Below, piece after piece: positions 1-64,000 of a stretch of DNA of 64,000 bases. The position numbers were made by a program, and so were the translations under genes. Within the stretch, counting starts at the first letter, position 1; the number at the start of each line of letters is the position of its first letter. This stretch comes from a virus: positions 9,959 to 73,958 of the IMG/VR virus record IMGVR_UViG_3300045988_175441. One strand, given 5' to 3'. The notes under the pieces are model-generated. The model did not search any database. It saw only the letters and a program-made list of their open reading frames with translations, and was not told where the DNA came from.

Positions 1-140
1 GGTTTTACTTCATTAGCAGATACATTGTTGCTACCAAAAGCAACACCCAAGATAGCAAGCGCAAGGATAACTCCACACGCTCCAAATTTTGACGACTTAC
101 GGATTGAACCGTGAACCTTTGTTTCTTGTGATTTAAACAT
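1..140 (-). CDS. Cell-surface protein, N-terminal fragment with YSIRK-type signal peptide (gene runs off the left edge)
   Basis: Reverse-strand ATG at 140-138 preceded by AAGGAG. Translation is MFKSQETKVHGSIRKSSKFGACGVILALAILGVAFGSNNVSANEVK, showing a SIRK..G motif, a hydrophobic core and a VSA cleavage-like site. Truncated, so absent from the ORF track. Confidence 0.55.
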   Translation of the reverse strand, partial: MFKSQETKVHGSIRKSSKFGACGVILALAILGVAFGSNNVSANEVK

Positions 141-173
141 TATTTTCTTTTTCTCCTTTTTGTGTGTTAAAGA

Positions 174-452
174 TTAAGCATTGACTTTTTCTTTTAAAGC
201 CTTACCTGCTTTAAATGCAGGAACTTTGCTTGCCTTGATCGTGAGTTCTTTTCCTGTTTGTGGATTACGACCTTTACGCTCTGCACGATTGCGAACTTCA
301 AAGATACCAAAGCCATCAATACGGACTTTTTCGCCTTCTGCCAAGTGTCCAGCGATTGTTTTGAATACAAATTCAACAGCTTCTTTAGAAGCCGTTTTAG
401 TCAAACCCAACTCGCTTGCCATTGACTCGTAAATATCACGTTTTGCCTTCAT
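174..452 (-). CDS. hup: HU/IHF-family histone-like DNA-binding protein (copy 1)
   Basis: 92 aa. Carries [41 protein letters not shown], the classic HU arm signature. Paralogue of 40219..40497. Confidence 0.9.
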
Positions 453-491
453 TTCTTCTTAACCCCCTTTTAATTATTTAATACATTTTAG

Positions 492-520
492 ATTATATCA
501 TCATTCTTTAGAAAAAACAA
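492..520 (-). promoter_or_regulatory. Extended -10 promoter for HU copy 1 (minus strand)
   Basis: Reverse complement reads TTGTTT-N17-TATAAT with TGA immediately upstream (TGATATAAT). Confidence 0.5.
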
Positions 521-531
521 GAGATAAACTC

Positions 532-575
532 AAAAAAAGTATTATTTTATAAAATATAAAATAATACTTTTTCTT
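532..575. terminator. Bidirectional rho-independent terminator
   Basis: Perfect 12-bp stem AGTATTATTTTA/TAAAATAATACT (538-568), flanked by an A-run and a T-run. Ends the minus-strand operon at 581. Confidence 0.75.
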
Positions 576-580
576 TTTTA

Positions 581-1741
581 TTAGCCTATGAACTCAACGT
601 TTATTGATTTCACTAGTGGTTCTTCTAACCAAAAAGTGTTCATTAGTTCTTTTTCTCCTGACAAAAATTTCCTATAAACCTCATATTCTGATAGCTTTGT
701 ATCAAGCAATTTCTTTGATAAATCAGCCATATCTCCATTGAATTTTACGGTTGCTTTTGGTTTCTGCGCCAATAATTTTTCAACAGGTACATGACGTTCT
801 TCTGCCAATACTTCAAGTTTCTTATAGTAAGGGTTATTTGGGCTAGGAGTTGCTACTAAACGTTGCAAGATTTCATCTGGATTGAAACTCTCTGCCAATC
901 TCTTAGAGATTTTCTGGATAGCCACTCTCTCAGACGCAATCTGCTTATTTCTTTCTTCCCACTCGGTCACGCTGTCTAACAGTTCAACATTCTTACTTAG
1001 CTTTCTAAAAATGCTAGGCAAACATAAGAGCGTGTTAAAGTCATCAGCAGTCATTTTAGGTATGCTATCTAGCGCTTGTGGTCTATTTATATTCAAGATC
1101 AACGTCATCAAAAGGACAATCTCACTCTCGTTCCCTTGCGTGTTGACCTTCACTTGATAGTGAGTGTTGTTTAGCTTCGCATTGTCAAGCCCTACTTCCT
1201 TGGTTTTATCCCTAAATTCTTCAACCAACTCAGGGTAACTATCAATATTTTCTGTCAGGAGCTTATTGACCTGCATAGCGTCAAACAGTCTATAGAAATT
1301 ATCAAGCAATTCTTCTGAACCACTCATTCTATGCTCCCACTTTTCAAGTGTTTCATTCAGGACTACTTCTAAATCCAATAAATGGCTTTTGCTCCATTCT
1401 TTCAACGCCATTTCCGTTGCTCGTCCTGTGTCAAAGAACTCCCTCAAACCGTCTCTCAGGTCATCATCTGTGATATAGCCTTCATTGATACCTAATTCTA
1501 CCCACTTGTCATAAGACGCTTTCAGGCGTGGTTTTAAGTGCCAATCCACGTCAATATACGTCACGCCTTTAGGAAAGCCCTCTGTATGCAGATAATCTTC
1601 TACAAGCTCCTTAATGGTGCTTGGTTCAGCTTCAATCAAGGTTGCTGTAAAGTCCTGCAAGTCAAAGCGTTTTTCAAACATGAGGATTGCTTGTTTTAAT
1701 GAATCATCTTTATTTTCTGATTTTCGTTTAATCGTAACCAT
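581..1741 (-). CDS. Hypothetical protein, 386 aa, soluble and helical
   Basis: Long ORF, last gene of the minus-strand operon. No motif recognised. Confidence 0.7.
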   Translation of the reverse strand: MVTIKRKSENKDDSLKQAILMFEKRFDLQDFTATLIEAEPSTIKELVEDYLHTEGFPKGVTYIDVDWHLKPRLKASYDKWVELGINEGYITDDDLRDGLREFFDTGRATEMALKEWSKSHLLDLEVVLNETLEKWEHRMSGSEELLDNFYRLFDAMQVNKLLTENIDSYPELVEEFRDKTKEVGLDNAKLNNTHYQVKVNTQGNESEIVLLMTLILNINRPQALDSIPKMTADDFNTLLCLPSIFRKLSKNVELLDSVTEWEERNKQIASERVAIQKISKRLAESFNPDEILQRLVATPSPNNPYYKKLEVLAEERHVPVEKLLAQKPKATVKFNGDMADLSKKLLDTKLSEYEVYRKFLSGEKELMNTFWLEEPLVKSINVEFIG

Positions 1742-1777
1742 ATCTACTCTCCTTCGTGTTGTCTATTTTATTGTATC

Positions 1778-1812
1778 AAAAAAAGCAAGCTATTTGTGAA
1801 CTTGCTTTTTTG
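1778..1812. terminator. Hairpin terminator or attenuator
   Basis: AGCAAG/CTTGCT stem with an A-run on the left and a T-run on the right. Confidence 0.45.
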
Positions 1813-1814
1813 CT

Positions 1815-2288
1815 TTAGACAACAGCCATCAGCTCTTTTGAGCGTTTGAGCTGTTCTGTTAGTTCTGAGACTTGACTAGATAGGTCATTAGCTTCCTTAG
1901 AAAAGCCTTGGATCGCACGAATAACACTTGAATAAAGTTCTTTATCTTCTGGCTCAGCTTCCTTTTCGCCTTCTTCTAGGACGGTAAGGTTGTGACTAGC
2001 CCAATCCTCTAGCTTGTTAAGTGGTACAACTAGGTCACATAGTGCTTTTAGTTCTGTCTCAATATCCTCTTGGCTAGAGATAGTACCAAAGGCTACAAAC
2101 TGGATAGCTTGTTCTTGGTCGCCAAAGACTTTCTTATCTTCCTCAGACAAGTCTCCCCCTGCGTCATCAATTCTATGTAGCCACGTTTCTAGTTTAGCAC
2201 CAAATAGCTTCTTATTCTCTGCTAGGTTCTTGACTGCAAAGTTCAAGCCTGCCAAAGTATAGCCTTGAATTGAAATAACTTCTGCCAT
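1815..2288 (-). CDS. Hypothetical acidic protein, 157 aa
   Basis: ORF tightly packed against its neighbours. No motif recognised. Confidence 0.65.
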   Translation of the reverse strand: MAEVISIQGYTLAGLNFAVKNLAENKKLFGAKLETWLHRIDDAGGDLSEEDKKVFGDQEQAIQFVAFGTISSQEDIETELKALCDLVVPLNKLEDWASHNLTVLEEGEKEAEPEDKELYSSVIRAIQGFSKEANDLSSQVSELTEQLKRSKELMAVV

Positions 2289-2290
2289 AT

Positions 2291-2851
2291 CTACTCTCCT
2301 TCCCTGTAAGTTGCAAGTTGAATCTGCTCTGTCATAGTATCGTAGTTTCCTGAGTAAACTAGGATATTCTTGCCATCAGTAAACGTGATTGTAAACTGTA
2401 GCGTTCCTTCCAAGTTAGACTTGAAAACCTTAGTTTTAGAAGCGTCATACTTGTATTTTAGGAGCATTTTTTCCTTGATAATCATTAAGTCTTTACGATA
2501 GCTAGATAGGTCATGGTTTAGCCTATCTGGTACGATTGAGTTTTTATCAGGAGATTTTTCAAGAGCTTCAACCATCTTCTGGATCATCTTCTTAGTTGTC
2601 TCTGCTTGCTCTCCTGTCACTTGTTCATTGGGTTTTTCAAGTGTCTTTTCTAGCTCCTTTTGAGGATTGCTAGTGATGATTTCTACCTTTTCGGTTGTTT
2701 CTTCCTGAGTGGTAGTAGTTTGAACGCTTGCTTCCTCTAACTTAAACTGTTGCCCTTCGGACTTCTTGTTAAAGAATAGAAAGAAAGAAGCTGTACCAAC
2801 CAGAACAAGCCCAATCAACCCAATCAATAGTCTTTTGGTAAATCTATTCAT
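2291..2851 (-). CDS. N-terminally membrane-anchored protein, paralogue of 22538..23143
   Basis: TM segment LLIGLIGLVLVGTASFFLFF. Shares QFKLEE..TTT, LEKPxExxxGE and GNYxxxxxQIQ blocks with the T4SS-proximal protein at 22538. Confidence 0.7.
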   Translation of the reverse strand: MNRFTKRLLIGLIGLVLVGTASFFLFFNKKSEGQQFKLEEASVQTTTTQEETTEKVEIITSNPQKELEKTLEKPNEQVTGEQAETTKKMIQKMVEALEKSPDKNSIVPDRLNHDLSSYRKDLMIIKEKMLLKYKYDASKTKVFKSNLEGTLQFTITFTDGKNILVYSGNYDTMTEQIQLATYREGE

Positions 2852-2853
2852 AG

Positions 2854-3756
2854 TTATTCTCCTGTCTTATGATGGTTAAAATCCTCTTTGTTCTCAGCCG
2901 TATTATACTTGCCTTTGTCGTCTCTTACTGTGTTCCCTTTTAGCAGGTCATTGATTTTCTTAAAGTAAGTATTCATATCTGAGTAACCTTGAATCGCGCC
3001 TGTATAGGTACAAGCAAGGATTTTACCTTCTTTATTTGTCTTAACAATGTAGTTAAGTAGGGCAAAGTCTCGCTTATCGTTCGTGACTGGAACTAGCACC
3101 TGAAAATATCGGTTTGCACTAGTTGAACCACTCATAACTGATACCATGACTGGACTAGCTAAAGAGGTAGTTGACTGCGTTTCTTTCCCCCAAGAATGAG
3201 AAGCTAAAAGATTATAAATGTTTTGTTGAACACTTAGGTCAGCTTCCCCTTCGGTTTTCTTATCCTTATCCTTATTTTTCGCCTTATCTTCACTTCCTAC
3301 GCTATCTACAGAAGCACTAGAAGCAAGGTAAGGTTTCAAACTCTTATAAGCTGTATCAACTTTCGTATCAAAGCGAATCCCAACTAGCGTTTTAAAGAAA
3401 TTATTTAAGTCTGTATCAGCGTTTAGCTTAGTAAAGTTCAAAGCAAAGTCAGTTTCTTCTCCGTTTTTGTCCTTTTCCTGCTCTGCTTGAATATCAGCAA
3501 GCTGTCCTTGAACTACCTTCAACTCGTTATTTTCAAGCTCTCCAATCTGCGTTGGCAAATCCTGTGTTGAAAACAACTTGCCTACTTCGTCAGTCGTGTA
3601 AGACTGCGTGACTGTGACTTTCTTAGAGAAGAATACCCCACCTAAAATAAAGGCTACAATAACAGGGATAATCGTAACAAACGTGATTTTTTTCCAATCT
3701 GACGCTTTTACTAAATCCTCTAGGTCGTCTAGCCATATTCCAATTTTTTCAAACAT
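2854..3756 (-). CDS. Membrane-anchored protein, 300 aa
   Basis: Single TM (ITFVTIIPVIVAFILGGVFF) followed by a large extracytoplasmic part. Confidence 0.7.
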   Translation of the reverse strand: MFEKIGIWLDDLEDLVKASDWKKITFVTIIPVIVAFILGGVFFSKKVTVTQSYTTDEVGKLFSTQDLPTQIGELENNELKVVQGQLADIQAEQEKDKNGEETDFALNFTKLNADTDLNNFFKTLVGIRFDTKVDTAYKSLKPYLASSASVDSVGSEDKAKNKDKDKKTEGEADLSVQQNIYNLLASHSWGKETQSTTSLASPVMVSVMSGSTSANRYFQVLVPVTNDKRDFALLNYIVKTNKEGKILACTYTGAIQGYSDMNTYFKKINDLLKGNTVRDDKGKYNTAENKEDFNHHKTGE

Positions 3757-3763
3757 ATCTTAC

Positions 3764-4129
3764 TTACCCTTCATCTGGACTATCCCAAAAAGCAGAACCG
3801 TCAATATCAATATCGCCTTCTGTATGAAAAATATCGCTTCTAGGGAGCTTTTCTAACCAACCCATAAATTCTTCACTCCCTACTACGCCACCTTTCATGA
3901 TATTTTCTTCTGGCATATTGACGAGATCCACTTCTAGGTTCTTATATAAATCTGGGCGCAATACAATTCTTTCTTCGATTTTGCGCCATTCTAACAACGA
4001 TATGAACACATAATGGTCTTTCTTATCACTCTTACGCTGTAGATTTTCGACTAGGCGTTCTACTCGTTGCTTTTCATACTTGTTTAATCGCCTTGTATTC
4101 AAGCGAACAAAAATATAATTCTGAGCCAT
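3764..4129 (-). CDS. Hypothetical protein, 121 aa
   Basis: ORF abutting the next gene (stop and start adjacent). Confidence 0.6.
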   Translation of the reverse strand: MAQNYIFVRLNTRRLNKYEKQRVERLVENLQRKSDKKDHYVFISLLEWRKIEERIVLRPDLYKNLEVDLVNMPEENIMKGGVVGSEEFMGWLEKLPRSDIFHTEGDIDIDGSAFWDSPDEG

Positions 4130-4561
4130 TTATTCTACATTTGCACTTTCTTTACGTTCAATATAGGTCAAAACAGAAGCATAGTCAAAGACTGCAATCT
4201 TTTCTTCGTTTTCTCCTGTCTTAACCACTCCCCAAAGATTACCGTCTCCATCTAAGCGATAAACTCGCATAGTTACTCCGTCCGATAGGTTGAATACCCC
4301 ACCTAATGTATCATCTTTGTTGATATACAAGCCATTCTTCACTAGAGCATTTCTGAGCGCTTGATAATCTTCCTTGGAAAGTTCTCCTTTTTCTTCTTTC
4401 TGAGCATATAAACTCTCTGGAACTTCTACGTTGTTATCTACGGTTGCTACCTGCTTTGAGCAGGCTACACCAACTACACAAAAAGCAAGCAGAAAGCTAA
4501 GACTAATAGCCTTTCGTAGCAATCCAAGTTTTAAAGTGTTGTTCTGCTTTGTTGTCATCAT
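4130..4561 (-). CDS. Putative lipoprotein
   Basis: Lipobox-like LLAFCVVGVAC-S after a basic N-region. The start is uncertain because it overlaps the upstream gene by 59 nt. Confidence 0.6.
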   Translation of the reverse strand: MMTTKQNNTLKLGLLRKAISLSFLLAFCVVGVACSKQVATVDNNVEVPESLYAQKEEKGELSKEDYQALRNALVKNGLYINKDDTLGGVFNLSDGVTMRVYRLDGDGNLWGVVKTGENEEKIAVFDYASVLTYIERKESANVE

Positions 4562-5348
4562 AGTAAGTCTCCTTCAAATACAAGTGAGCTTGTTCTGATT
4601 TTTGTAACCCTGTGAGCATAGCTTCAATATCGTTTTCCATACGCTGTAAGCATTGGTTTAGGTATTGAGCAAGCGTAAGCGTATCTTCTGGATCACTTAC
4701 CTTGCGTCCTGACCATCTGTCATAAGTAAAGTCAGGTTTTAAAGCAAACTTCCAAGTATCGGTTGCTGTGATGTTGTTTTCTCGCAACAGCTCCTCATAA
4801 CGCTTGTAGCTCTTGTAGAACTCTTTTAGTTCTTCTGAACTCTCAAAGTCCTCTTGTGAGTAAATAGGGAAATTAAAGTATTCTACCGTATAGATGATAT
4901 GCTCTAACCCTTTAATATCGTTCTCTACTAAGTGGTTTTCATCAGGAACTACCAAGTTGCCCCAATCTGTAATATCGTAGATAACTGGACGGACGTAATC
5001 TCCCCAATCCACGTTTTCTTCTTCATCAACGACTGGTACAGTTTCAAGCATATAGTCTTTCTTAAAGCTATCCATACGCTTCTTCCATTCCAACACTTGC
5101 TCGTCATACCAATCAGCAAGCAATTCTACATAGAAAGTTCCACTTTCTTCCTCGTCTTTTTGAATCGCATAGTCCTGCGCACTTTCAATAGCTTCAAAGA
5201 TTGTAAGCTCTGCATAGTCCTTTTCTAAAAACTGACGGTATTCTGCCAAAAAGCTATTGTAGGAAGCCATCACTCTTTCTAGTAGTTCTTTATTGTTCTC
5301 TACTACGAATAGGAACTCCTCTTTAATTTGTTCTTCTGTTTTTGCCAT
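4503..5348 (-). CDS. Hypothetical acidic protein, 281 aa
   Basis: Long ORF in the operon. No motif recognised. Confidence 0.65.
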   Translation of the reverse strand: MAKTEEQIKEEFLFVVENNKELLERVMASYNSFLAEYRQFLEKDYAELTIFEAIESAQDYAIQKDEEESGTFYVELLADWYDEQVLEWKKRMDSFKKDYMLETVPVVDEEENVDWGDYVRPVIYDITDWGNLVVPDENHLVENDIKGLEHIIYTVEYFNFPIYSQEDFESSEELKEFYKSYKRYEELLRENNITATDTWKFALKPDFTYDRWSGRKVSDPEDTLTLAQYLNQCLQRMENDIEAMLTGLQKSEQAHLYLKETYYDDNKAEQHFKTWIATKGY

Positions 5349-5363
5349 GTATCTTCTCTCTTT

Positions 5364-6017
5364 CTAGTATTTTGTATCACTTGCAATTTTATTGATGTTT
5401 TCATCTAGGATTTCAATGCCACTATCTGTATGATAGCCTAGACGTAGGACTTCTCCTGTTTCTCGGTTGTAAACAGAAGGAACTTTGTCAATATCAGGAT
5501 AATGTTTTACATATTCCTCGCCAAAAGAACTTGTCACGTCCACATAGACTATTGCTGTTTGCGCTCTACCTGTTAGACTTTGTAGTTTTGGAACTGTTGC
5601 CTGACACGCTTCACACGTTGGGTTCATAAATACTATGTATGAGCTACCCTCGATTGCAGACTTATCCTTATCTGATACCGAAAAGACAAAGTTAGGATTG
5701 CTTTGATCTAATAACCTAAATCCATCTGCACCCATATAGCCTATGTAGGTTCTTGAAAACAAGCTAAAGCCTAACCAAACAACCGTTGCTGTCACCCCTG
5801 CACCAAATACAACCCACTTCCAAACAGTTTTAAAGTTAAATAGAACAGGTATCAGCCCAACTGTAAAAGGTAGAATCATAAAGCCTAATACATGATAATA
5901 ATGCTTGAATGAATACCCTAACTGGAAAGGAAGAAGGAGCAATACTGCTATCAAGATGACTTTCAGTACAAAAAATAACCACTCCTGCGAATTAAACTCC
6001 GAAAATTTCAACTTCAT
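5364..6017 (-). CDS. Polytopic membrane protein with C-terminal thioredoxin-like CxxC domain
   Basis: About 4 TM helices, then FMNPTCEACQATVPKLQ (CxxC in a thioredoxin-fold context). Confidence 0.6.
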   Translation of the reverse strand: MKLKFSEFNSQEWLFFVLKVILIAVLLLLPFQLGYSFKHYYHVLGFMILPFTVGLIPVLFNFKTVWKWVVFGAGVTATVVWLGFSLFSRTYIGYMGADGFRLLDQSNPNFVFSVSDKDKSAIEGSSYIVFMNPTCEACQATVPKLQSLTGRAQTAIVYVDVTSSFGEEYVKHYPDIDKVPSVYNRETGEVLRLGYHTDSGIEILDENINKIASDTKY

Positions 6018-7276
6018 TAGTTGCTCCCTTCTTTCTTCTTAGTAGAATTTGAACTTTTTGTCTGTACTTCCTTTGAATCAGATTTCTGTTTTTCATCTTT
6101 CTTAGAAGAATCATCAGAACTTTTCGGTTTTTCGTCCTTCTTATTCTCGGTTTTCTTCGCTTTAGCTTTTGAGTTTTCAATGAACTTCTGTACCCACTCG
6201 TCATCATAGACAACCTTTTCCCCTTTAGCGTCAAAGACGGTCAAAGAGCCTGTTGACTGGTCGTACTTCTGAATAAAGTATCTCTTGTTCTCAAACGTAA
6301 AATACCCTGTAAGACCTGTCTTATCGTTCTGCTTGATAGTATCAAAGGCTGTTGTGAGCGACTTAACGTTGGTGTCAAACTCTCCACTAGATAAACCTGC
6401 TCCTGCTTCTTCCTTCTTAGGAGCTTCTTCCATGATTTTTGCGACTTCCTGTTCAGCAAGGCTCGTATTCTTACTGTTAGTATTGATTTGCCAAAAAGCC
6501 AATCCACCAATCGCAAGCACGGTAGGGATACCAACTGCAATATACTTCAAAACACCGTTTTTCTTACGTTTTTTCACTTTTTTACCCTCGTCTGGTTCAA
6601 CTTCTGCGTCAGGTTCGTCCGTGTCAGCTTCAACTTCGTTGTCAGCTTCTTCTGGAAGGTCAACCTCAGTATCTTCTGGTTCTTCTGTCGCTTCTTCAAT
6701 TTCAGGCTCAGGTTCTTCTGTAGGTTCTACATAGGTTTCTGGCTCTACTGGTTCAGGAACGGTTGTTTCTGGTTGTTCCTCAACTGGTTCAATCTCAGCT
6801 ACTTCCTCGCTTACAATCGGTTCTGTAGCTTCTACTGGTTCTTCAATAGGCTCTTGGACTTCCTCTTTTGGTTTTGGAGAAGCAAGTCTCATTTTCTTCC
6901 TTGGAGCAACTGCTTTAGGAGTTCTATCTGTATGCTGTGGAGCAACTATAATAGAGTTCCCTTCTTTAGTTTCTGCTTCCTTGGGTTGTTCAACCTGTTC
7001 TTCTGGCTTGTCTGCCTTCAACTCATTGTATAGAGCCATAAAGCTATCCTGACCGTTATTCTTAACATAAAGGTCAATCACTAGCCCTACAAGAACATTG
7101 TAAAGCTCAGTTTGTTCTTCTGATTTTCCTTGGAACTCATACGTCAGGATTTTTGTAAGTTCAGAATCGCTTACTTGACCGTCTTGTAAGAATTGCAACA
7201 TAGCTTTTAATCGTTGTTGCCCCAAAGCAGGTTGATTATCTATTTGCTCTCGCAAGGCTTCATACTTACTAATCAT
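6017..7276 (-). CDS. Acidic P/E-rich bitopic membrane protein; C-terminal domain paralogous to 21888..22520
   Basis: Long EPVEE/PEPE low-complexity linker and TM LKYIAVGIPTVLAIGGLAFW. The C-terminal block LTGYFTFENKRYFIQKYDQSTG matches LTGYFTSNNKIYKVITYDRETG. Confidence 0.7.
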   Translation of the reverse strand: MISKYEALREQIDNQPALGQQRLKAMLQFLQDGQVSDSELTKILTYEFQGKSEEQTELYNVLVGLVIDLYVKNNGQDSFMALYNELKADKPEEQVEQPKEAETKEGNSIIVAPQHTDRTPKAVAPRKKMRLASPKPKEEVQEPIEEPVEATEPIVSEEVAEIEPVEEQPETTVPEPVEPETYVEPTEEPEPEIEEATEEPEDTEVDLPEEADNEVEADTDEPDAEVEPDEGKKVKKRKKNGVLKYIAVGIPTVLAIGGLAFWQINTNSKNTSLAEQEVAKIMEEAPKKEEAGAGLSSGEFDTNVKSLTTAFDTIKQNDKTGLTGYFTFENKRYFIQKYDQSTGSLTVFDAKGEKVVYDDEWVQKFIENSKAKAKKTENKKDEKPKSSDDSSKKDEKQKSDSKEVQTKSSNSTKKKEGSN

Positions 7277-7291
7277 CTGTTCTCCTCTCTA

Positions 7292-7666
7292 TCAATCTAC
7301 AATTTCAATCTTGTTATCGCTACTCAACTTGTATCTGCCTAACTTAATAGACGATACCGTAATTGTTAGCTGTGAACGAACGTGAGTTACTTTTTCAATC
7401 TCCATATCGTCCATCGTTACCTTATGCCCACTTTTCATTGAATCTACTGGCAAACCTCTGCCATTTGAACCAATTAAGCGAACAAACACTAGTTCTTCCT
7501 CGTTAGTAGAATCAACTTTGACATTCTGCAAGATAATTCTAATCTCGTCTGATGACTTTTCATAAGCGCAGACTGTTTCAAATTCTGCTTCTTCAAAAAT
7601 TAAGTCTTGGTTAATTCCTCGAAAGAACATTAGACCTTGTATTTTTTCTGCTTCAATAGCTACCAT
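7292..7666 (-). CDS. Hypothetical protein, 124 aa
   Basis: ORF abutting 7667..8137. Confidence 0.6.
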   Translation of the reverse strand: MVAIEAEKIQGLMFFRGINQDLIFEEAEFETVCAYEKSSDEIRIILQNVKVDSTNEEELVFVRLIGSNGRGLPVDSMKSGHKVTMDDMEIEKVTHVRSQLTITVSSIKLGRYKLSSDNKIEIVD

Positions 7667-8137
7667 CTAATCTCTCCCACTATAAAATTCTTTCAGGTTT
7701 TCTTGTTCTCTATCAATCAGGACAAGACCACCTGTATAGACAAATAACTTCTCATAAGAGACAACTTTGACGTATGAATCCTCAAAGTCAAACTCTACAT
7801 AAGGGTTTTCCGAACGCATGACTTGACCTGCCTGTACTTCTCGGTTAGAAGGCGTGTCAAGATACAAGCGAAATAGTCTGCCTGTATTGTTTGCGACATT
7901 GCCATCTTGGTAGGGTGGATAGATTGTGTTATCTTCCTCAATCTCTACCAATAGTTTTAATGGCTTAGTGCTTAACACCTCTGCCACCTTTAGTTTTTTG
8001 TCTGCAAAAAATCCTTCAATATCAAACGTCTTATAACGCTCAAAGTTTGTATAGTTCCTTGTCTTTTCATACGTTGGAACGTGTTTTATTGACTTTCTTA
8101 CTTCCACTTTCTTTTTCCTTCTTTCGTTGCGCTTCAA
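7667..8137 (-). CDS. Hypothetical protein, 156 aa (start uncertain)
   Basis: ORF overlaps the upstream gene by 71 nt, and there is no internal ATG that would relieve the overlap. Confidence 0.55.
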   Translation of the reverse strand: MKRNERRKKKVEVRKSIKHVPTYEKTRNYTNFERYKTFDIEGFFADKKLKVAEVLSTKPLKLLVEIEEDNTIYPPYQDGNVANNTGRLFRLYLDTPSNREVQAGQVMRSENPYVEFDFEDSYVKVVSYEKLFVYTGGLVLIDREQENLKEFYSGRD

Positions 8138-8567
8138 TTTCTAAATCGTTTATGTAGTCTAGGAGTTGGATCATCTTAGCAATGCTAAAGTGAAATTCCT
8201 TATCTCCTGTATAGAGCTGTCTAATGCTATTGGTTGCAATAGCAGAACCAACTTCATCTGTCTCCTTCAATTCTTTTCTCCACTTGAAAAAGAACTGCTT
8301 ATCTCGGTCAAATATCTTGCGTAGTTTTTTCTCAAAGTATTTGCCCTTCTTATGTTTATCTAAAATTTTACATAGTTGCAGGATAACTGTACCTCGCAAC
8401 CTAAAGAACTTCTCTTTATCTTTCGTATAGAAGATTTTAGAGGTAGTTCCGATTTTCATTCCACTTACTACAAAGTCTTTAGGAGCAAGTTTATTTTCTT
8501 CAATAAACTGCATGATTTCATCTGTTAGAGCATTATATTCTTTTTCAATAATCTTATGTTTTTGCAA
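8067..8567 (-). CDS. Hypothetical protein, 166 aa, first gene of the minus-strand operon (possible regulator)
   Basis: ORF divergent from parA. Basic C-terminus. No firm motif. Confidence 0.55.
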   Translation of the reverse strand: MQKHKIIEKEYNALTDEIMQFIEENKLAPKDFVVSGMKIGTTSKIFYTKDKEKFFRLRGTVILQLCKILDKHKKGKYFEKKLRKIFDRDKQFFFKWRKELKETDEVGSAIATNSIRQLYTGDKEFHFSIAKMIQLLDYINDLEIEAQRKKEKESGSKKVNKTRSNV

Positions 8568-8689
8568 GTTTATCTCCTCTCTTTGTTGTTTTTATATAAT
8601 CTATAATACCATTATTATTTCTATCTTACAACTATATAAATAAAGGTTTTTATAATTTTAAAAAAATTAAACTTTTTTTATCTTTTCTA

Positions 8690-8718
8690 TTGACATGAGT
8701 TTTTCATTATGGTATTAT
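8690..8718 (+). promoter_or_regulatory. parA promoter
   Basis: TTGACA (8690-8695), N17, then TATTAT (8713-8718) with TGG upstream (extended -10). Confidence 0.65.
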
Positions 8719-8731
8719 TAAATCGTGTTAA

Positions 8732-8749
8732 GTGATTATATTTTTGTGT
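8732..8749 (-). promoter_or_regulatory. ACACAAAAAnATAATC box (inverted orientation) between the parA promoter and its start
   Basis: GTGATTATATTTTTGTGT is the reverse complement of ACACAAAAATATAATCAC. Confidence 0.5.
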
Positions 8750-8776
8750 CTGATGATTATTTTTTGATTTATCTCA

Positions 8777-8792
8777 ACACAAAAAGATAACC
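8777..8792 (+). promoter_or_regulatory. ACACAAAAAGATAAC box (forward)
   Basis: ACACAAAAAGATAACC lies 30 nt upstream of the parA ATG. Confidence 0.5.
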
Positions 8793-8821
8793 ACAATCTT
8801 ATATTATTTCAGGAGTATATT

Positions 8822-9664
8822 ATGAAAGTTGTCACTGTCTCTTCCCTTAAAGGGGGAGTAGGGAAATCCGACCTCTCAACAATAATAGCCGATTTCCTTT
8901 CATACTATGGTAGGGTTTTATTGATTGACGCAAATCGTCAAGGAGACACGTCTAAACGGTTTATCTATCAAGAAAACGAAGAAGGAAAAACTGTTGATAT
9001 TTCTTCTGAGGAAAATCTCTTTGAAAATATCTTCCGTAAAAAGCCTGTTGTTCCTTTGACTGTCAAAGACAACCTTGACCTACTTGTAGCTACTAAGAGC
9101 TTGAAAGAGGTCGAAGCTCACGTTGAACACATGGAACGTAAAAGTCCACTTATCTTCAAACGCTGGCTTAAACGTTCTAAACTGAAAGACTACTACAAGT
9201 ATGTAGTGATCGACACTCACAATAGCGAAGGTATCTTGCTTGATAACTTCTACCTAGCTAGTGACCTGTTAATCGCAGTTGCAGGTTCAGGGCGTTGCGA
9301 AATGGACGGAGCTATCGGTGTATATGACCGTGTAGAAGCTCTTAAAAATGATGATAACCTTGTCAATGATGATGACGAGCCTATCATGAAAGCTAAAGTC
9401 GTCTTTGTTGGGAACTTGCTTAAGTCTGGTGGTGGTTCTCATGGCGTTACTGCTACAAATGAATACCTAGAACAGACCAAGGATAATGAACTATTCATTA
9501 CTAATATCTGGGAGCGTAACATTTTCCGTGACGCAAGCGCAGAAAACAAAACGGTTTTTGACATTATGAAGCGCTCTAAGTATCGTAATAAAAGTTTTGA
9601 AAAATACTTTGCCAAGCTACAAGAAAGCCTTGAAACAATCAAGCACGCTATTGACGTAGCATAA
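8822..9664 (+). CDS. parA: ParA/Soj-type partition ATPase
   Basis: Deviant Walker A at the N-terminus: SSLKGGVGKSDLS. 280 aa, followed by a small DNA-binding protein gene. Confidence 0.85.
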   Translation: MKVVTVSSLKGGVGKSDLSTIIADFLSYYGRVLLIDANRQGDTSKRFIYQENEEGKTVDISSEENLFENIFRKKPVVPLTVKDNLDLLVATKSLKEVEAHVEHMERKSPLIFKRWLKRSKLKDYYKYVVIDTHNSEGILLDNFYLASDLLIAVAGSGRCEMDGAIGVYDRVEALKNDDNLVNDDDEPIMKAKVVFVGNLLKSGGGSHGVTATNEYLEQTKDNELFITNIWERNIFRDASAENKTVFDIMKRSKYRNKSFEKYFAKLQESLETIKHAIDVA

Positions 9665-9678
9665 ATTAAACATATTTT

Positions 9679-9694
9679 GATTATCATTTTGTGT
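9679..9694 (-). promoter_or_regulatory. Box copy (inverted) between parA and the RHH gene
   Basis: GATTATCATTTTGTGT is the reverse complement of ACACAAAATGATAATC. A degenerate forward copy, ACACAATAGAATAATC, sits at 9722-9737. Confidence 0.45.
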
Positions 9695-9784
9695 TGGGAT
9701 ATTATTTTTATAATCATTTCAACACAATAGAATAATCTTGAAACACTATTTTATAATTCAGAAATTAAGAAAGAGGAAATTAAA

Positions 9785-10333
9785 ATGGCATTTAAACTAC
9801 CAACTAAACAACCTACTAAAACAAACAAGAGAATTGTCTTGGACGCTATTGATACAGACGAACCAACACCTGTTGAAGCTCCTAAGAAGAAAGTTGCTAA
9901 GAAACCTGCTAAAAAGAAAGCAGAAGCGAAGAAAGAGCCTGTTGTAGAAACTACAGAGCAGACCAACACTTTCTTCCATAAGCTCCAAATTAGTGAGCCT
10001 AAACATGAAAAACTTTCAACAAATATCTCAGACGCAAACTTGCGTAAGCTAGAGCGTCTGATTAAAGCAGGTTGCCAAAACAAATCTAAGGCAATCGGAG
10101 CAATCCTTGACGCTTTTGACGTGGATAAGGCTATTGAAGAACCTACATTCTTTGTAAAGAACACCATCACGAACGATTCACGCCACAATCGTCTCAATAT
10201 CTCCATGACACCTTCTCAACGTGAGAAGCTAATGCGTGTAGCTCATGCAGGACTTGGAAATATTGCCCTTGCGTTCTCATGTATCTTGAACGCCTTTGAC
10301 GTGGAAGAAGCCTTGAAGAATATGGAAGAATAA
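9785..10333 (+). CDS. Centromere-binding or regulator candidate: Lys-rich N-tail plus two tandem ribbon-helix-helix units in one chain
   Basis: Internal duplication: KLSTNISDANLRKLERLIKAG..KSKAIGAILDAFDVDKAIEE versus RLNISMTPSQREKLMRVAHAG..NIALAFSCILNAFDVEEALKN. Each unit follows a beta-strand, helix, helix pattern. Sits in the ParB/ParG position after parA. Confidence 0.6.
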   Translation: MAFKLPTKQPTKTNKRIVLDAIDTDEPTPVEAPKKKVAKKPAKKKAEAKKEPVVETTEQTNTFFHKLQISEPKHEKLSTNISDANLRKLERLIKAGCQNKSKAIGAILDAFDVDKAIEEPTFFVKNTITNDSRHNRLNISMTPSQREKLMRVAHAGLGNIALAFSCILNAFDVEEALKNMEE

Positions 10334-10359
10334 GCTAGATTATTTTCTAGCTTATTTTT

Positions 10360-10374
10360 ATTATCTTTTTGTGT
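10360..10374 (-). promoter_or_regulatory. Box copy (inverted) downstream of the RHH gene
   Basis: ATTATCTTTTTGTGT is the reverse complement of ACACAAAAAGATAAT. Confidence 0.45.
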
Positions 10375-10426
10375 TACTGGACACCTTTTTATGTGTTTAT
10401 GTATTATTTTTACGTTTTAAGAAATT

Positions 10427-10456
10427 AAAAAAACGTGTTATAAAACACGCTTTTTT
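10427..10456. terminator. Bidirectional terminator between convergent genes
   Basis: CGTGTT-ATAA-AACACG hairpin with an A-run on the left and a T-run on the right. Confidence 0.65.
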
Positions 10457-10832
10457 AATTCCCTGAAATAATCTTCCCTGTTGCTGAATCGAAGTCTATT
10501 TTCAGTTCTTTCAAATATTTCTTGACGGTTGGCTCTTGGACGTTGAGCGCCATAGCAATCTGAGCAACACTCTTAAAGCTACCCTTCTTAACACCTGCAA
10601 GTAAGGCTGTCTGTCGGTCAGATTTCCCCATAGATGATGATAAGCCCATGTTTGACTGAGCGTTCCGTAAACCTGTTCCTCTTGACGCTTCTCTTGAATA
10701 ATCGGCAATTTCTCTACTAGACATGACCTTACGCTCGCTTCTACGAGTGATGACGCTTGGATCATACGTTGTCACGACCTCGCCTGTACTTGTACTACTC
10801 TTTTTGAAAAAATCGTTAGGATTGTACCCCAT
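10455..10832 (-). CDS. Small protein with C-terminal helix-turn-helix
   Basis: C-terminus SVAQIAMALNVQEPTVKKYLKEL resembles a sigma-region-4/LuxR-type HTH. Confidence 0.55.
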   Translation of the reverse strand: MGYNPNDFFKKSSTSTGEVVTTYDPSVITRRSERKVMSSREIADYSREASRGTGLRNAQSNMGLSSSMGKSDRQTALLAGVKKGSFKSVAQIAMALNVQEPTVKKYLKELKIDFDSATGKIISGN

Positions 10833-10980
10833 TTTTTGAACTCCTTATTTTGTTTGAGACTATTTTATCATTTTTCGATAATTTTTTCAAGAATATTTTT
10901 TCTTAAAATGCTGATTTTTCAAAGGACTTTTGGTATAATAGTTGTGAATAATAATTTATTTTAACAAACAAAGGAGCAAC

Positions 10981-11232
10981 ATGGAAACAGAATACATTGA
11001 GAAATTGATTGAGTTTGCTTGTAACCGTATCATGACTGACCTGAAAGAAGGGAAGTTTACTGCCTACTTTATAGCGCAACAAATCGGTATTACTCGCAAG
11101 TCTGTCCTACACTTAGTAGAGAACGGTTGGGAGCAAGCACGATACAGTACGATTACTGGCTTGATTGAGTTTTACGAAAAACACTATGGAGTTATCAGTC
11201 TCCCTAAAACTGATGAAGATTACAAACTATAA
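10981..11232 (+). CDS. Small HTH protein (XRE-like)
   Basis: FTAYFIAQQIGITRKSVLHLVENG. Lies directly upstream of the coupling-protein gene. Confidence 0.55.
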   Translation: METEYIEKLIEFACNRIMTDLKEGKFTAYFIAQQIGITRKSVLHLVENGWEQARYSTITGLIEFYEKHYGVISLPKTDEDYKL

Positions 11233-11241
11233 GGAGTACCT

Positions 11242-13872
11242 ATGAGTTCCAAAAGTTCAAAGAAGAAAAAGAAAAAGAAACTACAGAGGTATTACAAGAA
11301 CGGTAAGAACGTTTATCCTTACGCAAAGGCTTCTAGGTTTTTGTGGGGTTCAGGATTTACCGTTACTATCCTTGCAGGGTTAATCGTAGCAACCCAACTG
11401 ATACTGTTCCTGTTACAAAAACTAGCCTTAATGATTCAGGGGGTAGTAGGATTTAATAGTAAGCTAGGTAAAAACCTAGACAACTTTATCTACATAAAAC
11501 TACCTTTGGGTGGGATTTTAAAACCCTTATTGGCTGTCCTGCTGTTTATTGTTCTTGCTTATCTGGTAACTATTGCCTTACGTCATCACGAAGGAGAACT
11601 ACAGCCCTTTAAAGACGATAACATGGCTAGAGCTATCCGTAGAGACGTTATCAAAAACCTAGAGCTAAACGTACTGGACTATGACGACAAAGGCAAGATC
11701 AAGAACTCTAAACAGGATATAAAAGCTCGTGAGATATTAAGACGTATGGCTATTGAAGTCCATACCAGAAAAGAAGTAAACGGAAGTGACTTTCTTTCAA
11801 TCGCAACCGTCAAGATCGAACGACCAAAAAACAAGGCTATCCGTAAAGTGCTTGAAGGCACGTTCTTTAAGGACTTACCTAGTGAGTTGACTTTTGCGAC
11901 AGAGGAGCTGTTTGCCTTCTCAGAACGCTTGACTGAAAAAGAGTTCTATTTCTTTGAAGCGAAGGCTATCGTAACCGAAGAATACGTCTATAAGATTGAG
12001 GAAGCGCAGAAGAAACTACAAGAAGCTCTTGGCAAAGGTAAAAAGTCTGGCAATGGTTCTGATGAAGTTGAAATTGTTGATACAGGTATTTTCACAAAAG
12101 AAAAAGCCTCTTGGGATATTGAGGTTCTGTACGATAAGAAACTACAAGAAAAGATCGAAGAACAAACCAAACTTGCAAATGAAGAAGTCGCAAACCTCTA
12201 TCTTTCACTTGAAACCTTTATCAGTTCTAACGAAAAAGTAAACCTGCAATTTGTTAGTATGAGAGCAACAAACTCTAACGCTCAATTTACTTACACGAAG
12301 CCAAAAGGTGTAAATAACATGGGTACAGAGCAGATGAAGGAGAACTTGGAAAGTGACTTGGGTAAGCAGGATATAAATATTACTCTAAGAGCAGGTCAGA
12401 TTATCATTCAGATTCCACTTGATAATAAGATTACTGCTGACGCTTACACCAACTTTATGAAAGCCTTTTTTGGCAAGAAAGACTTGCCACCACTACAAGC
12501 CTTAGTTGGGGTTGATACAGAAGGTGCACCAAGAACTTATGACCTTGCGACAGCTCCACATATCCTGACAGCAGGTACAACTGGTTCTGGTAAGTCGGTT
12601 GGTATCAACATGATTTATTTGTCTATCATCTTGCGTAATAGCCCTGATGTTGTTAAATTCATCATCATTGATCCGAAGAAAACAGAGTTTACACCTTACA
12701 AGCGAAGCCCTTATCTCTATACAGACGTTATTACAGATATGGACGGTGCTAAAAATGCCTTTAATGCTGTTGTAACTGAAATGGAGCGAAGAAATAGCTT
12801 GTTTGAGGAAATTGGGGTTCGTAATCTACAGACCTACAACCAGAAAGTATCTCCTGAAAAGAGAGAGCCTTACCTTATCCTGATTGCAGACGAGGTAGCA
12901 GACCTTATCATGACAAACGGAGACGAGGTAGAGGATTCAATGCAACGTCTAGGTCAAAAAGCCCGTTCAGCAGGTATCTTGATTCACATTGCAACTCAGA
13001 CACCACGAGCTGATATTATCAAGGGTAAAATTAAGGCTAACTTGCCTTCTCAGATTGTCTATAAGGTTGCTAACAGCATTGAAAGTGATATTGCGATTGG
13101 AGAATCAGGAGCAGAACGCTTGCTTGGTAAAGGAGACACTTACGTTAAGTGGTCGGATAACCCTAACCTTGTTCGTGTTCAAGGTGTATTCCTGACAGAT
13201 GAAAATATCAATGACATTATTGATTCAACGATTCAAAAATATCCTGATGAACGTTACTACAATGAACGTGTACCTATGGACGCTTTTGAAGATGGATTCA
13301 TCAAACCTAAAGAACTTGGGGATATTTCAAAAGGTTCAGTTTATCGCTACGCCATCAAGCACCAAAAAAGTCCTGTCATAGACGAGGACATGGACGAGCA
13401 GGACATAGTTATTCCTAGCCAAGAAAAGCCAAAGGGTACACCTGCTATTGCTTCTGCTCAACCTTACGAAACAACGAGTGTTCACAAAGAGAGTTTTGAG
13501 GAGTACAGGAAGCGTTATGAAGAAAAGAACGCCCAAACTGCCCTAGAGCTAGATGACATACTAGGCACTCGAAAGCGCAAAGTAGAAGCCTTGATAAACC
13601 AGATGAACCTTGATAAAGAAAAAGAACAGGAACAGGAGCAAGAAAAGGAAATTCCACAACTAGATCATGAGGTGGAAGAAGCGATTGAGGAACGTGTCTC
13701 ACATACTGAGCCTGAGCCTACAACACCTGTTGACAAGGAAGCTATTGCTAATGAACTCTATCCTGATGGCACTACTCCAACCGAAGAAGTGAAGAAGGAT
13801 AACTCAATCCTTCCTAAACCAATTCCGAAGGATTGGAAGTTCAGAAAAACTGGAAATAGAGGGAAAATGTAG
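11242..13872 (+). CDS. FtsK/SpoIIIE-family DNA translocase, putative conjugative coupling protein (TcpA/Orf21-like)
   Basis: N-terminal TM helices, Walker A AGTTGSGKSVGIN and Walker B YLILIADEVADL. 876 aa with an acidic C-tail. Confidence 0.8.
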   Translation: MSSKSSKKKKKKKLQRYYKNGKNVYPYAKASRFLWGSGFTVTILAGLIVATQLILFLLQKLALMIQGVVGFNSKLGKNLDNFIYIKLPLGGILKPLLAVLLFIVLAYLVTIALRHHEGELQPFKDDNMARAIRRDVIKNLELNVLDYDDKGKIKNSKQDIKAREILRRMAIEVHTRKEVNGSDFLSIATVKIERPKNKAIRKVLEGTFFKDLPSELTFATEELFAFSERLTEKEFYFFEAKAIVTEEYVYKIEEAQKKLQEALGKGKKSGNGSDEVEIVDTGIFTKEKASWDIEVLYDKKLQEKIEEQTKLANEEVANLYLSLETFISSNEKVNLQFVSMRATNSNAQFTYTKPKGVNNMGTEQMKENLESDLGKQDINITLRAGQIIIQIPLDNKITADAYTNFMKAFFGKKDLPPLQALVGVDTEGAPRTYDLATAPHILTAGTTGSGKSVGINMIYLSIILRNSPDVVKFIIIDPKKTEFTPYKRSPYLYTDVITDMDGAKNAFNAVVTEMERRNSLFEEIGVRNLQTYNQKVSPEKREPYLILIADEVADLIMTNGDEVEDSMQRLGQKARSAGILIHIATQTPRADIIKGKIKANLPSQIVYKVANSIESDIAIGESGAERLLGKGDTYVKWSDNPNLVRVQGVFLTDENINDIIDSTIQKYPDERYYNERVPMDAFEDGFIKPKELGDISKGSVYRYAIKHQKSPVIDEDMDEQDIVIPSQEKPKGTPAIASAQPYETTSVHKESFEEYRKRYEEKNAQTALELDDILGTRKRKVEALINQMNLDKEKEQEQEQEKEIPQLDHEVEEAIEERVSHTEPEPTTPVDKEAIANELYPDGTTPTEEVKKDNSILPKPIPKDWKFRKTGNRGKM

Positions 13873-13905
13873 TGTTTCACATGAAATTAGGAGAATTAAG
13901 AAAGT

Positions 13906-14577
13906 ATGAATAGACTAAAATTACTTTGGTTGAGGGTTGACCTTTGGTTCAACCCCTACAAGTACAATGAGGAAGGTATAAAAGCCCTCTATGCTCACAA
14001 GAATCCTAAAGAAAAGGTCAAAGGGCTTAGCAAACAGCAAGTAGTGGATAGCAACATGATTGCTCTTAATATCACTACTGTTGATAGACCTATTGAACTG
14101 GCTAATGGTATTAAGGAGCTTGAAAGCAGACCTTTTGATAATGGTATTTACTACCACGATAACCATTACCATCAATACCTAATCAAGTATGACAAGGGTT
14201 CTGGTAAAAGATACCAAGCACGAAACGGTAGCAAGCGTAGTCGCTATAAGAAACACTTGAAAATCTATCCTAAGAACGTAGCTCGCTATGATCTTACACA
14301 TATCAATTCTATTGGATTCCACGGAGACGAAACCTTCTGTATCGGTTTTGACAGCAAACTCAACCAAGAGGACATGAATAGGTTTGAGGAAAAGGTAAGA
14401 GCTGTCAACAACAAACAGCCTATTTACTGGTTTACGGATATTCAACTACAGGAAGATTATTCTGCTGTTTGGGTAGCAACCATTGTTTCCTTAGACGGAG
14501 AAATCCTGCTCCAAGAGATATTTCATGATCACTCTAATTTCCATTGGGAAATTGAGTGGAAACGTAAGGTGGGATAA
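13906..14577 (+). CDS. Hypothetical protein, 223 aa, with an HDNHYH (HUH-like) histidine cluster
   Basis: ORF directly after the coupling protein. Contains YYHDNHYHQYLI, plus several Tyr in the first 30 aa. Function is not established. Confidence 0.6.
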   Translation: MNRLKLLWLRVDLWFNPYKYNEEGIKALYAHKNPKEKVKGLSKQQVVDSNMIALNITTVDRPIELANGIKELESRPFDNGIYYHDNHYHQYLIKYDKGSGKRYQARNGSKRSRYKKHLKIYPKNVARYDLTHINSIGFHGDETFCIGFDSKLNQEDMNRFEEKVRAVNNKQPIYWFTDIQLQEDYSAVWVATIVSLDGEILLQEIFHDHSNFHWEIEWKRKVG

Positions 14578-14975
14578 TGCAAGAGACCTACGACAAAAAA
14601 GCCAATGTTTTCTGTAAGGTTCGTATGCTCAATGGCACGCGCCTTACTTATCAATTCCCTAACGACCTGAGAAAAGCTATGCTACAGTCTTATCACGAAG
14701 GGAACTTAAAAGAAATCCTGAACGGAGCTTTAATCAATGTTCCTACGACCAAGTACAATAAAAAAGGGCAAGCAACCCTTCACTTAGGAAAGATTACGCA
14801 GGTTTTCATAGCAACTCATAAAAGCAGATGGCGTACCAGAGGACAATTCCTGACAAGTGATAACTGGCAGGGAGAACTTAATAAAGCAGATATTCGATTC
14901 TTACTACACGACCACTCTTTCTTGAATAAAGTCAGGATTCGTCTGGACTTGTTCAAGTGGAGAAGTCGCTTATAA
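14577..14975 (+). CDS. Hypothetical basic protein, 132 aa
   Basis: Start overlaps the preceding stop (ATAATG). Confidence 0.6.
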   Translation: MQETYDKKANVFCKVRMLNGTRLTYQFPNDLRKAMLQSYHEGNLKEILNGALINVPTTKYNKKGQATLHLGKITQVFIATHKSRWRTRGQFLTSDNWQGELNKADIRFLLHDHSFLNKVRIRLDLFKWRSRL

Positions 14976-14985
14976 ATAAAAAAAG

Positions 14986-15016
14986 GCATATTATAGATTA
15001 TTTAATATGCTTTTTT
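14986..15016 (+). terminator. Rho-independent terminator
   Basis: GCATATTA/TAATATGC 8-bp stem followed by T6. Confidence 0.75.
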
Positions 15017-15089
15017 CTTTCCTACCCCTTTATCTTATAAAGGTTTTATGTTATAATGAGTTTAAATAAAATTGAAAGGAGTTCGCTAT

Positions 15090-15500
15090 ATGTTGGATTT
15101 TGTTCACAACCGTAAAAAGGTTATGGAAATTATGGCAGAGGACGCTCTAACAACTATGGACTTGTTAGAAAAGGTCAAGGCAGATACAAAACACCTTGGC
15201 TCTTTCGCAGGAGACGGTTTGCTCATTCCACCACCTGCAACAAGCTATGTTATCAACAAAGCTCTTGCTGTTTTGAATATGGATCAAAAAGACCTTATCA
15301 AAAACGCAGATGGATTGGATTCTGTTTCTAACTCAGCTAAAGAGGTCAAAGAAAGTATCCGTCTTATCACTACTGATTCTGATGACGTTGCCCTTGTCTC
15401 AGAAGAAGTATTCACAGTCATTTTTGACTATCTAACTGACGCTGTTCAGTCATTCGCCCAAAGTCTTGAAGATTTCGGACAAGAAAATAACAAAGAATAG
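15090..15500 (+). CDS. Hypothetical acidic protein, 136 aa
   Basis: ATG at 15090 lies 8 nt after AAAGGAG; the track start at 15072 is a TTG inside the SD. TGTTATAAT promoter at about 15047. Confidence 0.6.
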   Translation: MLDFVHNRKKVMEIMAEDALTTMDLLEKVKADTKHLGSFAGDGLLIPPPATSYVINKALAVLNMDQKDLIKNADGLDSVSNSAKEVKESIRLITTDSDDVALVSEEVFTVIFDYLTDAVQSFAQSLEDFGQENNKE

Positions 15501-15536
15501 AAAGTCTTTCACTATTAGTAACTATCAGTAAAAAAG

Positions 15537-15571
15537 CAACTATTTCTGGGAAGAAGTAGTTGCTTTTTTTA
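15537..15571 (+). terminator. Rho-independent terminator
   Basis: GCAACTATTTC/GAAGTAGTTGC stem followed by T7. Confidence 0.75.
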
Positions 15572-15589
15572 CACCCTCTAATTAGCCCC

Positions 15590-15650
15590 TAAAATCGCCT
15601 GTACGCCCTTTTAAGAAAAAGTGGTACATTTTATCGACTATACAAAAAAA
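15590..15650. repeat. Dispersed intergenic repeat, partial copy D
   Basis: CCTAAAATCGCCTGTACGCCCTTTTAAGAAAAAGTGGTACA aligns with 59417-59460 and 60090-60135. Confidence 0.45.
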
Positions 15651-15800
15651 TCCCCTTCTGGAGCAACAGAGGGGCAAATAAAGCGTGCCTAGATGAACAA
15701 CAACGATTTTTTAGAATAGGTCGCTTTTTTTATTTTTTAAGTTCCACAAGGACTATTATACCATAAAAAGCCTTTGAAATAAAGGGTTTATGATATTTTT

Positions 15801-16889
15801 TTAATAATATTTTGAGTTTTTTTGCACGTCATGAACAAGCTGTATCAAGCTGTGGTAGGCTTCTGCATTTTCTTCTTTAGCGTCAGTCAACTCCTGCGTT
15901 ACGCTTTCTACCCCTCGGCTTAGTAGATAGAGCTGTCCTAATTCGTTAAGAATACTGGTGTCTCCTTCTTCATGGATTGATTCAAGTCTAGCTTTTTCTT
16001 TCTCAACTACTTTTTTATAGTTGCCTAGAATCTCTAAGCATTGAGTGTGAGGTTTTAAAATGGTAAAATCTCCACCGTTCAAATAACTTTGATATTCTCC
16101 AAGTCCAAAATCACCTTCAAGCAATTCTCTGCCTAAAATCATAGCCATTAAAGAGTGGCTAGAAACAATTAGAAAACTTTTGCCTAAGTTTAATAGCTCC
16201 TGAATATAGTTTTCATGAGCTATTCTAAAATCTTTGTCATAACTCTTTGAAGATACATCAAACTCTAAAATATAGGTCATTCTGAATGAAGCATTACTTA
16301 ATTTACACCTTGAACCATCTATCTTAGATATAGCTTTTTCGATTGGAGCTTTGTATTCTTCTGGGAAAGGCGCTCTCTCAAATCCAAAAACGTCCTCTCC
16401 CTCTAGGATAAAATCCTCTAATTTTAGCAAGGGGTGCAACAGAAATATAGGGGAGTAAATCCTCACTTGCTCAATTTCTTCCAACATATTTTCAAGTTGG
16501 ATTGCACCTGTACTCTTTACTTTGTCTCGTAGGTTCTCTAAGACTATCTCGTTGAACCTTATATTCGATTGATTGATTACTACAGCCTTGATGACGGTTG
16601 AAAAATAATCACGAAAAGCACGAAAATCTGACTGGCTATTGATAGTTTTACTTTTCGCCATTAAAACGATCATCAGGTCATTTTCGCTTTGTGAACCACT
16701 AACCAAGTCAAGCCTTCTCCATTGGCTATTCAATTCTTGGCTTTGACTTTCTGTTAGTACATTTTCTAAAGTCGCTTTTATTACGTCCAGTCTGCGTATG
16801 GCATCAAAATACATAGCAGTATGTTCAAATACATTGTAGGTTTCTTTTTGAAGCCTTTGAGTATATTCAACCTGAGTTTCCGTCAACAT
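15801..16889 (-). CDS. Paralogue family member 1 (362 aa, most divergent)
   Basis: Starts MLTETQ like its neighbours. Shares PEEYKAPIEKAISKI and ARLESIHEEGD..ILNELGQL blocks with them. Confidence 0.7.
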   Translation of the reverse strand: MLTETQVEYTQRLQKETYNVFEHTAMYFDAIRRLDVIKATLENVLTESQSQELNSQWRRLDLVSGSQSENDLMIVLMAKSKTINSQSDFRAFRDYFSTVIKAVVINQSNIRFNEIVLENLRDKVKSTGAIQLENMLEEIEQVRIYSPIFLLHPLLKLEDFILEGEDVFGFERAPFPEEYKAPIEKAISKIDGSRCKLSNASFRMTYILEFDVSSKSYDKDFRIAHENYIQELLNLGKSFLIVSSHSLMAMILGRELLEGDFGLGEYQSYLNGGDFTILKPHTQCLEILGNYKKVVEKEKARLESIHEEGDTSILNELGQLYLLSRGVESVTQELTDAKEENAEAYHSLIQLVHDVQKNSKYY

Positions 16890-16910
16890 ATTAGACTTCC
16901 CCCTGTTTTA

Positions 16911-18011
16911 TTAGATTCTAGCCACTTCTAGCAATTTTTCTTTCAGAACTGTCAAACACTCCAAGTAATAACGAGGACACATTTCTGCCATTTTTAACAC
17001 AGTTTCCAGTTGATAGGCAAGTGCGCTAAGTGTTTCAATACCAATATCAAACTTACTGTCATTTTTTTCTTCACGTTCTGCTTCTAAACGTTGGAGTTCT
17101 TTTTTTGTAGATTTGTATAATGATTCAAGTTCATTTGCGTTAGTTCTGTATGACAACATAAACTTGTCATGTTCTGCGTTTAAAGTTAATTTTGCAAAGA
17201 CAAAAATACTACTTTGTCCATTGATAAGACGCTCAATTTTTTCACAAATTACTTGAATATCACTACATACCGTTGAACTTTCCTGATTTACCTTTTGGAT
17301 AGTGGCGTAAGAATTACTGTAGGCATTTTTAAAATCTTTTGAATAGATTTTATCTTGAAGGTCATCTTCTGAGGGCATATTCTTAGTGGCAACATAGGCA
17401 AGCTCCATATCATTATACACCTCTCTCATGCTCTTAGAAATGGCTTCAAACTCAGGATTGTATTTATCAGGGATAGCATAATCAGGGTAATCAAAAAATG
17501 GTCGTAGTCCTTCAATATCACTTTCTAGTTCTACCAAAGGCGTAATAATGTTGTTATTAAGAACACCAAACATTTCAAATAACTCTGTCAGGTTATTTGA
17601 TAAGTATTCTTTTGCGTCCGTACCATCAACCCTTTTCAAAACATCTTCAACTATTTCAATGTTTTCGTTAAGATTTTTACGAGTTTCATAGACTTTATTT
17701 AATACCTCTGAATAGGTAAGGCGTAAATCAGAATAATCTAGTTTACTTGTGAGAAAATGGGCTTTTTGCCTTAATTCGTCAATATAATTATTTACCTTAT
17801 TGAGATTAGTTGGTGCGATTGCAGTATTTTTCCATTTAATATACAATTCTGCTAATAATTTATCCTTATCTTCTTCAAATAACAATGAGTGCTTAAAACA
17901 ATCTGGGTAAAGAAGAAGTTTATAAAAATAATCGTCATTACTAATATCTACTAGTCTTTTAAAAGCACTTGCTAACTCTTGGATTTTTTCTTCTTGTTGT
18001 TCAGTAAGCAT
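16911..18011 (-). CDS. Paralogue family member 2 (366 aa)
   Basis: Collinear similarity to 18044..19159 by eye, for example TVCSDIQ and KKELQRLEAEREEKNDSKFDIGIETL. Confidence 0.75.
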   Translation of the reverse strand: MLTEQQEEKIQELASAFKRLVDISNDDYFYKLLLYPDCFKHSLLFEEDKDKLLAELYIKWKNTAIAPTNLNKVNNYIDELRQKAHFLTSKLDYSDLRLTYSEVLNKVYETRKNLNENIEIVEDVLKRVDGTDAKEYLSNNLTELFEMFGVLNNNIITPLVELESDIEGLRPFFDYPDYAIPDKYNPEFEAISKSMREVYNDMELAYVATKNMPSEDDLQDKIYSKDFKNAYSNSYATIQKVNQESSTVCSDIQVICEKIERLINGQSSIFVFAKLTLNAEHDKFMLSYRTNANELESLYKSTKKELQRLEAEREEKNDSKFDIGIETLSALAYQLETVLKMAEMCPRYYLECLTVLKEKLLEVARI

Positions 18012-18043
18012 AATTTTACTCTACTTTCTTTCCTGTATATCCT

Positions 18044-19159
18044 TTAGACAATCCCTTGCTCTAGCAACTCTTTACTTGCTACAGTCAAGTTGGCTTTCAA
18101 TGCTGTTAAGTTGTTCATGTAGTGGTAAGGGCATTTTTCTGCCATTTCAAGAATACTGTTGAGCTGACGAACTAACAAATTGATTGTCTCAATCCCTTCA
18201 TCAAGTTTGCTATCTTTCTTTTCCTCACGTTCTGCTTCTAGGCGTTGAAGCTCTTTTTTAGCAGAATGAAGGAGTGGTTCAAGCTCTTTTGCATGGTTTC
18301 TATACGATACGATCATTTCGTCATAGTTTGCACTTGCAAATGAACCTACAAAGTCATAGACACTACTTTCTCCGTCCAAAAGACGTTTGATACGTTCACA
18401 AAGACCTTGAATATCTGAGCATACAGTCAAACTAGTTTGTTCTACGCTCTGAATAGTTGAATTAGCAACGCTATAGGCAATAAAGAAGTCGTCAGAAAAA
18501 ATAGTTTTGTTCAGGTCATCTTCCTGTGGCGCGTGTTTTGAAGCGTTGTAAGCAATAACCATATCGTTATAAACTCCACCTAGACACTCAGAAACAGTTT
18601 CTACTGCTGTTCGGTATTTCTCAGGTAGGTTGGAAGGAGCAAGGTCAAAGCTCTCTTGAATTTTTACAATTCCCCCTTCCAAACCAAGCAACGGTGCAAT
18701 AATACTATTGTTTAAAATTTCGTAGATACCATGTAATGTTTGAAGGCTTTGCGTAATTCTTGCTCTAGTATCTTCAACATAAACGTGTTTTAAAGTTTCA
18801 TTGACTTTCTCAATGTTCGCAAGCAAGTTCGCTCGGATTTTGTAAAGTTGATCCGTGGTATCTAAATATTGCAAACGGAAGGAAAGGTAGTCTGCATTGG
18901 TACGGATATAGGCAACTTTGTTAGCTAAGTCTTGAATAAGTTCATCTCCACTATCCAAAGATGGATAAAGAGAATCATTTTTCCAGTTTTCTTCTAGTTC
19001 ATCTGCTAAATCTTCCTTTCCACCATCACGCAAAGCCCAAAGGATTTCATCTGGGAACATACACGTCTCAGAATGGTATTTATCCTCTACAATTATTGCA
19101 ATGTTACGAAAAGCTCCTGCTGTCTCATAAGCAAAGTCTCGTTGTTTTTCACTTAACAT
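18044..19159 (-). CDS. Paralogue family member 3 (371 aa)
   Basis: See 16911..18011. Contains KKELQRLEAEREEKKDSKLDEGIETI and MAEKCPYHY. Confidence 0.75.
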   Translation of the reverse strand: MLSEKQRDFAYETAGAFRNIAIIVEDKYHSETCMFPDEILWALRDGGKEDLADELEENWKNDSLYPSLDSGDELIQDLANKVAYIRTNADYLSFRLQYLDTTDQLYKIRANLLANIEKVNETLKHVYVEDTRARITQSLQTLHGIYEILNNSIIAPLLGLEGGIVKIQESFDLAPSNLPEKYRTAVETVSECLGGVYNDMVIAYNASKHAPQEDDLNKTIFSDDFFIAYSVANSTIQSVEQTSLTVCSDIQGLCERIKRLLDGESSVYDFVGSFASANYDEMIVSYRNHAKELEPLLHSAKKELQRLEAEREEKKDSKLDEGIETINLLVRQLNSILEMAEKCPYHYMNNLTALKANLTVASKELLEQGIV

Positions 19160-19194
19160 GGTTTATACCTCGTTTTTCTATTTTTATATTTCTA

Positions 19195-19233
19195 GTATAG
19201 CTCATGTTTTTATTTTTGTGTGAACAGGCTCAT
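19195..19233 (-). promoter_or_regulatory. Promoter/operator element shared with 43859..43899
   Basis: Minus strand reads ATGAGCCTGTTCAC-N16-GAGCTATACTAG. The 14-mer is identical and the spacing is the same as in the plus-strand copy upstream of 43933. Confidence 0.55.
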
Positions 19234-19321
19234 AAAAAAAGACTGTTTACATTTTTTCCTGAAAGTGGGGTAAAATAAAAATTGTTTTTAAAAAGGGGAG
19301 CTTTTATTTATTTACTCTCTC

Positions 19322-19360
19322 TCTCAATAATAATAGATATAGATATATATAGAGACGATT
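19322..19360. other. AT-rich tract next to the iterons (putative DNA unwinding element)
   Basis: CTCAATAATAATAGATATAGATATATATAGAGAC. Confidence 0.5.
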
Positions 19361-19403
19361 TTGACACCCTCTAAAAGCGCATGGTTGAGCGATTCTATTT
19401 TTA

Positions 19404-19557
19404 TTGCACAACCGAAAACTGGGGTTTGCACAACCGAAAACTGGGGTTTGCACAACCGAAAACTGGGGTTTGCACAACCGAAAACTGGGGTTTGCACAAC
19501 CGAAAACTGGGGTTTGCACAACCGAAAACTGGGGTTTGCACAACCGAAAACTGGGGG
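19404..19557 (+). repeat. Replication-origin iterons: 7 head-to-tail copies of a 22-bp unit
   Basis: TTGCACAACCGAAAACTGGGGT repeated at 19404, 19426, 19448, 19470, 19492, 19514 and 19536. The last copy ends in G. No spacers. Lies 200 bp upstream of the rep gene. Confidence 0.9.
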
Positions 19558-19759
19558 TTTTTCGTAATAATATAACTAAAATTATGCTAGTTGGCATAAA
19601 CAAAGGGAGCAAAAACGTTTTAAATTATATAAATACAAGCGATTATAGACAAAAAGCGTATAAAAAATAAAAAAAGTTAAACAACTTATAACTAAATGGT
19701 TGTTATCTTTTAGAAAATGTTATATACTAGGTTCGTAAATACAAGGAAAGATGATTATT

Positions 19760-21100
19760 ATGAGTGAATTAACAGAAAAAACAAACGAATTAGTGGAGAA
19801 TCAGTCTGTTACAGATTTAATTGATAAGCAGAGAAACATTCTTGCTAAGAGTAAAATTCTAAAGCTATCTAACCTAGCAAATAGAATGACACCAATCCAG
19901 AATGCTATTTTCTCTTTAGCCTTACGAAATGTAGTAATTGATGGGGATAGAGCTATAACAGAAGTTCAGGTATCAGAACTCCTAGAATTGATTAAAAGTT
20001 CTGAGTATAGCAAATTCAACAGAACAGCAATCAATAGAGATAAAAAAGCTATACAAGAAAACCATATCAATCTAATTGATGAAAAATTCTATGACAATGA
20101 TCCAAATGGAAAATCAATATCAATAGGACTTTTTAGCTATTTTGAATATGAGCGAGGAAAGTTTATAGGAGTATTTAATTCTACTCCTGACCGTAAAGGA
20201 AAGACACCTATTCTTGATATTTTAAAATCTCAGGAAGTAAATCCCTTGATGTATAACCTTAATACATTTTCAAAGTTATCTCCATCAGGTCAAATGTTAT
20301 ACGAGGAGCTTTTAATTTTTAGTGGACAGAATATTCGGTCTGCAAAATATGATATTGAAGGGTTGAAACAGTTGTTTAAGTCTAACGGAAAATCCATGAA
20401 CCGTTACTACACTATCAATCAAAAGCACCTAAAAGGAGCGATTGAAGATATTAACAAATATACTGATATGGACTTAGTTGTTAAACCTGTAAAAGAAGGG
20501 CGAGCTGTTACTGGGATTGAATTAGTCTGGTCTATTGATAAGATTAAGTTGCAGGCTACTGAAGATCAACGTAAGACGCTACATGAATTGTATGTTCAAC
20601 TTAAAAAACTAGAACCTACCTCAAAAGAAGATTTGTCTTTATTGTATAGACTTGAAAATCCTCACTTGGTAAGTAAACAGGAAGCGCAAGGGCTTATTTC
20701 GATAGCTATTGGACGAGTAAGAAGTTTAGCTATTGAACAACAACCTGCACTACCAAGTGTTCCAGAGAGAAAAGTAGTTGCTGATGTTGAGAAAGTAAAA
20801 GAGTTGTTCCCAAGTGTGGAGAAAAGACAACTTAATCTAGTTGCTACAACTATGCAGGACTTTCCAGAGGAAGAACAGGACGCTATCTTAGAGTATGCTT
20901 TGTTTTTAGGTAAACATAATAACGCTAGAAGCGTGAAATATATCCTACACCTTCTTAATGGTTGGTTTATCGAGGGGATAAAAACAAAAGCTCAAGCAGT
21001 TGCCCTTCACGACCAAAACTACGGAGAACCCCTACCAGATGTTAGCAAGATAGAAATTTCAGATGAATTTAGAAATGCTATGGACTTATGGAAGGACTAA
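19760..21100 (+). CDS. rep: Theta-type replication initiator (RepB/Rep_3-like N-domain, DnaD-like C-terminal domain)
   Basis: Position beside the iterons. N-terminal LAKSKILKLSNLANRMTPIQNAIFSLAL pattern and C-terminal AILEYALFLGKHNNARSVKYILHLLNGWFIEGIKTKAQA (DnaD/DnaB_2-like). ATG at 19760 is better spaced from AAGGAAAG than 19751. Confidence 0.7.
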   Translation: MSELTEKTNELVENQSVTDLIDKQRNILAKSKILKLSNLANRMTPIQNAIFSLALRNVVIDGDRAITEVQVSELLELIKSSEYSKFNRTAINRDKKAIQENHINLIDEKFYDNDPNGKSISIGLFSYFEYERGKFIGVFNSTPDRKGKTPILDILKSQEVNPLMYNLNTFSKLSPSGQMLYEELLIFSGQNIRSAKYDIEGLKQLFKSNGKSMNRYYTINQKHLKGAIEDINKYTDMDLVVKPVKEGRAVTGIELVWSIDKIKLQATEDQRKTLHELYVQLKKLEPTSKEDLSLLYRLENPHLVSKQEAQGLISIAIGRVRSLAIEQQPALPSVPERKVVADVEKVKELFPSVEKRQLNLVATTMQDFPEEEQDAILEYALFLGKHNNARSVKYILHLLNGWFIEGIKTKAQAVALHDQNYGEPLPDVSKIEISDEFRNAMDLWKD

Positions 21101-21103
21101 GCA

Positions 21104-21571
21104 ATGAAAATTCTAGCGATTGATCCATCTTCAAATTTTTACGAAACGTCCACAACAGGTATTATCCTACTAGACAACGAGGTTGAAATAAACCATTGGC
21201 TAGTAGGATATGGACGTGAAAATTTCAAGGCTTGGTATGATGAAATAGGCAAGAGCCTTGACTATGACGTGGTTGTAACGGAAAAGTTCACGGTCAGAGA
21301 GAATGACAGGGCAAGGGATAACACTCCTATCCAGACAATCGAAATGATACAAAAATGCTTCCCTGACACGAAGCTGATTAGTAACAACGAATATAAAACG
21401 ACTGTTCCTGATGAACTACTTAAACTCTTGAACCTATGGAAGTTCCCTGAAAATGGCAACCACAATGACTTGCGAGCGTCTGCAAGAATTGGCTTGCATT
21501 GGGCGATTATGACCGAACAAAGAGAGGTTATACAAGCTATCGGCAAGAGGGTTATCCCTGAACAAAAATAA
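21104..21571 (+). CDS. RuvC-like (RNase H fold) nuclease or resolvase candidate
   Basis: MKILAIDPSS, then VVVTEKF, then NHNDLRASARIGLHW. The order matches the RuvC D/E/(H)D catalytic residues. Confidence 0.55.
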   Translation: MKILAIDPSSNFYETSTTGIILLDNEVEINHWLVGYGRENFKAWYDEIGKSLDYDVVVTEKFTVRENDRARDNTPIQTIEMIQKCFPDTKLISNNEYKTTVPDELLKLLNLWKFPENGNHNDLRASARIGLHWAIMTEQREVIQAIGKRVIPEQK

Positions 21572-21574
21572 AAA

Positions 21575-21599
21575 GTTAGAGAAAACTCTAGCTTTTTTT
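21575..21599 (+). terminator. Rho-independent terminator
   Basis: GTTAGAG-AAAA-CTCTAGC stem followed by T7. Confidence 0.65.
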
Positions 21600-21606
21600 C
21601 TTTTCT

Positions 21607-21616
21607 GTGATATAAT
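21607..21616 (+). promoter_or_regulatory. Extended -10 promoter at the head of the transfer region
   Basis: TGTGATATAAT, followed by the small hairpin AGTCC-TTTCGC-GGACT (21633-21650). Confidence 0.5.
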
Positions 21617-21671
21617 TCATTTATAAGAACAAAGTCCTTTCGCGGACTAATAATTATCAAAAGGAGAACAG

Positions 21672-21872
21672 ATGGAAGTAAAAGCACTACCACTAAGGGC
21701 ATGGTTAGCATGGAAAAAAATCAGTCATAAGGAATTGGCTGAAATTGTAGATGTTTCCCCAAGGTCAGTCTCTAAATGGGCGACAGAGGGGTTAGTTCCA
21801 CTACCAAAGCACCAACGCAGAATTGCAGAAGCTCTAGGAGTTGAACTAGAGCAGATTGATTTTAAAAATTAA
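21672..21872 (+). CDS. Small HTH regulator (XRE-like)
   Basis: ISHKELAEIVDVSPRSVSKWATEG. Confidence 0.6.
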   Translation: MEVKALPLRAWLAWKKISHKELAEIVDVSPRSVSKWATEGLVPLPKHQRRIAEALGVELEQIDFKN

Positions 21873-21887
21873 AGAGAGGACTAAATT

Positions 21888-22520
21888 ATGGCAAAGAAAA
21901 CAAAAGAACCGTTTGATCCAAGCGCTTGGTTGAATGAAGCGCCTGCAACCAAGGAAGAAAAGCGAGAGAAACGCAAGGCAGAGCGTGAAGAAAAGAAAAA
22001 AGAGGGCAACAAGAAAGCTACAATCCCTAAGAAGAAAAAAGAAAAAGAGAATGACAACAAATTTAATCTGAAATATGGTATCTTTGTAGGAGCTTGTGTT
22101 GTAGCATTGGCAGGTTCAGGAGCTTGGGCTTTTGTTTCTCATAATGGGAACGCTAAATACAATGCTGACCTGATTGCTACTGCTAAGTCAGAGGTTGAAA
22201 AAGCTAAAGAGGAAGCAGAGCAAGAGGAAGAAAAGAAATACAGCCTTACGAAAGAGGAGTATGAGAAGAACGTTGATACAATTACAAAGAGTATCAAGAC
22301 ACTTTCTAAGAAAGACAATGGCGACTTAACAGGTTACTTTACGTCTAACAACAAAATCTACAAGGTTATCACTTATGACCGTGAGACAGGGCAGATGTAC
22401 GTTGTAGAAACAGACGAAAAGAACAAAGACAAAGACGTTAATAGCAATGGTAAACCATTATCTCTAAACAAGGATTGGATCAACACGCTAGTTGTACGTC
22501 TTGAAGCGCAAAAAAATTGA
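21888..22520 (+). CDS. Bitopic membrane protein, T4SS-associated; paralogue of the C-terminus of 6017..7276
   Basis: Lys/Glu-rich N-terminus, TM GIFVGACVVALAGSGAWAFV, and a shared LTGYFT..NK.Y....YD..TG block. Confidence 0.7.
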   Translation: MAKKTKEPFDPSAWLNEAPATKEEKREKRKAEREEKKKEGNKKATIPKKKKEKENDNKFNLKYGIFVGACVVALAGSGAWAFVSHNGNAKYNADLIATAKSEVEKAKEEAEQEEEKKYSLTKEEYEKNVDTITKSIKTLSKKDNGDLTGYFTSNNKIYKVITYDRETGQMYVVETDEKNKDKDVNSNGKPLSLNKDWINTLVVRLEAQKN

Positions 22521-22537
22521 TAAGGAAGGTTGATTGA

Positions 22538-23143
22538 ATGATTGAGTATTTTAAAAATCTATCTAATCGTGCTAAAGTTATCTGGTCTCTTTCGACTGTA
22601 GGAGTGATTGCTGTTGGGGTAACAGCCTTTATCTGGTTATCTCCTAAACCAAGTGCAGGAACAGACTTTCAACTAAAGGAAAGTACAGGAGTAGTCACTA
22701 CTACTGAACCTTCCTCAACTACTGAAATCTCAGAGAAACCTGCTTCTTACTACAACGACACTCACGCAAGAGCAGTTGAGAAGTTAGAGAAGCCAACAGA
22801 GGAAATCTCAGGCGAAAAGAGAGAAAAAGTCAAGGCAGGCATTGAAAGAGCGATTGCAGGATTGAAGAAAAATCCTGAGAACGTGGGTAGTGTTCAAGGT
22901 GGTTATAGCCCTACTACAAACTATATGGTACAGGGAATGCACCAAGCTCTTGAAGCAGGGTACGAAGTGAAGATAGATACACTTACGACTACAAAAAGCA
23001 ACCATGAGCATATCTATCAATTTGCAGTTGATATGGTTAGAAAAAAGGATAATAATTCTGTAACAGTTACAGGAAACTACAGCGAAGAATTGAACCAAAT
23101 TCAATTTTCTATCCTTGTAGGAGATATTCAGATTCAAAACTAA
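22538..23143 (+). CDS. Membrane-anchored protein, T4SS-associated; paralogue of 2291..2851
   Basis: TM VIWSLSTVGVIAVGVTAFIWL, plus the shared blocks listed at 2291. Confidence 0.7.
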   Translation: MIEYFKNLSNRAKVIWSLSTVGVIAVGVTAFIWLSPKPSAGTDFQLKESTGVVTTTEPSSTTEISEKPASYYNDTHARAVEKLEKPTEEISGEKREKVKAGIERAIAGLKKNPENVGSVQGGYSPTTNYMVQGMHQALEAGYEVKIDTLTTTKSNHEHIYQFAVDMVRKKDNNSVTVTGNYSEELNQIQFSILVGDIQIQN

Positions 23144-23199
23144 CCACACGATTATAAAATGCGACAACACAAAGAATAATCGGAAGGTAGAGAAATTTA

Positions 23200-25830
23200 A
23201 TGACAAAGAAACAAAACGTGAAAGTTTGTTACCACAAAGAGCGAACGAAAAAGTCAAGGTTTAGGAGCAAGTCTGCTCTAGTATTGGCTCTTTTTGTAGT
23301 AAATGCAGTCCATACGTCAGGAGTGATACCAGTTATTCGTGATGGCGTGATTGCTTATGCTGATGTTCACTACTCTTATTCTCCTGATGATGATTGTGGA
23401 GTGAACCAAGACGTAAAAGGTAAGAGCAAAAAAAACAACAAAGATAGCTCTACCTCTAATAGTCAGTCGTCAGATTCAATAGACGATACCGTTTGGACAA
23501 GAAAAGGTACGAAAGCCTATCAAAACGCCATAGACACGATCAACTTTTGGAAAGAGCAAGGTCTTTCAGGGGTTGAAATTGCAGGTATTATCGGAAATAT
23601 TGGTGGTGCTGAGAATACAACCTTTACCCTTGACCTGTCAGAAGAAGGTGGGGGAAGTGGTGGACTATATCGGTTTAACCCTTCTAGCAAATATACTAGT
23701 TGGAGTGGCTTTGATGGTAAATGGTCTGCTCAAAACCAAGGGGAGTTTGTCCTTTACTCAGAACCTCAATCTGTACTAGCGTATATTAACAAAAAGAACA
23801 CTAGTCCGTCTCAATCTGCTGAGGATTGGGCGAACCTATACGAACGACCAGACGCAGGAGCTTTGGCAAATAGCTTGCAAGCTCGTAAAGACGCTTCTGA
23901 AAAAGCCTACAAGGTCTTTGAACTAGATAAAATCGAAGGCGATTCTAAGAAGGTATCTACTTGGGGTGGCTCAAATGTTTCCCAAGATAAAAAGGTCAAA
24001 ATCTCGGCAGAAGATGGCAATAAAAAGGGAACTAAGATTGACCTTAAAGTTGCTATTAAGTGGTTTGAAGAAAGAGAAGGCAAGGTTACTTACAGTCAGG
24101 ACGCAGGTAGTAGAAAAGGTCCTCTGCAATATGACTGTTCTTCCTCAATCTACATGGCTTTAGTCGAAGGTGGAGCAGGTAAGACAGCAGGCGATTATCC
24201 AGTCTCTACAGAAACAGAACATGAGTGGCTTCTACAAAATGGCTTTACTAAAGTCTATGAAGGCAAGTGGGGAGACAAGGGAGACGTTAAAGAGGTCAAA
24301 AAAGGCGACATTATTATCTGGGGAACTAAAGGTTCTTCTGGTGGCGACTTAGGGCATACTATGATTATGTATGACAATGAGACTATTATCCATAGCTCGG
24401 CAGGTCATAACGGTATCGCTCGTGACACTTACTCTAAATACCGTGATGAAGCAACAGACCATCAGACAGTATATGTTTACCGTTACTCAGGTTCAACCAA
24501 CTTTAGCGAAGATGACGTTGAGAAGGTAGAAACAAAATGTAAACCTAAGTGTGCTTACAATGACAGTTCAGAACGTGTGAAAGGCACGAATAGCTCAACA
24601 GACAGCAGTACCTCTACTTCTGGTAGTAAAGATACAGCAACAATGTTGAATGAGTTTGCTAAAAAACATGAGCAAGCCTATGTTGAAAGTTGGCGTGTAG
24701 GTGGGTTCTTACCTTCTGCGTCTATCATTCAAACTATGATTGAGACTAGCTTCAATGAGAGCGTACCTTCATTCGGTCAGGCTCATAACATGGGTGGAGT
24801 TAAAACCTCTAAATTAGAGGACTTCTCAGAAACCATGAAGCTCTATGGTAAGGACGCTGTTGCCTTTTCAGGAGCAGGAACTACCGTTGGAGACAATACA
24901 GGTGGTACTTATACCTACTTCAAGAGTTTTGACGCAGGGATTGTAGGTAAAGCTGAGTTCATGGCACGTCAAACGCTCTATGACGGAGCGATTAACAACA
25001 CGGACGCAAAAGCAGTCTTTAAGGCTATTGCTGATGGTGGTTGGGCGACAGATTCAAGCTATCAAGTCTCACTAAATAAGATGTACGACCAGTACGGAGA
25101 ACAGCTCAAATGGTTAGATGAAAAAGCTATTGCTAAATATGGTAAGACACCATTTAAAAAAGGCTCTATTGCTGAAAGTAAAGATAAGGCAGTTGGGGCT
25201 AAGATGGGCGCTCATAGAGGTACAGCAGTTTGCGACACTAACAGCAGTTCTGGTGGTGGAGACGGTTGGCAAAAAGCAGGTGGTTCAACAAGCTATACTT
25301 TAAATCTGTGGTGGAAAAAAGATGACCTACCCCCTGAAATGCAACAATATGCTCTTGATCCAGAGAGTGTAGGATTGAAATGGCGTTCTAAAGTGGGTTG
25401 GGAAGGAGCTTCTGCTTATATTTCAAGTGGATATACCGACCAATGTACCACTCTAGCAAGTGCTTTGTTTGGGGCATTGTGGGAGAAAGACGGAAAAGCT
25501 ATGGGCGATTCTCACGGTATGACAGGTAACGGTGTTGAAATGGCTAAACAGGTTGCTTCTAAATTCGGTAAGAGTACAACCAGTACACCGACAAGTGGAG
25601 ATATTGTTTCTCTACAACCTAACCACGTTGCTATTGTCAGTCACGTTTTCGATAACGGAGATATTCTTCTAGTGGAGCAGAACGTTCCTAACTATTCAGG
25701 TAACGGAGATAGCTTCACTTGGAACTACTCTTATATCACAAAAGCTACCCAAAAAGCGAAGAACTACGAATTTTGGAATCCATCATCAGAAGGCTACAAA
25801 GTAACAAGCAAAGCTAAGTCAGTAGGCTAA
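23200..25830 (+). CDS. Multidomain peptidoglycan hydrolase (lysozyme-like + NlpC/P60 + glucosaminidase + CHAP)
   Basis: Four regions in order. (1) GIIGNIGGAENTTF..GGSGGLYRFNP. (2) LQYDCSSSIYMAL..GDIIIWG..GHTMIMYD..IHSS (Cys-His). (3) ASIIQTMIETSFNES..NMGGVK..GGWATDSSY (glucosaminidase-like). (4) YTDQCTTLASALF..GDIVSL..NHVAIVSHV..LVEQN (CHAP-like). Confidence 0.75.
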   Translation: MTKKQNVKVCYHKERTKKSRFRSKSALVLALFVVNAVHTSGVIPVIRDGVIAYADVHYSYSPDDDCGVNQDVKGKSKKNNKDSSTSNSQSSDSIDDTVWTRKGTKAYQNAIDTINFWKEQGLSGVEIAGIIGNIGGAENTTFTLDLSEEGGGSGGLYRFNPSSKYTSWSGFDGKWSAQNQGEFVLYSEPQSVLAYINKKNTSPSQSAEDWANLYERPDAGALANSLQARKDASEKAYKVFELDKIEGDSKKVSTWGGSNVSQDKKVKISAEDGNKKGTKIDLKVAIKWFEEREGKVTYSQDAGSRKGPLQYDCSSSIYMALVEGGAGKTAGDYPVSTETEHEWLLQNGFTKVYEGKWGDKGDVKEVKKGDIIIWGTKGSSGGDLGHTMIMYDNETIIHSSAGHNGIARDTYSKYRDEATDHQTVYVYRYSGSTNFSEDDVEKVETKCKPKCAYNDSSERVKGTNSSTDSSTSTSGSKDTATMLNEFAKKHEQAYVESWRVGGFLPSASIIQTMIETSFNESVPSFGQAHNMGGVKTSKLEDFSETMKLYGKDAVAFSGAGTTVGDNTGGTYTYFKSFDAGIVGKAEFMARQTLYDGAINNTDAKAVFKAIADGGWATDSSYQVSLNKMYDQYGEQLKWLDEKAIAKYGKTPFKKGSIAESKDKAVGAKMGAHRGTAVCDTNSSSGGGDGWQKAGGSTSYTLNLWWKKDDLPPEMQQYALDPESVGLKWRSKVGWEGASAYISSGYTDQCTTLASALFGALWEKDGKAMGDSHGMTGNGVEMAKQVASKFGKSTTSTPTSGDIVSLQPNHVAIVSHVFDNGDILLVEQNVPNYSGNGDSFTWNYSYITKATQKAKNYEFWNPSSEGYKVTSKAKSVG

Positions 25831-25834
25831 GAAA

Positions 25835-25860
25835 GAGAGGGTTTACCCCTCTTTTCTTTT
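25835..25860 (+). terminator. Rho-independent terminator (bulged stem)
   Basis: GAGAGGG-TTTA-CCCCTCT followed by a T-rich run. Confidence 0.5.
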
Positions 25861-25912
25861 TGCCCTTATGTCAAAAAAATAATCAAACGACACAAAAAAA
25901 TAATACAAATAC

Positions 25913-25941
25913 TTGACAAAATAATATTTTTGTGATTTAAT
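25913..25941 (+). promoter_or_regulatory. Promoter preceded by two box copies
   Basis: TTGACA-N17-TTTAAT with TGTGA upstream. Boxes AAAAAAATAATC (25873-25884) and ACACAAAAAAATAATA (25890-25905). Confidence 0.5.
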
Positions 25942-25989
25942 GATGGTGTAAAGTTAAGAAAGAGTTATTAAAGAAAGAGAGAAACAGTT

Positions 25990-26130
25990 ATGTCACTAAG
26001 AAATATTATTGATTCAACAGTTGCAGGACTTTTGGCAGTAAGTGTGAAAAATGCAGGAGACGGATATAAGAAGTCTAGCCATAAGTCTATTGTGGCGAAT
26101 AAGCCGATTAAGAAAGATTGGAGTAAATGA
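25990..26130 (+). CDS. Small protein, 46 aa (below the ORF-track cutoff)
   Basis: ATG after an A/G-rich SD-like stretch. Encodes MSLRNIIDSTVAGLLAVSVKNAGDGYKKSS.... Its stop is 1 nt from the next start. Confidence 0.4.
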   Translation: MSLRNIIDSTVAGLLAVSVKNAGDGYKKSSHKSIVANKPIKKDWSK

Positions 26131-26131
26131 A

Positions 26132-26440
26132 ATGAGAGAGTTATTATCTAAAATTTGGTATTATGGAACGTTGCCTATTTGGTGGTTCTTTACCTTCATC
26201 ACGTCAGACGTACTGACTAATATTTTCTGGGGTGGAGCTATCATTGGTGGGTTCGTGTTCTTGCTAACCTATAAAACAACTTATGAATGGTTGATATTTT
26301 CGTTTATGTGTGTATGTTGTGCAGGGGGTATGTGGTTCGCAGGTGTCTTCTATGGATTCTTGGGTAAAATCATAGTACGATTGATCCGTATTGTTCAAGG
26401 TTGGATTGACGGTGTTGACTATTCAGAATATGACGTTTAA
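26132..26440 (+). CDS. Small polytopic membrane protein, 102 aa
   Basis: ATG at 26132 lies 8 nt after GGAG. About 3 hydrophobic helices. The track start at 26051 has no SD. Confidence 0.6.
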   Translation: MRELLSKIWYYGTLPIWWFFTFITSDVLTNIFWGGAIIGGFVFLLTYKTTYEWLIFSFMCVCCAGGMWFAGVFYGFLGKIIVRLIRIVQGWIDGVDYSEYDV

Positions 26441-26454
26441 TAAGTAAAAGTAAA

Positions 26455-26482
26455 AGTCGCTCATAAGAGAGTGGCTTTTTTA
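26455..26482 (+). terminator. Rho-independent terminator
   Basis: AGTCGCTC-ATAA-GAGAGTGGCT (with G:U pairs) followed by T6. Confidence 0.55.
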
Positions 26483-26600
26483 TTGCTCTAGGCTAGAAAA
26501 ATCAAGATAAATCGCAAATTTAATACACAAAATCATAGTAAAGTAAAAAAACTATGGTATAATTAAGTAATGATAATAAAATGTTATTGAGGAGGATATT

Positions 26601-26840
26601 TTGGAACATAAACCAAAGGTTACGATAGCTCAAAGGTGGATTTTATCAGAGTTAGAAAAGCATAAAGAAATGACCTTAAAAGAGTTGATGAAAGTAACGG
26701 AGATTAAAGAGACAACTTTGAAAGTCTATCTTAGTCGCTTGATTCAACAGGACTTAATAGTATCTATCCGAATTAGTGGAGAAGAAACTAAATACACGGT
26801 CAAGAAAGGAAAGAAATCAGATGGGAAAAAAGAAAGTTAA
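26601..26840 (+). CDS. Winged-helix transcriptional regulator-like protein, 79 aa (TTG start)
   Basis: GAGGAGG lies 5 nt before the TTG. Contains MTLKELMKVTEIKETTLKVYLSRLIQQDLI. TGGTATAAT promoter at 26555-26563. Confidence 0.55.
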   Translation: MEHKPKVTIAQRWILSELEKHKEMTLKELMKVTEIKETTLKVYLSRLIQQDLIVSIRISGEETKYTVKKGKKSDGKKES

Positions 26841-27918
26841 AGAAAAGTACAAACAACTAAAAGCTAAAGAAAACACGATAGCTGAAATTGAAAAGGTAAG
26901 CGAGCAGGAAGAAACGAAGCATAATTTCTTATACAAGTGTCGCTCATTCTTAGGTCAGACGTTTAACTTAAAGACGAAGCGTGGCAAGATTCTTGCTTTT
27001 GGGCTGACAGCTTGGTTATCAATGGCAATAGGATTCGCTTTATCTAACTATGTGCAGACAGGGAACACGGTAGGGGGAACAGTCGCAACTTACAAAGGGG
27101 GCTATATCCGAGGACGGAAGCTGTACGAATACTACAAGAACTCCCTAGAAGGTTCAAACCTAGTTAAGACTACGCTTTTGTACCAGACTTTCGGTGCGCT
27201 TTATGGCGATAAAATCACAGATGAAGAAATTGAAACAGCACTACCGAACTACCGAAACGCAGGACTAAAGACTTTATTTGAAAAAGGAGACAGTACAGAG
27301 AGTATCAAAACTCTAGTACGTCAACAACTAGCCTTGCAGTATGGATTGAAAACCAATATTGATGTAACCCAAGAAGAAATGGCTGAACGTTGGGAAACCT
27401 TCCACCCTAAAATGAAAGTCCAGATGGTATTAGTGGCAGATGAAGCGCAAGCGAATGATATTGCTACACAGTTAGGTCAGGGAGTTAAGATTGACAATTT
27501 CCTTAAAATGGATCAATCAGGACTGAACGGACAAACAGCAACTATCAAGTCTAACACAGAGCAACTTTCTAGCGAGGAGCTAAAACAACTCCAAAGCACC
27601 AAAGAAGGGGGAGCTACAGTTATTGAAAAAGACAACGTAGCACCAGACGGTTCAATCGTTAAAACCTACTATGTGTTTAAGGTATTAGAAAACCCTGCAA
27701 AGGGCGAAAATATGGAAAGTTGGACTGATGAACTTAAAGAGCAGATTCAGGAAGATAAAGTCCGTATTGGTTTAGGTCAGAAACAAGCGTCCGAAGAAGA
27801 AGTTGCAAAGAATACTAAGGCAGTCAAAGACGCTATCAAGTCTGTATTTAAAGAGCAGGACGTAAGAGTAACTGACGACTACATGAAAAAAGCACTTGCT
27901 GATTATCTAGGAGAGTAA
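26821..27918 (+). CDS. PrsA/SurA-like foldase (membrane-anchored chaperone or PPIase-like)
   Basis: TM after a basic N-terminus. The layout YYKNSL..TLLYQTFGALYGDKITDEEIETAL..LVRQQLALQYGL..VTQEEMAERWETFHPKMKVQMVLV resembles PrsA N-terminal and parvulin-border regions. Confidence 0.5.
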   Translation: MGKKKVKEKYKQLKAKENTIAEIEKVSEQEETKHNFLYKCRSFLGQTFNLKTKRGKILAFGLTAWLSMAIGFALSNYVQTGNTVGGTVATYKGGYIRGRKLYEYYKNSLEGSNLVKTTLLYQTFGALYGDKITDEEIETALPNYRNAGLKTLFEKGDSTESIKTLVRQQLALQYGLKTNIDVTQEEMAERWETFHPKMKVQMVLVADEAQANDIATQLGQGVKIDNFLKMDQSGLNGQTATIKSNTEQLSSEELKQLQSTKEGGATVIEKDNVAPDGSIVKTYYVFKVLENPAKGENMESWTDELKEQIQEDKVRIGLGQKQASEEEVAKNTKAVKDAIKSVFKEQDVRVTDDYMKKALADYLGE

Positions 27919-27921
27919 CGA

Positions 27922-28275
27922 ATGGGTATTTTTAAAAAAGTTAAAAAGAAAATTGACAATACGTTTGATGAAGATACATTACAGAATGACGTATCAAGTG
28001 GAGCGCTAGAAAAAGGCTCTATTCTTTGGGGATTGAGAGCTACAGTCATTGGTACAAAGAGTGTATTGAACGAGGTTGTCGGAAGGACAGTAACGGTTGC
28101 GAACAATGAACGAGATAAGATTATCAACCAACAAGAACCTCAACGACCTCAACCAGAAATTAAAAAGCAGGTTCAAGAGCCTGTAGCCCCTCAAAGCTCA
28201 GATATGTCAGAGTATGACGAATTTGAAGAATGGAAGAAATTTCAAGCTATGAAGCGAGGAAAGGGGAATGAATAA
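27922..28275 (+). CDS. Hypothetical protein, 117 aa
   Basis: ORF in the operon. No motif recognised. Confidence 0.55.
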   Translation: MGIFKKVKKKIDNTFDEDTLQNDVSSGALEKGSILWGLRATVIGTKSVLNEVVGRTVTVANNERDKIINQQEPQRPQPEIKKQVQEPVAPQSSDMSEYDEFEEWKKFQAMKRGKGNE

Positions 28276-29156
28276 TGGCAAACGAGGTACAAGAATACCA
28301 ACAAGTCCAAGAAAACGAATTTGACGTTATTGAAATCCCAAAGGGAGATTGGACTGGGGAAAGTCTAAAACATGGTTTGGTAAACTCGTATTTCTACTTT
28401 GATATTTTCAAAAACCTAACCAATGGTAAGCCTATTAAAATTTTGTGGGCTGGGTTCTCCTTGATGTTAGTCTTTGCGACAATTTTCATGGCAACTCTAG
28501 CCTTCCAATGGACTTCTACAGTCTCAGTTTTTAGTGGTATTATTTCTGCAATCCTCGTAAGCATAACGCTTCTTTGGTTGGCATGGTTGAATATCAAGCC
28601 TTCTAGCGATACAACTTTATTGATTGATAGTATCCGTACTTTCTTTTACTTGGTAAAATCAAAACCAAGCCTGAACAACCTACGTTTTAAAGCGCAGGTC
28701 AAGGGAAATCAGATTGTTTTTGATAACGGTAAGAGCTATGGAGAGGTTTATGTGGTAGAGGGTGTAGTCAACAAGTCCATGCTTTCAAGAGACTTAGTTG
28801 CTATCTACACAGACCTTGAAAACTTACTACCCAACTTGGGAGAAGTCACAATGATCCAATCAAGCCAGATTGAACGTGTTGAGTTTACTAGTTTGAAAGA
28901 ACACTATAGAGAAATCAGACAGAACCCTAACAGTACGAAGTTGCAGAAGAAGTTGGCTCAGATTAAGAACCGACGTGTAGTTGATGACTTAAAGAATGAG
29001 TTGACGCAGAAGGAAGTTGTATTCTTTGTAGCAAACAAGGAAGAAGAACTATCAAAGGGCAGACAGTTTTTGAGGTCTGCTTCTGAAAAAGGGGTTATCG
29101 CAAGCTATGCGCCTATCTCACAAAAGAACCTAGAAAGGATATTAGATAGACTATGA
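28275..29156 (+). CDS. T4SS-associated membrane protein, 293 aa
   Basis: Two TM helices (LMLVFATIFMATLAFQW and VFSGIISAILVSITLLWLAWL). Translationally coupled on both sides. Confidence 0.6.
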   Translation: MANEVQEYQQVQENEFDVIEIPKGDWTGESLKHGLVNSYFYFDIFKNLTNGKPIKILWAGFSLMLVFATIFMATLAFQWTSTVSVFSGIISAILVSITLLWLAWLNIKPSSDTTLLIDSIRTFFYLVKSKPSLNNLRFKAQVKGNQIVFDNGKSYGEVYVVEGVVNKSMLSRDLVAIYTDLENLLPNLGEVTMIQSSQIERVEFTSLKEHYREIRQNPNSTKLQKKLAQIKNRRVVDDLKNELTQKEVVFFVANKEEELSKGRQFLRSASEKGVIASYAPISQKNLERILDRL

Positions 29157-31081
29157 AATCTATTGTTAAAGAATATGCCCTAGACTATCTAATCAATGGG
29201 CGCTATAGAAAGTATTTGTATGTGTTTGCCCCTTACGGACGAGGACTACAAATGCAGGCAGAAGATATTATCAATCTCAAAGGCTTCCCTGTTATCTCAG
29301 GCTGTACGGTAACAACATGGAATAAGCTCCAACTCCTAAAACCAGAAGAATATCGTAAGGAAATGAAAGGTTTAGCCAATCTGGTTAAGGTCAACGACCA
29401 AGACTTGCCAGACGGTGGGCTTGCAGGAGATATTAAGTGGGCTACGAATCGTCACAGCGCCATGTATCTTGCTGAACAGTCTGACGACAAAATGTCAGGT
29501 GGCTTGTATGTTTGGGAAATCGTTGTTACAGCTCTTTCCAGAGAGAAGTTGGATCGCCAAATTGAAGTTATCCTAAACCGTTGGGGTGGGGTTGATAACT
29601 ATATCAGTAAGAAATACAACCCTATCCAATACTTTGAATTGGTTGATACAGTAGGAACTAACAAGTACAAGCGAGGAATTTTATTCAATCCTCTAATCGT
29701 TACTGAGAAAGTGAACACTACTACGCTAGAGAACTATGCGAAGTTGTGTTTCTTCCAACGAACTACGCTACAAGATGAATTAGGAGAAGAATTTGGATAT
29801 GATTTTCTAGCTCCTTCTCAGATTGGGGAAGATGGCAACTCTAAATATCCAAAAGTCCTAATTGACGCAAAGAACTACCTCAACAAACTAGGTATTGTAG
29901 CAATACCACGCTCATTTTCACGCTTTGATTATGTCTTTAAGGACGTTTATCAAGATGAAGCAGAGACTATTAAGAAACCTCAGTCACTAGCGAGCGTAAC
30001 AAGTCAGCAAGTGGCTAATCAATTCTTGATGGAAGGTAAGAAAGTAGTCCATATCGTCCTAAATGACTTTGACTACTTTAAATTAGAAACCCCTCATAAT
30101 CGAGACACTAAGCAGTTCCAGAATACGATTATCGAGGAAACGCAGATTATTGATGGCTCACGAATTAGTATCAATCCATTACAGCCTTTTGCGAAGAACA
30201 GAACGGAAGAAAAGGAAGAAGAAATCCCTGCTTATGGTCGCTCTAAGAAGAAATTTAATACCATTATCCAAACCTTGATTTACTACCAAGGCGAAGATAC
30301 AGGGATAGTTGATGAAGTCTTTGACGAGCTGATGGAAAATGAAGCGCTTTGGAACAGAGATAATGACGTGATGGTTGACCGTAGGAACTATCTGCAACAA
30401 CCTGCAAGTAAATATCCTGCTTTTGACCGTGCTATCACGCGCTTTGAGACCAAAGAAGCTAACCTACGCAGGGATATGAAGATTGATGAAGCAAAAGAAG
30501 TCGCTCAGATTAAGAGACGACTAGAGAGCTTCTTGACGAATAATAGGTCGCTGATTGGTTCTAAGACAACCCTTGAATTAGACGAAAGCAAGGTCAACTA
30601 CTACATACGACTAGACAAACTTGATACTCTACAGAAAAATATTCAGGTTATCAATCTAGTTGACTTTGTGACAGAGTTCTTAGGAGCAGGAGACCTGATG
30701 ATTATTCACGGTGCAGAGGTTTTAGATGTCCGAACTTATGAGTATCTAGCTGAACAGTTTGAGCGTACCTATGATAAGAAGGTGCGAGTGCTATTGAGTT
30801 ATGACGTTACGGATTCATTGAAACCAAGCACGAAGAACTCTTTAGGTTCATCTAACGTATTTACTCTTACTAAGCGCCTGTATGAAGAATTTAACACAGG
30901 GGTTGACTGGTCGTTCGTAGGTCGTATGAACAATTCAAGGAATTACGAGCAGTTAGTAAAGGCTGAACTCCCAACAACAACAAAGGTTGATATTGAATTT
31001 GAAGGGGGAGTAGGACGTGCCTTATTCAATCGTCCTGCAACAAGATCATTTTACTTGATAGGAGTTAAACCGATATGTTAA
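29153..31081 (+). CDS. Large soluble T4SS-cluster protein, 642 aa; possible degenerate VirB4-like protein (no P-loop seen)
   Basis: Occupies the position and roughly the size of Gram-positive VirB4 (TcpF/Orf16). I find no GxxxxGK[ST] motif anywhere in it. Confidence 0.35.
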   Translation: MKSIVKEYALDYLINGRYRKYLYVFAPYGRGLQMQAEDIINLKGFPVISGCTVTTWNKLQLLKPEEYRKEMKGLANLVKVNDQDLPDGGLAGDIKWATNRHSAMYLAEQSDDKMSGGLYVWEIVVTALSREKLDRQIEVILNRWGGVDNYISKKYNPIQYFELVDTVGTNKYKRGILFNPLIVTEKVNTTTLENYAKLCFFQRTTLQDELGEEFGYDFLAPSQIGEDGNSKYPKVLIDAKNYLNKLGIVAIPRSFSRFDYVFKDVYQDEAETIKKPQSLASVTSQQVANQFLMEGKKVVHIVLNDFDYFKLETPHNRDTKQFQNTIIEETQIIDGSRISINPLQPFAKNRTEEKEEEIPAYGRSKKKFNTIIQTLIYYQGEDTGIVDEVFDELMENEALWNRDNDVMVDRRNYLQQPASKYPAFDRAITRFETKEANLRRDMKIDEAKEVAQIKRRLESFLTNNRSLIGSKTTLELDESKVNYYIRLDKLDTLQKNIQVINLVDFVTEFLGAGDLMIIHGAEVLDVRTYEYLAEQFERTYDKKVRVLLSYDVTDSLKPSTKNSLGSSNVFTLTKRLYEEFNTGVDWSFVGRMNNSRNYEQLVKAELPTTTKVDIEFEGGVGRALFNRPATRSFYLIGVKPIC

Positions 31082-32070
31082 ATAATAATCTTAAAAGGCT
31101 ATCTCCTCATATCAGTAAAGCAATAAAAGGTGGCTTTGCCTTCCTGATGGTAGTCTTTACAACCTTCTTTATCGCTTATAGTGTTATTGAAGGGCGTAAG
31201 GCTCTAGGAAACTCACAAACACCGATAGGAGAGACGCTACAATTTGCACGTTCAGGAGCTAATATCATAGTCAAGAACTACTACACAGACAAGAATCAAG
31301 ATGTGTTGATTGCTACGCTTGAAGTAAAAGAAGGCAATAGCAAGTTACCAACTAAGGCAAGTGACTATTGGGTAGTCACTACCTCAGATATTGGTGGACG
31401 TAGCATACCTACTTACTTTGGGCGAATGAATACAGACGGAGACTTTTATATCATTATCCCTTATCCTAAACAGCAGACCTACACGGTTGCTATCTACAAC
31501 ACTACTACAAGTGGTGGGGATATAAGTTCTAGTGGAGACCAACTAACTATTGGTACAGGAACGAATAGTAAAATCGTATCAGATATTACAAGTGACCTAT
31601 TGAAGAACGTAAACAATCAACAGGCTCAGAAAGTAAAAGAGACTGATATTATCGCTTTGAACATGACCTTAAAATCTGCATTACAAGATGACGCTAAGTA
31701 TAAAATCACTACCCTTGATGTAGATAGTCTATTGTCGCAAGACGGAGACACAGTAGCCTTTGATTTTAGGAAGTTCTACACGCTTGCTTATCGTGACCTA
31801 GCTGTATCAGTCGCAAGGGATAAGGTCAACAGCTACACAGAGGAAATTAAAGCTCTCAATGATAAGTTGAAAGAGGTCAGAGAAACCCTAGACCGAAATC
31901 CGAATGATGAAGTCGCTATCAATCAACAAAACACGATCAATGATAGTATCGCAAGCGCTCAGGATAATCTTGAAAAAGCGAACCAAAACTTAACAGAGAT
32001 TAAGAAACGCTTTAACTATGACGAAAGTACCTTTAGTGACTATACAACGAAGATGTATTCATTGAATTAA
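31075..32070 (+). CDS. Membrane-anchored T4SS-cluster protein with C-terminal coiled coil
   Basis: TM GGFAFLMVVFTTFFIAYSVI, and a heptad-like C-terminus. Confidence 0.6.
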   Translation: MLNNNLKRLSPHISKAIKGGFAFLMVVFTTFFIAYSVIEGRKALGNSQTPIGETLQFARSGANIIVKNYYTDKNQDVLIATLEVKEGNSKLPTKASDYWVVTTSDIGGRSIPTYFGRMNTDGDFYIIIPYPKQQTYTVAIYNTTTSGGDISSSGDQLTIGTGTNSKIVSDITSDLLKNVNNQQAQKVKETDIIALNMTLKSALQDDAKYKITTLDVDSLLSQDGDTVAFDFRKFYTLAYRDLAVSVARDKVNSYTEEIKALNDKLKEVRETLDRNPNDEVAINQQNTINDSIASAQDNLEKANQNLTEIKKRFNYDESTFSDYTTKMYSLN

Positions 32071-32091
32071 AAAAGAAAGGAGAGCTTAATT

Positions 32092-34326
32092 TTGGTAACT
32101 GTAGGAAAAAAGAAAAAGCACCACAAACCAAAAGGAAAGTCCAAAGAAATAGACGAAAAGTTTTCTAAAGCAGTTCATGTGAATAGTTCAGGACGACAAC
32201 AACTAGTGTTCAACTACGATACCAAAGTTGTTTCTTGGAACAACAAGGTAAGGGAATACAAGGAAGAACTTGAAAAGGGTTCAGGAACAGAAAGTAGCTT
32301 GTTTCGTAATGAGCAATTTAAGAAGCTGTTAGATGACTTTAACAATGAGTACAAGGATAGTTTGATTATTCTCCCCCCCTATGATGGAAATTTTAGGGGG
32401 CGTGAGAATGAATTGAAAGCAATCAACGATACAATAGCTAATACCCTAGAGCCTACACGAATAATTCTTGGAAATGCAGGTACAGGGAAAACAACTATTG
32501 TCCGTGAAGCGACAAGACGGATCAATTCAGGCGAAATGACAAACAAGATGGGTTATAATCTTGTAGTTGTGGAGCTATCCTTACTAGCTTTGCTAGATGA
32601 AGGGGATAGCAAGTTCACAGCAACACTAGCTGAAATGATACCTAAAATCCTTGGACTAGAGCAGAAGGCAAGAGAGTTCCTAAATGACGAAAACATAAAA
32701 TTTGTTCTCTTTATTGATGAAGCACACACTCTTACTAAGGCAGTCCAGAAGGAAAATGGAGAGAGTAATGGTGCTGACGTTTTGAAACGTCATATCAAGC
32801 CAGAAATTGGCTCTTTGATTCTCATTGGCGCTACAACGCTTGAAGAATATCGCTATTACATTGAAACCAACCAACCTTTCAAGGAGCGCTTCTCAGAGAA
32901 AACGATTCTACAGGACTTTTCAAAAGAAGAAGTAGAAGAAATCGCAGTCGCTCATTGGGAATACTTGATGAAGCTCAGAGGAATAACTAATTCAACGCTA
33001 TCCAGAGAGCTGATACGCTTTATTATCCGTGTAAATGCTAGAGAAGATTTAATGAGTGCTGAACCACGGAAAACCAAGCAATTTCTACAGAGTTTGGACG
33101 CTCACTCCTTTAACGTAGGAGAGACACCTGACTACCAAATGGTCGTAGAAGTCTTTAGGTCGGCTAAGAATATCACAGCAGAGGTTGTTCCTGATATTGA
33201 GAGTGCAACCAAAGCGATAGATGAACGTATTAAAGGTCAGTATGCTTCTAAGTATCTATTGAAACGTGCGTTAGTATCACGATACGGTAATCTATCCAAG
33301 AGTGATAACAGCCCCTTCTTATCGTTACTAGAACTTGGACCAACAGGTGTAGGTAAGACAGAAACAGCTAAAGTCCTCAACGAGTATATCTTTGGTGGAC
33401 TTGGTAAAATCGTTCTTCTGAACTGTTCTAACTATGCCTATATCGAAGGTGGGGTTGAAAAGTTCCTAAAAGAAGCAGGGGAACAGGTGGGAGATAGTGA
33501 GTTTGCTATCCTTGTCATTGACGAGGTGGAAAAAGCTATCCCTTCCAAAGATAACAAGGTTATCAGTTCTTTGCGTGATGTGTTCCTAGACCTCACAGGA
33601 GAAGGTATCTTAAAGTATGCTCCACGCTTTGGTGGAGTGGATAGAAAGACCTCTTTAGCAAAAGCTATCGTTATCTTTACCTCAAATGCAGGTTATGAAA
33701 TCTTTGAAGGGAATGACAAGTTCTCAGATAACACGATAACTAAAAATACTCCTGAAAATGAAATCAGACGGATCATGTTCTCTATCGTAAATGAGTTAGA
33801 GAGCCATCTACACGAAAAGTACAACTTTGCCAGAGAGTTCTTTGGACGTTTAGACGCTACACTACCGTTTACGTCTTTGACCGAGGCAGACGCTATCGAG
33901 TTGACCGAATTGTTCTTGGATAAGTATATCCAGAACGCAAAAGAGCAAGAGAACATAGAAATCAAAATTGATGATAAAATAGAGTATAAGAGTACACTTG
34001 TTCGTGGCTTAGAAGATGGAGAGGTAAGGGAGTTTTATCCACTTGCTGTTACTCTATCCTCTTACATAGCGAATATGCGTGATAGCTCTAAGGGTGGAGC
34101 AAGGCAAGTTCAAAAAGTCTTTAACAACTACCTAAATGTGTTGATTGGGGATATTAAGTTGAAACGTAAAGGTTTTAAAGAACCTAAGACAATCAAGATT
34201 TATCCACGCTTGCTTGAACCAGACACAGGAAATGTTGTTCAGGATAAAGAAGAACAGAGAATGGTTCGCTATGCTCTAAAGCCTAATAGAATGGAGGATA
34301 TAGAGATATTCTATGAGGAGATTTAA
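32092..34326 (+). CDS. Clp/Hsp100-like double AAA+ ATPase (no N-domain or M-domain evident)
   Basis: D1: LGNAGTGKTTIV, VLFIDEAHTL, and IGATTLEEYRYYIETNQPFKERF (compare Clp IGATTxxEYRKxIEKDxALxRRF). D2: LGPTGVGKTETAKVL, ILVIDEVEKA, IVIFTSNAG. TTG start 9 nt after AAGGAG. Confidence 0.75.
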   Translation: MVTVGKKKKHHKPKGKSKEIDEKFSKAVHVNSSGRQQLVFNYDTKVVSWNNKVREYKEELEKGSGTESSLFRNEQFKKLLDDFNNEYKDSLIILPPYDGNFRGRENELKAINDTIANTLEPTRIILGNAGTGKTTIVREATRRINSGEMTNKMGYNLVVVELSLLALLDEGDSKFTATLAEMIPKILGLEQKAREFLNDENIKFVLFIDEAHTLTKAVQKENGESNGADVLKRHIKPEIGSLILIGATTLEEYRYYIETNQPFKERFSEKTILQDFSKEEVEEIAVAHWEYLMKLRGITNSTLSRELIRFIIRVNAREDLMSAEPRKTKQFLQSLDAHSFNVGETPDYQMVVEVFRSAKNITAEVVPDIESATKAIDERIKGQYASKYLLKRALVSRYGNLSKSDNSPFLSLLELGPTGVGKTETAKVLNEYIFGGLGKIVLLNCSNYAYIEGGVEKFLKEAGEQVGDSEFAILVIDEVEKAIPSKDNKVISSLRDVFLDLTGEGILKYAPRFGGVDRKTSLAKAIVIFTSNAGYEIFEGNDKFSDNTITKNTPENEIRRIMFSIVNELESHLHEKYNFAREFFGRLDATLPFTSLTEADAIELTELFLDKYIQNAKEQENIEIKIDDKIEYKSTLVRGLEDGEVREFYPLAVTLSSYIANMRDSSKGGARQVQKVFNNYLNVLIGDIKLKRKGFKEPKTIKIYPRLLEPDTGNVVQDKEEQRMVRYALKPNRMEDIEIFYEEI

Positions 34327-37300
34327 GAAAAAACTAGGTAACATACTATTGTTGTCTTGCTTACTGTTTTCAACAGGGGTAACAACAATGGTATCTACCT
34401 CTCATGTGGTTTATGCAGATGATGACGGCAAGGCAAAAGTGCAACCTGCTGAAAAGGTTAAAGAGGTTGAAATAAAAGCCAACCCTGAGCAAAAGAGAGG
34501 GGCTATTGCTTATGCTATGTATCAAGATATAGGTGTTGGTGTTACTCAGAGGGTTAAATTTCAACCATATTTTAATATTGCAGGTGGTTCTCCTGTCCTA
34601 GTTGGGATCAATTCAGCGAACCAAGCCTACAGTCCTGCAAAGATAGGCGATGAAGGTGGTGGTAGTGACGCAAAAATGAGTTATTTTAGTGCTTCCAAAA
34701 TTGGAAGTAGTAAAAATACAAATGCCCTAATCGCCCAAGATGAAGCCTATATGAAAACCTTTTACAAGGCAGAAGATGGGTACTGGTATGAGGAAAAATC
34801 AGGAGATAAGTTACTTGCCTACCGACCAGTAAAAGTAAGTTCTCATAATTTGGAAACAGGGAATCCTTGGAAGTTAGAAGATTTTTCTAATGATGTGGAC
34901 GCTTTCCAGAACGCTCAAAAAGGAACTATGTTTGTGTTTGTTCCAGTAGCAGATATTAAAACAAAGAACGCTACAGCAGGGGTATTCTTTGATAAAAGTG
35001 GTAGCTATTCTGTACGCTCTAAATTAGTTGAGAAGAAAGAGAAGAAGCAAAGTCAAGCTGACCGTAAGAAAACTCAACAGGACAAGCAGAAGGCTCTAGC
35101 AGAGGAATTTGCGTCATCATACCCTAACGTGGGGGATAGACCTTCCACAAACACGCTCCTAGCGTACATTATGTATACTAAAGGGGGTTCAGGAGACGAC
35201 GCTATCAAGGATATTGACCTATCCTATGGAGAAATCAAGTATTATCCTGCTCCTTCAAGCAACGTACTAGTGAATGATGACGCTTATAAGTCAAACGAAG
35301 CAGTCAGAAAGTACGCAGGAAACGGAGAGACTAAAGGGGCTTATATCCCTAACTCAATCAACATGGCAGGCAGTCCACAGCCAGAAGGTAAGACACTTGC
35401 GAATATGCTTAAAGTGTACGGTGGTTGGGGCTTTATCTCAGTTAGTGCGACAGCAACAGATACAAACTCAACAACAAGTAACAACCTTGGTTCAATCCTT
35501 GGAGATATTTGGGATAATAACAACGGTTGGTTTGGGGTAATCGGAAATGTCATCTTGACTATCCTTGCTCCTGCTCTTTGGATAATAGCTATGGTATTTG
35601 ACGTGTTCAACTCAGTAGCTAATGCCTTCCTTGGATTTGTAACAGGATTGGGAAATATCTTTGGCGATCCAATCGGAATGATTTTCTACAAGGCAAAAGG
35701 AGAATCAGGTTCGGATAACTGGTTAGTGAACTTGGCAGTCAATTTGAAAGACTACTTCTTCACGAATGAGTTTATCGCAGGTATGGCAGAAACCATTAAC
35801 GCTTACCGTAATTGGATATTCTTTGTCTGGTTGCTAATTGGGTTATTGTCACTCATTTATCGAATGACTTTCCGTAAAGGTAAATACGGACAAGCTATGA
35901 CTAAGTGGTTCTTTAGAGTATCTGCACCAGTCGTTATGATTATCCTAGCAGGTATTGTAACAGGTTCTACAGTCGCAAACGGAGCAGGCTATAATCAACA
36001 GCAAGACGCAAGCGATAAAGAGATTGATATGCTCAAATATGCGGTAGCATTTAACTTGGACTTGCGAGAAGCCTATAACTTTGCAGGTAAAGATGGAGCG
36101 CCTAAATATCAAGAACTGATTGATAAGGACGATATAGATATTTCTACTTGGAATATGTCATCTAAGCAGATTAAAGACCTCAATCAGAGAATCGAAGCTA
36201 AACTTGGTTCAGAATTATCTGCTGACCTAAGCCAACATAACACGCAAGGGGCTACGTTTGATGTCAATACCTATCTAAGTGGTATTGCACAGGCAAGCAA
36301 ACTAGCAAATGCTCAACGTACAGGAAACTCAGTCGCTTCTAATGACCTTCCTGCTGATTTTGTTAAGAATGGCTACATGAGTTACAAAATCGAAGGAGAG
36401 AACAAAGAAAAGACTAAGTTCACTATCTATGGTGCGCCAATGCTTAAAATAAGTGGTGGCTCACAACAATCTGCTGACTTTGTGCCAGTTGGTTATCAAT
36501 TTGACGGTTATCCTTATATCTTCACTCAAAATGACGCAAGTATTAAGCGTCAAGAAGAAGAAAGCGAAAGCGCAAGTGATGAAAACAAGTCCACAGAGTA
36601 CGCTTATCTTTCAGGTACGTCAAACGCAAAAGATCCAAATTATAAGAAACAGTTTTATATTGGATTCTACGGTGTCTATTGGGAAGCAACGCCTGTTTCT
36701 CTATCACAACCTTGGACTTACCTCTATGGTGCTAACACAAACAATAACGCAATCACAGAACACCCTTCAACCTATATGTACGGTGCAGGGAAATCTACTC
36801 AGATTGCAAACCTTAGAAAACAACAAGGTTCTAACCTAGAAGATGATGATAAAGCTCCAGAATCTGTAACAACTCCTCAAATGAGCGAAGATGGGAAAGG
36901 CTACAAGTCAGAAGGACGCAAGCATTATTTCTATTGGAAATATATCAACGCCTACAACCTTGCATTGATAAATAAGTATATGGGTACGAAGTCCGATATG
37001 GACGTATCAGACCTACAATTATCAAACCAATCAGTCGTGTTCCTTCTTCAATCACAGCTCAAAGAGACAGAGTTGCGCTATTATGCAAGCAACCTTAACC
37101 ACTCAGATTCAGGTAAAGGTAAATCAAGCTCTAAGACACCATTTATCTATAACCGATTCATCACTCCTCAGAAGTCAGATGATATTGCTTCTGTTAAGAT
37201 TAGTGGGTTCTTTATCACACTTGCCTACACAATTATCCTGATGACTTACGTTAAGACACTTGCTACAATCAGTATTAGTGATTACATTGTCGGACGTTGG

Positions 37301-38482
37301 AAGGCTATGTTTGCAGGTATTAAGGGTTCATGGTCGAACGCTGTTTACTACTCAATCTTAACTTGGTTCTGGGGATTGATCGTAGAGTTCATACCTTCAA
37401 GTTTCCAGTTGGGAGTAAGTATTATTACAGAAACAGCAAAAGCCTTGAATGATTCTCCACTCGGAATGGCAGGGAGCTTTGGTGTCGGCTTTGGAGTTCT
37501 ATGTGTAGCGTGGGTTCTTACTTATCCGTTCGTGCAAGTAGCAGATAAGAAAATCTCATTGATTGTCGGGCTTATCTATATGTTTGATGTAATACGTCTA
37601 GCAATCAAAGGTTGGTTGTTCGGACGCTACGGTTTAGACAGCATTATCTACCAAAACTCAGGTGGCTTTGGAGCAGGTGCTTTGCTAGGACTTGCGACAG
37701 GTGGCTTGCTAGGAGCTAAACAAGACCTTCAACAACGCTTGGGTAATATCAAAAATAGCTTTAGTGGTGGAGATAATGTCACAGGAGATAGTCCTACTAC
37801 TGATGATGATGGAGACGTTGTACCAAACAGTCCAACTAGTCCAACAGGTGGCGCAGATGGCGAAAATCCAAATGAGCCAGACGGTCAAGCAGTCGGTGGA
37901 GATAACCGTAAAGAGCTTACAGATGACGAGAAGAAACGCAATCCGTTCCGTAATGAAGAAGGCAAACCTAATGGAACACCTAAACCAAAACCAAAACCTA
38001 AGAATAATGGTAAATTTGGTAAGTTGATGTCGGTTGCAGGAAAAGGAGCAGGTGTTTACTATCAAGTCGCTAGAATTGCTACGACAGCTACTATGTCGGC
38101 TATCGGTATGAATAACCTTGCTAACAAGACGAATAATGCGTTCAACACAATAGGACGTGGTATAAGAAATCCTCAAAGCCCTGTTAGAAAAGCAGTAGGA
38201 CAAGGAGCAAGCAAGTTCAAAGACTTTGTAGATAAACGGAGAGCAAACAAACCGAATCCAACAGGAAACGGTAGTAAGATACCTACGTCTGCTGACAAAC
38301 CTAACAGTCCACAACGTGAAGGTAAGATGAAGCCTACAATCGTCAGTCAAGAACGTTCTGCTCAAACGTCCGTTATAACTGACAATTCTTCTTCTAACAC
38401 TCCAAAAGTCACTCGTAAAGAGGGCATGAAACCAGTTAAAAAGCCTGTACGCTACCCTAAGAAAAGGAAAAAGAGAAAGTAA
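34313..38482 (+). CDS. Giant polytopic membrane protein (VirB6/TcpH/Orf15-position channel component candidate)
   Basis: Signal or TM at the N-terminus, a roughly 380-aa extracytoplasmic region, at least two clusters of TM helices, and a low-complexity basic C-tail. 1389 aa. Confidence 0.6.
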   Translation: MRRFKKKLGNILLLSCLLFSTGVTTMVSTSHVVYADDDGKAKVQPAEKVKEVEIKANPEQKRGAIAYAMYQDIGVGVTQRVKFQPYFNIAGGSPVLVGINSANQAYSPAKIGDEGGGSDAKMSYFSASKIGSSKNTNALIAQDEAYMKTFYKAEDGYWYEEKSGDKLLAYRPVKVSSHNLETGNPWKLEDFSNDVDAFQNAQKGTMFVFVPVADIKTKNATAGVFFDKSGSYSVRSKLVEKKEKKQSQADRKKTQQDKQKALAEEFASSYPNVGDRPSTNTLLAYIMYTKGGSGDDAIKDIDLSYGEIKYYPAPSSNVLVNDDAYKSNEAVRKYAGNGETKGAYIPNSINMAGSPQPEGKTLANMLKVYGGWGFISVSATATDTNSTTSNNLGSILGDIWDNNNGWFGVIGNVILTILAPALWIIAMVFDVFNSVANAFLGFVTGLGNIFGDPIGMIFYKAKGESGSDNWLVNLAVNLKDYFFTNEFIAGMAETINAYRNWIFFVWLLIGLLSLIYRMTFRKGKYGQAMTKWFFRVSAPVVMIILAGIVTGSTVANGAGYNQQQDASDKEIDMLKYAVAFNLDLREAYNFAGKDGAPKYQELIDKDDIDISTWNMSSKQIKDLNQRIEAKLGSELSADLSQHNTQGATFDVNTYLSGIAQASKLANAQRTGNSVASNDLPADFVKNGYMSYKIEGENKEKTKFTIYGAPMLKISGGSQQSADFVPVGYQFDGYPYIFTQNDASIKRQEEESESASDENKSTEYAYLSGTSNAKDPNYKKQFYIGFYGVYWEATPVSLSQPWTYLYGANTNNNAITEHPSTYMYGAGKSTQIANLRKQQGSNLEDDDKAPESVTTPQMSEDGKGYKSEGRKHYFYWKYINAYNLALINKYMGTKSDMDVSDLQLSNQSVVFLLQSQLKETELRYYASNLNHSDSGKGKSSSKTPFIYNRFITPQKSDDIASVKISGFFITLAYTIILMTYVKTLATISISDYIVGRWKAMFAGIKGSWSNAVYYSILTWFWGLIVEFIPSSFQLGVSIITETAKALNDSPLGMAGSFGVGFGVLCVAWVLTYPFVQVADKKISLIVGLIYMFDVIRLAIKGWLFGRYGLDSIIYQNSGGFGAGALLGLATGGLLGAKQDLQQRLGNIKNSFSGGDNVTGDSPTTDDDGDVVPNSPTSPTGGADGENPNEPDGQAVGGDNRKELTDDEKKRNPFRNEEGKPNGTPKPKPKPKNNGKFGKLMSVAGKGAGVYYQVARIATTATMSAIGMNNLANKTNNAFNTIGRGIRNPQSPVRKAVGQGASKFKDFVDKRRANKPNPTGNGSKIPTSADKPNSPQREGKMKPTIVSQERSAQTSVITDNSSSNTPKVTRKEGMKPVKKPVRYPKKRKKRK

Positions 38483-38552
38483 CCACAGACTTTTAACGAT
38501 ATGATATAATTAAACTATAAGCAATAAGCTGAAAAAAGAAAGGTAATTAACT

Positions 38553-38831
38553 ATGTTTACAAAACTACAACTATTGGCTACATTTGATCCAAGTTTGAAA
38601 AATCAACTGAACAACATTAAGAACAAAACACAAGTTGTCGAAGCAGGAAAAGAATCTCAAAAAGATTTGGTTGGCTTGACACAATGGGGCTTGTTTGCAA
38701 TTATCCTTATTGCAGTCTTTATGGGCTTCCATTATTCAAGAAAGCATGATTGGAAAAAGGCAGTTTTCTCCTTTGGTACAGCAATTCTAGCAGGTATCTT
38801 TGGTTGGCTTATCCTTCCTAGCTTTGTCTAA
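38553..38831 (+). CDS. Small membrane protein, 92 aa
   Basis: Two C-terminal TM helices (WGLFAIILIAVFMGF and FSFGTAILAGIFGWLILP). Confidence 0.6.
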   Translation: MFTKLQLLATFDPSLKNQLNNIKNKTQVVEAGKESQKDLVGLTQWGLFAIILIAVFMGFHYSRKHDWKKAVFSFGTAILAGIFGWLILPSFV

Positions 38832-38841
38832 GAACATAAAG

Positions 38842-38874
38842 AAAAGAGAAGTTTATAGCTTCTCTTTTTTATTT
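38842..38874 (+). terminator. Rho-independent terminator ending the T4SS operon
   Basis: AAAAGAGAAG/CTTCTCTTTT 10-bp stem followed by a T-run. Confidence 0.8.
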
Positions 38875-38880
38875 TAAAAA

Positions 38881-38936
38881 AACTAGCAAAAAAACCACAA
38901 AAAATACTAGCAAAAATAAAATCATTGTGGTATAAT
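38881..38936 (+). promoter_or_regulatory. Promoter with two direct ACTAGCAAAAA repeats (putative operator)
   Basis: AACTAGCAAAAA (38881) and TACTAGCAAAAA (38905) overlap the -35 region. TGGTATAAT at 38928-38936. Confidence 0.5.
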
Positions 38937-38966
38937 GAAATCACGATAAAAAAGTAAGGGGAAATT

Positions 38967-39110
38967 ATGGTGGCTAAAGACCTGATAGTGTACGGTTGGA
39001 AAGTACCACGAGAACTTGTGGACGAATTTAACCGTGTCAAAGAAGAAGAAGGGTTCAAGACCAACACAAAGACCTTGGACTTTATTGTTCGTGACTATTT
39101 TAAAAAATAA
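38967..39110 (+). CDS. Small ribbon-helix-helix (CopG/Arc-like) protein, 47 aa
   Basis: AAGGGG SD. MVAKDLIVYGWKVPRELVDEFNRVKEEEGFKTNTKTLDFIVRDYFKK fits a strand, helix, helix pattern. Below the ORF-track cutoff. Confidence 0.5.
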   Translation: MVAKDLIVYGWKVPRELVDEFNRVKEEEGFKTNTKTLDFIVRDYFKK

Positions 39111-39127
39111 AAAAAGGAGATTTTTTC

Positions 39128-39922
39128 ATGAAGAAAACAATCGTAACTTTGGCTTGCTCAGTAGTGTTGCTTTCAGTAGCAAACACTACCACGACTTTCG
39201 CTGATGAAGTCATCAGTCCAGACGCAGTAGCAACAGCGACAACTCAACCTACGGACACTAACGTTCCAAGCGCTGACGCAGTTGATACAGGTAACGCAGG
39301 AAACACAGGTACAGAAACACCTGCTGTTCCAGAAGTACCAGTTGTTCCAATCGCAGATGAAAAACCAGTTGAAACACCTGCTGTAACGGAAGCACCTGCA
39401 ACTACGGAAACTCCTGCTACAACAGAAACACCAGTTGTTCCAGAAGTTCCATCAACTACAGAAACGCCTTCTACAACTACAGAGCCTTCAACAGAAGCTC
39501 CTGCTGTACCAGAAGTGCCTGCTACAACAGAAACACCTTCTACAGCAACAGACAAGGCAGATGACAAGAAACCTGCTGATGACAAAAAACTTGCTGATAA
39601 CAAGAAGGACAATACCAACTTGCCTATCGTTGATCCAACTACAACAGACGCAAAACCAGTTGAAACTGACAAGGGAACAGTATTAAGCACAGATAACGGA
39701 AAGGTTATCGTTAAAAATACTGAAACAGGGGAAGAACAAACTTTTGCCCCAGAGGAACTTGGTGGACAAGTCGAAAAAGACGGTACAGTTACCGTTAAAG
39801 AAAAAGACGGTAAATTGACACGCCTTCCAAACACAGGTTTAGAAGAAAGTGCGTCAATGCTTATCGCAGGACTAACTACTTTGTTCTCAGGCGTTGGACT
39901 TTTGAAACGCAAAAAGGACTAA
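39128..39922 (+). CDS. LPxTG cell-wall-anchored surface protein with T/E/P-rich repeats
   Basis: Signal peptide, TETPATTETP-type repeats, then LPNTG, a hydrophobic segment and KRKKD. Confidence 0.85.
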   Translation: MKKTIVTLACSVVLLSVANTTTTFADEVISPDAVATATTQPTDTNVPSADAVDTGNAGNTGTETPAVPEVPVVPIADEKPVETPAVTEAPATTETPATTETPVVPEVPSTTETPSTTTEPSTEAPAVPEVPATTETPSTATDKADDKKPADDKKLADNKKDNTNLPIVDPTTTDAKPVETDKGTVLSTDNGKVIVKNTETGEEQTFAPEELGGQVEKDGTVTVKEKDGKLTRLPNTGLEESASMLIAGLTTLFSGVGLLKRKKD

Positions 39923-39960
39923 TACTATCTAAATACCTCTTTCATAACAAATTACAAGAA

Positions 39961-39992
39961 AAAGACAAGCAGAAATGTTTGTCTTTTTTTAA
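39961..39992 (+). terminator. Rho-independent terminator
   Basis: AAAGACAA/TTGTCTTT stem followed by T7. Confidence 0.75.
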
Positions 39993-40035
39993 TTTTTGGG
40001 TTGTAATTATAGTAAATGCGTGATATAATGCTTTA

Positions 40036-40162
40036 TAAGGTGTGGGTAAGATAGTTGCGTGTCTTACTTAAACTCCTAAAATATTCTCAACCGAGAAAAA
40101 CTTAATTTCTTTATACACGGTAGGTCGGTTCGTTGCGGCTCTCTCCTACCGTGTTTTGTTTT
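40036..40162 (+). ncRNA. Candidate small RNA or structured leader of about 125 nt (alternatively an oriT-type inverted repeat)
   Basis: Promoter TTGTAA-N17-TATAAT with TG (40001-40029). Hairpins GTAAGA..TCTTAC and CACGGTAGG-N20-CCTACCGTG, followed by TTTTGTTTT. No ORF. A separate TGGTATAAT promoter follows for the HU gene. Confidence 0.3.
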
Positions 40163-40218
40163 AAAAGAATCTATAAAATGGTATAATCGTTATAGAATGT
40201 AGCAAGGGGGGTGGAAAC

Positions 40219-40497
40219 ATGAAGTCTAAACGAGATATTTATAAATCAATGGCTAAAGCCCTTGACTACAGTAACGAGCGTTCAAAAGAAGCAGTAGAGT
40301 ATATCTTTGATAAAATCTCAGAATTTCTAGCAGAAGGCGAAAAAGTTCAGTTGATTGGCTTTGGTAATTTTGAAGTGCGAGGACGTGCAGAGCGTAAAGG
40401 TCGCAATCCACAGACAGGGAAATCTATTATGATTAAAGCAAAGAAAGTACCTGCTTTTAAATCAGGAACAGCCTTGAAAGAGCTAGTAAATAAATAA
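40219..40497 (+). CDS. hup: HU/IHF-family histone-like DNA-binding protein (copy 2)
   Basis: 92 aa. [41 protein letters not shown]. Collinear with 174..452. Confidence 0.9.
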
Positions 40498-40510
40498 GAG
40501 ACCAGAGGAA

Positions 40511-40537
40511 GTCTATGAGAAATCATAGGCTTTTTTA
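40511..40537 (+). terminator. Rho-independent terminator
   Basis: GTCTATGA-GAAA-TCATAGGC stem followed by T6. Confidence 0.7.
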
Positions 40538-40546
40538 TTTATTTTG

Positions 40547-40575
40547 TTGACAGAGGAAAAGAAAGAGTGTATAAT
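40547..40575 (+). promoter_or_regulatory. Reiterated promoter cassette P1
   Basis: TTGACA-N17-TATAAT within GAGTGTATAATATAAACATAAAA. Confidence 0.7.
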
Positions 40576-40609
40576 ATAAACATAAAATCTAAGAAAGGCT
40601 TTAAGGAGA

Positions 40610-41974
40610 ATGATTTTAAGAGGGGAAGAAGTGATAGAACTCCGTCCTTGGCAAAAGTCGGCTCTAGTTCGCAGTAGAAGGGAGATAGACGGTATTTTCC
40701 TTGAAGCACTAGGTGGACGTGGTAAGACAATCGCAACAATGGCGATCATTCAGGAGAAGAAAGCAGAGCGTGTTCTAATCTTGAATAACAAGACAGCCAT
40801 ACTCAATGGTTGGGAGAAGGACGCTCAGGAGCTAAATTTGGGCTATCCTGTCGCTTTTACGGTCAAAACCGACAAATGGTTAAGGTCGAAAGCGAACGCT
40901 CTTAGAGAAGCCGAGAAGGGGCTTAAAACGCTTCGTAAAAAAATAGGGGTACGAAAACTCTATAGACAGAATCCAAAGTATGTAGAACTTAGCGAGAACG
41001 TGAAGCAGTTGAAAGCAGAGTTGGACTATGATGTACTTGTCATAGATGAATGGCAGGATATGTGTAGTAATCAGACCTGTAAGGACTATCTACATATCCA
41101 GAGAAAGTACACTATCGGCTTATCTGCAACACCTATCAGGCGCAAAGGGGAGAACTTTTACCCCCTTGAAAAGACCTTCTTCAAGACGCAAGAACCGTCC
41201 AATAGACAGGAATGGCTCTTAAAGTGGGGAACACTAGTCTATGATTCTTATTCTGCAATGAAAGCAAAGTGGAAGGATTTTGCAGACTACGAGAGCTATA
41301 TTGCTCAACTAGATAACCGTGGCAATTTTATGTGTTGCGAGGAGATCGAGAACATAGAGCAAGCTGTATTAAACAATGGCTTTGCAAAGGAGCTTTACCT
41401 AAAGCGTGTTTCAATCCCTGAGAAGAACAAAGAAAAGCTGAAAAGTTTTAAAAAGTTCAACGTCTTAGGAGTAGATGGCGATTATGTCATGGGTAAAGGC
41501 TCTATGTCTAACAAGCATACCGAACGCTTGCTGAGACAAGCAGAGGTTGTTATTGAAGATGGCAAGCTGATCGTAGATGACACTAAGATTAGTCCTGTAA
41601 TGGAAATGGCAGGTGGAATGTTAGAGAGGTCATTTAACCGAAAAGAGGGGCTGAAAGGTGGCGTGGTTGTCGTTTGTGAAAGCAAGAGAGTAGCAAAGGC
41701 AATGTATGAACACTTTAAAGGCAATTCTCTTGGGCTATGGACTGGCGATAAGCAGATAGACCACTTGAACAGCGCTAACTTAATTGCTACAGCAAAGGTC
41801 ATGGGAACTGGTGTAGATGGATTGCAGTATCGCTTTGATACTATGATTGTACTTGATCCAAAACAAGAAGGAAGTGGAGAGTACAATGATTATAGACAGT
41901 TGCAATGGCGTATCTCAGGGGCAAGACAACAACACAAAGTGAACATTGTTGAAGTGGTTTTCGTAGAGGAATAA
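40610..41974 (+). CDS. Superfamily-2 helicase-like ATPase (DEAD/SNF2-like)
   Basis: Motif I LGGRGKT, motif II VLVIDEWQ, motif III LSATP, and a C-terminal QLQWRISGARQ (motif VI-like). Confidence 0.65.
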   Translation: MILRGEEVIELRPWQKSALVRSRREIDGIFLEALGGRGKTIATMAIIQEKKAERVLILNNKTAILNGWEKDAQELNLGYPVAFTVKTDKWLRSKANALREAEKGLKTLRKKIGVRKLYRQNPKYVELSENVKQLKAELDYDVLVIDEWQDMCSNQTCKDYLHIQRKYTIGLSATPIRRKGENFYPLEKTFFKTQEPSNRQEWLLKWGTLVYDSYSAMKAKWKDFADYESYIAQLDNRGNFMCCEEIENIEQAVLNNGFAKELYLKRVSIPEKNKEKLKSFKKFNVLGVDGDYVMGKGSMSNKHTERLLRQAEVVIEDGKLIVDDTKISPVMEMAGGMLERSFNRKEGLKGGVVVVCESKRVAKAMYEHFKGNSLGLWTGDKQIDHLNSANLIATAKVMGTGVDGLQYRFDTMIVLDPKQEGSGEYNDYRQLQWRISGARQQHKVNIVEVVFVEE

Positions 41975-41977
41975 ATT

Positions 41978-42544
41978 ATGGGGATAAAAGAGATAGTTCA
42001 AAGAATTTTTAAGAAGGAAGCAAAAGTGCATATTCTTCTTGATATTGACGGAGTGCTTAACACAAACAAAGAGCCTACTGGCTATTACAAAATTATTTCA
42101 CACCCTTGGGGAAGGTGGACTGTAAGGACAGATGTTTTGGATTGGGTAAAAGAACTTTCAAGCATGGATAATGTTCAAGTCCATTGGGTATCAACTTGGG
42201 AAGATGAAAGCAATATTATCAATAAGTACCTAAATATCAAGGAGTTTCATTGTTTTAAAGTTAATGGAACGGTAGTAGAAGGGAAATTAAAAGCAATTAA
42301 GGAACAACTAGCGACAGTCAAAGGGAAAACAATTATTGCAATAGATGATGATTTGAACAGAAATCAGTTGCTATCTTTAACAGAGGAACAGAATGTTAAT
42401 AAGTTGAGACAAGAGGTTACTAACCTTGCTTATCAAAATCACAACGCTTTTTATGGAGTAGTTCCTGATAGAAATATTGGAATAAGTGACGAGGAAATGA
42501 AATTTGTTGGGGAAATTATAGAGCAGGAGTTGGCAAGAAGATAG
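41978..42544 (+). CDS. HAD-superfamily hydrolase-like protein
   Basis: N-terminal ILLDIDGVLN (DxDxV), then VSTWE, then IAIDDD, in the order of HAD motifs I-IV. Confidence 0.5.
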   Translation: MGIKEIVQRIFKKEAKVHILLDIDGVLNTNKEPTGYYKIISHPWGRWTVRTDVLDWVKELSSMDNVQVHWVSTWEDESNIINKYLNIKEFHCFKVNGTVVEGKLKAIKEQLATVKGKTIIAIDDDLNRNQLLSLTEEQNVNKLRQEVTNLAYQNHNAFYGVVPDRNIGISDEEMKFVGEIIEQELARR

Positions 42545-42548
42545 CTAT

Positions 42549-42577
42549 TTGAATTATTCAGAGGAACGGTGTATAAT
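42549..42577 (+). promoter_or_regulatory. Reiterated promoter cassette P2 (variant -35; apparently leaderless)
   Basis: TTGAAT-N17-TATAAT within GGTGTATAATATAAATATG. The A of the ATG at 42584 is the 7th nt after the -10. Confidence 0.5.
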
Positions 42578-42583
42578 ATAAAT

Positions 42584-43207
42584 ATGGGGAAAAGACAAGA
42601 TGTGGTTGTCAATCGCTTGTATGAGCTTGTAAAATCAACCTCAAAACCCAGAATACCAATGGCAGAATCTTTGAGCCGATATAGTGGGCTAGATGTCGAA
42701 CAGGTAAAAGATATAGCCATAGAAATCAATAAAGCACGCAGGATAAACAGTTTACCCAACTACCGAATGGTAAGTATCTTACTACGAGTGCTTCCTGATG
42801 AAGATATAAGGTATCTTCTGAAATTGAATCGAGAAGCAAGGTATGGGAATGAACAGAGAACTCCTGATGAAATGCTTGCGATTAGTATTTTTAGGAAAAG
42901 AATTAGTGGGCAGTTTAACCAGACCAGAAACGAAGTCTTTTCAGAACTGGTAAAAAAACACGCTGATCTAAATATCGTTCCTTGCGAGACGATATTAGAC
43001 GAGCTAGAGGACTATTTTAACAATAGTGAAATGATAATTCTTAGAATGGTAGCAAGAGGTTACAACCCTAAAATAGAGGACGCAACAAACACTATAAGTC
43101 TGCTGAGTGCAGAGCATAGGCAACTTATGAGAGAAAACAGAAAGAAAGAAAGAGACAGGTTACTATATGAGTACGAAAGAAGAAGTAAAACAGAAAGTGA
43201 AAACTAG
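42584..43207 (+). CDS. Hypothetical protein, 207 aa
   Basis: ATG at 42584. The track start at 42569 lies inside the promoter -10. Confidence 0.55.
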   Translation: MGKRQDVVVNRLYELVKSTSKPRIPMAESLSRYSGLDVEQVKDIAIEINKARRINSLPNYRMVSILLRVLPDEDIRYLLKLNREARYGNEQRTPDEMLAISIFRKRISGQFNQTRNEVFSELVKKHADLNIVPCETILDELEDYFNNSEMIILRMVARGYNPKIEDATNTISLLSAEHRQLMRENRKKERDRLLYEYERRSKTESEN

Positions 43208-43646
43208 CTATAAATATCATCATATCACGAGACGATATTTGAAGCGCAACTATCAAAAGGTTCTTGAAATTCAACGCAGATACCGAGAAGCACACCCAGA
43301 AAAGTCGAGAGAGTGGCGTAGAGAAGCGCAACGTAGGTTCTATCTGAAAAATAAGGATAAACCAGAGTATCAGGCAAGTAAATATTACAGCAACCAAAAA
43401 GGGAGCTTTAAACGCTATGTGTTGAATCACGCAGAGCAGGAAGAACTGAACCTTTTTCTATCCGTCTTGGAAGCTAAGAAGAAGAATGAAGCAGTCAAAC
43501 GCCCTGTACTGATTGCCCTAGATGATAAAGAAGTTCAAAAAATGCGAACGATAGCTTACCGTTTTATCTTTAAGAACGTAGAAGCAAAAGACTATAAGCA
43601 GGTTGAAGGCTTTATCCATGAAGCGCTAGAAAAACTAGAACGGTAA
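43167..43646 (+). CDS. Hypothetical basic protein, 159 aa
   Basis: ORF overlapping the upstream gene by 41 nt. Arg/Lys-rich. Confidence 0.5.
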   Translation: MSTKEEVKQKVKTSYKYHHITRRYLKRNYQKVLEIQRRYREAHPEKSREWRREAQRRFYLKNKDKPEYQASKYYSNQKGSFKRYVLNHAEQEELNLFLSVLEAKKKNEAVKRPVLIALDDKEVQKMRTIAYRFIFKNVEAKDYKQVEGFIHEALEKLER

Positions 43647-43649
43647 GGT

Positions 43650-43823
43650 ATGAAGTTCAAGCTCTTATTGTTACTAGTCAATGCAGGGGCAATGTATCTT
43701 GTTTATCTACATGAAAGCCCAGATAGAACCTTGCTTGGGTTATCTATCTTATTTTCCACCTACATTTATCTGTTTGTCAGGTATTTGTTTTGCAGACCAC
43801 AGAAAAACGCAAAGAGGAAATAA
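43650..43823 (+). CDS. Small membrane protein, 57 aa
   Basis: ATG after TAAGGT. MKFKLLLLLVNAGAMYLVYL...LSILFSTYIYLFVRYLF suggests two TM helices. It ends before the terminator, unlike track ORF 43681..43863. Confidence 0.45.
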   Translation: MKFKLLLLLVNAGAMYLVYLHESPDRTLLGLSILFSTYIYLFVRYLFCRPQKNAKRK

Positions 43824-43830
43824 CCTCATG

Positions 43831-43856
43831 GAAGCCTATAAAGGCTTCTTTTTTTG
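43831..43856 (+). terminator. Rho-independent terminator
   Basis: GAAGCC-TATAAA-GGCTTC stem followed by T7. Confidence 0.8.
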
Positions 43857-43858
43857 TA

Positions 43859-43899
43859 AATGAGCCTGTTCACTAAACCAAGAAAAAAAGAGTTATACT
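43859..43899 (+). promoter_or_regulatory. Promoter/operator element shared with 19195..19233
   Basis: ATGAGCCTGTTCAC-N16-GAGTTATACTAG. Confidence 0.55.
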
Positions 43900-43932
43900 A
43901 GAGATAAATAAAAAAGACAAGGAGAAAGCAAT

Positions 43933-45459
43933 ATGGCTTTTGGGGAAAATATAGAAAAACTTAGCTCAATTACTTTAGAGTGTCATGATATGGATAGTGG
44001 TTCTAATTATGGAACAGGGATTGACGCTCCTGACGTGGAATTAAATGACGCAGACCTAGAAAAACTTGCTGATTGGTATGTGAAGCACTATGGCAATGGT
44101 TCAGTAACAGTCGAGGACGTGAAGGATCATGAATACGATAACGAAATCAAGGAAATCATTGAACAGGCTATCCTAGATAATGCAACGGTTTATGATGAAA
44201 AAGCAAGAAAATACTACAACCAGACTGTAAAATCCTATTATGTAACATATTCTGCAAAAGTGAACTGTTCTTTTGAACTAAATGGCTTGAGCTTTAATAT
44301 CAACTATGATGAAATTGAACGCAATTTTCCTTTTACTAAAGGTTTAGAGGACTATTCAGAAGTCCTAGAACTAGTTGAAAAAGACGAGCTAGACAACTTA
44401 TTATCAGATGACGATAAGAACGAGTTGGAACAATTAAAAGTCCAGATTAAAGACAATTACTACTCAGTTGCAAGCCTTCCTGTAGAAATTGATTGGGAAA
44501 TGTGTAAAGGCTATGCAAAAGAAGCAGGTGTAGCTGATGAATACCTGACAGAAGCAAACTTAAACCGTGCTTTGGAGCTTACTTTGCAAAATATTGCTCT
44601 TGAATACACTAAGATAGGGGATTGCTTTGTCCTTATCAAAGACGGTTTGATCCATGTAGGAACAAACATTGTAGAATATGAAGATACAGCAGAAGAAGAT
44701 ATTGAAACGATTAGTAAATTGACTATAGAGAAAGACGACTTAGGAATTTATCGTCTGTATGTATCAGGAGAAATGCAGGACGAGTTGAACAAGGCTACAG
44801 AATACAAAGAAGTTATTACACGAATTTGGAGTTATGTAACATGGTTTAAGCAGGAAAAAGCAAAAGCAGATACCTATATCCAAGAAATCAATGCAAAAAT
44901 CAAGAATATCTTATCAAGCATTATGGAACGTATCTTGACTGTTGCAGAAGTTGAAAAAAACCAAGAATGGGTGGTTAAGAAACTAGACCTTGCAAACGAG
45001 TTAGAACAAGCAGTAAAAACTTACCTAACTGCTAAAAGGGAAATGCGTCACGCGCTAGAAGATGATAGTTTGGAAAAATTAAAGGTAGATACAACAGCTA
45101 TTGGGCTACTTAACCTAGACGCTTTAACAGGTGGATCTTTAAGAGTTGGAGTGGAATTTTTAACAAGCGTTTTGGGAGACCTAAAAGAAGCGAAAACGTC
45201 ATTTTCTATGTTGCAGGTGGCAGAAATTTCCTTTGAAGAAGTGTTGAAGATGGAATCAGGAACTTGCTCATTGGTTCTAACAGAAATCAGTTCACAACTT
45301 AAAAAGCTACTAAGTGAACATAGCGAAAATGAAAAGATGGCGCAGGAAATCGAAGAAGCGCTTGCGCTTACTAAACAACCGAAAGTGATTACAGCAGAAG
45401 AAGAAATGGTGTCTGCATGGAATAAATATATTGGTTTGAAAATGGAAGGGAAGGAATAA
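43933..45459 (+). CDS. Hypothetical acidic protein, 508 aa
   Basis: Long ORF with an AAGGAG SD. No motif recognised. Confidence 0.7.
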   Translation: MAFGENIEKLSSITLECHDMDSGSNYGTGIDAPDVELNDADLEKLADWYVKHYGNGSVTVEDVKDHEYDNEIKEIIEQAILDNATVYDEKARKYYNQTVKSYYVTYSAKVNCSFELNGLSFNINYDEIERNFPFTKGLEDYSEVLELVEKDELDNLLSDDDKNELEQLKVQIKDNYYSVASLPVEIDWEMCKGYAKEAGVADEYLTEANLNRALELTLQNIALEYTKIGDCFVLIKDGLIHVGTNIVEYEDTAEEDIETISKLTIEKDDLGIYRLYVSGEMQDELNKATEYKEVITRIWSYVTWFKQEKAKADTYIQEINAKIKNILSSIMERILTVAEVEKNQEWVVKKLDLANELEQAVKTYLTAKREMRHALEDDSLEKLKVDTTAIGLLNLDALTGGSLRVGVEFLTSVLGDLKEAKTSFSMLQVAEISFEEVLKMESGTCSLVLTEISSQLKKLLSEHSENEKMAQEIEEALALTKQPKVITAEEEMVSAWNKYIGLKMEGKE

Positions 45460-45461
45460 TC

Positions 45462-45674
45462 ATGAGAGAAACGATTGAAGCTTTTTTGGAAGAAACCAAA
45501 AATCTTTCTGACGATACCTTGCTTGGAGAAAGAATCGGAACGGAATTTTATTGGAAGTACGGTAGAGCGACAAAATGCTTTTGGAGTTGGTATTTTGATA
45601 GCGATTGTGTAGTGACTATGAAACACCTACGCTATCTTGCTAACTTGGAATTGAAGCTTCTAGACAAAGAATAA
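45462..45674 (+). CDS. Hypothetical protein, 70 aa
   Basis: ORF 2 nt after the preceding stop. Confidence 0.5.
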   Translation: MRETIEAFLEETKNLSDDTLLGERIGTEFYWKYGRATKCFWSWYFDSDCVVTMKHLRYLANLELKLLDKE

Positions 45675-45777
45675 ATAGATAACTCCCAGAGGAGCAGTTC
45701 CTTTGGGGTTTATTTTTAGACAACACGAAAAAATAATACATGAGTACAAAAAAATAATCAAAAAATCATAAAAAGTG

Positions 45778-45805
45778 TTGACAAAAGATAAAAAGAGTGT
45801 ATAAT
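45778..45805 (+). promoter_or_regulatory. Reiterated promoter cassette P3
   Basis: TTGACA-N16-TATAAT within GAGTGTATAATATAAATATAAAA. Boxes at 45723-45738 and 45745-45759. Confidence 0.7.
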
Positions 45806-45842
45806 ATAAATATAAAAACAATAGTTCATTAAGGAGAACAGA

Positions 45843-46175
45843 ATGATTAAATCAGTAAAACGATACATTAAGCGTAACCCCTACCAAGCAGGGCTTATCG
45901 CTTATAACTTAGGGGTGTTTGCATGGTTACAGACAAATGCACATATTTTGCTTATAAAAAACAATGTAACAATACCACCTTTTTTACAGGCTTATAGCGA
46001 AGAAACACTACGTTTTATCAGTACCTACACGCCTCTTTCATGGCTTGTTGGCTCAATGTTTTTAGCTTGGGCGTTTAAAGCTGTAGGAACGGTTGTAAAA
46101 TGGATCATCACTATTGCCCTTATCTTTGTAGCTTACTACTTGTTGAAAAACTACAGAATTGCTATCTTTGGCTAG
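45843..46175 (+). CDS. Small membrane protein, 110 aa
   Basis: AAGGAG SD. About 3 hydrophobic helices. Confidence 0.6.
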   Translation: MIKSVKRYIKRNPYQAGLIAYNLGVFAWLQTNAHILLIKNNVTIPPFLQAYSEETLRFISTYTPLSWLVGSMFLAWAFKAVGTVVKWIITIALIFVAYYLLKNYRIAIFG

Positions 46176-46483
46176 AAAGAGAAAAATGGCAATGTTTCAA
46201 CGCTTTGGAACATTACTTAAATCAACAAGGAATTGACCTTGATAGTGTAGCAGATGATGAAATTGAAATGGACGATTCAGCAAGAATCTATGTTTTCTTA
46301 GAAGCAAATATAGAAGGAGTTGAAATCGTTAAGGAGAACATGAGGTATTTTGTTCCACTACTAGAATATAATGGGGAAGTTGATTATTTTCTCCAATGGA
46401 TTGAATCAAGGTTCAGTTTTGATAAGTTCACTTGGAAAGATAAAGAGTATTATATCCTCATTGAGAAGGAAGATGACAAATGA
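46100..46483 (+). CDS. Hypothetical acidic protein (start uncertain)
   Basis: The only in-frame ATG overlaps the previous gene by 76 nt. Confidence 0.45.
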   Translation: MDHHYCPYLCSLLLVEKLQNCYLWLEREKWQCFNALEHYLNQQGIDLDSVADDEIEMDDSARIYVFLEANIEGVEIVKENMRYFVPLLEYNGEVDYFLQWIESRFSFDKFTWKDKEYYILIEKEDDK

Positions 46484-47010
46484 ATATTAGAAAGTTTAAT
46501 AAAAAGTTCAAGTTGAAAGTGATAGATGTTGCAGGAGACTTTTTTGGGAAAAAGCATTATTACCACTTTGACACTTGGGAAGAAGTCCAGTTCTTTCTTC
46601 CCTTTGGTTATACAGAAGGCAAAAGGCAGATTGAAGTCACAGAGACAACGGTTGCTCCTGACGGTATGCAGACCTTTAGCAAAACCAAGGTCAAAACCTA
46701 TGATATAGGCGAGCTGACCTTCATAGAGCAAGTAAATAATGTCCTTGGGCTGTTTGGGGAAGAACTAGTCATATCAGACAACACGGAGCAGTTTGGGGTT
46801 TTGCTGATTGACCTTCCTTCCAAGCTCATGAAGTACACTTATGTTGCTAAGAGGATTATTGTGGGGCATACCTACTACTCAGCCCTTAGTTGTGATGATA
46901 TTACCTTTATTGCAGAAGAAGGTAGTAGAGCTGTATTCACTCAGGAAGAAGTGGAGAATGATCCAATCCTTAGACGGTATTATTTCAAAGAGTTAAAGGG
47001 TATTGACTGA
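46480..47010 (+). CDS. Hypothetical protein, 176 aa
   Basis: ATGA overlap with the upstream gene. Confidence 0.6.
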   Translation: MNIRKFNKKFKLKVIDVAGDFFGKKHYYHFDTWEEVQFFLPFGYTEGKRQIEVTETTVAPDGMQTFSKTKVKTYDIGELTFIEQVNNVLGLFGEELVISDNTEQFGVLLIDLPSKLMKYTYVAKRIIVGHTYYSALSCDDITFIAEEGSRAVFTQEEVENDPILRRYYFKELKGID

Positions 47011-47465
47011 TGAAGGATTTTGATTGGGTTATTGGAAAACAAGTAGGGGAGCTGACTATACTTAGTTATACACCCCCTTTAAAAGAGCTACGACACCAAA
47101 GAAACTGTACTTGTCTATGCAGTTGTGGAAAGCAGGTCGAAAAAAGGTTAAGTCGTGTTTTAGGAGAAGAAGTGAAGTCTTGTGGGCATTTACGTTCACA
47201 GGCAGGTAAGGACTTTTCAATCAACCTAGATCAGAATAAGGCTTACGAAGCAAGAACAAGTAAAGACAAGGCTATGTCGAACTCACAGACAGGGATAAGG
47301 AATATATCAAAGTCAAAAAATGGAGACGGATATAGGGTATATCTCAGAAGGCATGGCAAACATTATCGTAAGAGAGCCAAAACCCTTTCAGAAGCTCTAC
47401 TAGTCAAGAAAGAATTGATTAAACAAGCTGAGAGGGATTTTGGCGAGGTCATCTATAAAGACTAG
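47010..47465 (+). CDS. AP2-like DNA-binding domain protein with N-terminal Cys cluster
   Basis: CTCLCSCGKQV...SCGH, followed by TGIRNISKSKNGDGYRVYLRRHGKHYRKRAKTLSEAL (AP2/integrase-type pattern). Confidence 0.5.
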   Translation: MKDFDWVIGKQVGELTILSYTPPLKELRHQRNCTCLCSCGKQVEKRLSRVLGEEVKSCGHLRSQAGKDFSINLDQNKAYEARTSKDKAMSNSQTGIRNISKSKNGDGYRVYLRRHGKHYRKRAKTLSEALLVKKELIKQAERDFGEVIYKD

Positions 47466-47481
47466 AACAGAATAAAGAGAA

Positions 47482-47509
47482 AGTCCTACAAAAAGTTAGG
47501 ACTTTTTTA
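47482..47509 (+). terminator. Rho-independent terminator
   Basis: AGTCCTA/TAGGACT stem followed by T6. Confidence 0.75.
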
Positions 47510-47529
47510 TTAAAAAAAGATAAAAAGTG

Positions 47530-47558
47530 TTGACAAAGTATAGAAACAAGTGTATAAT
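47530..47558 (+). promoter_or_regulatory. Reiterated promoter cassette P4
   Basis: TTGACA-N17-TATAAT within AAGTGTATAATATAAGCATAAAT. Leader of about 100 nt before ssb. Confidence 0.7.
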
Positions 47559-47662
47559 ATAAGCATAAATAAATTAAGGAAAAAACCTTTCTTGAAAATA
47601 TCTTTATGGTTTTTGGCAGAAGTGCGAAAGCAAAAATGATAAAAAATAAAGGAGAATAAACT

Positions 47663-48130
47663 ATGGCAATCAATAGTGTAGTCCTAGTAGGACGTATGAC
47701 AAAGGACGCAGAATTGCGTTATACACCTTCCAATGTGGCAGTCGCTACATTTACTCTTGCAGTAAATCGTCCATTTAAGAACCAAAATGGCGATCGTGAA
47801 GCTGACTTTATCAATGTGGTTATGTGGCGACAAAGTGCTGAAAACCTTGCAAATTGGGCTAAAAAAGGAGCGCTTATCGGTATTGAAGGGCGTATTCAAA
47901 CACGCAACTATGACAATCAACAAGGTCAACGTGTTTATATAACAGAAGTTCTAGCTGAGAGTTTTTCTCTTTTAGAAAGTCGCTCAGTTCGTGAAGGACA
48001 AGGACAAGGTGGATATTCTGCACCAAGCAACCAAGCGTCAACGCAACCTACACCTGACTTTTCAAGACAAGAAAATCCTTTCGGACAAACAAATCCAATG
48101 GATATTTCAGATGATGATTTACCATTTTAA
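47663..48130 (+). CDS. ssb: Single-stranded DNA-binding protein
   Basis: OB-fold N-terminus [21 protein letters not shown], a Gly/Gln-rich linker, and the acidic tip DISDDDLPF. Confidence 0.95.
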
Positions 48131-48203
48131 TTAAGCGAAAACCCTTGACTTCAAACAGTTCAAGGGCTTTCCTTTAGAGTATTTTAGGGGGCATTATGAA
48201 ACT

Positions 48204-49031
48204 ATGAAACTACGGTATGCTATCTGGGAACGATTAAAAAAGGCAAAAGAGGAGAAGGGGCTGACCTATCGTGAGTTATCAGAACGGACAGGTATCAGTC
48301 AGACAGCTCTTACAACTTTATTCTCAGTAAAACCAAACTGTACGGTTGGAAGAATTATCAAGTTATGCAAGGCTTTAAACAGAGACTTGTCCTATGCGTT
48401 CGGAGAAGATACAGGAAAAGTTCTTGTCTATCCAGAAACAGAAAGAGAAGCGATCAACAATTTTTGGAAGCAGATTGATTCTTACTACTTGAACCCTAAC
48501 GGACGCAAACATTACTCACGGAAGAAAGTCTATCGGTCAATGGGTAAGGCTTATTACAGGGCAGTAGGAGAAGATAATATCCATCTATCGCTTGACGTGG
48601 TGGAAAAATTCTCTAATCACTTGAAGATAAGTCCTTTGAACCTTATCTCAAAAACCTATAGCTTGGGTGGACGCTTGCACTTTAGGAAGCAAAACAGCCT
48701 AGTCTATCTACACTTACAGGACGGAAAGACAGATGTAGCAACCTATATGATTGATGGCGACAATTCACGCTATAAAGTCGAAGATTGGCTCATGGGTATG
48801 CTTGCAGGAACAGGTGGACGAGTGCTGACCTTGACGGATATTAACGACAAGCAAAGTCAAGTTTGCCTAGAGTGGGGCGACAGTCTTATTCTACGCCTAG
48901 AAAAAAACGGTCAGGAGCTTTATTCTTACAAGTCAGAAAAAGACAAGGCAAATGAACTACTAACAAAAATAAGCAGGAAGGAAAAAGGTTACGATTCATA
49001 CTTGAACCTTTTAGAAGAAAAAGAAATATGA
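48204..49031 (+). CDS. XRE-family HTH protein with an unknown 200-aa C-terminal domain
   Basis: LKKAKEEKGLTYRELSERTGISQTALTTLFS. Confidence 0.6.
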   Translation: MKLRYAIWERLKKAKEEKGLTYRELSERTGISQTALTTLFSVKPNCTVGRIIKLCKALNRDLSYAFGEDTGKVLVYPETEREAINNFWKQIDSYYLNPNGRKHYSRKKVYRSMGKAYYRAVGEDNIHLSLDVVEKFSNHLKISPLNLISKTYSLGGRLHFRKQNSLVYLHLQDGKTDVATYMIDGDNSRYKVEDWLMGMLAGTGGRVLTLTDINDKQSQVCLEWGDSLILRLEKNGQELYSYKSEKDKANELLTKISRKEKGYDSYLNLLEEKEI

Positions 49032-49201
49032 AAGAAGAAAATAGCAAGCTAGTATTTGCTATCATTGTGCTTGCGTCTCTACTACTTTCTGTTTATCTAT
49101 CTGCTGTTGTGGTAGCTGTTGTAAAAGATGTATCAATTACAACAGTTATCCATAATTGGCAGTCAGGAGCGCTTGATTTTTTGAAAAGCCTGATTGAGTA
49201 G
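49028..49201 (+). CDS. Small membrane protein, 57 aa
   Basis: ATGA overlap with the preceding stop. Contains LVFAIIVLASLLLSVYLSAVVVAVV. Below the ORF-track cutoff. Confidence 0.45.
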   Translation: MKEENSKLVFAIIVLASLLLSVYLSAVVVAVVKDVSITTVIHNWQSGALDFLKSLIE

Positions 49202-49217
49202 AAAGGAAAAAATATTT

Positions 49218-50723
49218 ATGTTTATAGTATATTTACTTGCTGTAGCCTTCTTAGTGGGTTTATTTGCAATCCTTGGTTACTGGGGTTCACAGATTGATAG
49301 GGGCAATTTAGAAAAAGAAATCATGTATCGTCAAAGGGCGTTAGGTAAACCTATTTTTGACGATATAGACTTTGAGAAGTACGGTTCAATCAAAGAGCTT
49401 ATACGACTGAACGAGGAGCTAAAAGTCCTACAAAGAATGCAGAAGGCTAGAGAAGGAAGTTTAGCATGGTATGAAGGCGTAGTTCCAGTTAGTGGGGAAG
49501 TGACGCAGAAACAAGGCTTTGAGTATATAGAGTTTGAAGAACAACAGGAAGCCCTTATCCCTCTTAATTGGGATTTATCCATCGTGGGGCAAGGAAAAGT
49601 TGACGTTGATAGAAAGAAACGTGACAGACGTATTCAGGAAGTTGAAAGGCTTGAAGAAAAGGTTGACAGTTACTTTAAAAATTGTTTTGGAAGAAATGTG
49701 ATCGCATTATTCAATACTAAAATAACTTGGAGTGGAGCTGAGTTCTTTATTAGAATAGCGCTTAAATATGGTTATGTAGAAACATACGCCTTGAAAGCTA
49801 TAAAAATTGACTTAGAAAGCATTTTTCATACTAACTCCTTAGAAGTGACAGAGTATGGGAATATTATCCGTATTGCTTTTAATACAAGTGAGATTGAGTT
49901 CCCAACAACTCACTATATGTTCTCAAAATTTGCAAGCGAAGGTGTACCTAAGACACCCCTAACAATTATGGCAGGGATTGATAAAGAAGGTAGAGTAAGG
50001 CAGTATGACCTTGCTATGGCAGGTGGAGTTCTGGTATGTGGTGGAGTTGGAAGTGGCAAAAGCAACTTTGTAAGACTAGCTCTTTCCTCAATCATGCTAC
50101 ACAGTACGCCAGATGAAGCTAAGTTTGTAGTTTATAGCCCTGCTGTTGATGTGGAGTTCCACTACCTCAAAGGAAGTCCGTATCTTTACAAGGATATACT
50201 ATGCAAAGAAGAAGAAACACTTAATGTCCTAGCAGAGCTGAAAAATGAGATTGACCGTAGATGGAAGATGTTTTCAGAACGTGCAGTCTATAGCGTTAGT
50301 GAATTTAACTCTATTGCTGATGAAAAAGAGAAATTGCCTTATCTGTTAGTTGTACTAAATGAAGCTGAGAGCTTGCTGTATCATAAGTATGATGAAGTGA
50401 TTGAACTATTGGTATCTTTGACAACTAGAGGACGATCTACAGGAGTTATTCTTTTAGAAACAACACATAACGCTAGAGCAGATATTGTTCCACAACGTCT
50501 GAAAGCCAATTTACCGTGTGTGATCGCTTATAGTCTAGGCAATTCTGTTGATAGCTTGATTGCTATTGGAACAGAAGGAGCAGGACGCTTACTAGTGTCA
50601 GAGTGCTTGATAAAATGGATTGATAGCCCAGAGCCTACTAAGATTAAAACCCCTTATATCAGCGATACAGAAATAGCTAAGATGGTTGAATCCACTAGTA
50701 AGAAGTTTAAGAAGTTTTCGTAA
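49218..50723 (+). CDS. Second FtsK/SpoIIIE-family ATPase (TcpB-like), membrane-anchored, with Asn in the Walker B motif
   Basis: TM MFIVYLLAVAFLVGLFAILGYW. Walker A CGGVGSGKSNF. Walker B region LLVVLNEAESL, with N where FtsK-like proteins have D. Confidence 0.75.
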   Translation: MFIVYLLAVAFLVGLFAILGYWGSQIDRGNLEKEIMYRQRALGKPIFDDIDFEKYGSIKELIRLNEELKVLQRMQKAREGSLAWYEGVVPVSGEVTQKQGFEYIEFEEQQEALIPLNWDLSIVGQGKVDVDRKKRDRRIQEVERLEEKVDSYFKNCFGRNVIALFNTKITWSGAEFFIRIALKYGYVETYALKAIKIDLESIFHTNSLEVTEYGNIIRIAFNTSEIEFPTTHYMFSKFASEGVPKTPLTIMAGIDKEGRVRQYDLAMAGGVLVCGGVGSGKSNFVRLALSSIMLHSTPDEAKFVVYSPAVDVEFHYLKGSPYLYKDILCKEEETLNVLAELKNEIDRRWKMFSERAVYSVSEFNSIADEKEKLPYLLVVLNEAESLLYHKYDEVIELLVSLTTRGRSTGVILLETTHNARADIVPQRLKANLPCVIAYSLGNSVDSLIAIGTEGAGRLLVSECLIKWIDSPEPTKIKTPYISDTEIAKMVESTSKKFKKFS

Positions 50724-50737
50724 AAAGACAAAATAAA

Positions 50738-50765
50738 AGCCCCTGATTAGTCGTAGGGCTTTTTG
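50738..50765 (+). terminator. Rho-independent terminator
   Basis: AGCCCCT..AGGGCT stem followed by TTTTT. Confidence 0.65.
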
Positions 50766-50890
50766 TATGAGAAAACTAAAATCAAACCCCCTCTTACGAG
50801 GGGTGGAGAACTTATAAGAAAGTTCAAAGAATAGTACGAAGCTATTATAACACTAACAAGCAACTCCTGACAAGTTTTTTCGGAAAATAG

Positions 50891-50919
50891 TTGACAGGAG
50901 GTATAAAAGGGTGTATAAT
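50891..50919 (+). promoter_or_regulatory. Reiterated promoter cassette P5
   Basis: TTGACA-N17-TATAAT within GGGTGTATAATATAAACATAATT. Confidence 0.7.
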
Positions 50920-50954
50920 ATAAACATAATTAAAAAAAGAAAGCAGGATTTAAA

Positions 50955-51122
50955 ATGCGTACAACAATATGCTATGCAACCATGATTAAGGACGGAAAAC
51001 CATTCATCTACGAGCTTGAACGTGAGGACTACTCCTTGTTTGACTTTGACAAGGAATTTCAAAAGATTGCTAAAAATCGTGGTTGGCAGTATGTAGAATG
51101 TGGCACAACACCACTCTTATAG
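50955..51122 (+). CDS. Small acidic protein, 55 aa
   Basis: First ATG after cassette P5. Encodes MRTTICYATMIKDGKPFIYELEREDYSLFDFDKEF.... Weak SD. Below the track cutoff. Confidence 0.35.
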   Translation: MRTTICYATMIKDGKPFIYELEREDYSLFDFDKEFQKIAKNRGWQYVECGTTPLL

Positions 51123-51141
51123 AATGTTCGCAGGGGGAACT

Positions 51142-51897
51142 ATGGAAAAGAAGAAAATCTTTAAACTACTGACCGTAGCAACAGCAATGTTGCTATTAGT
51201 TGGTTGTAAGGACGTTCAGAAGATTGCTGACAAGAAAGACAGTCAGACAACAGAAGTAGCGCAGGTAGAACAGGGAGCAGTCCAGACTTGGAGTATTGAT
51301 AAGTACCCTAACTACTACACAGTAGATGGCAAGAGTGGTATCAATCCATCAGACTTTCCAGAAGCAGGTAAAATCCAGTATGGAGAGTTAGACAAGCTAG
51401 GACGTACCACGGAAGCTAAAGGCTCACTAACGTTTAAGAACGTAGAAGGCTCTTACGGAGTGCGCCAGAAGTTTTCTAAGGACGCTGATCCAAGTGGTTG
51501 GGGTGTTCAGGATAAAGTGAAAATCCCTTACTCTAACGGTAAACACTACAAAGGGTTCTTTTGGAATCGTAGTCATCTTATCGGAGACGCTTTAGGTGGA
51601 GACGCTATCCGTCAAAACGTAGTGACAGGAACACGAACTCAAAACGTGGGAGAGGACGCTAAAGGTGGTATGCGTTATAGCGAGATTAAGGCGCAGGAGT
51701 GGTTGGAAGCAAACCATGACGGAACGCTCTACTACGGAGCAAAGCCAGTCTATGAGGGTAACGAGCTAGTGCCAAGGACTGTTATTGTTTCTATGCTATC
51801 GTCAGATGGTACGATTGATGAAAAGGTTATCGTCTTTAATAGCGCTAATGGTTTTGAAATCAACTACGCAGACGGAACTTTTAAGGAGACAAAATAG
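51142..51897 (+). CDS. Secreted lipoprotein DNA/RNA non-specific endonuclease (NucA/DNA-entry-nuclease family)
   Basis: AGGGGG SD before the ATG at 51142. Lipobox LLLVGC. Catalytic-region pattern FFWNRSHLIGDALGGDAIRQNVVTGTRTQNVG. Confidence 0.75.
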   Translation: MEKKKIFKLLTVATAMLLLVGCKDVQKIADKKDSQTTEVAQVEQGAVQTWSIDKYPNYYTVDGKSGINPSDFPEAGKIQYGELDKLGRTTEAKGSLTFKNVEGSYGVRQKFSKDADPSGWGVQDKVKIPYSNGKHYKGFFWNRSHLIGDALGGDAIRQNVVTGTRTQNVGEDAKGGMRYSEIKAQEWLEANHDGTLYYGAKPVYEGNELVPRTVIVSMLSSDGTIDEKVIVFNSANGFEINYADGTFKETK

Positions 51898-51908
51898 CAG
51901 GTGGCGTA

Positions 51909-52154
51909 GTGAAGAAAATATACAAAAAATTAGGTTCGGATTCAGTTGTTGTAAATGCGAAAAAGTTAGTTGTTTTAACTAAACATGGAGAAGAACCTGC
52001 TAGTAAGTATTTTCCAAAATTTAGAATGTATGATGATTTAATCATAATACCCATTGAACCAGAAAGCGAGTTCAAGGAATATCTAAGTAGCTATGTAATA
52101 GATTGGAGTAGAATTTCTAAAGAAGTCCTTTCCATTACAACGTCATGGTGGTAA
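51909..52154 (+). CDS. Hypothetical protein, 81 aa (GTG start), directly downstream of the nuclease
   Basis: AGGTGG SD. No motif recognised. Confidence 0.45.
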   Translation: MKKIYKKLGSDSVVVNAKKLVVLTKHGEEPASKYFPKFRMYDDLIIIPIEPESEFKEYLSSYVIDWSRISKEVLSITTSWW

Positions 52155-52214
52155 AAACATTGGGGAAGTTTAGGAGCAAGTAGCTAGGAGAAAATCCTAG
52201 CTATTTTTTTATTT

Positions 52215-52400
52215 TTCTCCAATCGTTTTAAAGGGCATTTTTAGCCGATATAAGCGATTTTAAGACAAAGGGGTAGAAATAGACCTCGATATAGATAAAG
52301 TGCGAAAATGAGGACGAGAGAGGACAAATAGAGGACGATAGGATATAAAGGAGTGTGTAGAGAGAGAAAAAGGGTTGATTTTGATAAAAATAATCTCAGA
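52215..52400. repeat. Dispersed intergenic repeat, degenerate copy C
   Basis: AGCGATTTTAAGACAAAGGGGTAGAAATAGACC and GGATATAAAGGAG resemble the copies at 59405 and 60075. Confidence 0.35.
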
Positions 52401-52413
52401 AAGCAAAAAAGTC

Positions 52414-52442
52414 TTGACAGTCAAGTAAAAAGAGTGTATAAT
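52414..52442 (+). promoter_or_regulatory. Reiterated promoter cassette P6
   Basis: TTGACA-N17-TATAAT within GAGTGTATAATATAAACATAAAA. Confidence 0.7.
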
Positions 52443-52473
52443 ATAAACATAAAAATAAAAAAGGGGTATCATT

Positions 52474-52847
52474 ATGAACCAAGATGAACGCAACGCAACG
52501 CAAAGAGAGTAGCTGAACTTACCAAGCTACAAGCTATTAAAGAGACAACTGAACGCCTACTTCACTCAGGCGAAGAAAACACTCATACTCTTATCATGGT
52601 TGAGACTACTAGGAAAGGCGAGGAAATCGAAACAATAAGCCGAGTTATGGCTGACGGAGATGTACGTCAAATCTTATTGTCGGTTGGTGGGCTTCTCAAA
52701 ACAGCAAAAAAGATGATGAATAGCTTTCCTGATGACTTTATTGAGGATGCAAAGGAAACAAGAAAAGAAGAACTGCTTAATCTTTTTCTGCAATCGGCTG
52801 AAATCGGCTCACAGTTGATGGAGTGGTGTGAAATCGGAGATATGTAA
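52474..52847 (+). pseudogene. Small gene interrupted by a frameshift at an (AACGC)3 repeat
   Basis: The SD-equipped ATG at 52474 (AAGGGG, 7 nt upstream) gives only 12 codons. The 83-aa ORF starting at 52596 has no SD and is open back to 52488 in the +2 frame. Removing one 5-nt unit fuses the two. Confidence 0.45.
52487..52503 (+). repeat. Pentanucleotide repeat (AACGC) x3.4
   Basis: AACGCAACGCAACGCAA. Confidence 0.8.
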
Positions 52848-52859
52848 AGAGGTTCAGAT

Positions 52860-53198
52860 ATGATAGTAAAAGATTATAAGAACAATGGGGAAAGCATTAC
52901 ATACAAGCTAGACTATGATATTTTTAGTGTGAACGTTGAACATAAAAAAACTAGTGAAGGAGTTAATGTAACTGACCTGACAGACTTGTTCGATTGGCTA
53001 GATGAACAAGAAGTAAGCGTACTGCCATTAAAATATTTTTTGTGTTTCCAAGATAGTCTGTTACTAGCAGGCGACACATTAGATTTTGCAATGAGCGAAC
53101 GCAAAATGACGCAAAAAGGAATTGAAGAACTAGCTGATAAATTATTTGATAAGAATATATCAGAACGTTTAGAATCAATTTGTGGAAGGAAGGAGTAA
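52860..53198 (+). CDS. Hypothetical acidic protein, 112 aa
   Basis: ORF in the operon. Confidence 0.55.
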   Translation: MIVKDYKNNGESITYKLDYDIFSVNVEHKKTSEGVNVTDLTDLFDWLDEQEVSVLPLKYFLCFQDSLLLAGDTLDFAMSERKMTQKGIEELADKLFDKNISERLESICGRKE

Positions 53199-53207
53199 AA
53201 GAGAAGA

Positions 53208-53996
53208 ATGCGAAAAATCATAATGATTACAATAAATATCATTGCATTGGTCTTGATGTCAAGTGATGATGTGAAACATAGAGTTGTAGGGGTATCTATT
53301 ATAATTTTCTGTTATTTGTTCCTTCTGCTTAATTACACGCTTCCTAATAGAAATTATGAAAACTATAGCGTAAAAAGAATTGAAGCGCCTATATTAAGTG
53401 CAAGAAAACAGTTTAAAGTCAAAAAGATTGCGACCTATAAAGTGAATGAAGGGGTTTTAACAGAGGAAAAATGGGAAGATTTAAAACTTGCGTTAAACTC
53501 CTTTGCATTAGAGTTTTTACATAGAAATTTTCCTGATGTTGAATGGGATAGTCAATTCTATTTAATAAAATATGATGGAAGGTTAGCAGGGGTGTTTGTG
53601 AGCATAGCACTTTATAAAGAACTTATGTTTACAGAAAAGCCTATGTCACCTATTTTGTTAAATGAAACTTTTCTGTATGCTACAATCAAGTTTAATGATT
53701 TTGGGATTATTAAACCAGTAGTGGAACATGAATTAGTACACTATGCACTTTGGAAACAAGGAAAGAAATTTAGAGATCATCAAGAAGATTTTGAAAACAA
53801 ACTTTTAGAGTTGAATATCCCATCAAATAACCCTGAAAATTCAAACGCTTACAGCTTTGGGATAGAACGTATTGAAACAGAGAATGGGATTGAGGACACG
53901 CTATCTTTAATTATACCGCCTAGCAAATTATCTGAAAAAGATTACAAGAACGTCCTAGAAAAATATATAAATAAGTATAACAGCAATGATGAATAG
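53208..53996 (+). CDS. Membrane-anchored HExxH metallopeptidase-like protein (SprT-like motif)
   Basis: Two N-terminal TM helices, and VVEHELVHYALW (HExxH). Confidence 0.5.
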   Translation: MRKIIMITINIIALVLMSSDDVKHRVVGVSIIIFCYLFLLLNYTLPNRNYENYSVKRIEAPILSARKQFKVKKIATYKVNEGVLTEEKWEDLKLALNSFALEFLHRNFPDVEWDSQFYLIKYDGRLAGVFVSIALYKELMFTEKPMSPILLNETFLYATIKFNDFGIIKPVVEHELVHYALWKQGKKFRDHQEDFENKLLELNIPSNNPENSNAYSFGIERIETENGIEDTLSLIIPPSKLSEKDYKNVLEKYINKYNSNDE

Positions 53997-54014
53997 GGGG
54001 AGAATAAATCAAAC

Positions 54015-54692
54015 ATGACAAATTGGTTTGTACGGATAAACCACAGGAAAGACAATAAAGGGGAGTTTTACTCAGAACAAGTAGAACGTAAGCTATATTT
54101 TGACTATGCTACAAAACGTGATGTACTTGATAAAGTGAAAAAAGACTACCCTGAGTATTTCTTTAATAAAGTACCACAGAGAACGGTAGATGGGGAGTTA
54201 TTCTATGTCAATGTCTATGAATTAGATAGCCATTGGGAAGAATTTTGGACTGAAAAAATCCCTTGTCAGTATTGTGGAGAGAATCCAGTCAATAGGATTG
54301 ACCTTAAAAATAATAACTATAGTGGCTATTATTTCTGTTGTTTGGAGCATGAGGAACAGTTCTATGAAAACCGATTGAGGGAAGATGACAGAACTTACCA
54401 GAATAGCAAAGTAGTTGGCTTTATTTACAAGATTACCCATAAACAAACAGGGAAAATATATATTGGAAAGACGGTCAACCACCCTATTTTTAGATGGTTT
54501 CAACATTTTAAAGCGCAGTCAGGTAGTTATTTTCATGAAGCAATGAAAGATAGCAAGATCACAGATTGGACGTATGAGGTTATAGATGTATTGGAAAAAG
54601 GTTTAGAAAAGGACTTACTAGACCTAGAAAGTAAGTATATAGCAGAGTATAACGCAACAGATCGTGATTATGGATATAACACGAAAGATTAG
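54015..54692 (+). CDS. GIY-YIG nuclease-domain protein with an N-terminal Cys-rich domain
   Basis: GFIYKITHKQTGKIYIGKT..RWFQH..E..YI..YN (GIY-YIG order), and CQYCGEN...CCLEHE upstream. Confidence 0.7.
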   Translation: MTNWFVRINHRKDNKGEFYSEQVERKLYFDYATKRDVLDKVKKDYPEYFFNKVPQRTVDGELFYVNVYELDSHWEEFWTEKIPCQYCGENPVNRIDLKNNNYSGYYFCCLEHEEQFYENRLREDDRTYQNSKVVGFIYKITHKQTGKIYIGKTVNHPIFRWFQHFKAQSGSYFHEAMKDSKITDWTYEVIDVLEKGLEKDLLDLESKYIAEYNATDRDYGYNTKD

Positions 54693-54708
54693 AGAAAGGG
54701 GAAATAAG

Positions 54709-55125
54709 ATGAAGAAATTGACGGTTAGAGGTATTTCCACTCACGAAGAAAGTAAAGGCGAGTGGAAATATGGCTACCTTATTGAAGATGAAGGAATATC
54801 TTATATTATCAATAGTGTTGTGGAAGCAAATGACGAGTATATCACTATTGGAGAGTGGTGTTCTGTAGATCCTGAAACATTGGGTATATCAACAGGGGTG
54901 CCTGATGAAGATGGAACAGAAATCTTTGAAGGGGATATAGTTAGACAAGTACGAACCCAACCAACAACGGAAAACGAAACAATCACAGGCGTTGTAACCA
55001 TGATTGAGGGCGCTTGGTTGATTATGAATGATAACAAGCAATTAGCAAGTTATTTGTGGTCAGAGACGGATAAAAATGAAGTCATAGGTAGTATCTATGA
55101 AAATCCAGAGTTGCTAGAAGAATGA
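54709..55125 (+). CDS. YopX-family protein
   Basis: ATG after AAAGGGG. Contains GTEIFEGDIV and the C-terminal VIGSIYENPELLEE typical of YopX. Confidence 0.6.
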   Translation: MKKLTVRGISTHEESKGEWKYGYLIEDEGISYIINSVVEANDEYITIGEWCSVDPETLGISTGVPDEDGTEIFEGDIVRQVRTQPTTENETITGVVTMIEGAWLIMNDNKQLASYLWSETDKNEVIGSIYENPELLEE

Positions 55126-55136
55126 AAGGGGAAAAA

Positions 55137-55388
55137 ATGAATAAAGCAGAATGGAATAAACTTGTAGTAAGAAAACTGCTTCAAGAAGAAAAAGTACATT
55201 TTGGGGATAATGTGTCAAGTATTTGGGAAGGAGTGACACCTGATATTGACGAGGAAGTGTTGGTTTACACTCCAGAAATCGGAGTGACTACAGATACTTG
55301 GATAGACTATGGAAATGGGGTTGGTTTTGAAAATTATGATTATGACGTGATTTATTGGACTAGCTTCCCAGAACCACCAAACGAATGA
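55137..55388 (+). CDS. DUF551-like small protein
   Basis: The pattern EEVLVYTP...DVIYWTSFPEPPNE resembles the phage DUF551 C-terminus. Confidence 0.45.
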   Translation: MNKAEWNKLVVRKLLQEEKVHFGDNVSSIWEGVTPDIDEEVLVYTPEIGVTTDTWIDYGNGVGFENYDYDVIYWTSFPEPPNE

Positions 55389-55499
55389 TAGGAATAACCT
55401 TTGAGGTTTGTTAGGACAACCTGATAACCTTGAGGGTTTTCTTTTTTGTTAAAGAACACAAAAAGATAAGACAAAAACACAAAAAGATGATAAAAAATG

Positions 55500-55528
55500 T
55501 TGACAAAGAAAGATAGAGGGTGTATAAT
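55500..55528 (+). promoter_or_regulatory. Reiterated promoter cassette P7
   Basis: TTGACA-N17-TATAAT within GGGTGTATAATATAATCATAAAG. Boxes at 55456-55470 and 55477-55493. Confidence 0.7.
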
Positions 55529-55557
55529 ATAATCATAAAGCAAACAGGAGAAGGAAT

Positions 55558-55809
55558 ATGGAACTACTAGTAAAAGGAACTTATGATAAGAAAAGTGAGC
55601 GTTGGTATGTTGATACTGACGAAGCAACAGTAGAAGCAATGAACAGCTTTTTAGAGGAGCATGATCTTGACGTGTTTGAATCATGGTTAGGGTATTTGGA
55701 AGGTGGAATGAGTGATGAATCACTCGCCTTTATCAATATATTGCAGACTATCGAAAATGGAGAAATCAACCTATATGACGGTAGCAAGATTAAGCTAGTA
55801 GAAGGGTAG
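55558..55809 (+). CDS. Hypothetical acidic protein, 83 aa
   Basis: ACAGGAGAAGG SD. Confidence 0.6.
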   Translation: MELLVKGTYDKKSERWYVDTDEATVEAMNSFLEEHDLDVFESWLGYLEGGMSDESLAFINILQTIENGEINLYDGSKIKLVEG

Positions 55810-55814
55810 AAAAA

Positions 55815-56198
55815 ATGGAACAACGCTTTACAAAGAAAGACTTTTTTGTAGGTCAGGAAGTTTACGCAGAATATGTCGGTTTGACAGGTTTAAGAAATAA
55901 AAAAGGGGATATTAGTTTAGAAGTTGTAACAAGAGTAGGGAATAAGTACGTTACAACAAATAAACGTATGTATCAAATTGCAGATGGTGTCCTAGTGACA
56001 GAATATTCTCCTGATTATGTATTGTGGATCAATAAGGGAGACTTAGAAATGAAAATAGCTAAAGATAAGCTGTTTTCAAAATTATCAAGTGAGTTTTCAT
56101 CAGGAGTAGGATTGCAGAATAGAAAACTCTATGAGAGACTGAGCCTAGAGGACTTGCAAGAGATTGAGCGAATTATTGACAAAGGAGAAACAAAGTAA
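55815..56198 (+). CDS. Hypothetical protein, 127 aa
   Basis: ORF in the operon. Confidence 0.6.
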   Translation: MEQRFTKKDFFVGQEVYAEYVGLTGLRNKKGDISLEVVTRVGNKYVTTNKRMYQIADGVLVTEYSPDYVLWINKGDLEMKIAKDKLFSKLSSEFSSGVGLQNRKLYERLSLEDLQEIERIIDKGETK

Positions 56199-56384
56199 AT
56201 GAAGGTATATAACGCAATCGGAACAGTCTATAATGTCTTTGGCAGATTGAAGAAAAAAGAGCTTATCGGCTCTTTCTCAACACTAGAGCAGGCAAGAAAC
56301 GTAGTTAGTCAGGTAGCAAGCAACTATGACGAAGTGGGAATAGTTGTCACTGAGCTTGACAAAGTGGAAACAAAGGGACTATAA
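56199..56384 (+). CDS. Hypothetical protein, 61 aa
   Basis: Start abuts the preceding stop. Confidence 0.5.
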   Translation: MKVYNAIGTVYNVFGRLKKKELIGSFSTLEQARNVVSQVASNYDEVGIVVTELDKVETKGL

Positions 56385-56404
56385 AAGGGGTAGCGAGGTA
56401 AAGC

Positions 56405-56767
56405 ATGGGATATACAGGGTGGCTTATGCCAGATGGGGAATTTTATCCTTGTAAACATAAAGAACATACTGAAACTTTACAAAATTTATTTGAAATGCCT
56501 CAGTACCATAAATTGATGGTAGACAATATCAGCAGAGGTAAGCCTTTTAGGAGCGAACCTGAAGGTTGTATGTGTTTCTGGGATACTGATTTCAAATTTG
56601 CTAGTTTTATTGGCGAAATGACCGAACCTGTAAAGGAATTTTTGATAAAGCATTTTCCAGAGTTCAATAAAGAACAGAAAAAATGTATTTATGATAAGTT
56701 CTACCTTTTGAGTTTAAAAACCGAAGGTCAAGAAATGATTTTGAAGGAATTTGAGCAGTTTATGTAA
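56405..56767 (+). CDS. Hypothetical protein, 120 aa
   Basis: ORF in the operon. Confidence 0.6.
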   Translation: MGYTGWLMPDGEFYPCKHKEHTETLQNLFEMPQYHKLMVDNISRGKPFRSEPEGCMCFWDTDFKFASFIGEMTEPVKEFLIKHFPEFNKEQKKCIYDKFYLLSLKTEGQEMILKEFEQFM

Positions 56768-56778
56768 AAGGAGTAGCT

Positions 56779-57060
56779 ATGAAACAACCTATAACACAAG
56801 ATAACATTGTATGGCAGTTGCCTATAGCAAGTGCAGATAACAATAATACAGGCTATATTCATGGCAATGCAAAAACTCATGCTTTTGTAGTTTGTAGTGA
56901 CAACCTTATGCACGATTCTTTATGTAAAAGATACGGTCAATACACTAAATATTTTGAGACTATCAACATTGAAGGAGTTGAGGAAAAACACCTATGTAAA
57001 AAGTGCCTGAACGCCTACAAGAAACTAAAAAAGAAAGAAGAAAACAATAATGGAGCTTAA
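56779..57060 (+). CDS. Hypothetical Cys-rich (zinc-ribbon-like) protein, 93 aa
   Basis: AAGGAG SD. Contains C..C(K)RYG ... CKKC. Confidence 0.55.
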   Translation: MKQPITQDNIVWQLPIASADNNNTGYIHGNAKTHAFVVCSDNLMHDSLCKRYGQYTKYFETINIEGVEEKHLCKKCLNAYKKLKKKEENNNGA

Positions 57061-57364
57061 AGGGAAAACCAGAGAGGGAGAACTTGTTACTTTGCTATCA
57101 GGAAAGGATAGCTACACTATCGAAGTAGTAGCAAGTGAAGATAAAAAAGGCAAGAAGAAGTCTGACAAGGCAAAAGAGCCAGTACGGATTGGAAATTACA
57201 AGAATGAATTTCCTAAGAAATCGCTTGAAATGTACGAAATTAAGAAGCATGATGGCGAAACAGGAGTGAAGATCAAATTTGCAGGGGAACGGTTTACCTT
57301 CTCTTTTGTGACTGAGACACCATACGAAAAAGTGGTAGAAATGCTAGAGGTGGGGAATAATTGA
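57050..57364 (+). CDS. Hypothetical protein, 104 aa
   Basis: Overlaps its neighbours by a few nt. Confidence 0.55.
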   Translation: MELKGKTREGELVTLLSGKDSYTIEVVASEDKKGKKKSDKAKEPVRIGNYKNEFPKKSLEMYEIKKHDGETGVKIKFAGERFTFSFVTETPYEKVVEMLEVGNN

Positions 57365-57675
57365 TGTTTGGAAAGAAAATGTTAGTAGTGAGCTATGTCT
57401 ATAGTTTTGATTACTCAAACGAACCATTAGAGCTTAATGAACTAATGTTTGAGAAAGTTCCAGTAAAGAAGAAATGGGGGAAGTATGTTTTGCTTAACCC
57501 TAAAGATCAAGAACGCTTTGGTTTATCAGTAACAAAAAAAGACTTTGAGAAAGTCTTAAAAAAAGGGTGTTACTATATTGTGTTTTTTGAATGTCATTCT
57601 GCGAAAAATGTATTTAAAGCCAGTAGGCTGTTTAATAAAGAATTTGATGTTCATGGTGGTAGATGTTTTGAATAA
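57364..57675 (+). CDS. Hypothetical protein, 103 aa
   Basis: ATG overlapping the preceding TGA (TGATG). Confidence 0.55.
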   Translation: MFGKKMLVVSYVYSFDYSNEPLELNELMFEKVPVKKKWGKYVLLNPKDQERFGLSVTKKDFEKVLKKGCYYIVFFECHSAKNVFKASRLFNKEFDVHGGRCFE

Positions 57676-57784
57676 GTAACAGAAAAAGGGATAGAATAAT
57701 GAGCAAACATAGACGAGTTGAAGATATGTCTGAAATCTGGGCAAAAGGGTATGTGGATTCAGGAGTAGTTGAGGTAAAAGAAGC

Positions 57785-58219
57785 ATGACAGAAGAAGTTA
57801 AAATCTACGCTTATAGGCTAAGTATTGCAGATGGCAATGTCAAAGTTGAAGAAATAGTGTTTACTGCAATAGAAAAGCAGAAAACATTTATTTTAAAACA
57901 AGATGGAGATAATACTACTAAGAGAGTAGTTTATAATCTCAATGAACCTATCGAAGATAGTATTGTTTCTGAAAAACGAGACAATTTCATGCGTGGCAGA
58001 AGAACTTTAAGAAAAGATGAATTGGAAGATCTGACTGCTTCTCCATTTGAAGATATACGCTATATCTATTACAGAGAACCGTCTCTAGCAAAAGCTATGT
58101 CTATGTTCAAAAGGAACTTAGAAGTTCGTATTATAGGGTTTAAGTATAAAATCGAGAGCCTGAAAACCAAGACGAAGGCTTGTGAGGGCTTTGTAGCTGA
58201 TGTAAAAAATAATTTTTAG
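57785..58219 (+). CDS. Hypothetical protein, 144 aa
   Basis: ORF in the operon. Confidence 0.6.
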   Translation: MTEEVKIYAYRLSIADGNVKVEEIVFTAIEKQKTFILKQDGDNTTKRVVYNLNEPIEDSIVSEKRDNFMRGRRTLRKDELEDLTASPFEDIRYIYYREPSLAKAMSMFKRNLEVRIIGFKYKIESLKTKTKACEGFVADVKNNF

Positions 58220-58232
58220 TAAGGGGAAATAA

Positions 58233-58883
<651 letters not shown>

Positions 58884-58896
<13 letters not shown>

Positions 58897-59369
58897 AGGA
58901 GAAAGCATTGTTAGAAAAATTGACGTTGCATTATAATGAAAATACTACTTGGCTTATTATAGCTATAGTTGTCTGTTTTGCAGTTGTTTCACTTGTCGCT
59001 ACTATAGTTTCGCTAGTGGCAATTTGGAAAGACAGAGGTAAGCCTTTTAGAGTTTCAAAAAACGTGCTATTGCTTTGTATGACCTTTTTGGTATCAATTC
59101 TTTGTATAATGGCAGAGATCGCCTGTTGTTTGGCAATAATGGGAGAAATTAGAGGATATAACGCTAACAAGGATATACAGACAGGCATTTCGGATATTAA
59201 AGACTATTATGAGATAAAACCAAAAGGCAACCTTTTATATTTTAATTTGAAGGGAAAGTATAGAGGGTTAGGAATACTAGAATATCATGCAACAGCAGAG
59301 GTTGTAGAAGAAAATCCGACTGTATATAAAATAGAATACGAGGGAGATTATTTTGAAATTAAGAAGTAA
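58884..59369 (+). CDS. Membrane protein, 161 aa
   Basis: Two TM helices (WLIIAIVVCFAVVSLVATIVSLVAIW and LLLCMTFLVSILCIMAEIACCLAIM). Overlaps the methylase stop. Confidence 0.6.
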
Positions 59370-59383
59370 TAGGTTAATTTAAA

Positions 59384-59407
59384 AGGCTAGATCCACTAGC
59401 CTTTTTA
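59384..59407 (+). terminator. Rho-independent terminator
   Basis: AGGCTAG-ATCCA-CTAGCCT stem followed by T5. Confidence 0.8.
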
Positions 59408-59560
59408 TTTGCGCATAAAATGGGCGTATATGGCACTTTAGGTCAAAGTGGCATAAACTCTAGGTAGAGCGATTTAAAATGCGATAGAGGGCAAAACAAG
59501 AGGAAATAAGAGCCAGATACCCAGAATGCCATTGTCAAGGTATAGCTAAAAAATAAAGTC
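59405..59560. repeat. Dispersed intergenic repeat, copy A
   Basis: Aligns along about 150 nt with 60075-60240, for example CTTTAGGTCAAAGTGGCATAAACTCTAGGTAGAGCGATTTAAAATGCGATAGAGGG against GTTTTAGGACAAAACAGCATAATTCTAGGTGGAGCGATATAAAACGTGATGGGAG. Confidence 0.6.
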
Positions 59561-59598
59561 ACGCGCAACAAAAAATAATCAAAATATGATAAAAAGTC

Positions 59599-59627
59599 TT
59601 GACAATAGATAGAAAAGAATGTATAAT
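59599..59627 (+). promoter_or_regulatory. Reiterated promoter cassette P8
   Basis: TTGACA-N17-TATAAT within GAATGTATAATATAAACATAAAA. Box at 59566-59580. Confidence 0.7.
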
Positions 59628-59665
59628 ATAAACATAAAATTATTAGGAAAATATGGGGTAAAATA

Positions 59666-60037
59666 ATGAACGAACAAGTTAAATTAGCAAAAAGTGTAGA
59701 ACAGCCTATCAGAAAGCATCGTACTGTATTTACAAGTACAAAAGGATTGTTAAGAAAGAAAAGATGGGTAATGTTGGATATTGATGAACATGGTCTTACT
59801 TATCGTAGTAAACCAAATTATTCAGGAACCGTGCTTTCCTCAATATATCATGCTATAGGAGAAATTATTATAGATCAACGTGCTTTTACAGTAACTATTA
59901 AAATGGGTGAAATGGACGTTCACAGAATATGTGTGATTGACTTAAAAAGATTAGATGGAGATTTATGGGCGAATTTTAATATCATTAAAGAAAAAATATC
60001 TATGTTTGCAGAAAATAAATTGGTTATCAAAAATTAG
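59666..60037 (+). CDS. Hypothetical protein, 123 aa
   Basis: Single-gene cassette between P8 and a hairpin with a T-run at about 60060-60085. Confidence 0.6.
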   Translation: MNEQVKLAKSVEQPIRKHRTVFTSTKGLLRKKRWVMLDIDEHGLTYRSKPNYSGTVLSSIYHAIGEIIIDQRAFTVTIKMGEMDVHRICVIDLKRLDGDLWANFNIIKEKISMFAENKLVIKN

Positions 60038-60074
60038 ATAAATTAGAAGAAGAAAAAGACTGGCTTTGTAACAG

Positions 60075-60240
60075 CCTTTTTTATATCCTCAAAATGCGCC
60101 TAAAATGGCGCGTGTGACGTTTTAGGACAAAACAGCATAATTCTAGGTGGAGCGATATAAAACGTGATGGGAGCTAAAATAAGGGGGAATACAGACGAGC
60201 TAGAGACGAATGTACCTTAGAGAGAGGATATAAAGCGAGG
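60075..60240. repeat. Dispersed intergenic repeat, copy B
   Basis: See copy A. Contains the small hairpin GCGCC-TAAAAT-GGCGC. Confidence 0.6.
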
Positions 60241-60306
60241 AATAAGGCGTTTATCAAATAGAACACAAAAAGATAATATAAAAGTATAAAAAAATAATCA
60301 AAACCA

Positions 60307-60335
60307 TTGACAAGGGGAAAGAAAAGGTGTATAAT
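60307..60335 (+). promoter_or_regulatory. Reiterated promoter cassette P9
   Basis: TTGACA-N17-TATAAT within AGGTGTATAATATAACCATAAAT. Boxes at 60263-60278 and 60285-60299. Confidence 0.7.
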
Positions 60336-60384
60336 ATAACCATAAATAACGAAAGAAAGATCAACAAGGTCTGGGTAAAAGAAA

Positions 60385-60696
60385 ATGATTAAAGTAAACG
60401 CAAATATTAAAGACGTAGCGAAAGAACTTGCTGTAAATATCGGAAGGGATAGCATGGAATTTTATCTCACAAAAGACGGCGAAACTGGTGTCCGTCAAAG
60501 TGGAAGTTTTGGGGCAAATGAGAGCGAAGTCGTTTACAAAGTACCACTTGATAAATGGTATTGGAAATACGAATTGGAAACAATCGGTCTTGATGTTGAC
60601 AAAAAATTAAACGAAGAAGAACTTAAAACACTTACCGACTATATCGTAAAAACAGACCGCAACAATGGCGAAAGACTGGAATGGAACGAAAATTAA
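60385..60696 (+). CDS. Hypothetical protein, 103 aa
   Basis: First ORF after P9. Confidence 0.55.
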   Translation: MIKVNANIKDVAKELAVNIGRDSMEFYLTKDGETGVRQSGSFGANESEVVYKVPLDKWYWKYELETIGLDVDKKLNEEELKTLTDYIVKTDRNNGERLEWNEN

Positions 60697-60716
60697 AAAA
60701 GAAGAGGTGTAAAATT

Positions 60717-60938
60717 ATGGCAAATAAAGATGGTTGGCATATAGTTTACGGACAAAACGTTTATGTAGAGAATGGGAAAGTCGTCTTAGGAACAAGAAAA
60801 GACGAAAACAACTCAGAAGTCACTTGCTATCCTTATGAGTACGACAAAGACCATGACTGTTGGGTTAATATTTCTAAGGAAGTAACTCTATCAGCTTATA
60901 GGGCAGGGTACAAAAGAGGAACTAAATGTATGAAGTAA
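60717..60938 (+). CDS. Hypothetical protein, 73 aa
   Basis: ATG at 60717 after AGAGGTG. The track start at 60681 overlaps the previous gene. Confidence 0.5.
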   Translation: MANKDGWHIVYGQNVYVENGKVVLGTRKDENNSEVTCYPYEYDKDHDCWVNISKEVTLSAYRAGYKRGTKCMK

Positions 60939-60948
60939 GCAAAGAACC

Positions 60949-60972
60949 AGAGGGGGCAACCCCTCTTTTTTG
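60949..60972 (+). terminator. Rho-independent terminator
   Basis: AGAGGGG-GCAA-CCCCTCT stem followed by T6. The same hairpin recurs at 63546. Confidence 0.85.
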
Positions 60973-61027
60973 TTTCGTCGCAACACAAAAAAATAATCAA
61001 AAAACATAAAAAAATGATAGAAAACAG

Positions 61028-61056
61028 TTGACAAAGGACAAAAAAGAGTGTATAAT
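61028..61056 (+). promoter_or_regulatory. Reiterated promoter cassette P10
   Basis: TTGACA-N17-TATAAT within GAGTGTATAATATAAACATAAAGAAGTTAAGGAG. Box at 60983-60998. Confidence 0.7.
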
Positions 61057-61087
61057 ATAAACATAAAGAAGTTAAGGAGAAAACATA

Positions 61088-61759
61088 ATGAACGCAACAC
61101 CAGTTTTAGACCGAGCAGTAGTAGGAGCAAAGGCAAAAGAAAAGGTATTAAAACTTCTTACCAAGCAACTAAAACAACAGAAAAAAGACGTGCTTTGTCG
61201 AGCAGGCATACACCAAGTTCATCACTACAAGGACAAGTCAGTATATACAGATGGGCGAGTTTGTTTTCACTTGCCTGCTTCTCTCATTGATAAGCATATA
61301 TCTTTAAATATCTTCACTCCAAAGGAAATTGAAAAAGGAAATAAACCAGTTGATCCAGAATCCTTTAGCTATCCAGATACAGATAGACTTTTTTACAAAG
61401 AAAAGCAACTACAAGAAATGTCTAAAGTTGAGCTTGATGTATTAAAGACTTTGAAAGAGCTGAAAGAGTTAAAGAAAAAGACGGTTGAACAACCAAAACT
61501 AGGGAAGGTTGTCCGTGTTAACCAACAAACAGGGGCTTTCACTCAATGTAACGAGCCTAAACAAGATATTAAGGATAGACGTTCTAAAGATTATGGTATC
61601 TTAGTGCAAGTGGACTTTCTTATCAATACACTATCAATCGTGAAAGAATTTGGAGATAAGCAAGTCACATTTTACTTAAATAAAGAAAACCCTTATCGCC
61701 CTATTGCTATTTACAGTGACAATGTAAAAAGTATGGTAGCACCAATCCGTTATAACTAA
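61088..61759 (+). CDS. Hypothetical protein, 223 aa
   Basis: ATG after AAGGAG. The track ORF 61048..61290 is a read-through of the promoter. Confidence 0.65.
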   Translation: MNATPVLDRAVVGAKAKEKVLKLLTKQLKQQKKDVLCRAGIHQVHHYKDKSVYTDGRVCFHLPASLIDKHISLNIFTPKEIEKGNKPVDPESFSYPDTDRLFYKEKQLQEMSKVELDVLKTLKELKELKKKTVEQPKLGKVVRVNQQTGAFTQCNEPKQDIKDRRSKDYGILVQVDFLINTLSIVKEFGDKQVTFYLNKENPYRPIAIYSDNVKSMVAPIRYN

Positions 61760-61815
61760 CTCCAACTCCTACCCCTGCTCCAACGCAACGAGCAGGGGAA
61801 AAGGAGTGATGATAT

Positions 61816-61926
61816 AACCACTTTATAAAGAGATAGGTAAGAGTTTCATAGATAATCTCCTTTTATACCAACGCTGAAACACATAAAAACTCCGTACCGA
61901 ATTACCTATCTCCCTATAAGGTGGTT
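61816..61926 (+). other. Long imperfect inverted repeat (25-nt arms, 61-nt loop)
   Basis: AACCACTTTATAAAGAGATAGGTAA (61816-61840) pairs with TTACCTATCTCCCTATAAGGTGGTT (61902-61926). It begins just after a TGATATAAC -10-like element (61809-61817) and ends 35 nt before a small hydrophobic ORF. Confidence 0.5.
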
Positions 61927-61961
61927 AGCAATAACCAAAAAACAAAAAGGAGAATCGCAAA

Positions 61962-62060
61962 ATGTATCTAGGACAACTACTAGCTTATCCTATATGGCTA
62001 TATATAGGAATAAGCGTGATCGCTATTGTACGCAACGCTTGGAAGAATATGGAAGGATAG
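61962..62060 (+). CDS. Small hydrophobic peptide, 32 aa (candidate type I toxin)
   Basis: AAGGAG lies 8 nt before the ATG. MYLGQLLAYPIWLYIGISVIAIVRNAWKNMEG is one TM helix plus a polar tail. Below the ORF-track cutoff. Confidence 0.4.
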   Translation: MYLGQLLAYPIWLYIGISVIAIVRNAWKNMEG

Positions 62061-62154
62061 CAAATGCTACTTCTTCTTTTTATTTGCATCACAAAAAGGC
62101 GAAAAAGAAACACAAAAAAATAATAAAAAAGTACAAAAAAATAATACAAAATGG

Positions 62155-62183
62155 TTGACAGGTAGAAAATAAAGGTGTATAAT
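62155..62183 (+). promoter_or_regulatory. Reiterated promoter cassette P11
   Basis: TTGACA-N17-TATAAT within AGGTGTATAATATAAATATAAAA. Boxes at 62111-62126 and 62132-62146. Confidence 0.7.
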
Positions 62184-62218
62184 ATAAATATAAAAGGTTG
62201 AGAAAAAAGGAGAACAAA

Positions 62219-62539
62219 ATGAACAACACAGTAACAACAACAAAACACGCAGTCATTGAACTTGTCAAAAGCGCTCAAGTCTTTACAAAGGATAGGAACG
62301 ATAACGCTACTAGCGTTAAAGCTCTTGACAACATTAGAGATTTTATTTTTAATGTGAACCAAGTCTTTACTCCTGATGGTGCAACTAAAGTGGCTTTAGA
62401 CGACATTTGCCAACGTTGCTTGATCTATAGTGATTCTTTTAAGCCTAACGTGGATTTGGTTGACATGGCTAAGAAAATCAACAGCGTCAGATTTGACGTG
62501 ATGTTGGAATTGAAAACAGCCAAAATTGATATTTTTTAG
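62219..62539 (+). CDS. Hypothetical protein, 106 aa
   Basis: ATG after AAAGGAG. Confidence 0.6.
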   Translation: MNNTVTTTKHAVIELVKSAQVFTKDRNDNATSVKALDNIRDFIFNVNQVFTPDGATKVALDDICQRCLIYSDSFKPNVDLVDMAKKINSVRFDVMLELKTAKIDIF

Positions 62540-62586
62540 ACTAACAAATACCAACCGTATTAGTATTTGAGAAGTAAAATAGAGAA

Positions 62587-62609
62587 AGAGGGGTTATCCC
62601 CTCTTTTTA
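62587..62609 (+). terminator. Rho-independent terminator
   Basis: AGAGGGG-TTAT-CCCCTCT stem followed by T5. Confidence 0.85.
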
Positions 62610-62666
62610 GTTGCAAACACAACACAAAAAAATAATCAAAAAACATAAAAAAGTTGCAAAAAGTAG

Positions 62667-62695
62667 TTGACAAAGAGTTAAAAAGAGTGTATAAT
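62667..62695 (+). promoter_or_regulatory. Reiterated promoter cassette P12
   Basis: TTGACA-N17-TATAAT within GAGTGTATAATATAAACATAAAGAAGTTAAG. Box at 62621-62636. Nearly identical to P10 over about 100 nt. Confidence 0.7.
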
Positions 62696-62734
62696 ATAAA
62701 CATAAAGAAGTTAAGAAAACAGGAGAAAAAACCT

Positions 62735-63148
62735 ATGTCAATTACAGCCTTGAAAGACAACGCAGATATTCTTTCAGAACACAACTATATGTGGCATGGA
62801 GAAACCCTATGCGACAACTATGGGGCTACACAAGAAATGATGAATGAGTTTTGGGAGTTGGTAACAAAGAGAATTGACGAAGCCTACATGGAAGAATATA
62901 AGGCTTACCATATCACTCATGAAGAATCATGCAATCCAAACGCAACTTATATTGGTTTGTGTGGTATGTCTATTGAAAGCGAGGCTATTGATTATGCTAT
63001 TGAGGAGTTGGGAATCAAGGAAGATTTGGAAGAATGGCTAGATACAACTATTGAAAAACTAGAAGAAGTCATTAACCGAGTTAAAGTAGATATGGATAAA
63101 ATCCTATATGAAATCGTTGAAAAATACAACCTAACCTACGTTGACTAA
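62735..63148 (+). CDS. Hypothetical strongly acidic protein, 137 aa
   Basis: ATG after ACAGGAG. Asp/Glu-rich throughout. Confidence 0.6.
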   Translation: MSITALKDNADILSEHNYMWHGETLCDNYGATQEMMNEFWELVTKRIDEAYMEEYKAYHITHEESCNPNATYIGLCGMSIESEAIDYAIEELGIKEDLEEWLDTTIEKLEEVINRVKVDMDKILYEIVEKYNLTYVD

Positions 63149-63191
63149 TAAGAGGGGCTATAAGCCCCTTAGAATTAAAGGAGAACGCAAC

Positions 63192-63527
63192 ATGAACCTA
63201 ACTAAAGGATACACAAACCCTATCTTTGAAATGATTGGCTATGAGCCTAAAACAACCTTCTGGTCTGACTTTAGCATTGCTGATATGTTCGGAGTTGAGG
63301 GAGTTAAGGACACCTACAACCGAGCAAAAGATGAATGGAAAGATAACATTGAGTACATGACAGAGTTTGCTATGGTACTCAATCATAAGAGTTGGCAACA
63401 CAACGAAAAAAACCAAACCCTATGTAGTTTATATTCTGACCTATGGTGTAACATTGAGGACTTTATCTATGAGCATTTCAAGGATAATGAGGAAGCAATC
63501 AGCTACTACCAAAGAGTAACAGATTAG
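63192..63527 (+). CDS. Hypothetical protein, 111 aa
   Basis: ATG after AAAGGAG. The track start at 63141 overlaps the previous gene. Confidence 0.6.
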   Translation: MNLTKGYTNPIFEMIGYEPKTTFWSDFSIADMFGVEGVKDTYNRAKDEWKDNIEYMTEFAMVLNHKSWQHNEKNQTLCSLYSDLWCNIEDFIYEHFKDNEEAISYYQRVTD

Positions 63528-63545
63528 ATAGAAAGCAACACAAAA

Positions 63546-63564
63546 AGAGGGGGCAACCCCTCTT
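63546..63564 (+). terminator. Hairpin identical to the 60949 terminator stem-loop but without a T-run
   Basis: AGAGGGG-GCAA-CCCCTCT followed by TAAAAAT. Confidence 0.4.
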
Positions 63565-63851
63565 AAAAATAATCAAGACGCACAAAAACATAATCTTTCC
63601 ACACAAAACAGTAAGCAAGATATTACAAAGTAAAAAGACGAAAGACAAAGGTATAAAAAGATAATATACCGACACAAAAACATAATAAACATACACCGAA
63701 AAAGGATAAAGATACACTAAAATATAGCAAGCCGACACCAAAAAATACGAGACAGCAAGGTGCGAAACTCCTGAAAGAGAATGGTTCAGATATTTCAGAA
63801 AGTCTTGCAGAAAATCCGTGAAAGCGAGGGCAAGCCGAGAAGAAAAAAATA

Positions 63852-63888
63852 GCTCTAGCGCAGAAATTCAGAAAAATTCTGCTAGAGC
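63852..63888. other. Inverted repeat in the terminal non-coding region
   Basis: GCTCTAGC(G)CAGAA(A)TT ... AATTCTGCTAGAGC, followed by a GC-rich patch at 63901-63950. Confidence 0.5.
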
Positions 63889-64000
63889 CAAAAATAAAAA
63901 TCTGAGGGGCAAGCAAGGGGGCAGACGGACGGCGCAACCCCACTCACTGCAAAAGGAAATGCCTTAATTTATGTTTACCATATCCCTTTTCTTTTCTATG

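Follow-up and report, generated by a model that had tools for sequence, protein, structure and literature searches.

The window analysed here is a 64-kb stretch of IMGVR_UViG_3300045988_175441, a mobile element of approximately 80 kb found in human oral metagenomes. The genes parA and orf182 form a module that lies centrally in the element, approximately 9 kb from seven rep iterons and at the point where the GC skew switches sign (Table 1). The predicted parA promoter had a mean conservation of 0.895 across 18 unique clade-A sequences. ParA carries a deviant Walker A motif (KGGVGKS) at residues 10–16 and AAA_31/CbiA domains from residue 1, without a DNA-binding (HTH) or other regulatory domain at its N-terminus. 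Pfam matches were to AAA_31 (2e-20) and CbiA, the nearest NCBIfam model was PrgP (1e-11, far under the family cutoff), and identity to any PLSDB ParA was at most 30%. An 876-aa FtsK/SpoIIIE-type ATPase is encoded approximately 0.9 kb downstream of orf182 in the same orientation.

Table 1. Features of the par locus and box sites elsewhere in the window; positions are those of the window.
Feature	Position	Strand	Description
Putative parA promoter	8690-8718	+	TTGACA-17-TATTAT with upstream TG; 11/12 consensus matches, best of the region
par cluster 1	8734-8792		Three boxes, <- <- ->; between parA promoter and RBS
Boxes of par cluster 1	8734-8749, 8755-8770, 8777-8792	-, -, +	Second unit degenerate
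parA	8822-9664	+	Small Walker-type partition ATPase, 280 aa
par cluster 2	9679-9737		Between parA and orf182
Boxes of par cluster 2	9679-9694, 9700-9715, 9722-9737	-, -, +	Second unit with A-rich/TAAT half only
orf182	9785-10333	+	Putative centromere-binding protein and regulator; follows parA
Terminator hairpin	10326-10359		Followed by par cluster 3
par cluster 3	10359-10417		Box 10359-10374 (-) and degenerate unit 10402-10417 (-)
Box	23167-23181	+	Single, 15 nt (one A shorter); 18 nt before ATG of 876-aa cell-wall hydrolase gene
Box pair	25869-25905	+	7 nt upstream of TTGACA (25913), promoter of long operon 26051-38482
Box pair (45723/45744)	45723-45759	+	18 nt upstream of -35 of cassette 45778
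Box pair (55456/55477)	55456-55492	+	7 nt upstream of -35 of cassette 55500
Five box-bearing promoter cassettes	59565-62637	+	Precede small unknown genes
Boxes of these cassettes	59565, 60263/60284, 60983/61004, 62110/62131, 62622	+	
Array	63580-63755	+	8-9 units, 21-nt period; no promoter; within terminal inverted repeat

The repeated element is an asymmetric 16-bp box (consensus ACACAAAAARATAATC) with two conserved halves approximately 10 bp apart, reading ACAC, an A-tract and then ATAAT; information was highest at positions outside the A-tract (ACAC and TAATC). Allowing ≤3 mismatches, the consensus matched 24 times, compared with 4.53±2.05 expected from 100 dinucleotide-preserving shuffles (shuffle maximum 10), so that the box is above chance even for DNA of this A-rich composition. 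A PWM trained on the very sites it scored gave 19–25 matches against 0.9–2.4 expected. The long ORFs were free of boxes (24/24 copies outside), and each box position listed in an earlier, sequence-only reading of the window was found within 1–2 nt. The samples behind all IMG/VR loci with at least two exact copies of the 16-mer were human oral or HMP-numbered; nine of these contigs are among the 14 carrying an orf182 homologue.

The boxes had been said to bracket the par genes. Indeed, three clusters frame parA and orf182, and with the middle units at 8755 and 9700, which the sequence-only reading had overlooked, clusters 1 and 2 both read <- <- ->. Cluster 1 occupies an operator-like position, its boxes spanning approximately +8 to +66 of the parA promoter. 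Among 18 clade-A sequences, conservation in the par region was 0.84–0.91 for boxes and 0.51–0.72 for the spacers between them. The adjacent HTH genes have no boxes at their promoters (10833–10980). The module agrees with type Ib partition loci in its ParA, with an N-terminal deviant Walker A motif and no HTH, and in the small protein of predicted RHH fold encoded directly after parA; it deviates in that orf182 would hold two RHH units in one chain and not form a homodimer. The repeats at the par promoter are placed as an operator would be and may serve for autoregulation and as centromere. This arrangement would suit a type Ib protein that binds the centromere and represses its own operon, and the sequence-only interpretation as a whole is partly supported.

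The orf182 product begins with a conserved FxLPTxQP peptide, followed by a Lys-rich, disordered linker (residues about 19–58) and two RHH units with strands at residues 75–82 and 133–141. The internal duplication previously reported was borne out by a local alignment score of 91 for the repeat, compared with 23±4.6 (maximum 55) in 1000 shuffles. Structure prediction, proposed earlier as a check for two RHH folds, agreed: AF2, from a shallow alignment of 33 sequences in 3 clades, placed two E-H-H units with their strands paired within one chain (pLDDT 84, pTM 0.76), and the models contained only two strands, both assigned as sheet. The only credible Foldseek neighbours were TraY, DndE, VirC2, MJ0366 and archaeal-virus RHH proteins, with weak E-values (0.06–1.3). 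The paired strands and these single-chain double-RHH neighbours are consistent with the description of orf182 as a Lys-rich tail joined to a covalent RHH pseudo-dimer, and the predicted model places it in the single-chain double-RHH fold class, which is a structural class and not a homologous family. The fold is not new, since F TraY, DndE and VirC2 have it. Searches of Pfam (E≤0.1), NCBIfam and PHROGs with orf182 found nothing, and PDB sequence searches with the protein and its profile returned chance matches only. DndE, a phosphorothioation protein, is characterized by its Dnd gene neighbours and by the DndD/CxC ABC-ATPase as an obligate partner (PMC10853773); orf182 is instead surrounded by parA, HTH genes and the FtsK-like gene, and no Dnd or ABC ATPase domain was found among the scanned ORFs, which argues against a DndE identity.

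Away from the par locus, paired boxes are direct repeats exactly 21 nt apart, start to start, and include partners at 25869 and 61004 that had been overlooked. Tandem Repeats Finder independently detected 21-nt periods at 9706 (9706–9757, in par cluster 2), 55451, 60982, 62112 and 63655. The promoters behind the box pairs have the consensus TTGACA-17-TGTATAAT. The gap between the proximal box and the -35 was 7–8 nt in six cassettes and 18 nt in two, a difference of one helical turn, and the box centres lie at about -51.5/-72.5 or -62.5/-83.5. Boxes accompany 8 of the approximately 13 strong + strand promoters. The earlier statement that they stand at most promoter cassettes was slightly generous in its "most", as four strong cassettes (40547, 47530, 50891 and 52414) lack them. 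The cassettes are clearly homologous to one another, and alignments of relatives take up their homology precisely where box 1 begins at its 5′ side. All boxes outside the par locus point from the element centre to the nearer end.

The several degenerate copies previously noted at 63565–63700 are present as an array of 8–9 units with a 21-nt period (matches at 63580/63601/63672), located approximately 250–430 nt from the element end. The last four of these units keep strictly to the 21-nt register, each beginning with ACAC. The array is kept in four relatives (L024–L027) and is the best centromere-like candidate.

The ends of the element are inverted and identical, with terminal inverted repeats of 1.5–2.8 kb and hairpin-like tips. 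Because of these ends the assumption of a circular plasmid was rejected, and the element looks linear. Of the possible "plasmid-wide" regulon suggested earlier, the replicon-wide occurrence of the boxes, at par genes and promoters, is supported, and the word plasmid needs correction. The genes include a Rep_3-type initiator with iterons (together at 19404–21100), ParA, FtsK-like ATPases and LPXTG adhesins, and approximately 80% have no family match. IMG/VR files the contigs as viral; phage as a working label was rejected, as 10 proteins had no PHROG match and the genes just named were present. Human oral metagenomes contain the replicon in abundance (hundreds of protein clusters, 60–90-kb contigs), but no relative of it has been cultured or annotated. 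The element appears to have no prior description, and a literature search found none. The par region had no megablast match in PLSDB or INPHARED. A scan of GTDB representative genomes found no relative of orf182 and so pointed to no host. Rfam recognized no family in the window, and there is therefore no known RNA explanation. Pfam scans recognized no relaxase, VirB4 or telomere resolvase (approximately 60 ORFs for relaxase and VirB4).

An exhaustive representative search recovered two further clades only, together with one spurious repeat protein (P0056) that was discarded. The parA-orf182 gene order is kept in the three clades. Clade B homologues are approximately 40% identical and differ in their β-strand residues (PLSARIS/PFNVKLT vs KLSTNIS/RLNISMT). 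The clade-B par box, TACAAAACGTAATT, has exact copies at two further places, one preceding the hydrolase gene and one preceding the promoter of the next operon (3 matches vs 0.14 expected); none of the examined clade A and clade C loci has it, and the window contains one 2-mismatch match. The box position at the hydrolase gene is filled in clade A (L033) and, by the clade-B variant, in L028–L031 and L062, while the position before the 25913 promoter is kept in clades A and B with a clade-specific sequence. In clade B the box variant thus shifts together at par and distal sites, as seen at the two distal positions examined for its regulon; the best 120 matches in a homologue search with the 509-aa FtsK-like protein were all clade A. 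The co-variation does not single out orf182, because every element-encoded protein differs between clades.

These data identify orf182 as the likeliest reader of the boxes, and we infer that it binds them. On balance we think it somewhat probable that orf182 is the double-RHH partner of a type Ib-like ParA and reads the boxes as both partition sites and operators. In this model orf182 would pair with the small ParA as its centromere-binding partner, with the covalent RHH pseudo-dimer as the DNA-binding module, and its N-terminal peptide and Lys-rich linker would make the contacts with ParA and with DNA, either non-specific DNA or the minor groove. One molecule would occupy each asymmetric 16-bp box, and the 21-bp spacing, two helical turns, would align the molecules on one face of the DNA. 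The three <- <- -> clusters at parA-orf182 would serve as autoregulatory operator and partition site, and the promoter-less 21-nt arrays by each element end as extra partition or end-organising sites. Direct pairs upstream of the -35 would couple consensus-strength promoters to the level of orf182, most economically by repression, as for ω of inc18 and KorB of RK2. The genes so controlled would be the cell-wall hydrolase, the long operon at 26–38 kb and many small genes of the arms. The enrichment of the boxes and their restriction to intergenic DNA, the better conservation of par boxes than of spacers, the 21-nt phasing, the layout of the par locus, the predicted fold of orf182 and the co-occurrence of boxes with orf182 homologues count in favour of this model, and the co-variation in the divergent clade B is the best new evidence. 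Against it, one β-ribbon cannot read both halves of the box, some 10 bp apart; the box centres lie where an activator could also act; cassette duplication, and not selection, could explain the fixed spacing to the -35; the Foldseek E-values are weak and the alignment behind the model shallow; and TraY and VirC2, the closest structural analogues, are accessory factors of DNA transfer and not partition proteins.

RHH ParB proteins are known to bind promoter-overlapping parS repeats and to act as global regulators (PMC9499535). Like the proposed parA-orf182 system, ω/δ of pSM19035 (inc18) joins a small ParA to a centromere-binding RHH protein whose N-terminal tail is flexible, and uses repeated short sites as parS and as operators at several promoters, so that partition and global regulation are linked through one protein (PMC9499535). 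Unlike the single chain of orf182 with its two diverged RHH units, however, ω is a 71-aa homodimer; it binds contiguous 7-bp heptads, 7–10 per site, where the boxes here are 16 bp, spaced by 21 bp and usually 2–3 in number, and it controls three promoters, compared with at least nine sites plus end-proximal arrays. KorB of RK2 (IncP-1) combines the roles of ParB and long-range silencer, a partition protein acting replicon-wide from scattered operators, some directly upstream of a -35 (PMC11790492), but it is an HTH protein and CTP-dependent sliding clamp with palindromic OB sites and the co-repressors KorA and TrbA. The analogy with ω and KorB drawn in the sequence-only reading therefore holds as a functional likeness and not as a family assignment. 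No match to the ω family (Pfam Omega_Repress) was found at E≤0.1 and the boxes are not WATCACW heptad arrays; Pfam and NCBIfam gave no match to the ParB/KorB CTPase family, and the predicted fold is RHH. By that analogy, orf182 may be a dual centromere-binding protein and repressor. The TP228 centromere is described as an array of short degenerate boxes with AT-rich spacers, and its RHH protein, of the type Ib system ParG/ParF/parH, resembles the proposed orf182 in being a centromere-binding protein and autorepressor (PMC3130281). TP228-type RHH proteins differ in being homodimeric, with sites confined to the par locus and no replicon-wide promoter set.

It is unlikely that the boxes are real protein sites read by another factor and that orf182 binds something else. 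The candidates are a 125-aa HTH protein (10455–10832, - strand), an 83-aa protein (10981–11232), an FtsK-like ATPase and a host protein; the three clades share the candidate genes in conserved order, and these co-vary with clade as orf182 does. However, three clusters frame parA-orf182, whereas the divergent promoters of the HTH genes are free of boxes. Were either of the two FtsK-like ATPases the reader, the boxes would be polar guide or clt-like sites. The orientation of the boxes outside the par locus, as in polar translocase guide motifs, and the FtsK-like gene close downstream of orf182 fit this idea, but the orientation bias follows automatically from the co-oriented cassettes. Pfam found no FtsK gamma or wHTH domain, and the boxes are intergenic only and in fixed pairs by promoters, unlike KOPS/SRS-type motifs.

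A transfer function was also considered, in which parA-orf182 would be a VirC1/VirC2-like or TraY-like module and the boxes overdrive- or oriT-like assembly sites recruiting the DNA of the element to its FtsK-type translocase. In favour of this, TraY and VirC2, among the Foldseek neighbours of orf182, serve as accessory proteins of the relaxosome or of transfer (PMC12117103, PMC8406263), ParA has sub-threshold VirC1 matches, and the FtsK/SpoIIIE ATPase is at hand downstream. F TraY, an RHH pseudo-dimer in one chain, binds DNA in a train, with two copies direct and one inverted (PMC12117103), an arrangement resembling the <- <- -> clusters. Like orf182 it forms the whole pseudo-dimer from one polypeptide and uses asymmetric sites, and it was among the best solved-structure matches (TM 0.5–0.65, with 6–13% identity in the structural alignments and no sequence similarity). 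It differs as a relaxosome accessory factor at oriT with approximately 10-bp sites and without a ParA partner, Lys-rich tail or conserved N-terminal peptide, and orf182 gave no Pfam TraY match. To our knowledge, VirC1/VirC2 of the Agrobacterium Ti plasmid is the only known pairing of a ParA-like ATPase with a double-RHH partner, and it shares with parA-orf182 a partner of that fold class; the VirC2 DNA-binding domain was reportedly found to be a single-chain RHH by Lu et al. in 2009. VirC2 differs in that it binds overdrive by the T-DNA borders to promote transfer and is involved in neither partition nor the control of promoters. The Foldseek match of orf182 to VirC2 (2rh3) was weak (rank 13, TM 0.41, E 1.3) and the Pfam VirC1 score of ParA was sub-threshold (16.9 bits, cutoff 24), so membership of the VirC2 family is not indicated. 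With no relaxase or VirB4 recognized in the approximately 60 ORFs scanned, dozens of promoter-upstream sites that would make a poor oriT, and a central site near rep iterons and the GC skew sign change, which is a maintenance context, we consider the transfer reading quite improbable, although partition and transfer roles are not mutually exclusive.

Very unlikely is the reading of the promoter boxes as UP-element-like or intrinsically curved A-tract DNA in a cassette spread by duplication and recombination, with no dedicated protein and an incidental likeness to the par sites: the boxes are A-tract rich, in two-helical-turn phase at roughly -44 to -80 (the UP/curved-DNA zone) and part of clearly homologous cassettes whose inter-relative homology runs from box 1, but most information is carried by ACAC and TAATC, outside the A-tract, the four cassettes without boxes are equally strong, the par boxes are inverted and downstream of their promoter, the 8–9-unit array has no promoter at all, and the clade-specific variant appears at par and distal sites alike.

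Returning to orf182 as the reader, a wider proposal is doubtful as a whole and put forward tentatively: the boxes and orf182 may be the organising system of an undescribed family of approximately 75–90-kb linear, hairpin-ended replicons of human oral Firmicutes, in which one double-RHH protein would mark the par operon, coat phased 21-bp arrays beside both telomeres and silence dozens of consensus promoters in the two arms. If true, partition, end organisation and global transcription would be coupled through one asymmetric double-RHH protein. Two model plasmids provide known cases of a partition protein doubling as global regulator, ω of inc18 and KorB of RK2; the orf182 system would add another solution, the third, that differs in structure, its reader being a covalent RHH pseudo-dimer with built-in asymmetry and its sites, unusually, oriented 16-bp boxes kept in phase with the helix. 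The boxes would also give a concrete regulon map for an otherwise opaque element.

If the proposal is true, the box-promoter cassette would in addition be a recombination module that shuffles the small genes of the arms, an indication that a regulated promoter cassette can serve as a unit of gene shuffling. The PeSL of T4-type phages are said to have been presented as "mobile regulatory cassettes" by Arbiol, Comeau and Krisch in 2010. They are similar in placing a terminator hairpin and conserved promoter module before many small variable genes and in the break of homology between relatives at the cassette edge. The element described here differs in being no recognizable phage (no PHROG matches), and its cassettes in carrying operator-like boxes common to the par locus. 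The operon behind cassette 55500 includes a ProQ-like gene.

The 16-nt box ACACAAAAARATAATC was matched 24 times in the window, both strands together (≤3 mismatches), against 4.53±2.05 expected (maximum 10) in dinucleotide-preserving shuffles. This significance-tested motif scan bears out the observation of the sequence-only reading: the box is enriched above the A-rich background, and all of the box coordinates it had proposed were reproduced to within 1-2 nt, including that of a shortened box. Long ORFs were free of the box, all 24 matches falling outside them. A position weight matrix, trained on the same sites so that its enrichment figures are indicative only, showed the information to be bipartite: ACAC(A) and ATAAT(C/A) were conserved, with free choice at the 1-2 positions that separate the A-tract from ATAAT.

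Around parA (8822-9664) and orf182 (9785-10333), the gene after parA encoding a 182-aa protein, the boxes formed three clusters of one layout, two inverted units and one forward unit separated by gaps of 5 and 6 nt. Cluster 1 lay downstream of the best promoter of the region, TTGACA(8690)-17-TATTAT with an upstream TG, with its boxes at roughly +8 to +66, and cluster 3 began where the terminator hairpin 3′ of orf182 has its base. Among 18 non-identical relatives in clade A, the window's own group, the cluster-1 boxes were conserved at 0.84-0.91 versus 0.51 and 0.72 for the two spacers between them.

Coordinates of box clusters, the shortened box and the iterons in the window
Feature	Position	Layout or strand	Context	Basis
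par cluster 1	8734/8755/8777	← ← →		motif scan
par cluster 2	9679/9700/9722	← ← →		motif scan
par cluster 3	10359 and degenerate units up to 10417			motif scan
Shortened box	23167-23181	+	18 nt 5′ of the hydrolase ATG	
Seven perfect tandem 22-nt iterons, TTGCACAACCGAAAACTGGGGT	19404-19556		~200 nt 5′ of the Rep3_C/DnaB_2 initiator gene (19751-21100)	

The boxes outside the par region were all on the + strand and mostly came in directly repeated pairs with a spacing of exactly 21 nt. Promoter cassettes containing them, named here by the position of the -35, had a strikingly uniform order of G+C hairpin terminator, boxes, TTGACA, 17 nt, TGTATAATATAA, conserved leader and RBS. The proximal box was separated from the -35 by 7-8 nt in six cassettes and, one helical turn farther, by 18 nt in two more. 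The earlier claim that boxes stand before most cassettes has to be narrowed slightly, as four equally strong cassettes (40547, 47530, 50891 and 52414) had no box. These precede genes for an SNF2-like helicase, SSB, a non-specific endonuclease and small ORFs, and may represent a second gene set under different control. Absence of the box at 50891 and 52414 was common to the relatives L025 and L026, in which only these two cassettes were covered. The box is therefore a module that can be separated from the promoter, not just a component of it. The point at which homology between relatives set in coincided precisely with the 5′ edge of box 1 (60930-61095 versus L024-L027), the upstream sequences and genes being unrelated. 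This suggests that the cassette is also the unit of recombination, the terminator-box-promoter-leader stretch looking like a module that shuffles small arm genes; in T4-type phages, PeSL cassettes likewise shuffle genes. A promoter-less array at 63580-63755, conserved in four relatives, contained 8-9 units with a 21-nt period, the last four in strict register and all starting with ACAC. In the other arm of one relative 22 boxes were found within 14 kb, every one oriented to the end of that arm.

The internal duplication proposed for the orf182 product was significant, with a repeat score of 91 versus 23±4.6 in shuffles. In the full-length AlphaFold2 model a short N-terminal segment was followed by a Lys-rich, disordered region (residues 19-58, pLDDT below 50) and then by two strand-helix-helix units; residues 60-182 modeled alone (pLDDT 84.2, pTM 0.76) had the layout h-E-H-H-h, twice. 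Because the only two β-strands of the chain were both assigned as sheet, they are predicted to pair with each other, and the model thereby agrees with the proposed covalent pseudo-dimer: orf182 is predicted to be an intramolecular RHH pseudo-dimer. The only credible PDB matches in Foldseek were F-plasmid TraY (chains E, F and G of the relaxosome structure), DndE, MJ0366 and VirC2 (2rh3), of which we take VirC2 and MJ0366 to be single-chain double-RHH proteins; the best BFVD matches were 95-120-aa RHH proteins from Sulfolobales viruses. With weak E-values (3e-4 to about 1) and identities of 6-18%, these matches support the predicted fold class and not membership in any of these families. The single-chain double-RHH fold itself is not new, being known from TraY (PMC12117103) and DndE (PMC10853773). 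No match to orf182 was found in Pfam, NCBIfam, PHROG or PDB sequences. We know of no centromere-binding protein of this build, and the only ParA-partnered example known to us is VirC2, which has no role in partition.

The Walker A motif of ParA occupied residues 10-16, and an N-terminal domain was lacking. This is the situation of type Ib partition, in which the centromere-binding protein, not ParA, is the autorepressor. The structural neighbors of orf182, and an FtsK-like gene ~0.9 kb downstream, make it plausible that parA-orf182 serves transfer instead, as an accessory module of the VirC1/VirC2 or TraY kind. Against this, neither a relaxase nor an oriT context was found, and dozens of sites next to promoters suit a regulator better. 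Transfer and partition roles could coexist. The element encodes two FtsK/SpoIIIE-family ATPases, one of 876 aa (11242-13872) with weak matches also to plasmid TraB and EssC models and one of 509 aa (49194-50723), and no relaxase or VirB4 was recognizable among the ~60 ORFs scanned, a combination that hints at possible double-stranded DNA transfer. A homologue of the 509-aa protein, P0101, carries the NCBI label Listeria monocytogenes, probably by contamination or misassignment.

Members of the orf182 family came exclusively from metagenome assemblies, where their contigs measured 60-90 kb, and comprised ~45 clusters at ≥75% identity in clade A, ~20 clusters at roughly 38-46% identity in clade B and a single additional group forming clade C. 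All three kept the neighborhood as a whole, parA-orf182 synteny included. The predicted DNA-reading strands were KLSTNIS and RLNISMT in clade A, PLSARIS and PFNVKLT in clade B, and PLSVIIS and RLNLKLT in clade C. The par box was TACAAAACGTAATT in clade B, with an exact copy 5′ of parA and 5′ of the orf182 homologue, and CACACAAATATAATT in clade C, with two copies 21 nt apart. In five clade-B loci reaching beyond the gene for the cell-wall hydrolase, all from one metagenome scan, the clade-B variant occurred on the + strand at both homologous counterparts of window 23167 and 25869/25890: as the first unit of a three-unit, 21-nt array in front of the hydrolase gene, and in front of the TTGACA promoter of the following operon. 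The clade-B locus L028 had three matches (≤1 mismatch) versus 0.14±0.35 expected. The clade-A form stood at the same two distal places in a clade-A locus, and the clade-B form was not found in the clade-A and clade-C loci examined, the window containing one 2-mismatch match. IMG/VR loci with at least two exact clade-A 16-mers all came from human oral and HMP-numbered samples; nine of the contigs concerned belong to the 14 with an orf182 homologue, and all other IMG/VR contigs had single matches, as by chance.

No other evidence speaks as strongly as this co-variation with clade for a single element-encoded factor that reads par and distal boxes alike and evolves in specificity with the element, although such sequence comparison does not prove that factor to be orf182. 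Reading of the boxes by neighboring HTH proteins, an FtsK-like translocase or a host protein is disfavored, since the promoters of those genes lack boxes and boxes occur only in intergenic DNA. That the boxes are UP-element-like or curved DNA within a duplicated cassette is argued against by their informative non-A positions, the box-less cassettes, the inverted par copies downstream of a promoter, the array without a promoter and the co-variation with clade.

Our inference is that orf182 serves a type Ib-like system as its centromere-binding protein. Each oriented box would be bound by one asymmetric orf182 molecule, and the 21-bp (two-turn) spacing would put neighboring molecules on one DNA face. 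Such a train would resemble the two-direct-plus-one-inverted train of TraY on oriT (PMC12117103), unlike the helical filament of ω on contiguous heptads (PMC9499535). How one β-ribbon would meet two conserved half-sites 10 bp apart might be explained if the Lys-rich linker lay in the minor groove of the A-tract or if two molecules bound each box. The par boxes would serve autoregulation and as the partition site. In the cassettes, where the box pair spans about -44 to -80, orf182 would repress, as do ω and, at -35-proximal operators, KorB (PMC9499535, PMC11790492); with their consensus elements (TTGACA, 17 nt, extended -10), these promoters should need no activation, which makes repression the economical reading. 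As dedicated centromere or end-organizing sites, the best candidates are the arrays without a promoter close to the ends. By analogy, the closest systems in function would be ω/δ of inc18 plasmids and KorB/IncC of RK2. Membership of orf182 in the ω or KorB families was rejected, as the fold or oligomeric state differs, the sites are built differently and the sequences show no relationship.

The sequence-only reading had spoken of a possible plasmid-wide regulon; the element is no circular plasmid of the conventional kind and appears linear. In each of four full-length IMG/VR contigs (76-86 kb) the two ends were inverted copies of each other, identical over 1514, 1569, 2628 and at least 2758 nt. 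The window falls ~170-450 nt short of those contig ends, so that roughly its last 1.5 kb (62500-64000) lie inside the terminal inverted repeat. One contig (L075 13100-13348, equivalent to just past window 64000) reads through the tip, with the G+C-rich motif GGCAGACGGACTGCGCAA, an A+T-rich segment of ~190 nt and the inverted motif. The ~190-nt tip was present in both orientations among contigs (flip/flop-like) and folded as a long imperfect hairpin (ΔG -86 versus -26±3.4 kcal/mol, z = -17.6). This suggests covalently closed hairpin telomeres; no telomere resolvase was recognized in Pfam scans. GC skew switched sign in the par/rep region, and the genes of both arms were directed outward. The iteron region is likely the replication origin, and clade C had other iterons at the corresponding place (L008 16231-16634).

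IMG/VR lists the element family (L010-L027) as viral genomes, yet ten proteins had no PHROG match. Three neighboring ORFs of about equal length (15801-19159, - strand; 362, 366 and 371 aa) separate the par region from the rep region; their products had no Pfam or PHROG match, and their number differed by clade, with one copy each in L007 and L008. A perfect (AAGC)x18.5 microsatellite between two small ORFs (58264-58337) could be a slipped-strand phase-variation tract.

Follow-up and report, generated by a model that had tools for sequence, protein, structure and literature searches.

We interpret the 21.9-39.9 kb section of the analysed window (a stretch of 64,000 nucleotides, positions 9,959 to 73,958 of the IMG/VR virus record IMGVR_UViG_3300045988_175441) as the mating-pair-formation part of a divergent Gram-positive type IV secretion system (T4SS), in which VirB4 would be retained as a scaffold only and a Clp-like ATPase would have been recruited. 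The role in transfer is one that we infer, and we put the probability of this reading at about 0.55. The cluster is taken to be a plasmid DNA-transfer gene cluster of a mouth bacterium; a VirB4 homologue, an FtsK-type coupling ATPase and a cell-wall hydrolase are present together on this one element. The ORFs of the window were located where the first-pass annotation had placed them, and all genes described below lie on the + strand.

The central protein is the 642-aa product of 29153..31081, in which the first-pass annotation had seen no P-loop and which, in one of its two readings, might be a highly degenerate or unrelated component. Scans for [AG]xxxxGK[ST] and for the looser GK[ST] found nothing in it, and searches of Pfam, NCBIfam (E ≤ 0.01), PHROG and PADLOC returned no match; the curated VirB4 models (Pfam CagE_TrbE_VirB / AAA_10 and the NCBIfam VirB4 models) were thus unmatched at E ≤ 0.01. 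An HMM built from PrgJ and TcpF also found nothing in the whole window, and no canonical VirB4 was found elsewhere in it. The AlphaFold (AF2) model of the protein (pLDDT 86.3, pTM 0.81) was compared with known structures using Foldseek, and the best eight matches were all VirB4, including 4ag5 (E = 2.6e-12, TMt 0.71-0.73) and the full-length R388 TrwK/VirB4 structures 8rtd and 7o43 (654-690 columns, TMq 0.48-0.52). The resemblance covers both the N-terminal domain and the RecA-like C-terminal domain. Moreover, a profile of the family had 4ag5 as its sole match among PDB sequences (E = 1.7e-4), pairing SINPLQPF with INPLQ and QVIN with AQYFN of 4ag5; within these segments N341 is invariant, and Q498 and N501 are at least 90% conserved in the family. 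Alignment of the family with the N-domains of PrgJ and TcpF using hhalign gave E = 5e-5. Judged from the model and these weak but specific sequence signals, the protein is a true VirB4 homologue in both domains, predicted to be a pseudo-ATPase or scaffold. Of the two options considered earlier, degeneracy therefore stands and unrelatedness does not, and neither the profile nor the structure searches showed the protein to be an ordinary VirB4 whose nucleotide site had been missed.

A key question is what occupies the place of this nucleotide site. The VirB4-like family comprises about 185 clusters at 50% identity, and among the 150 members listed, 146 have no Walker A pattern anywhere, while the remaining four have it at non-equivalent positions. 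In the 642-aa protein, the Walker A place after the first core strand reads HIVLNDFDYF (residues 300-309), and the place of the Walker B hhhhDE reads DLMIIHGAE (residues 514-522), PrgJ having LYFDE at the matching distance. Across the family, these positions carry the near-invariant motifs H-x-V-L-N and D-xxx-I-H-G: in an 89-sequence alignment, conservation is at least 90% at H300, D514, H519 and G520, with 98-100% at the last two, and N304 is 94% conserved in a 64-sequence alignment. As far as these alignments tell, the old site has not decayed at random, and near-invariant H300, N304, H519 and G520 have taken its place. From the motifs we infer that the protein is inactive as an ATPase; the near-invariant polar residues could make up an active or binding site of another kind.

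The second unusual component of the cluster is the 744-aa product of 32092..34326, whose TTG start is preceded, 9 nt upstream, by a good ribosome-binding site (AAAGGAG). The Clp-like motifs reported previously are all present as quoted: GNAGTGKT at residue 127, GPTGVGKT at residue 416, FIDEAH, IGATTLEEYRYYIE...ERF, IDEVEKA and FTSNAG. Pfam AAA (59 bits) and AAA_2 (44.5 bits) exceed their cut-offs, whereas NCBIfam gave only partial matches to ClpV, ClpB and ClpA and partial similarity to ClpG and ClpK; no curated equivalog cut-off (ClpB, ClpA, ClpV, ClpK, ClpG) was passed, with scores 8-12 times below and the highest, ClpV1, at 107.9 bits versus a cut-off of 884.95. The tandem AAA+ arrangement with Walker A/B motifs, D1 GATT..EY..RF, D2 sensor-1 TSN, an arginine finger and sensor-2 GAR is shared with class I Hsp100/Clp proteins (ClpB, ClpV/TssH, ClpA, ClpC and Plasmodium HSP101). 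Unlike these, the protein lacks Clp_N, the M-domain, the IGF/L ClpP loop and the D2 G[YF]VG motif. Pfam Clp_N and ClpB_D2-small were unmatched, and the N-terminal 100 residues of the Clp-like proteins are basic, variable and missing in some lineages. The D1 and D2 cores are no more than about 125 residues apart, so that there is no ClpB-type middle domain, which the PDB alignments skip; the earlier statement that both accessory domains are lacking is thus borne out. No IG[FL] was seen after sensor 1. Across ten lineages ranging from 100% to 26% identity, the Walker A/B motifs of both modules are conserved, as are the arginine fingers and sensor 2. The aromatic pore loops typical of class I Hsp100/Clp proteins (KYRG in D1, GYVG in D2) are not preserved: the D1 pore-loop residue is F in the lineage of the window and L in distant members. 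In D2, Walker A and Walker B are 54-55 residues apart versus 66 in HSP101, leaving the segment 11-12 residues shorter, and the G[YF]VG pore-loop motif was not found in this domain. The top PDB sequence match was PfHSP101 (5.8e-26), the unfoldase of the PTEX membrane translocon. By its sequence, this protein is a tandem AAA+ ATPase of the Clp/Hsp100 type with conserved nucleotide sites and non-canonical pore loops. With the D2 pore loop gone and F or L at the aromatic position of D1, the label "unfoldase-like" is doubtful, and such atypical loops mean that the mode of action cannot be read from ClpB or ClpV.

Around these two genes lie the other members of the cluster. At its head are two bitopic proteins of 210 and 201 aa (21888..23143) with one transmembrane segment each; neither has a family match, homologues of both accompany the cluster in pIKMIN-B502 and in related loci, and they are candidates for channel or VirB8-like parts. 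A membrane-anchored multi-domain peptidoglycan hydrolase follows (23200..25830; an N-terminal transmembrane segment and Pfam Phage_lysozyme2, Amidase_5, Glucosaminidase and CHAP), to which we assign a VirB1-, PrgK- or TraG-like role and 3' of which lies a terminator-like hairpin (25833-25855). Hydrolases combining Phage_lysozyme2 and CHAP are a feature of Gram-positive T4SSs, and pCF10 PrgK bears the same "phage tail tip lysozyme" annotation. The next product, a membrane-anchored PrsA-like foldase related to parvulin-type peptidyl-prolyl isomerases (26776..27918; transmembrane segment 72-90), matched NCBIfam PRK04405 (E = 5e-25, under the cut-off) and, weakly, Pfam Rotamase_2; in relatives as distant as about 26% identity, its gene still lies 5' of the VirB4-like gene. 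Directly 5' of the VirB4-like gene, in a conserved position, a 293-aa protein with a two-transmembrane (2-TM) hairpin is encoded (28275..29156; segments 59-77 and 85-103). It has no Pfam family match, and because of the 4-nt overlap between its stop and the start of the VirB4-like gene, we place it in the VirB3 position. A VirB4-fold protein with a small 2-TM protein 5' is likewise the arrangement of pCF10 Prg/Pcf, pIP501 Tra, pCW3 Tcp and Tn916.

Between the VirB4-like and Clp-like genes lies the gene of a 331-aa bitopic protein with a C-terminal coiled coil (31075..32070; transmembrane segment 16-34), and the Clp-like gene is followed by that of a 1389-aa polytopic membrane protein (34313..38482) with a signal peptide, two clusters of about three transmembrane segments and a Lys/Pro-rich tail. 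If started at the ATG at 34313, this ORF gives a proper signal peptide and has a 14-nt overlap with the Clp-like stop; public gene callers start it 75 nt downstream, yielding 1364 aa. It has no Pfam match, and hhalign found no similarity to TcpH or PrgH. Position and topology suggest the VirB6 position, just as the VirB3 and VirB8 assignments in the cluster follow position and topology. A 92-aa protein with two transmembrane segments (38553..38831), conserved in position in close relatives, and an LPXTG cell-wall-anchored surface protein (39128..39922; Pfam Gram_pos_anchor), probably an adhesin and of a kind known from Gram-positive conjugative T4SSs, complete the cluster. A second terminator-like hairpin (39957-39990) lies 3' of the LPXTG gene. 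On the + strand between 26.5 and 39.9 kb, the terminator scan revealed no site scoring more than three G-C pairs, which suggests a single transcription unit; the only match there is weak and intragenic (32798-32812).

The claim that no protein between 21888 and 39922 other than the Clp-like ATPase has a P-loop holds within that interval, save for AIAKYGKT in the hydrolase, which we read as a chance match because it falls between the Glucosaminidase and CHAP domains on the Pfam map. However, intact FtsK-type P-loops lie just outside, and these motors, homologous to TraC and TraD of the plasmid pELF2, had been overlooked. The first, an 876-aa FtsK/SpoIIIE-type coupling or DNA-pump ATPase (11242..13872; about three N-terminal transmembrane segments), matches Pfam FtsK_SpoIIIE at E = 2.6e-44 and has Walker A GTTGSGKS at residue 445. 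In tblastn searches, pELF2 TraC (aa 15-402) matched window positions 11299-12420 (25% identity, 2.6e-19), and TraD (aa 45-350) matched 12490-13407 (36% identity, 4.9e-58), so that the protein is a fusion of TraC and TraD homologues. It is followed by a homologue of orf5 of the pELF2 tra operon (13906..14577; tblastn 34% identity, E = 1.4e-38). The second ATPase (49194..50723; 509 aa, one transmembrane segment, FtsK_SpoIIIE E = 4e-14, GGVGSGKS at residue 283) is 28% identical to pELF2 TraD, and near it lies a DNA/RNA non-specific endonuclease homologous to orf1 of the same operon (51100..51897; Pfam Endonuclea_NS_2; tblastn 32% identity, E = 1e-25). FtsK-type coupling ATPases are shared with pCW3 (TcpA/TcpB). 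The window thus resembles the pELF2 tra system in its fused TraC and TraD, orf5 and orf1 homologues, and differs from it in that the rhomboid-like TraG was not detected by tblastn. The departures from known Gram-positive T4SSs are as follows: a VirB4 that lacks Walker A and B and escapes VirB4 HMMs, the added Clp-like ATPase and PrsA-like foldase, a membrane protein of 1100-1470 aa at the VirB6 place, and no match to relaxase families among the 38 window ORFs scanned against Pfam. The pELF plasmids also have no relaxase (PMC13492992) and are self-transmissible (PMC6863802; PMC13492992). In pELF2, traC, traD and traG are essential for conjugation, and a minimal FtsK-based, Streptomyces-like system moving double-stranded DNA end first was proposed (PMC13492992, Kurushima et al. 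2026); the operon examined there is a different one from the VirB4-like/Clp-like cluster, which goes unmentioned.

The distribution of the cluster provides an additional piece of evidence. A bitopic protein, the Clp-like ATPase and a membrane protein of 1100-1470 aa are encoded in this order alongside the VirB4-like gene in almost all lineages examined, at identities of 95% to 22%, and among 75 metagenome loci and four plasmids this triad was seen in every lineage with enough flanking sequence; the Clp-like gene is thus present across the whole VirB4-like family. A membrane ORF of 1110-1474 aa lies directly 3' of the AAA+ gene in ten divergent lineages. In most lineages, pELF2 and Mammaliicoccus pNW26-2 among them, the homologue of the 331-aa protein is encoded immediately 5' of the AAA+ gene, whereas in S. 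salivarius pIKMIN-B502 it adjoins the VirB4-like gene instead. The Clp-like and giant membrane genes are closely spaced or overlapping in the pELF, S. salivarius and Mammaliicoccus plasmids too. In pELF2, all three genes are found at 30-43 kb: the VirB4-like one (WP_002320766.1; 656 aa, hmmsearch 2.9e-189), the Clp-like one (WP_010730985.1) and that of the giant membrane protein (WP_002347432.1; 1213 aa). This type of system occurs in E. faecium on linear plasmids of the pELF type, in S. salivarius on a linear episome, and on plasmids of Staphylococcaceae; the pELF plasmids spread vancomycin resistance (vanA) in Enterococcus faecium. Among PLSDB records, 120 have the VirB4-like protein and 135 the AAA+ protein, with parallel counts and taxon lists, and MOB-suite called 101 of the 120 non-mobilizable. 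In the pELF and Mammaliicoccus plasmids the cluster is divided into two sub-modules 8-10 kb apart, which we count against our preferred explanation, together with the atypical pore loops of the Clp-like protein and the absence of relaxase matches among the window ORFs scanned.

Does this section serve DNA transfer at all? It could be a cell-surface or cell-wall module, acting in the export, folding and anchoring of LPXTG and giant membrane proteins or in wall remodelling and cell-cell contact, with transfer left to a minimal FtsK-type TraC/TraD/TraG system. Such a division of labour would agree with the essential tra genes and the minimal system proposed for pELF2, with a VirB4 homologue devoid of ATPase motifs, with the presence of an extracellular PrsA-like foldase and an LPXTG protein in the cluster and with the failure to find a relaxase among the window ORFs scanned. 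We nevertheless consider it rather unlikely: a VirB4 fold with a 2-TM protein 5', a PrgK-type hydrolase and FtsK-type ATPases together make up the usual equipment of a Gram-positive T4SS, the pELF2 study addressed another operon, and the cluster and TraC/TraD homologues co-occur in distant elements. Similarly, the suggestion that the Clp-like gene is a plasmid-borne stress disaggregase of the ClpL, ClpK or ClpG kind, a passenger trait unrelated to transfer, draws on the partial ClpG and ClpK similarity and on Clp-type genes of Listeria, Acinetobacter and E. coli plasmids among the weaker tblastn matches. The absence of N-domain, M-domain and D2 pore loop, scores far under every curated Clp cut-off, and a place between the 331-aa and giant membrane genes, often with stop/start overlap and kept from 95% to 22% identity, make it very improbable.

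With respect to the VirB4-like protein itself, it might still be an NTPase or nucleotide binder through a remodelled site (H300/N304/K367/D514/H519). The Clp-like protein would then be a further, third ATPase comparable to VirB11, or a chaperone for substrates, rather than a replacement of VirB4. The substitutes at the Walker A and B places are near-invariant, not drifting, across 89 diverse sequences, and K367, T472, Q498, N501 and R627 are at least 90% conserved. However, the glycine-rich loop and Lys-Ser/Thr are absent at the end of strand 298-302, and His-Gly stands in place of the Walker B acidic pair; to our knowledge, no P-loop-fold NTPase works without these elements, and we judge this explanation improbable. 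An anti-phage defence role, with the protein as a HerA-like component, is hardly credible: HerA complexes of defence systems do appear among the Foldseek matches, but at an rmsd of 13-17 Å and ranked under VirB4, PADLOC found nothing for the protein, and its sequence-level matches are to VirB4 only.

If the section is indeed a mating-pair-formation module, VirB4 would persist at the channel's cytoplasmic base as a scaffold that does not hydrolyse ATP, with the VirB3-like 2-TM protein as its 5' neighbour, and DNA would be pumped by the FtsK-type TraC-TraD fusion. The Clp-like hexamer would dock on the giant membrane protein, the 331-aa partner or both, and carry out the ATP-driven assembly or remodelling work otherwise done by VirB4. 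Since its D2 pore loop is missing, remodelling or gating of the membrane complex would be likelier than processive threading of a substrate. The earlier proposal that an unfoldase-like motor replaces or complements VirB4 agrees with the strictly kept gene order and with P-loop loss throughout the family, with the word "unfoldase-like" in doubt. A functional analogy, and only that, may be drawn with T6SS ClpV, T7SS EccA, PTEX HSP101 and T4SS VirB11, each a hexameric ATPase dedicated to, and genetically linked with, a membrane secretion apparatus; we know of none that is part of a Firmicutes T4SS, and VirB11, the third T4SS ATPase, belongs to a different ATPase family.

More tentatively, an entire class of conjugation systems in Firmicutes, that of the vanA pELF plasmids included, may possess a catalytically dead scaffold VirB4, its energising role having been taken over by a Clp/Hsp100-type double-ring ATPase docked on the membrane protein in the VirB6 position. 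If true, this would be the first T4SS whose "only ubiquitous" ATPase, VirB4, is no ATPase, and the first with a Clp-family motor as its power source.

The 642-aa protein (29153..31081, + strand) contains no Walker A motif under either strict or loose patterns, as the first-pass annotation had stated. This raises a key question: is it a degenerate VirB4, or a component unrelated to VirB4? Neither this protein nor the 293-, 331- and 1389-aa proteins of the same gene cluster matched anything in Pfam, NCBIfam, PHROG or PADLOC, and a 7-sequence profile run against the PDB at phmmer level yielded only noise. An exhaustive profile search gathered a family of 185 clusters at 50% identity, and an alignment of 89 of these produced a confident AlphaFold model (pLDDT 86.3, pTM 0.81). 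When the model was compared with the PDB using Foldseek, VirB4 ranked first, represented by the C-terminal domain of Thermoanaerobacter pseudethanolicus VirB4 (E=2.6e-12, TM 0.71-0.73) and by full-length TrwK/VirB4 of R388 (654-690 aligned columns), with HerA ranking below it (rmsd 13-17 A). The family profile matched one kind of protein among PDB sequences, again T. pseudethanolicus VirB4 (E=1.7e-4), with the INPL and Q..N motifs in register. In hhalign comparisons with PrgJ and TcpF, the VirB4 proteins of pCF10 and pCW3, the N-terminal domain of the family aligned (E=5e-5), including the L.D..G...G motif located ahead of their Walker A; the C-terminal domain gave no significant alignment (E=0.067), with its P-loop region out of register. 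The 642-aa protein is thus homologous to VirB4, and its nucleotide site has been lost. Of the identities that the first-pass annotation had left open for this protein, the degenerate VirB4 component stands, and the unrelated component is contradicted by the fold and profile matches.

The model also indicates what has taken the place of the lost site. The P-loop position is occupied by NDFDYF, following the core strand 298-302 (VHIVL), and the Walker B Asp-Glu position by H519-G520, at the end of strand 515-519. The spacings agree with PrgJ, being 37 residues from N304 to N341 and 215 from N304 to H519 (about 50 and 210 in PrgJ). A Walker A motif is absent anywhere in 146 of the 150 family members, and in the other four the pattern falls at unrelated positions. 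In the 89-sequence alignment, H300, D514, H519 and G520 show at least 90% conservation, as do K367, T472, Q498, N501 and R627, and N304 reaches 94% in an alignment of 64 sequences. Replacement residues that are nearly invariant imply that the site was rebuilt and kept under selection, not left to decay. Judging from the motifs, ATP hydrolysis would have been lost. In one distant lineage (L078-L083, 25% identity), the VirB4-like ORF is ~923 aa, extended N-terminally by ~280 aa, possibly through fusion with the upstream protein with two transmembrane segments (VirB3 position).

The Clp-type ATPase of the cluster (744 aa, 32092..34326, + strand) carries all the motifs listed for it in the first-pass annotation. 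It exceeds the cut-offs of Pfam AAA and AAA_2, and reaches about one tenth of the cut-off of every curated Clp model. In searches of PDB sequences, residues 101-274 aligned with NBD1 and 402-629 with NBD2 of HSP101, ClpB and ClpC, with no M-domain between the two, so the ClpB middle domain is indeed absent. Homologues from ten divergent lineages (70% to 26% identity) keep both Walker A and both Walker B motifs (LF[IV]DE.H in D1, DE.EK[AG] in D2), the D1 signature ATT..EY...RF, and, in D2, sensor-1 (T[ST]N), sensor-2 GGAR and the arginine finger. In the window protein, the Walker A lysines of D1 and D2 are K133 and K422, and the Walker B glutamates are E210 and E478; the Walker A lysines of the pELF2 protein are K61 and K342. 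At the D1 pore-loop position, the window lineage has F and distant members have L. In D2, a G[YF]VG pore loop is missing from every aligned member, and Walker A and Walker B are 54-55 residues apart, versus 66 in HSP101. The 744-aa sequence contains no ClpP-binding IGF/L loop. Because the motifs are conserved but the pore loops are non-canonical, we regard the protein as a Clp/Hsp100 relative that is not a typical threading unfoldase; on the same sequence grounds, it is very probably an active ATPase.

The Clp-like gene begins with a TTG preceded by a strong Shine-Dalgarno sequence. Its proposed translational coupling to the gene of the 1389-aa giant membrane protein (34313..38482, + strand) depends on the start chosen: with the ATG at 34313, which encodes a signal peptide, the genes overlap by 14 nt; public gene calls use a later ATG (34388, 1364 aa), with which the overlap disappears and the typical signal peptide is lost. 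The giant protein did not match TcpH or PrgH, the VirB6-type proteins of pCW3 and pCF10, in hhalign.

Both genes lie in one long run of + strand genes extending over 19.7-40 kb of the window (G+C ~38%). At its head is a Rep3/DnaB_2 replication initiator (19751..21100), followed by two bitopic proteins, an 876-aa membrane-anchored peptidoglycan hydrolase (Phage_lysozyme2, Amidase_5, Glucosaminidase and CHAP domains), a PrsA-like foldase and a 293-aa protein with two transmembrane segments. Then come the 642-aa protein, a 331-aa bitopic protein (31075..32070), the Clp-like ATPase and the 1389-aa polytopic protein, and the run ends with a 92-aa protein with two transmembrane segments and an LPXTG protein. 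A consensus scan of the + strand placed terminator-like hairpins at 25833 (3' of the hydrolase gene), 26452 (129-aa gene) and 39957 (LPXTG gene); between 26.5 and 39.9 kb it found a single weak, intragenic match, at 32798, and the genes from PrsA-like to LPXTG therefore look like one transcription unit. Further genes flank the run. Three tandem genes on the - strand (15801-19159; 362, 366 and 371 aa), of which at least the 366- and 371-aa members are paralogues (43% identity, E=1e-93), had no Pfam or PHROG match. Neither did the genes tested in a - strand block of ~13 co-oriented genes (174-8567), which contains no phage structural genes. Downstream (40219-41974 and 53208-54692) are an HU-like DNA-binding protein, a ResIII/SNF2-like helicase with PbeA-like and Dnd-restriction-like similarity, a weakly SprT-like protein and a GIY-YIG endonuclease.

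Another important question is whether the two genes belong together. Contigs from human oral metagenomes carry the exact 642-aa protein, and megablast with the 28-40 kb region found no near-identical DNA in PLSDB or INPHARED. In tblastn searches of PLSDB, the VirB4-like and Clp-like proteins returned the same plasmids, namely Enterococcus faecium pELF-type linear plasmids, the Streptococcus salivarius linear episome pIKMIN-B502, and Mammaliicoccus and Staphylococcus plasmids; Macrococcus plasmids appear in the taxon lists of both genes. Annotated maps of carriers share a 350-aa protein, an AAA ATPase and a 1144-1257-aa protein, then 290-aa and 640-656-aa proteins, as well as a 'phage tail tip lysozyme' and an FtsK/SpoIIIE protein. 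A metagenome scan with an 11-sequence alignment identified 75 loci, in which the VirB4-like gene and the query share 95% to 24% identity (a scan of GTDB genomes gave two). The gene order 331-aa homologue, Clp-like ATPase, giant membrane protein holds in every identity class with enough flank, the exceptions being short or end-cut contigs (L004, L005, L070, L071), and in ten lineages an ORF of 1110-1474 aa lies directly 3' of the AAA+ gene. With the pELF2 proteins as queries, 120 PLSDB records were found for the VirB4-like protein and 135 for the AAA+ protein, with parallel taxon lists. The co-occurrence survey proposed in the first-pass annotation thus finds the Clp-like gene together with the VirB4-like gene wherever enough flanking DNA is available, and by these comparisons the two are parts of one conserved system. 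In pIKMIN-B502 (26661-28869), the Clp-like gene is split into a 124-aa ORF with the D1 Walker A (GEGKT), two stop codons and an annotated 605-aa 'AAA family ATPase', reflecting either a pseudogene or a sequencing error. Streptomyces, Gordonia and Rhodococcus plasmids gave weak tblastn matches to the VirB4-like protein; these might be canonical VirB4s bridging to the P-loop-less family or further P-loop-less members.

The pELF plasmids are self-transmissible by conjugation (PMC13492992, PMC6863802). In the original pELF1 paper, ftsK is the sole gene listed as transfer-related, and in pELF2 traC, traD and traG were shown experimentally to be essential for conjugation, with a physical TraC-TraD interaction predicted using AlphaFold3 (PMC13492992). 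The first-pass annotation had found no P-loop besides that of the Clp-like protein between 21888 and 39922; beyond that interval are two FtsK/SpoIIIE ATPases whose P-loops are intact. A single 876-aa gene at 11242..13872 is a fusion whose N-terminal half matches pELF2 TraC and whose ATPase half matches TraD, and this natural fusion supports the predicted interaction. Homologues of orf5 (13906..14577) and of the orf1 endonuclease (51100..51897) of the pELF2 tra operon are also present. pELF2 in turn encodes a full-length VirB4-fold gene, the Clp-like ATPase and the giant membrane protein; its VirB4-like protein, WP_002320766.1 (41029-42999), belongs to the family over its full length (hmmsearch 2.9e-189), carries HIVLN and DIVMIHG and lacks a P-loop. 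The pELF2 AAA+ protein is WP_010730985.1 (31075-33024), the membrane protein WP_002347432.1 (33027-36668) and the homologue of the 331-aa protein WP_002321771.1.

The cluster resembles pCF10 and pCW3 in its hydrolase, bitopic proteins, large polytopic protein, LPXTG adhesin and FtsK-type coupling ATPase, and in a protein with two transmembrane segments whose gene overlaps that of the VirB4-fold protein. Given this usual inventory, our reading is that the cluster encodes the channel module of a divergent Gram-positive T4SS. The VirB4 homologue would be retained as a scaffold, the FtsK-type TraC-TraD protein would move the DNA, and a Clp-like hexamer, tied to the giant membrane and 331-aa proteins by conserved gene order and frequent stop/start overlap, may supply ATP-driven assembly, gating or remodelling; simple threading of a substrate fits poorly with the missing D2 pore loop.

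The pELF2 study proposed a minimal FtsK-based machine and described no VirB4 homologue; the cluster is absent from it, as are the terms Clp, AAA, lysozyme and peptidoglycan (PMC13492992). Transfer might accordingly need the FtsK system alone, with the cluster, despite its T4SS-like inventory, serving as a surface or cell-wall module; we consider this unlikely, while giving it real weight. A rebuilt and selected site could also belong to a VirB4-like protein that keeps a non-canonical activity, the Clp-like protein being an extra ATPase, which seems rather improbable. For all its recurrence with the VirB4-like gene, the Clp-like gene could be a passenger stress gene, an explanation to which we attach little credence. 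A HerA-type defence system, the fold of which ranks below VirB4 in the structural comparison, is scarcely credible, and was rejected when PADLOC gave no specific match. A phage reading was rejected here, as the flanking genes of no known family had no PHROG hits, even though the publication on the S. salivarius relative calls it a 'phage-like episome'.

In the literature searched, neither a P-loop-less VirB4 family nor a Clp-type ATPase belonging to a Gram-positive conjugation system was described. The T4SS is of a known kind, and the combination of a presumably dead VirB4 with a Clp-like ATPase and with the giant membrane protein is a previously unknown variant, which is widespread and includes the clinically important pELF plasmids. 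Plasmid mobility classifiers depend on recognising conserved transfer proteins such as VirB4. The P-loop-less family escapes standard models, and mobility typing is blind to the system: MOB-suite assigned 101 of the 120 PLSDB carriers of the VirB4-like gene as non-mobilizable and only three as conjugative. According to PMC4027160, VirB4 is the single T4SS protein considered universal. If the genes of the cluster are needed for transfer, an essential secretion ATPase would have become a scaffold and passed its work to an AAA+ motor unrelated to it. In that case, conjugative elements of Firmicutes that now stay hidden could be detected with new HMMs, the Clp-like ATPase would offer a candidate target for blocking transfer, and the model of how vancomycin-resistance linear plasmids move would change.

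What the first reader, a model, noticed from the sequence alone, without database searches (positions are those of the whole stretch)
40219..63527. 24-kb array of small genes on one strand with leading-region/anti-defence-island character
From the second HU gene to 63527, every credible gene (about 45, mostly under 180 aa) is on the plus strand. The recognisable ones are those typically found in plasmid leading regions or phage early regions:
- SSB
- an orphan DNA methyltransferase
- an SF2 helicase plus a HAD-like protein
- an AP2-like DNA binder
- a GIY-YIG nuclease
- YopX-like and DUF551-like proteins
- a membrane HExxH (SprT-like) protein
- a secreted nuclease
- several very acidic small proteins (43933, 52860, 55558, 62735) of the kind that sometimes act as DNA mimics

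Established work places anti-restriction, anti-CRISPR and SOS-inhibition genes together with ssb in the first-transferred DNA. By inference, the many unknowns here are candidate anti-defence or establishment factors. I cannot assign any specific anti-defence function from the sequence alone.
Basis: inference. Interest (0 to 1): 0.65.

Follow-up and report, generated by a model that had tools for sequence, protein, structure and literature searches.

The report
Terminal early-gene regulon of linear plasmid
The 24-kb one-strand gene array is real: it is one end of a roughly 85-kb linear plasmid found in human oral metagenomes, split into at least 11 operons that share one near-identical strong promoter, which fits genes switched on just after entry into a new cell, though no known anti-defence gene was found.

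Summary
From 40219 to 63527 I count 42 ORFs, all on the plus strand, and relatives show coding-type substitution patterns.

Eleven near-identical promoter cassettes lie only in 40.5-62.7 kb, all on the plus strand. Each has phased A-tracts, TTGACA, a purine spacer, TG-TATAAT and ATAAnCATAAA. Ten perfect consensus matches occur against 0.02 expected.

The window is the right 64 kb of a roughly 85-kb linear replicon that is widespread in human oral metagenomes:
- It has an internal iteron/Rep3 origin.
- Its transfer genes are distantly related to pELF-type linear plasmids.
- It has no detectable relaxase.
- It has 1.5-2.8 kb terminal inverted repeats and fold-back ends.

Both terminal domains carry outward-facing promoter-cassette modules. 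Gene content turns over at cassettes and gene junctions.

No known anti-defence family was found by the Pfam, PHROGs, NCBIfam or PDB searches run. Pfam covered every window gene and 92 related families; the other three covered parts of the window only. The promoters are not ssDNA (Frpo-like) promoters. Acidic proteins are not enriched. The one-strand layout starts at the replication origin, not at 40219.

Best reading: an establishment or early regulon like those of the pLS20/p576 plasmid family, placed at the ends of a plasmid that may enter recipients end-first. The anti-defence function remains an inference.

The parts
40219..40497 (+). HU-family gene (HU2) with its own promoter and terminator. 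It marks the inner boundary of the module. A 67%-identical paralogue (HU1, 174-452, minus strand) sits at the mirror position on the other arm.
   Evidence: Pfam Bac_DNA_binding E 2.9e-26; identity to HU1; terminator 40505-40536
40547..40575 (+). Promoter cassette P1: perfect TTGACA-N17-TATAAT core, with conserved A-tract upstream region and ATAAnCATAAA downstream.
40610..43823 (+). Operon 1: SF2 (ResIII/SNF2) helicase, HAD_SAK_2-like protein, two basic proteins, a 57-aa membrane peptide. Terminator at 43830-43849.
43933..45674 (+). 508-aa acidic coiled-coil-rich protein plus a 70-aa protein. No family promoter directly upstream. Terminator at 45684-45708.
   Evidence: 468 unnamed homologues, the 120 listed all at 79% identity or more
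45778..45805 (+). Promoter cassette P2 (16-nt spacer variant).
45843..47465 (+). Operon 2: membrane protein, acidic protein, 176-aa protein, 151-aa Cys-rich protein related to the DNA-binding part of HNH endonucleases.
47530..47558 (+). Promoter cassette P3.
47663..50723 (+). Operon 3: SSB, 275-aa Xre-type HTH protein (candidate regulator), 57-aa membrane peptide, second FtsK/SpoIIIE ATPase (509 aa as called from a TTG codon).
50891..50919 (+). Promoter cassette P4.
50955..52154 (+). Operon 4: 55-aa protein, lipoprotein DNA/RNA non-specific endonuclease, 81-aa protein. Terminator at 52178-52206.
52414..52442 (+). Promoter cassette P5.
52596..55388 (+). Operon 5: two acidic small proteins, membrane HExxH (weakly SprT-like) protein, GIY-YIG nuclease, YopX, 88-aa protein.
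55500..55528 (+). Promoter cassette P6.
55558..59369 (+). Operon 6: ten small genes, including a Phage_ProQ_C-like protein (55815), the 153-aa N6-adenine-type methyltransferase (58435) and a membrane protein. This is the start of the part that varies among relatives.
59599..59627 (+). Promoter cassette P7, followed by the single gene 59666-60037.
60307..60335 (+). Promoter cassette P8, followed by genes 60385-60696 and 60681-60938 (phrog_33937). Terminator at 60949-60966.
61028..61056 (+). Promoter cassette P9, followed by gene 61088-61759 (223 aa).
62155..62183 (+). Promoter cassette P10, followed by gene 62219-62539. That gene is 88% identical at DNA level to part of Streptococcus phage Javan349.
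62667..62695 (+). Promoter cassette P11. In relatives it lies at or near the inner edge of the terminal inverted repeat.
62732..63527 (+). Telomere-proximal operon: a 138-aa acidic protein and a 111-aa all-helical protein. It is present at both ends (inside the TIR) of all four complete relatives. Terminator at 63545-63564.
   Evidence: models with pLDDT 94.9 and 93.6 have no structural match
63565..64000 (.). Conserved non-coding subterminal region with degenerate direct repeats and an inverted repeat (about 63851-63888). The window stops 0-160 bp short of the contig ends of relatives. The two relatives that run furthest (L129, L221) end in a fold-back palindrome of about 190 nt.

Best explanation
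SHOWN
- Window 40.2-64.0 kb is one terminal domain of a roughly 85-kb linear plasmid-like replicon from human oral metagenomes. The DNA resembles streptococcal DNA.
- The replicon has an internal iteron/Rep3 origin, transfer genes distantly related to pELF-type plasmids, no detectable relaxase, 1.5-2.8 kb terminal inverted repeats, and fold-back ends.
- The domain is a regulon of at least 11 short operons. Each is driven by a copy of one conserved cassette of about 90 bp: four helically phased A-tracts, a perfect -35, a C-poor purine spacer, TG plus a perfect -10, and an invariant ATAAnCATAAA start region. A leader of 30-50 nt in most units and a strong Shine-Dalgarno sequence follow.
- The other chromosome end carries a mirror-image module.
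- The inner half (helicase to GIY-YIG, 40.2-54.7 kb) is conserved among relatives. The outer half is a mosaic that exchanges genes at the cassettes and at gene junctions.

INFERRED
- These promoters need only the host sigma-A RNA polymerase on double-stranded DNA.
- If the plasmid enters recipients end-first as dsDNA, as proposed for pELF-type and Streptomyces linear plasmids, the terminal modules would be the first DNA in. They would be transcribed at once and strongly.
- Their products would be SSB, HU, helicase, nucleases, a methyltransferase and dozens of small unknown proteins. These would serve establishment and host take-over, possibly including anti-defence.
- A plasmid-encoded repressor may then shut the promoters off. 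The Xre-type HTH gene at 48204, in the SSB operon, is the candidate. The conserved promoter flanks are the candidate operators. This would be the scheme known for plasmid p576.
For: - Promoter family: 10 perfect matches against 0.02 expected, all on the plus strand, only in 40.5-62.7 kb. It is conserved in near-identical contigs. In 199 distinct copies from relatives, the A-tract phasing and flanks are conserved beyond the searched pattern.
- Predicted terminators separate the units.
- Linear topology: window 62573-63996 matches both ends of four independent 76-86 kb contigs in inverted orientation. Their TIRs are 1513-2758+ bp at 99-100% identity and start at contig base 1. Contig ends fold back, with z-scores of -6.9 and -5.9.
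- In five large contigs (the four with confirmed TIRs and one more of 85 kb), cassettes occur only in the two terminal domains and point outward.
- Internal origin: seven perfect 22-bp iterons at 19404-19556 upstream of a Rep3-type gene, with the GC-skew switch.
- pELF relationship: the 642-aa protein matches pELF_GK941 and S. salivarius linear pIKMIN-B502, which share an AAA ATPase, a giant membrane protein and an LPXTG protein in synteny.
- No nickase is present in pELF-type plasmids, where an end-first dsDNA model has been proposed (PMC13492992). No relaxase family was detected here.
- Mosaicism: 207 gene families lie behind the promoter in relatives, 41 of them in the window. About 99% of the transfer region aligns with a relative, against 62-76% of the module. 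Homology breakpoints are enriched at cassettes: 21 of 78, against 8% expected, P = 7e-7.
- Precedent: pLS20/p576 establishment regulons are clustered, variable, multi-operon and share regulatory sequences. In p576 these are strong promoters held off by a plasmid repressor (PMC8708921).
Against: - No expression data of any kind are available.
- No known anti-defence family was detected in the window or in 92 related families.
- Recognisable functions are DNA metabolism and recombination: SSB, HU, helicases, nucleases, ERF, a PDDEXK-like domain. These could equally serve replication, recombination or maintenance of a linear replicon.
- The second FtsK-like ATPase may be a transfer or segregation component rather than an establishment gene.
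- End-first transfer is only a proposal, even for pELF.
- The repressor and its operators are guesses.
- The hairpin or linear ends rest on short-read metagenome contigs, not on physical mapping.
- Strong promoters may simply be constitutive.
Confidence: 0.5

Rival explanations
1. The module is the replication, recombination and maintenance toolkit of a linear replicon, expressed constitutively. SSB, HU, helicase, nucleases, the FtsK-like translocase and, in relatives, the ERF and PDDEXK recombination proteins would service telomere replication or resolution, recombinational repair of the ends, and segregation. They would have no special role on entry or in anti-defence.
For: - Every recognisable function is DNA metabolism.
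- The inner half of the module is conserved across relatives.
- The last operon is always inside the TIR next to the telomere.
- No anti-defence homologue was found.
Against: - It does not explain about 200 mostly orphan small-gene families with rapid turnover in the outer half.
- It does not explain why housekeeping functions would need 11 maximal-strength promoters.
- No telomere resolvase, terminal protein or protein-primed polymerase was detected by the profile searches run on the module or on related gene families.
Confidence: 0.25
2. The module is an accretion zone for phage-derived 'moron'-like cargo. The chromosome ends tolerate insertions, and genes arrive with, or recombine behind, a portable strong promoter. 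The array has no common function.
For: - About a third of the window genes have PHROG relatives.
- There are DNA matches to Streptococcus phages Javan349 and 33888.
- DUF1642, YopX and ERF in the window or relatives are typical phage early genes.
- Breakpoints lie at cassettes.
- IMG/VR files these contigs as viral.
Against: - The cassette is conserved at specific positions in 199 diverged copies, including phased A-tracts and the start region, while the spacer varies. That indicates selection for a common regulatory function.
- The strict outward orientation on both arms and the conserved inner core argue for an organised module.
Confidence: 0.15
3. The element is a phage or an N15-like linear phage-plasmid, and the array is its early region.
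For: - Linear genome with fold-back ends.
- Strong host-type early-looking promoters at the termini, as in T7, T5 and SPO1 (my own knowledge).
- Classified as viral in IMG/VR.
Against: - No capsid, portal, terminase or tail family was found. Pfam covered all window proteins. PHROGs covered the module and ten proteins from the left arm and centre.
- The centre encodes ParA, a Rep3 initiator with iterons, a multi-domain peptidoglycan hydrolase, FtsK-type ATPases, an LPXTG protein and pELF-like transfer genes.
- No telomere-resolvase (protelomerase) family was among the Pfam hits.
Confidence: 0.07
4. The array is a classical plasmid leading region: ssDNA transfer from a nearby oriT nicked by a relaxase, with early expression from the transferred strand.
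For: ssb and a methyltransferase sit on a single strand, as in leading regions (PMC11541004).
Against: - No relaxase family occurs in 64 kb or among the related gene families.
- The replicon is linear.
- The promoter cores are unpaired in ssDNA folds, so they are not Frpo-like.
Confidence: 0.03

Closest known systems
Establishment regulons ('establishment/anti-defence islands') of pLS20-family Bacillus plasmids, especially the EGeRS2/Reg system of p576 (Val-Calvo et al. 2021, PMC8708921)
   Same: - Several clustered operons lie next to the conjugation genes.
- Each is preceded by a copy of one conserved regulatory sequence that contains a strong sigma-A promoter.
- Gene content varies among related plasmids, while the transfer genes are conserved.
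   Different: - This element has 11 or more cassettes per arm, on both ends of a linear replicon, against four on p576.
- It has no ardC or other recognised anti-restriction gene.
- Its conserved flanks are A-tracts and ATAAnCATAAA, not the TTATCCC dual motifs.
- No ribbon-helix-helix (RHH) repressor was identified; an Xre-type HTH protein is the only candidate.
- Nothing has been tested experimentally.
Leading-region anti-defence islands of conjugative plasmids (Samuel et al. 2024, PMC11541004)
   Same: ssb, an orphan methyltransferase, one-strand orientation, and many small uncharacterised genes next to the transfer machinery.
   Different: - No oriT or relaxase.
- No Frpo-type ssDNA promoters.
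- No ArdA, KlcA, Acr or PsiB.
- The promoters are ordinary dsDNA promoters.
- The location is a chromosome end.
pELF-type linear plasmids of Enterococcus faecium (pELF1/pELF2) and S. salivarius linear plasmid pIKMIN-B502
   Same: - Hosts are Lactobacillales.
- Linear topology with a fold-back end.
- Weak but syntenic homologues of the AAA ATPase, the giant membrane protein, the LPXTG protein and the roughly 640-aa protein.
- FtsK-family ATPases and no relaxase.
- pIKMIN-B502 also has six perfect consensus promoters of its own type in its arms.
   Different: - Protein identity is only 23-25%.
- This element has symmetric TIRs at both ends, whereas pELF1 has one hairpin end and one protein-capped end.
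- It is not present in the plasmid or genome collections searched.
- The promoter-cassette regulon has not been described for pELF.
Terminal early / host-takeover regions of linear phages (SPO1 host-takeover module in the terminal redundancy, T5 first-step-transfer DNA, T7 class I genes). This comparison rests on my own knowledge.
   Same: Arrays of small genes at the genome ends, partly inside terminal repeats, driven by multiple near-consensus host promoters with A-rich upstream regions, and entering the cell first.
   Different: There are no virion genes. The element carries plasmid replication, partition and conjugation-like genes.

Membership tests
Plasmid leading region / anti-defence island (Samuel et al. 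2024) | Lies within the first ORFs on the leading side of an oriT that is nicked by a relaxase | tested here: not met
   No relaxase family (Relaxase, TrwC, Mob_Pre, Rep_trans, Replic_Relax and others) among all window proteins at E<0.01. The replicon is linear.
Plasmid leading region / anti-defence island (Samuel et al. 2024) | Contains known anti-defence genes (ArdA/B/C, KlcA, Acr, PsiB, DarB) together with SSB and methyltransferases | tested here: not met
   SSB and a methyltransferase are present. No anti-defence family appears in Pfam, PHROGs, NCBIfam or PDB sequence searches of the window, or in Pfam searches of 92 related families.
Plasmid leading region / anti-defence island (Samuel et al. 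2024) | ssDNA (Frpo/ssi-type) promoters that fold into hairpins pairing the -35 and -10 regions | tested here: not met
   In ssDNA folds of all 11 cassettes the promoter core is unpaired in all but one (P50891, where the -35 and -10 pair only in short, interrupted stems). The strong stems are the upstream terminators. z-scores range from -3.6 to +1.4.
pLS20/p576-type establishment regulon | Several clustered operons, each preceded by a copy of one conserved regulatory sequence with a strong sigma-A promoter | tested here: met
   11 cassettes; alignment A1; 10 perfect consensus cores against 0.02 expected.
pLS20/p576-type establishment regulon | Variable, mosaic gene content among related plasmids, against conserved transfer genes | tested here: met
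   About 99% of the transfer region aligns, against 62-76% of the module. There are 207 families in the pan-repertoire. Breakpoints lie at cassettes and gene junctions.
pLS20/p576-type establishment regulon | Plasmid-encoded repressor that binds operators flanking the promoters and autoregulates (transient expression after transfer) | not testable with these tools
   The candidate is the Xre-type HTH gene at 48204 in the P47530 operon. Conserved flanks exist. Binding and regulation need experiments.
pLS20/p576-type establishment regulon | Includes a recognised anti-restriction gene (ardC in pLS20 and p576) | tested here: not met
   No ArdC or other Ard family was detected.
pELF-type linear plasmids | Linear topology with a hairpin or protein-capped end | tested here: inconclusive
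   The window end is homologous to both ends of four complete-looking contigs with TIRs. The two relatives that run furthest (L129, L221) end in fold-back palindromes. There is no physical evidence, and the window itself stops before the apex.
pELF-type linear plasmids | Homologous transfer-gene cluster (FtsK-family ATPases, large membrane protein) and absence of a nickase | tested here: met
   tblastn of the 642-aa protein hits 99 Enterococcus plasmids. The one opened, pELF_GK941, is a linear pELF-type plasmid (23% identity, E 1e-11) with a syntenic AAA ATPase, giant membrane protein and LPXTG gene. Two FtsK/SpoIIIE proteins are present and no relaxase. The homology is distant.
Inocle giant elements (Kiguchi et al. 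2025) | Circular element of about 350 kb carrying InoC (about 454 aa, PF13814 Replic_Relax) | tested here: not met
   No PF13814 hit in the window. Relatives are 72-108 kb contigs with TIRs.
Tailed phage / phage-plasmid early region | Virion and packaging genes on the same replicon | tested here: not met
   No structural family in Pfam or PHROGs for the window proteins tested. About 21 kb of the element lies outside the window, but it carries a second promoter-cassette module.

The most novel reading that the evidence does not exclude
Oral streptococci may carry a widespread, uncultured family of 72-108 kb linear conjugative plasmids with hairpin ends and terminal inverted repeats. These would enter recipients end-first as dsDNA. 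Both termini would be 'first-step-transfer' regulons, the plasmid counterpart of the T5/T7/SPO1 early regions. Maximal-strength host promoters would fire on arrival and then be silenced by a plasmid repressor. The 200 or so gene families behind them, almost all without relatives of known function or fold, would be a large reservoir of new establishment, host-takeover and anti-defence proteins.
Probability: 0.3. Interest if true: 0.85.

Novelty: new variant of a known kind. Interest (0 to 1): 0.68.

Why it matters
How linear plasmids of Gram-positive cocci transfer and establish is an open question with clinical weight, because pELF plasmids spread vancomycin resistance. This element gives a testable prediction. 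If transfer is end-first, the ends should carry the early genes. Here both ends are regulons with one shared, easily assayed promoter.

The family is common in human oral metagenomes. It is absent from the plasmid collection and the species-representative genomes searched, and IMG/VR lists its contigs as viral.

Its roughly 200 promoter-linked gene families include two high-confidence folds with no match among solved structures. They form a defined candidate set for new establishment or anti-defence functions. The cassette itself is a compact, very strong Gram-positive promoter with a UP-like element.

Tried and rejected
- Inocle identity. Read PMC12340149. Rejected: no InoC/PF13814, and relatives are about 85 kb and linear.
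- Near-identical DNA in plasmid and phage collections. None in plasmids; two matches under 300 bp in Streptococcus phages.
- The search for related loci with the FtsK-like protein in species-representative genomes: nothing. The exact-protein lookup for it failed because of its TTG start.
- Scan of species-representative genomes with the promoter motif: only scattered single hits in unrelated Bacillota MAGs. The element is therefore not in that collection.
- Frpo-like ssDNA promoter idea: rejected by folding.
- Search for anti-defence homologues:
  - Pfam, PHROGs, NCBIfam and PDB sequence searches of window proteins.
  - PADLOC on ten of the larger window proteins gave only domain-level helicase, FtsK and HTH hits.
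  - Pfam on representatives of 92 gene families from relatives found DpnD_N, ERF, DUF1642, Sortase, DUF3799, a helicase and DUF7678 only.
- Linker artefacts. Serglycin (GS linker) and PRIMA1 and similar (polyP linker) hits in the concatenated queries were ignored.
- DNA-mimic idea for acidic proteins. Acidity is not enriched. The acidic 138-aa protein model (pLDDT 94.9) matches no solved structure, so ArdA/Ocr-type DNA mimics with solved structures are excluded for this protein.
- Rfam scan of the whole window: no family.
- A relaxase or phage structural genes among the left-arm proteins: none.

Full report
1. OBSERVATION

Between 40219 and 63527 there are 42 plus-strand ORFs of at least 55 aa. 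No minus-strand ORF escapes overlap with them. 74% are shorter than 180 aa, against 41% in the first 40 kb.

They are real genes. In alignments to relatives, substitutions fall 3029/1495/1047 on codon positions 3/1/2 of the called frames. The only clear exception is 52596-52847.

Two labels were not confirmed by profiles. 'DUF551-like' (55122) hits only a PHROG of unknown function. 'AP2-like' (47010) hits only PHROG HNH-endonuclease families.

Three start codons need correcting, to 62219, 62732 and 63192.

2. WHAT THE ONE-STRAND LAYOUT MEANS

The plus-strand run does not begin at 40219. It begins at the rep gene (19751), while genes at 174-8567 are on the minus strand. GC skew is negative up to about 8 kb and positive from about 20 kb.

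Seven perfect 22-bp iterons (19404-19556) sit just upstream of a Rep3_C/DnaB_2 initiator. Co-orientation with forks leaving an internal origin therefore explains the strand bias. The bias is not evidence for a leading region.

3. THE FEATURE THAT DEFINES THE REGION

A consensus scan found 11 perfect or near-perfect sigma-70-type promoters, all on the plus strand and all intergenic. TTGACA-N17-TATAAT occurs 10 times against 0.02 expected, and only between 40547 and 62695. An eleventh copy has a 16-nt spacer (45778).

Aligned, they form one cassette of about 90 bp. It consists of an A-rich upstream part, TTGACA, a purine-rich spacer, (G)TG, TATAAT and an invariant ATAA-N-Y-ATAAA. In most units a leader of 30-50 nt and a strong Shine-Dalgarno sequence follow.

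I collected 199 copies from related contigs that differ by more than 10%. In them the positions beyond the search pattern are also conserved: four A-tracts spaced about 10.5 bp apart, a C-poor (5%) spacer and the start region.

Predicted terminators separate the units. The region is thus a regulon of at least 11 short operons.

As ssDNA the promoter cores stay unpaired in all but one cassette, so these are ordinary dsDNA promoters and not Frpo-like elements.

4. WHAT THE REPLICON IS

Exact-protein lookups place the window in human oral metagenome contigs with identical synteny. The plasmid collection holds no similar DNA, and the phage collection only two matches under 300 bp. The species-representative genomes do not hold the element.

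Motif scans of IMG/VR and metagenome contigs returned more than 130 related stretches at 72-90% identity. Among them are several 72-86 kb contigs.

In four of these contigs the two ends are inverted repeats starting at base 1: 2612 bp at 100%, at least 2758 bp at 100%, 1596 bp at 99.1% and 1513 bp at 99.5%. Window 62573-63996 matches both ends, and the window stops 0-160 bp before the contig ends.

The contigs that extend furthest turn back on themselves. Their last 190 nt or so fold into a long imperfect hairpin, with z-scores of -6.9 and -5.9.

I conclude that the window is the right-hand 64 kb of a roughly 85-kb linear replicon with TIRs and hairpin-type, or at least palindromic, telomeres. 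This is an inference from assemblies, not a physical result.

The centre encodes the following:
- ParA
- an 876-aa FtsK-type ATPase
- the Rep3 initiator
- a four-domain peptidoglycan hydrolase
- a 642-aa protein
- an AAA+ ATPase
- a 1389-aa membrane protein
- an LPXTG protein

The 642-aa protein has distant homologues in S. salivarius linear plasmid pIKMIN-B502 and in 99 Enterococcus plasmids. The one I opened, pELF_GK941, is a linear pELF-type plasmid with the same neighbours.

No relaxase family and no phage structural family was detected. The element is not an Inocle: it has no InoC/PF13814 and is the wrong size and topology.

5. ARCHITECTURE OF THE WHOLE ELEMENT

In five large contigs (the four with confirmed TIRs and one more of 85 kb), promoter cassettes occur only in the two terminal domains. 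They are on the minus strand at the left end and on the plus strand at the right end. The central 35-45 kb has none.

Each module starts just outside an HU gene. In the window these are HU1 (174-452, minus strand) and HU2 (40219, plus strand), which are 67% identical.

In all four contigs with confirmed TIRs, the last operon (62732-63527) lies inside the TIR.

6. GENE TURNOVER

Behind the cassettes in relatives I called 1121 ORFs. They fall into 207 families, and only 41 of these have a member in the window.

Against one contiguous relative, the transfer region is about 99% alignable and the module 62%. Other relatives give 64-76%. The inner part (40.2-54.7 kb) is conserved and the outer part is replaced.

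Homology breakpoints are enriched at the cassettes: 21 of 78 distinct endpoints against 8% expected, P = 7e-7. Most of the others sit at gene junctions. The cassettes therefore also act as recombination joints.

7. TEST OF THE ANTI-DEFENCE READING

No known anti-defence family was found. The searches were:
- Pfam, PHROGs and NCBIfam on window proteins.
- A PDB sequence search of all unknown proteins, which found only HTH and YopX structures.
- PADLOC on ten of the larger window proteins, which gave domain-level hits only.
- Pfam on representatives of 92 multi-member families from relatives, which found DpnD_N, ERF, DUF1642 twice, Sortase, DUF3799 (PDDEXK-like), a helicase and DUF7678.

Acidic proteins are not enriched.

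I modelled the two telomere-proximal proteins with good alignments. The 111-aa protein (414 homologues down to 49% identity) gave pLDDT 93.6. The acidic 138-aa protein gave pLDDT 94.9. The 111-aa model has no significant match in PDB or BFVD, and the 138-aa model has none in PDB. The best E-values are 1.0 or higher and TM-scores are mostly below 0.5.

This neither supports nor excludes an anti-defence role. It does exclude ArdA/Ocr-type DNA mimics with solved structures for the acidic 138-aa protein.

8. MECHANISM PROPOSED

The closest described system is the establishment regulon of pLS20-family plasmids. It consists of clustered, variable operons that share a regulatory sequence. In p576, strong promoters are kept off in donors by a plasmid repressor and fire transiently in recipients (PMC8708921).

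For pELF-type linear plasmids no nickase exists, two FtsK-family ATPases are essential, and an end-first dsDNA transfer model has been proposed (PMC13492992).

Putting these together, the terminal modules would be the first DNA to enter, whichever end leads. They would be transcribed immediately by host RNA polymerase from dsDNA promoters of maximal strength. This parallels the terminal early regions of T7, T5 and SPO1 (my own knowledge).

The Xre-type HTH gene at 48204 and the conserved promoter flanks are candidates for the shut-off circuit.

The anatomy is shown. The promoter function, the timing, the end-first entry, the repressor and any anti-defence activity are inferred.

9. VERDICT

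'Island of establishment-type genes next to the transfer machinery' fits. 'Leading region' in the oriT sense and 'anti-defence' do not have direct support.

The main rivals are:
- a constitutive DNA-maintenance toolkit for a linear replicon
- a cargo accretion zone
- a phage-plasmid early region
- a classical leading region

The finding is a new variant of a known kind: an establishment-type regulon duplicated at both ends of a pELF-like linear plasmid. It comes from a common but undescribed family of oral elements.

Noticed in passing
window 19404-19556: Seven perfect tandem copies of a 22-bp unit (TTGCACAACCGAAAACTGGGGT) about 200 bp upstream of the Rep3-type initiator gene (19751-21100). 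These are probably the iterons of the internal origin. They coincide with the switch in gene orientation and GC skew.
   Followed up: partly
window 15801-19159 (minus strand): Three tandem paralogous genes (362, 366 and 371 aa) between the DUF7679 gene region and the origin. The two scanned with Pfam and the one scanned with PHROGs gave no hit. Function unknown.
   Followed up: no
window 174-452 (-) and 40219-40497 (+): Two HU paralogues (67% identical) sit in mirror positions, each just inside a terminal promoter-cassette module. HU binds bent DNA, and the cassettes carry phased A-tracts, so a link is conceivable.
   Followed up: partly
window 63565-64000: A conserved non-coding subterminal region. 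It has four degenerate copies of a 36-nt repeat rich in ACACAAAAA/ATAAT, and an inverted repeat at about 63851-63888 (GCTCTAGCGCAGAAATTC...GAATTTTTCTGCTAGAGC-like). It is nearly invariant among relatives that differ by 10-20% elsewhere. It is a candidate telomere-protein binding or resolution site.
   Followed up: partly
window 52443-52850: Promoter P52414 is followed by only a 12-codon ORF. The 83-aa ORF at 52596-52847 shows no codon-position bias in substitutions (48/22/34). This stretch may be a long leader or a non-coding RNA rather than a gene. One relative (L012) has a different 115-aa ORF there.
   Followed up: partly
window 49194-50723: The second FtsK/SpoIIIE ATPase evolves fast: 1015 substitutions, only 45% at codon position 3. 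It lies inside the promoter-cassette module, in the SSB/HTH operon. It could be the partner ATPase of the 876-aa FtsK-like protein at 11242, by analogy with pELF2 TraC/TraD.
   Followed up: partly
window 43933-45459: The 508-aa acidic protein has 468 unnamed homologues. Most are 640-660 aa, so the window copy may be a shorter variant.
   Followed up: no
L016 (S. salivarius linear plasmid pIKMIN-B502) 26507, 27552, 29509, 30257 (+); 16260, 13296 (-): This cultured relative has six perfect consensus promoters of its own conserved type (TTGACAACGTAATAAA...TATAAT). They sit in the small-gene arms and point away from the centre. The same design principle therefore exists in an isolate that could be used for experiments.
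   Followed up: partly
proteins P0161 and P0332 (homologues of window 63192-63527 and 62732-63148): An NCBI record labelled Listeria monocytogenes (ABZ143_002831 and ABZ143_002832) carries both proteins of the telomere-proximal operon. The longest contigs on record for the two protein clusters are 69 and 82 kb. This is either contamination or a wider host range for the element family.
   Followed up: no
IMG/VR contigs, e.g. IMGVR_UViG_3300008089_000004 (85,654 bp) and 3300006262_000179 (83,856 bp): Complete-looking copies of this plasmid family are catalogued as viral genomes, although I found no virion genes. Other homologue-bearing contigs reach 95-108 kb, so the family spans about 72-108 kb.
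   Followed up: partly
window 40117-40155: A GC-rich hairpin followed by a T-run (CACGGTAGG...CCTACCGTGTTTTGTTTT) lies between two candidate promoters upstream of HU2. It is a possible attenuator or a second terminator for the transfer operon.
   Followed up: no
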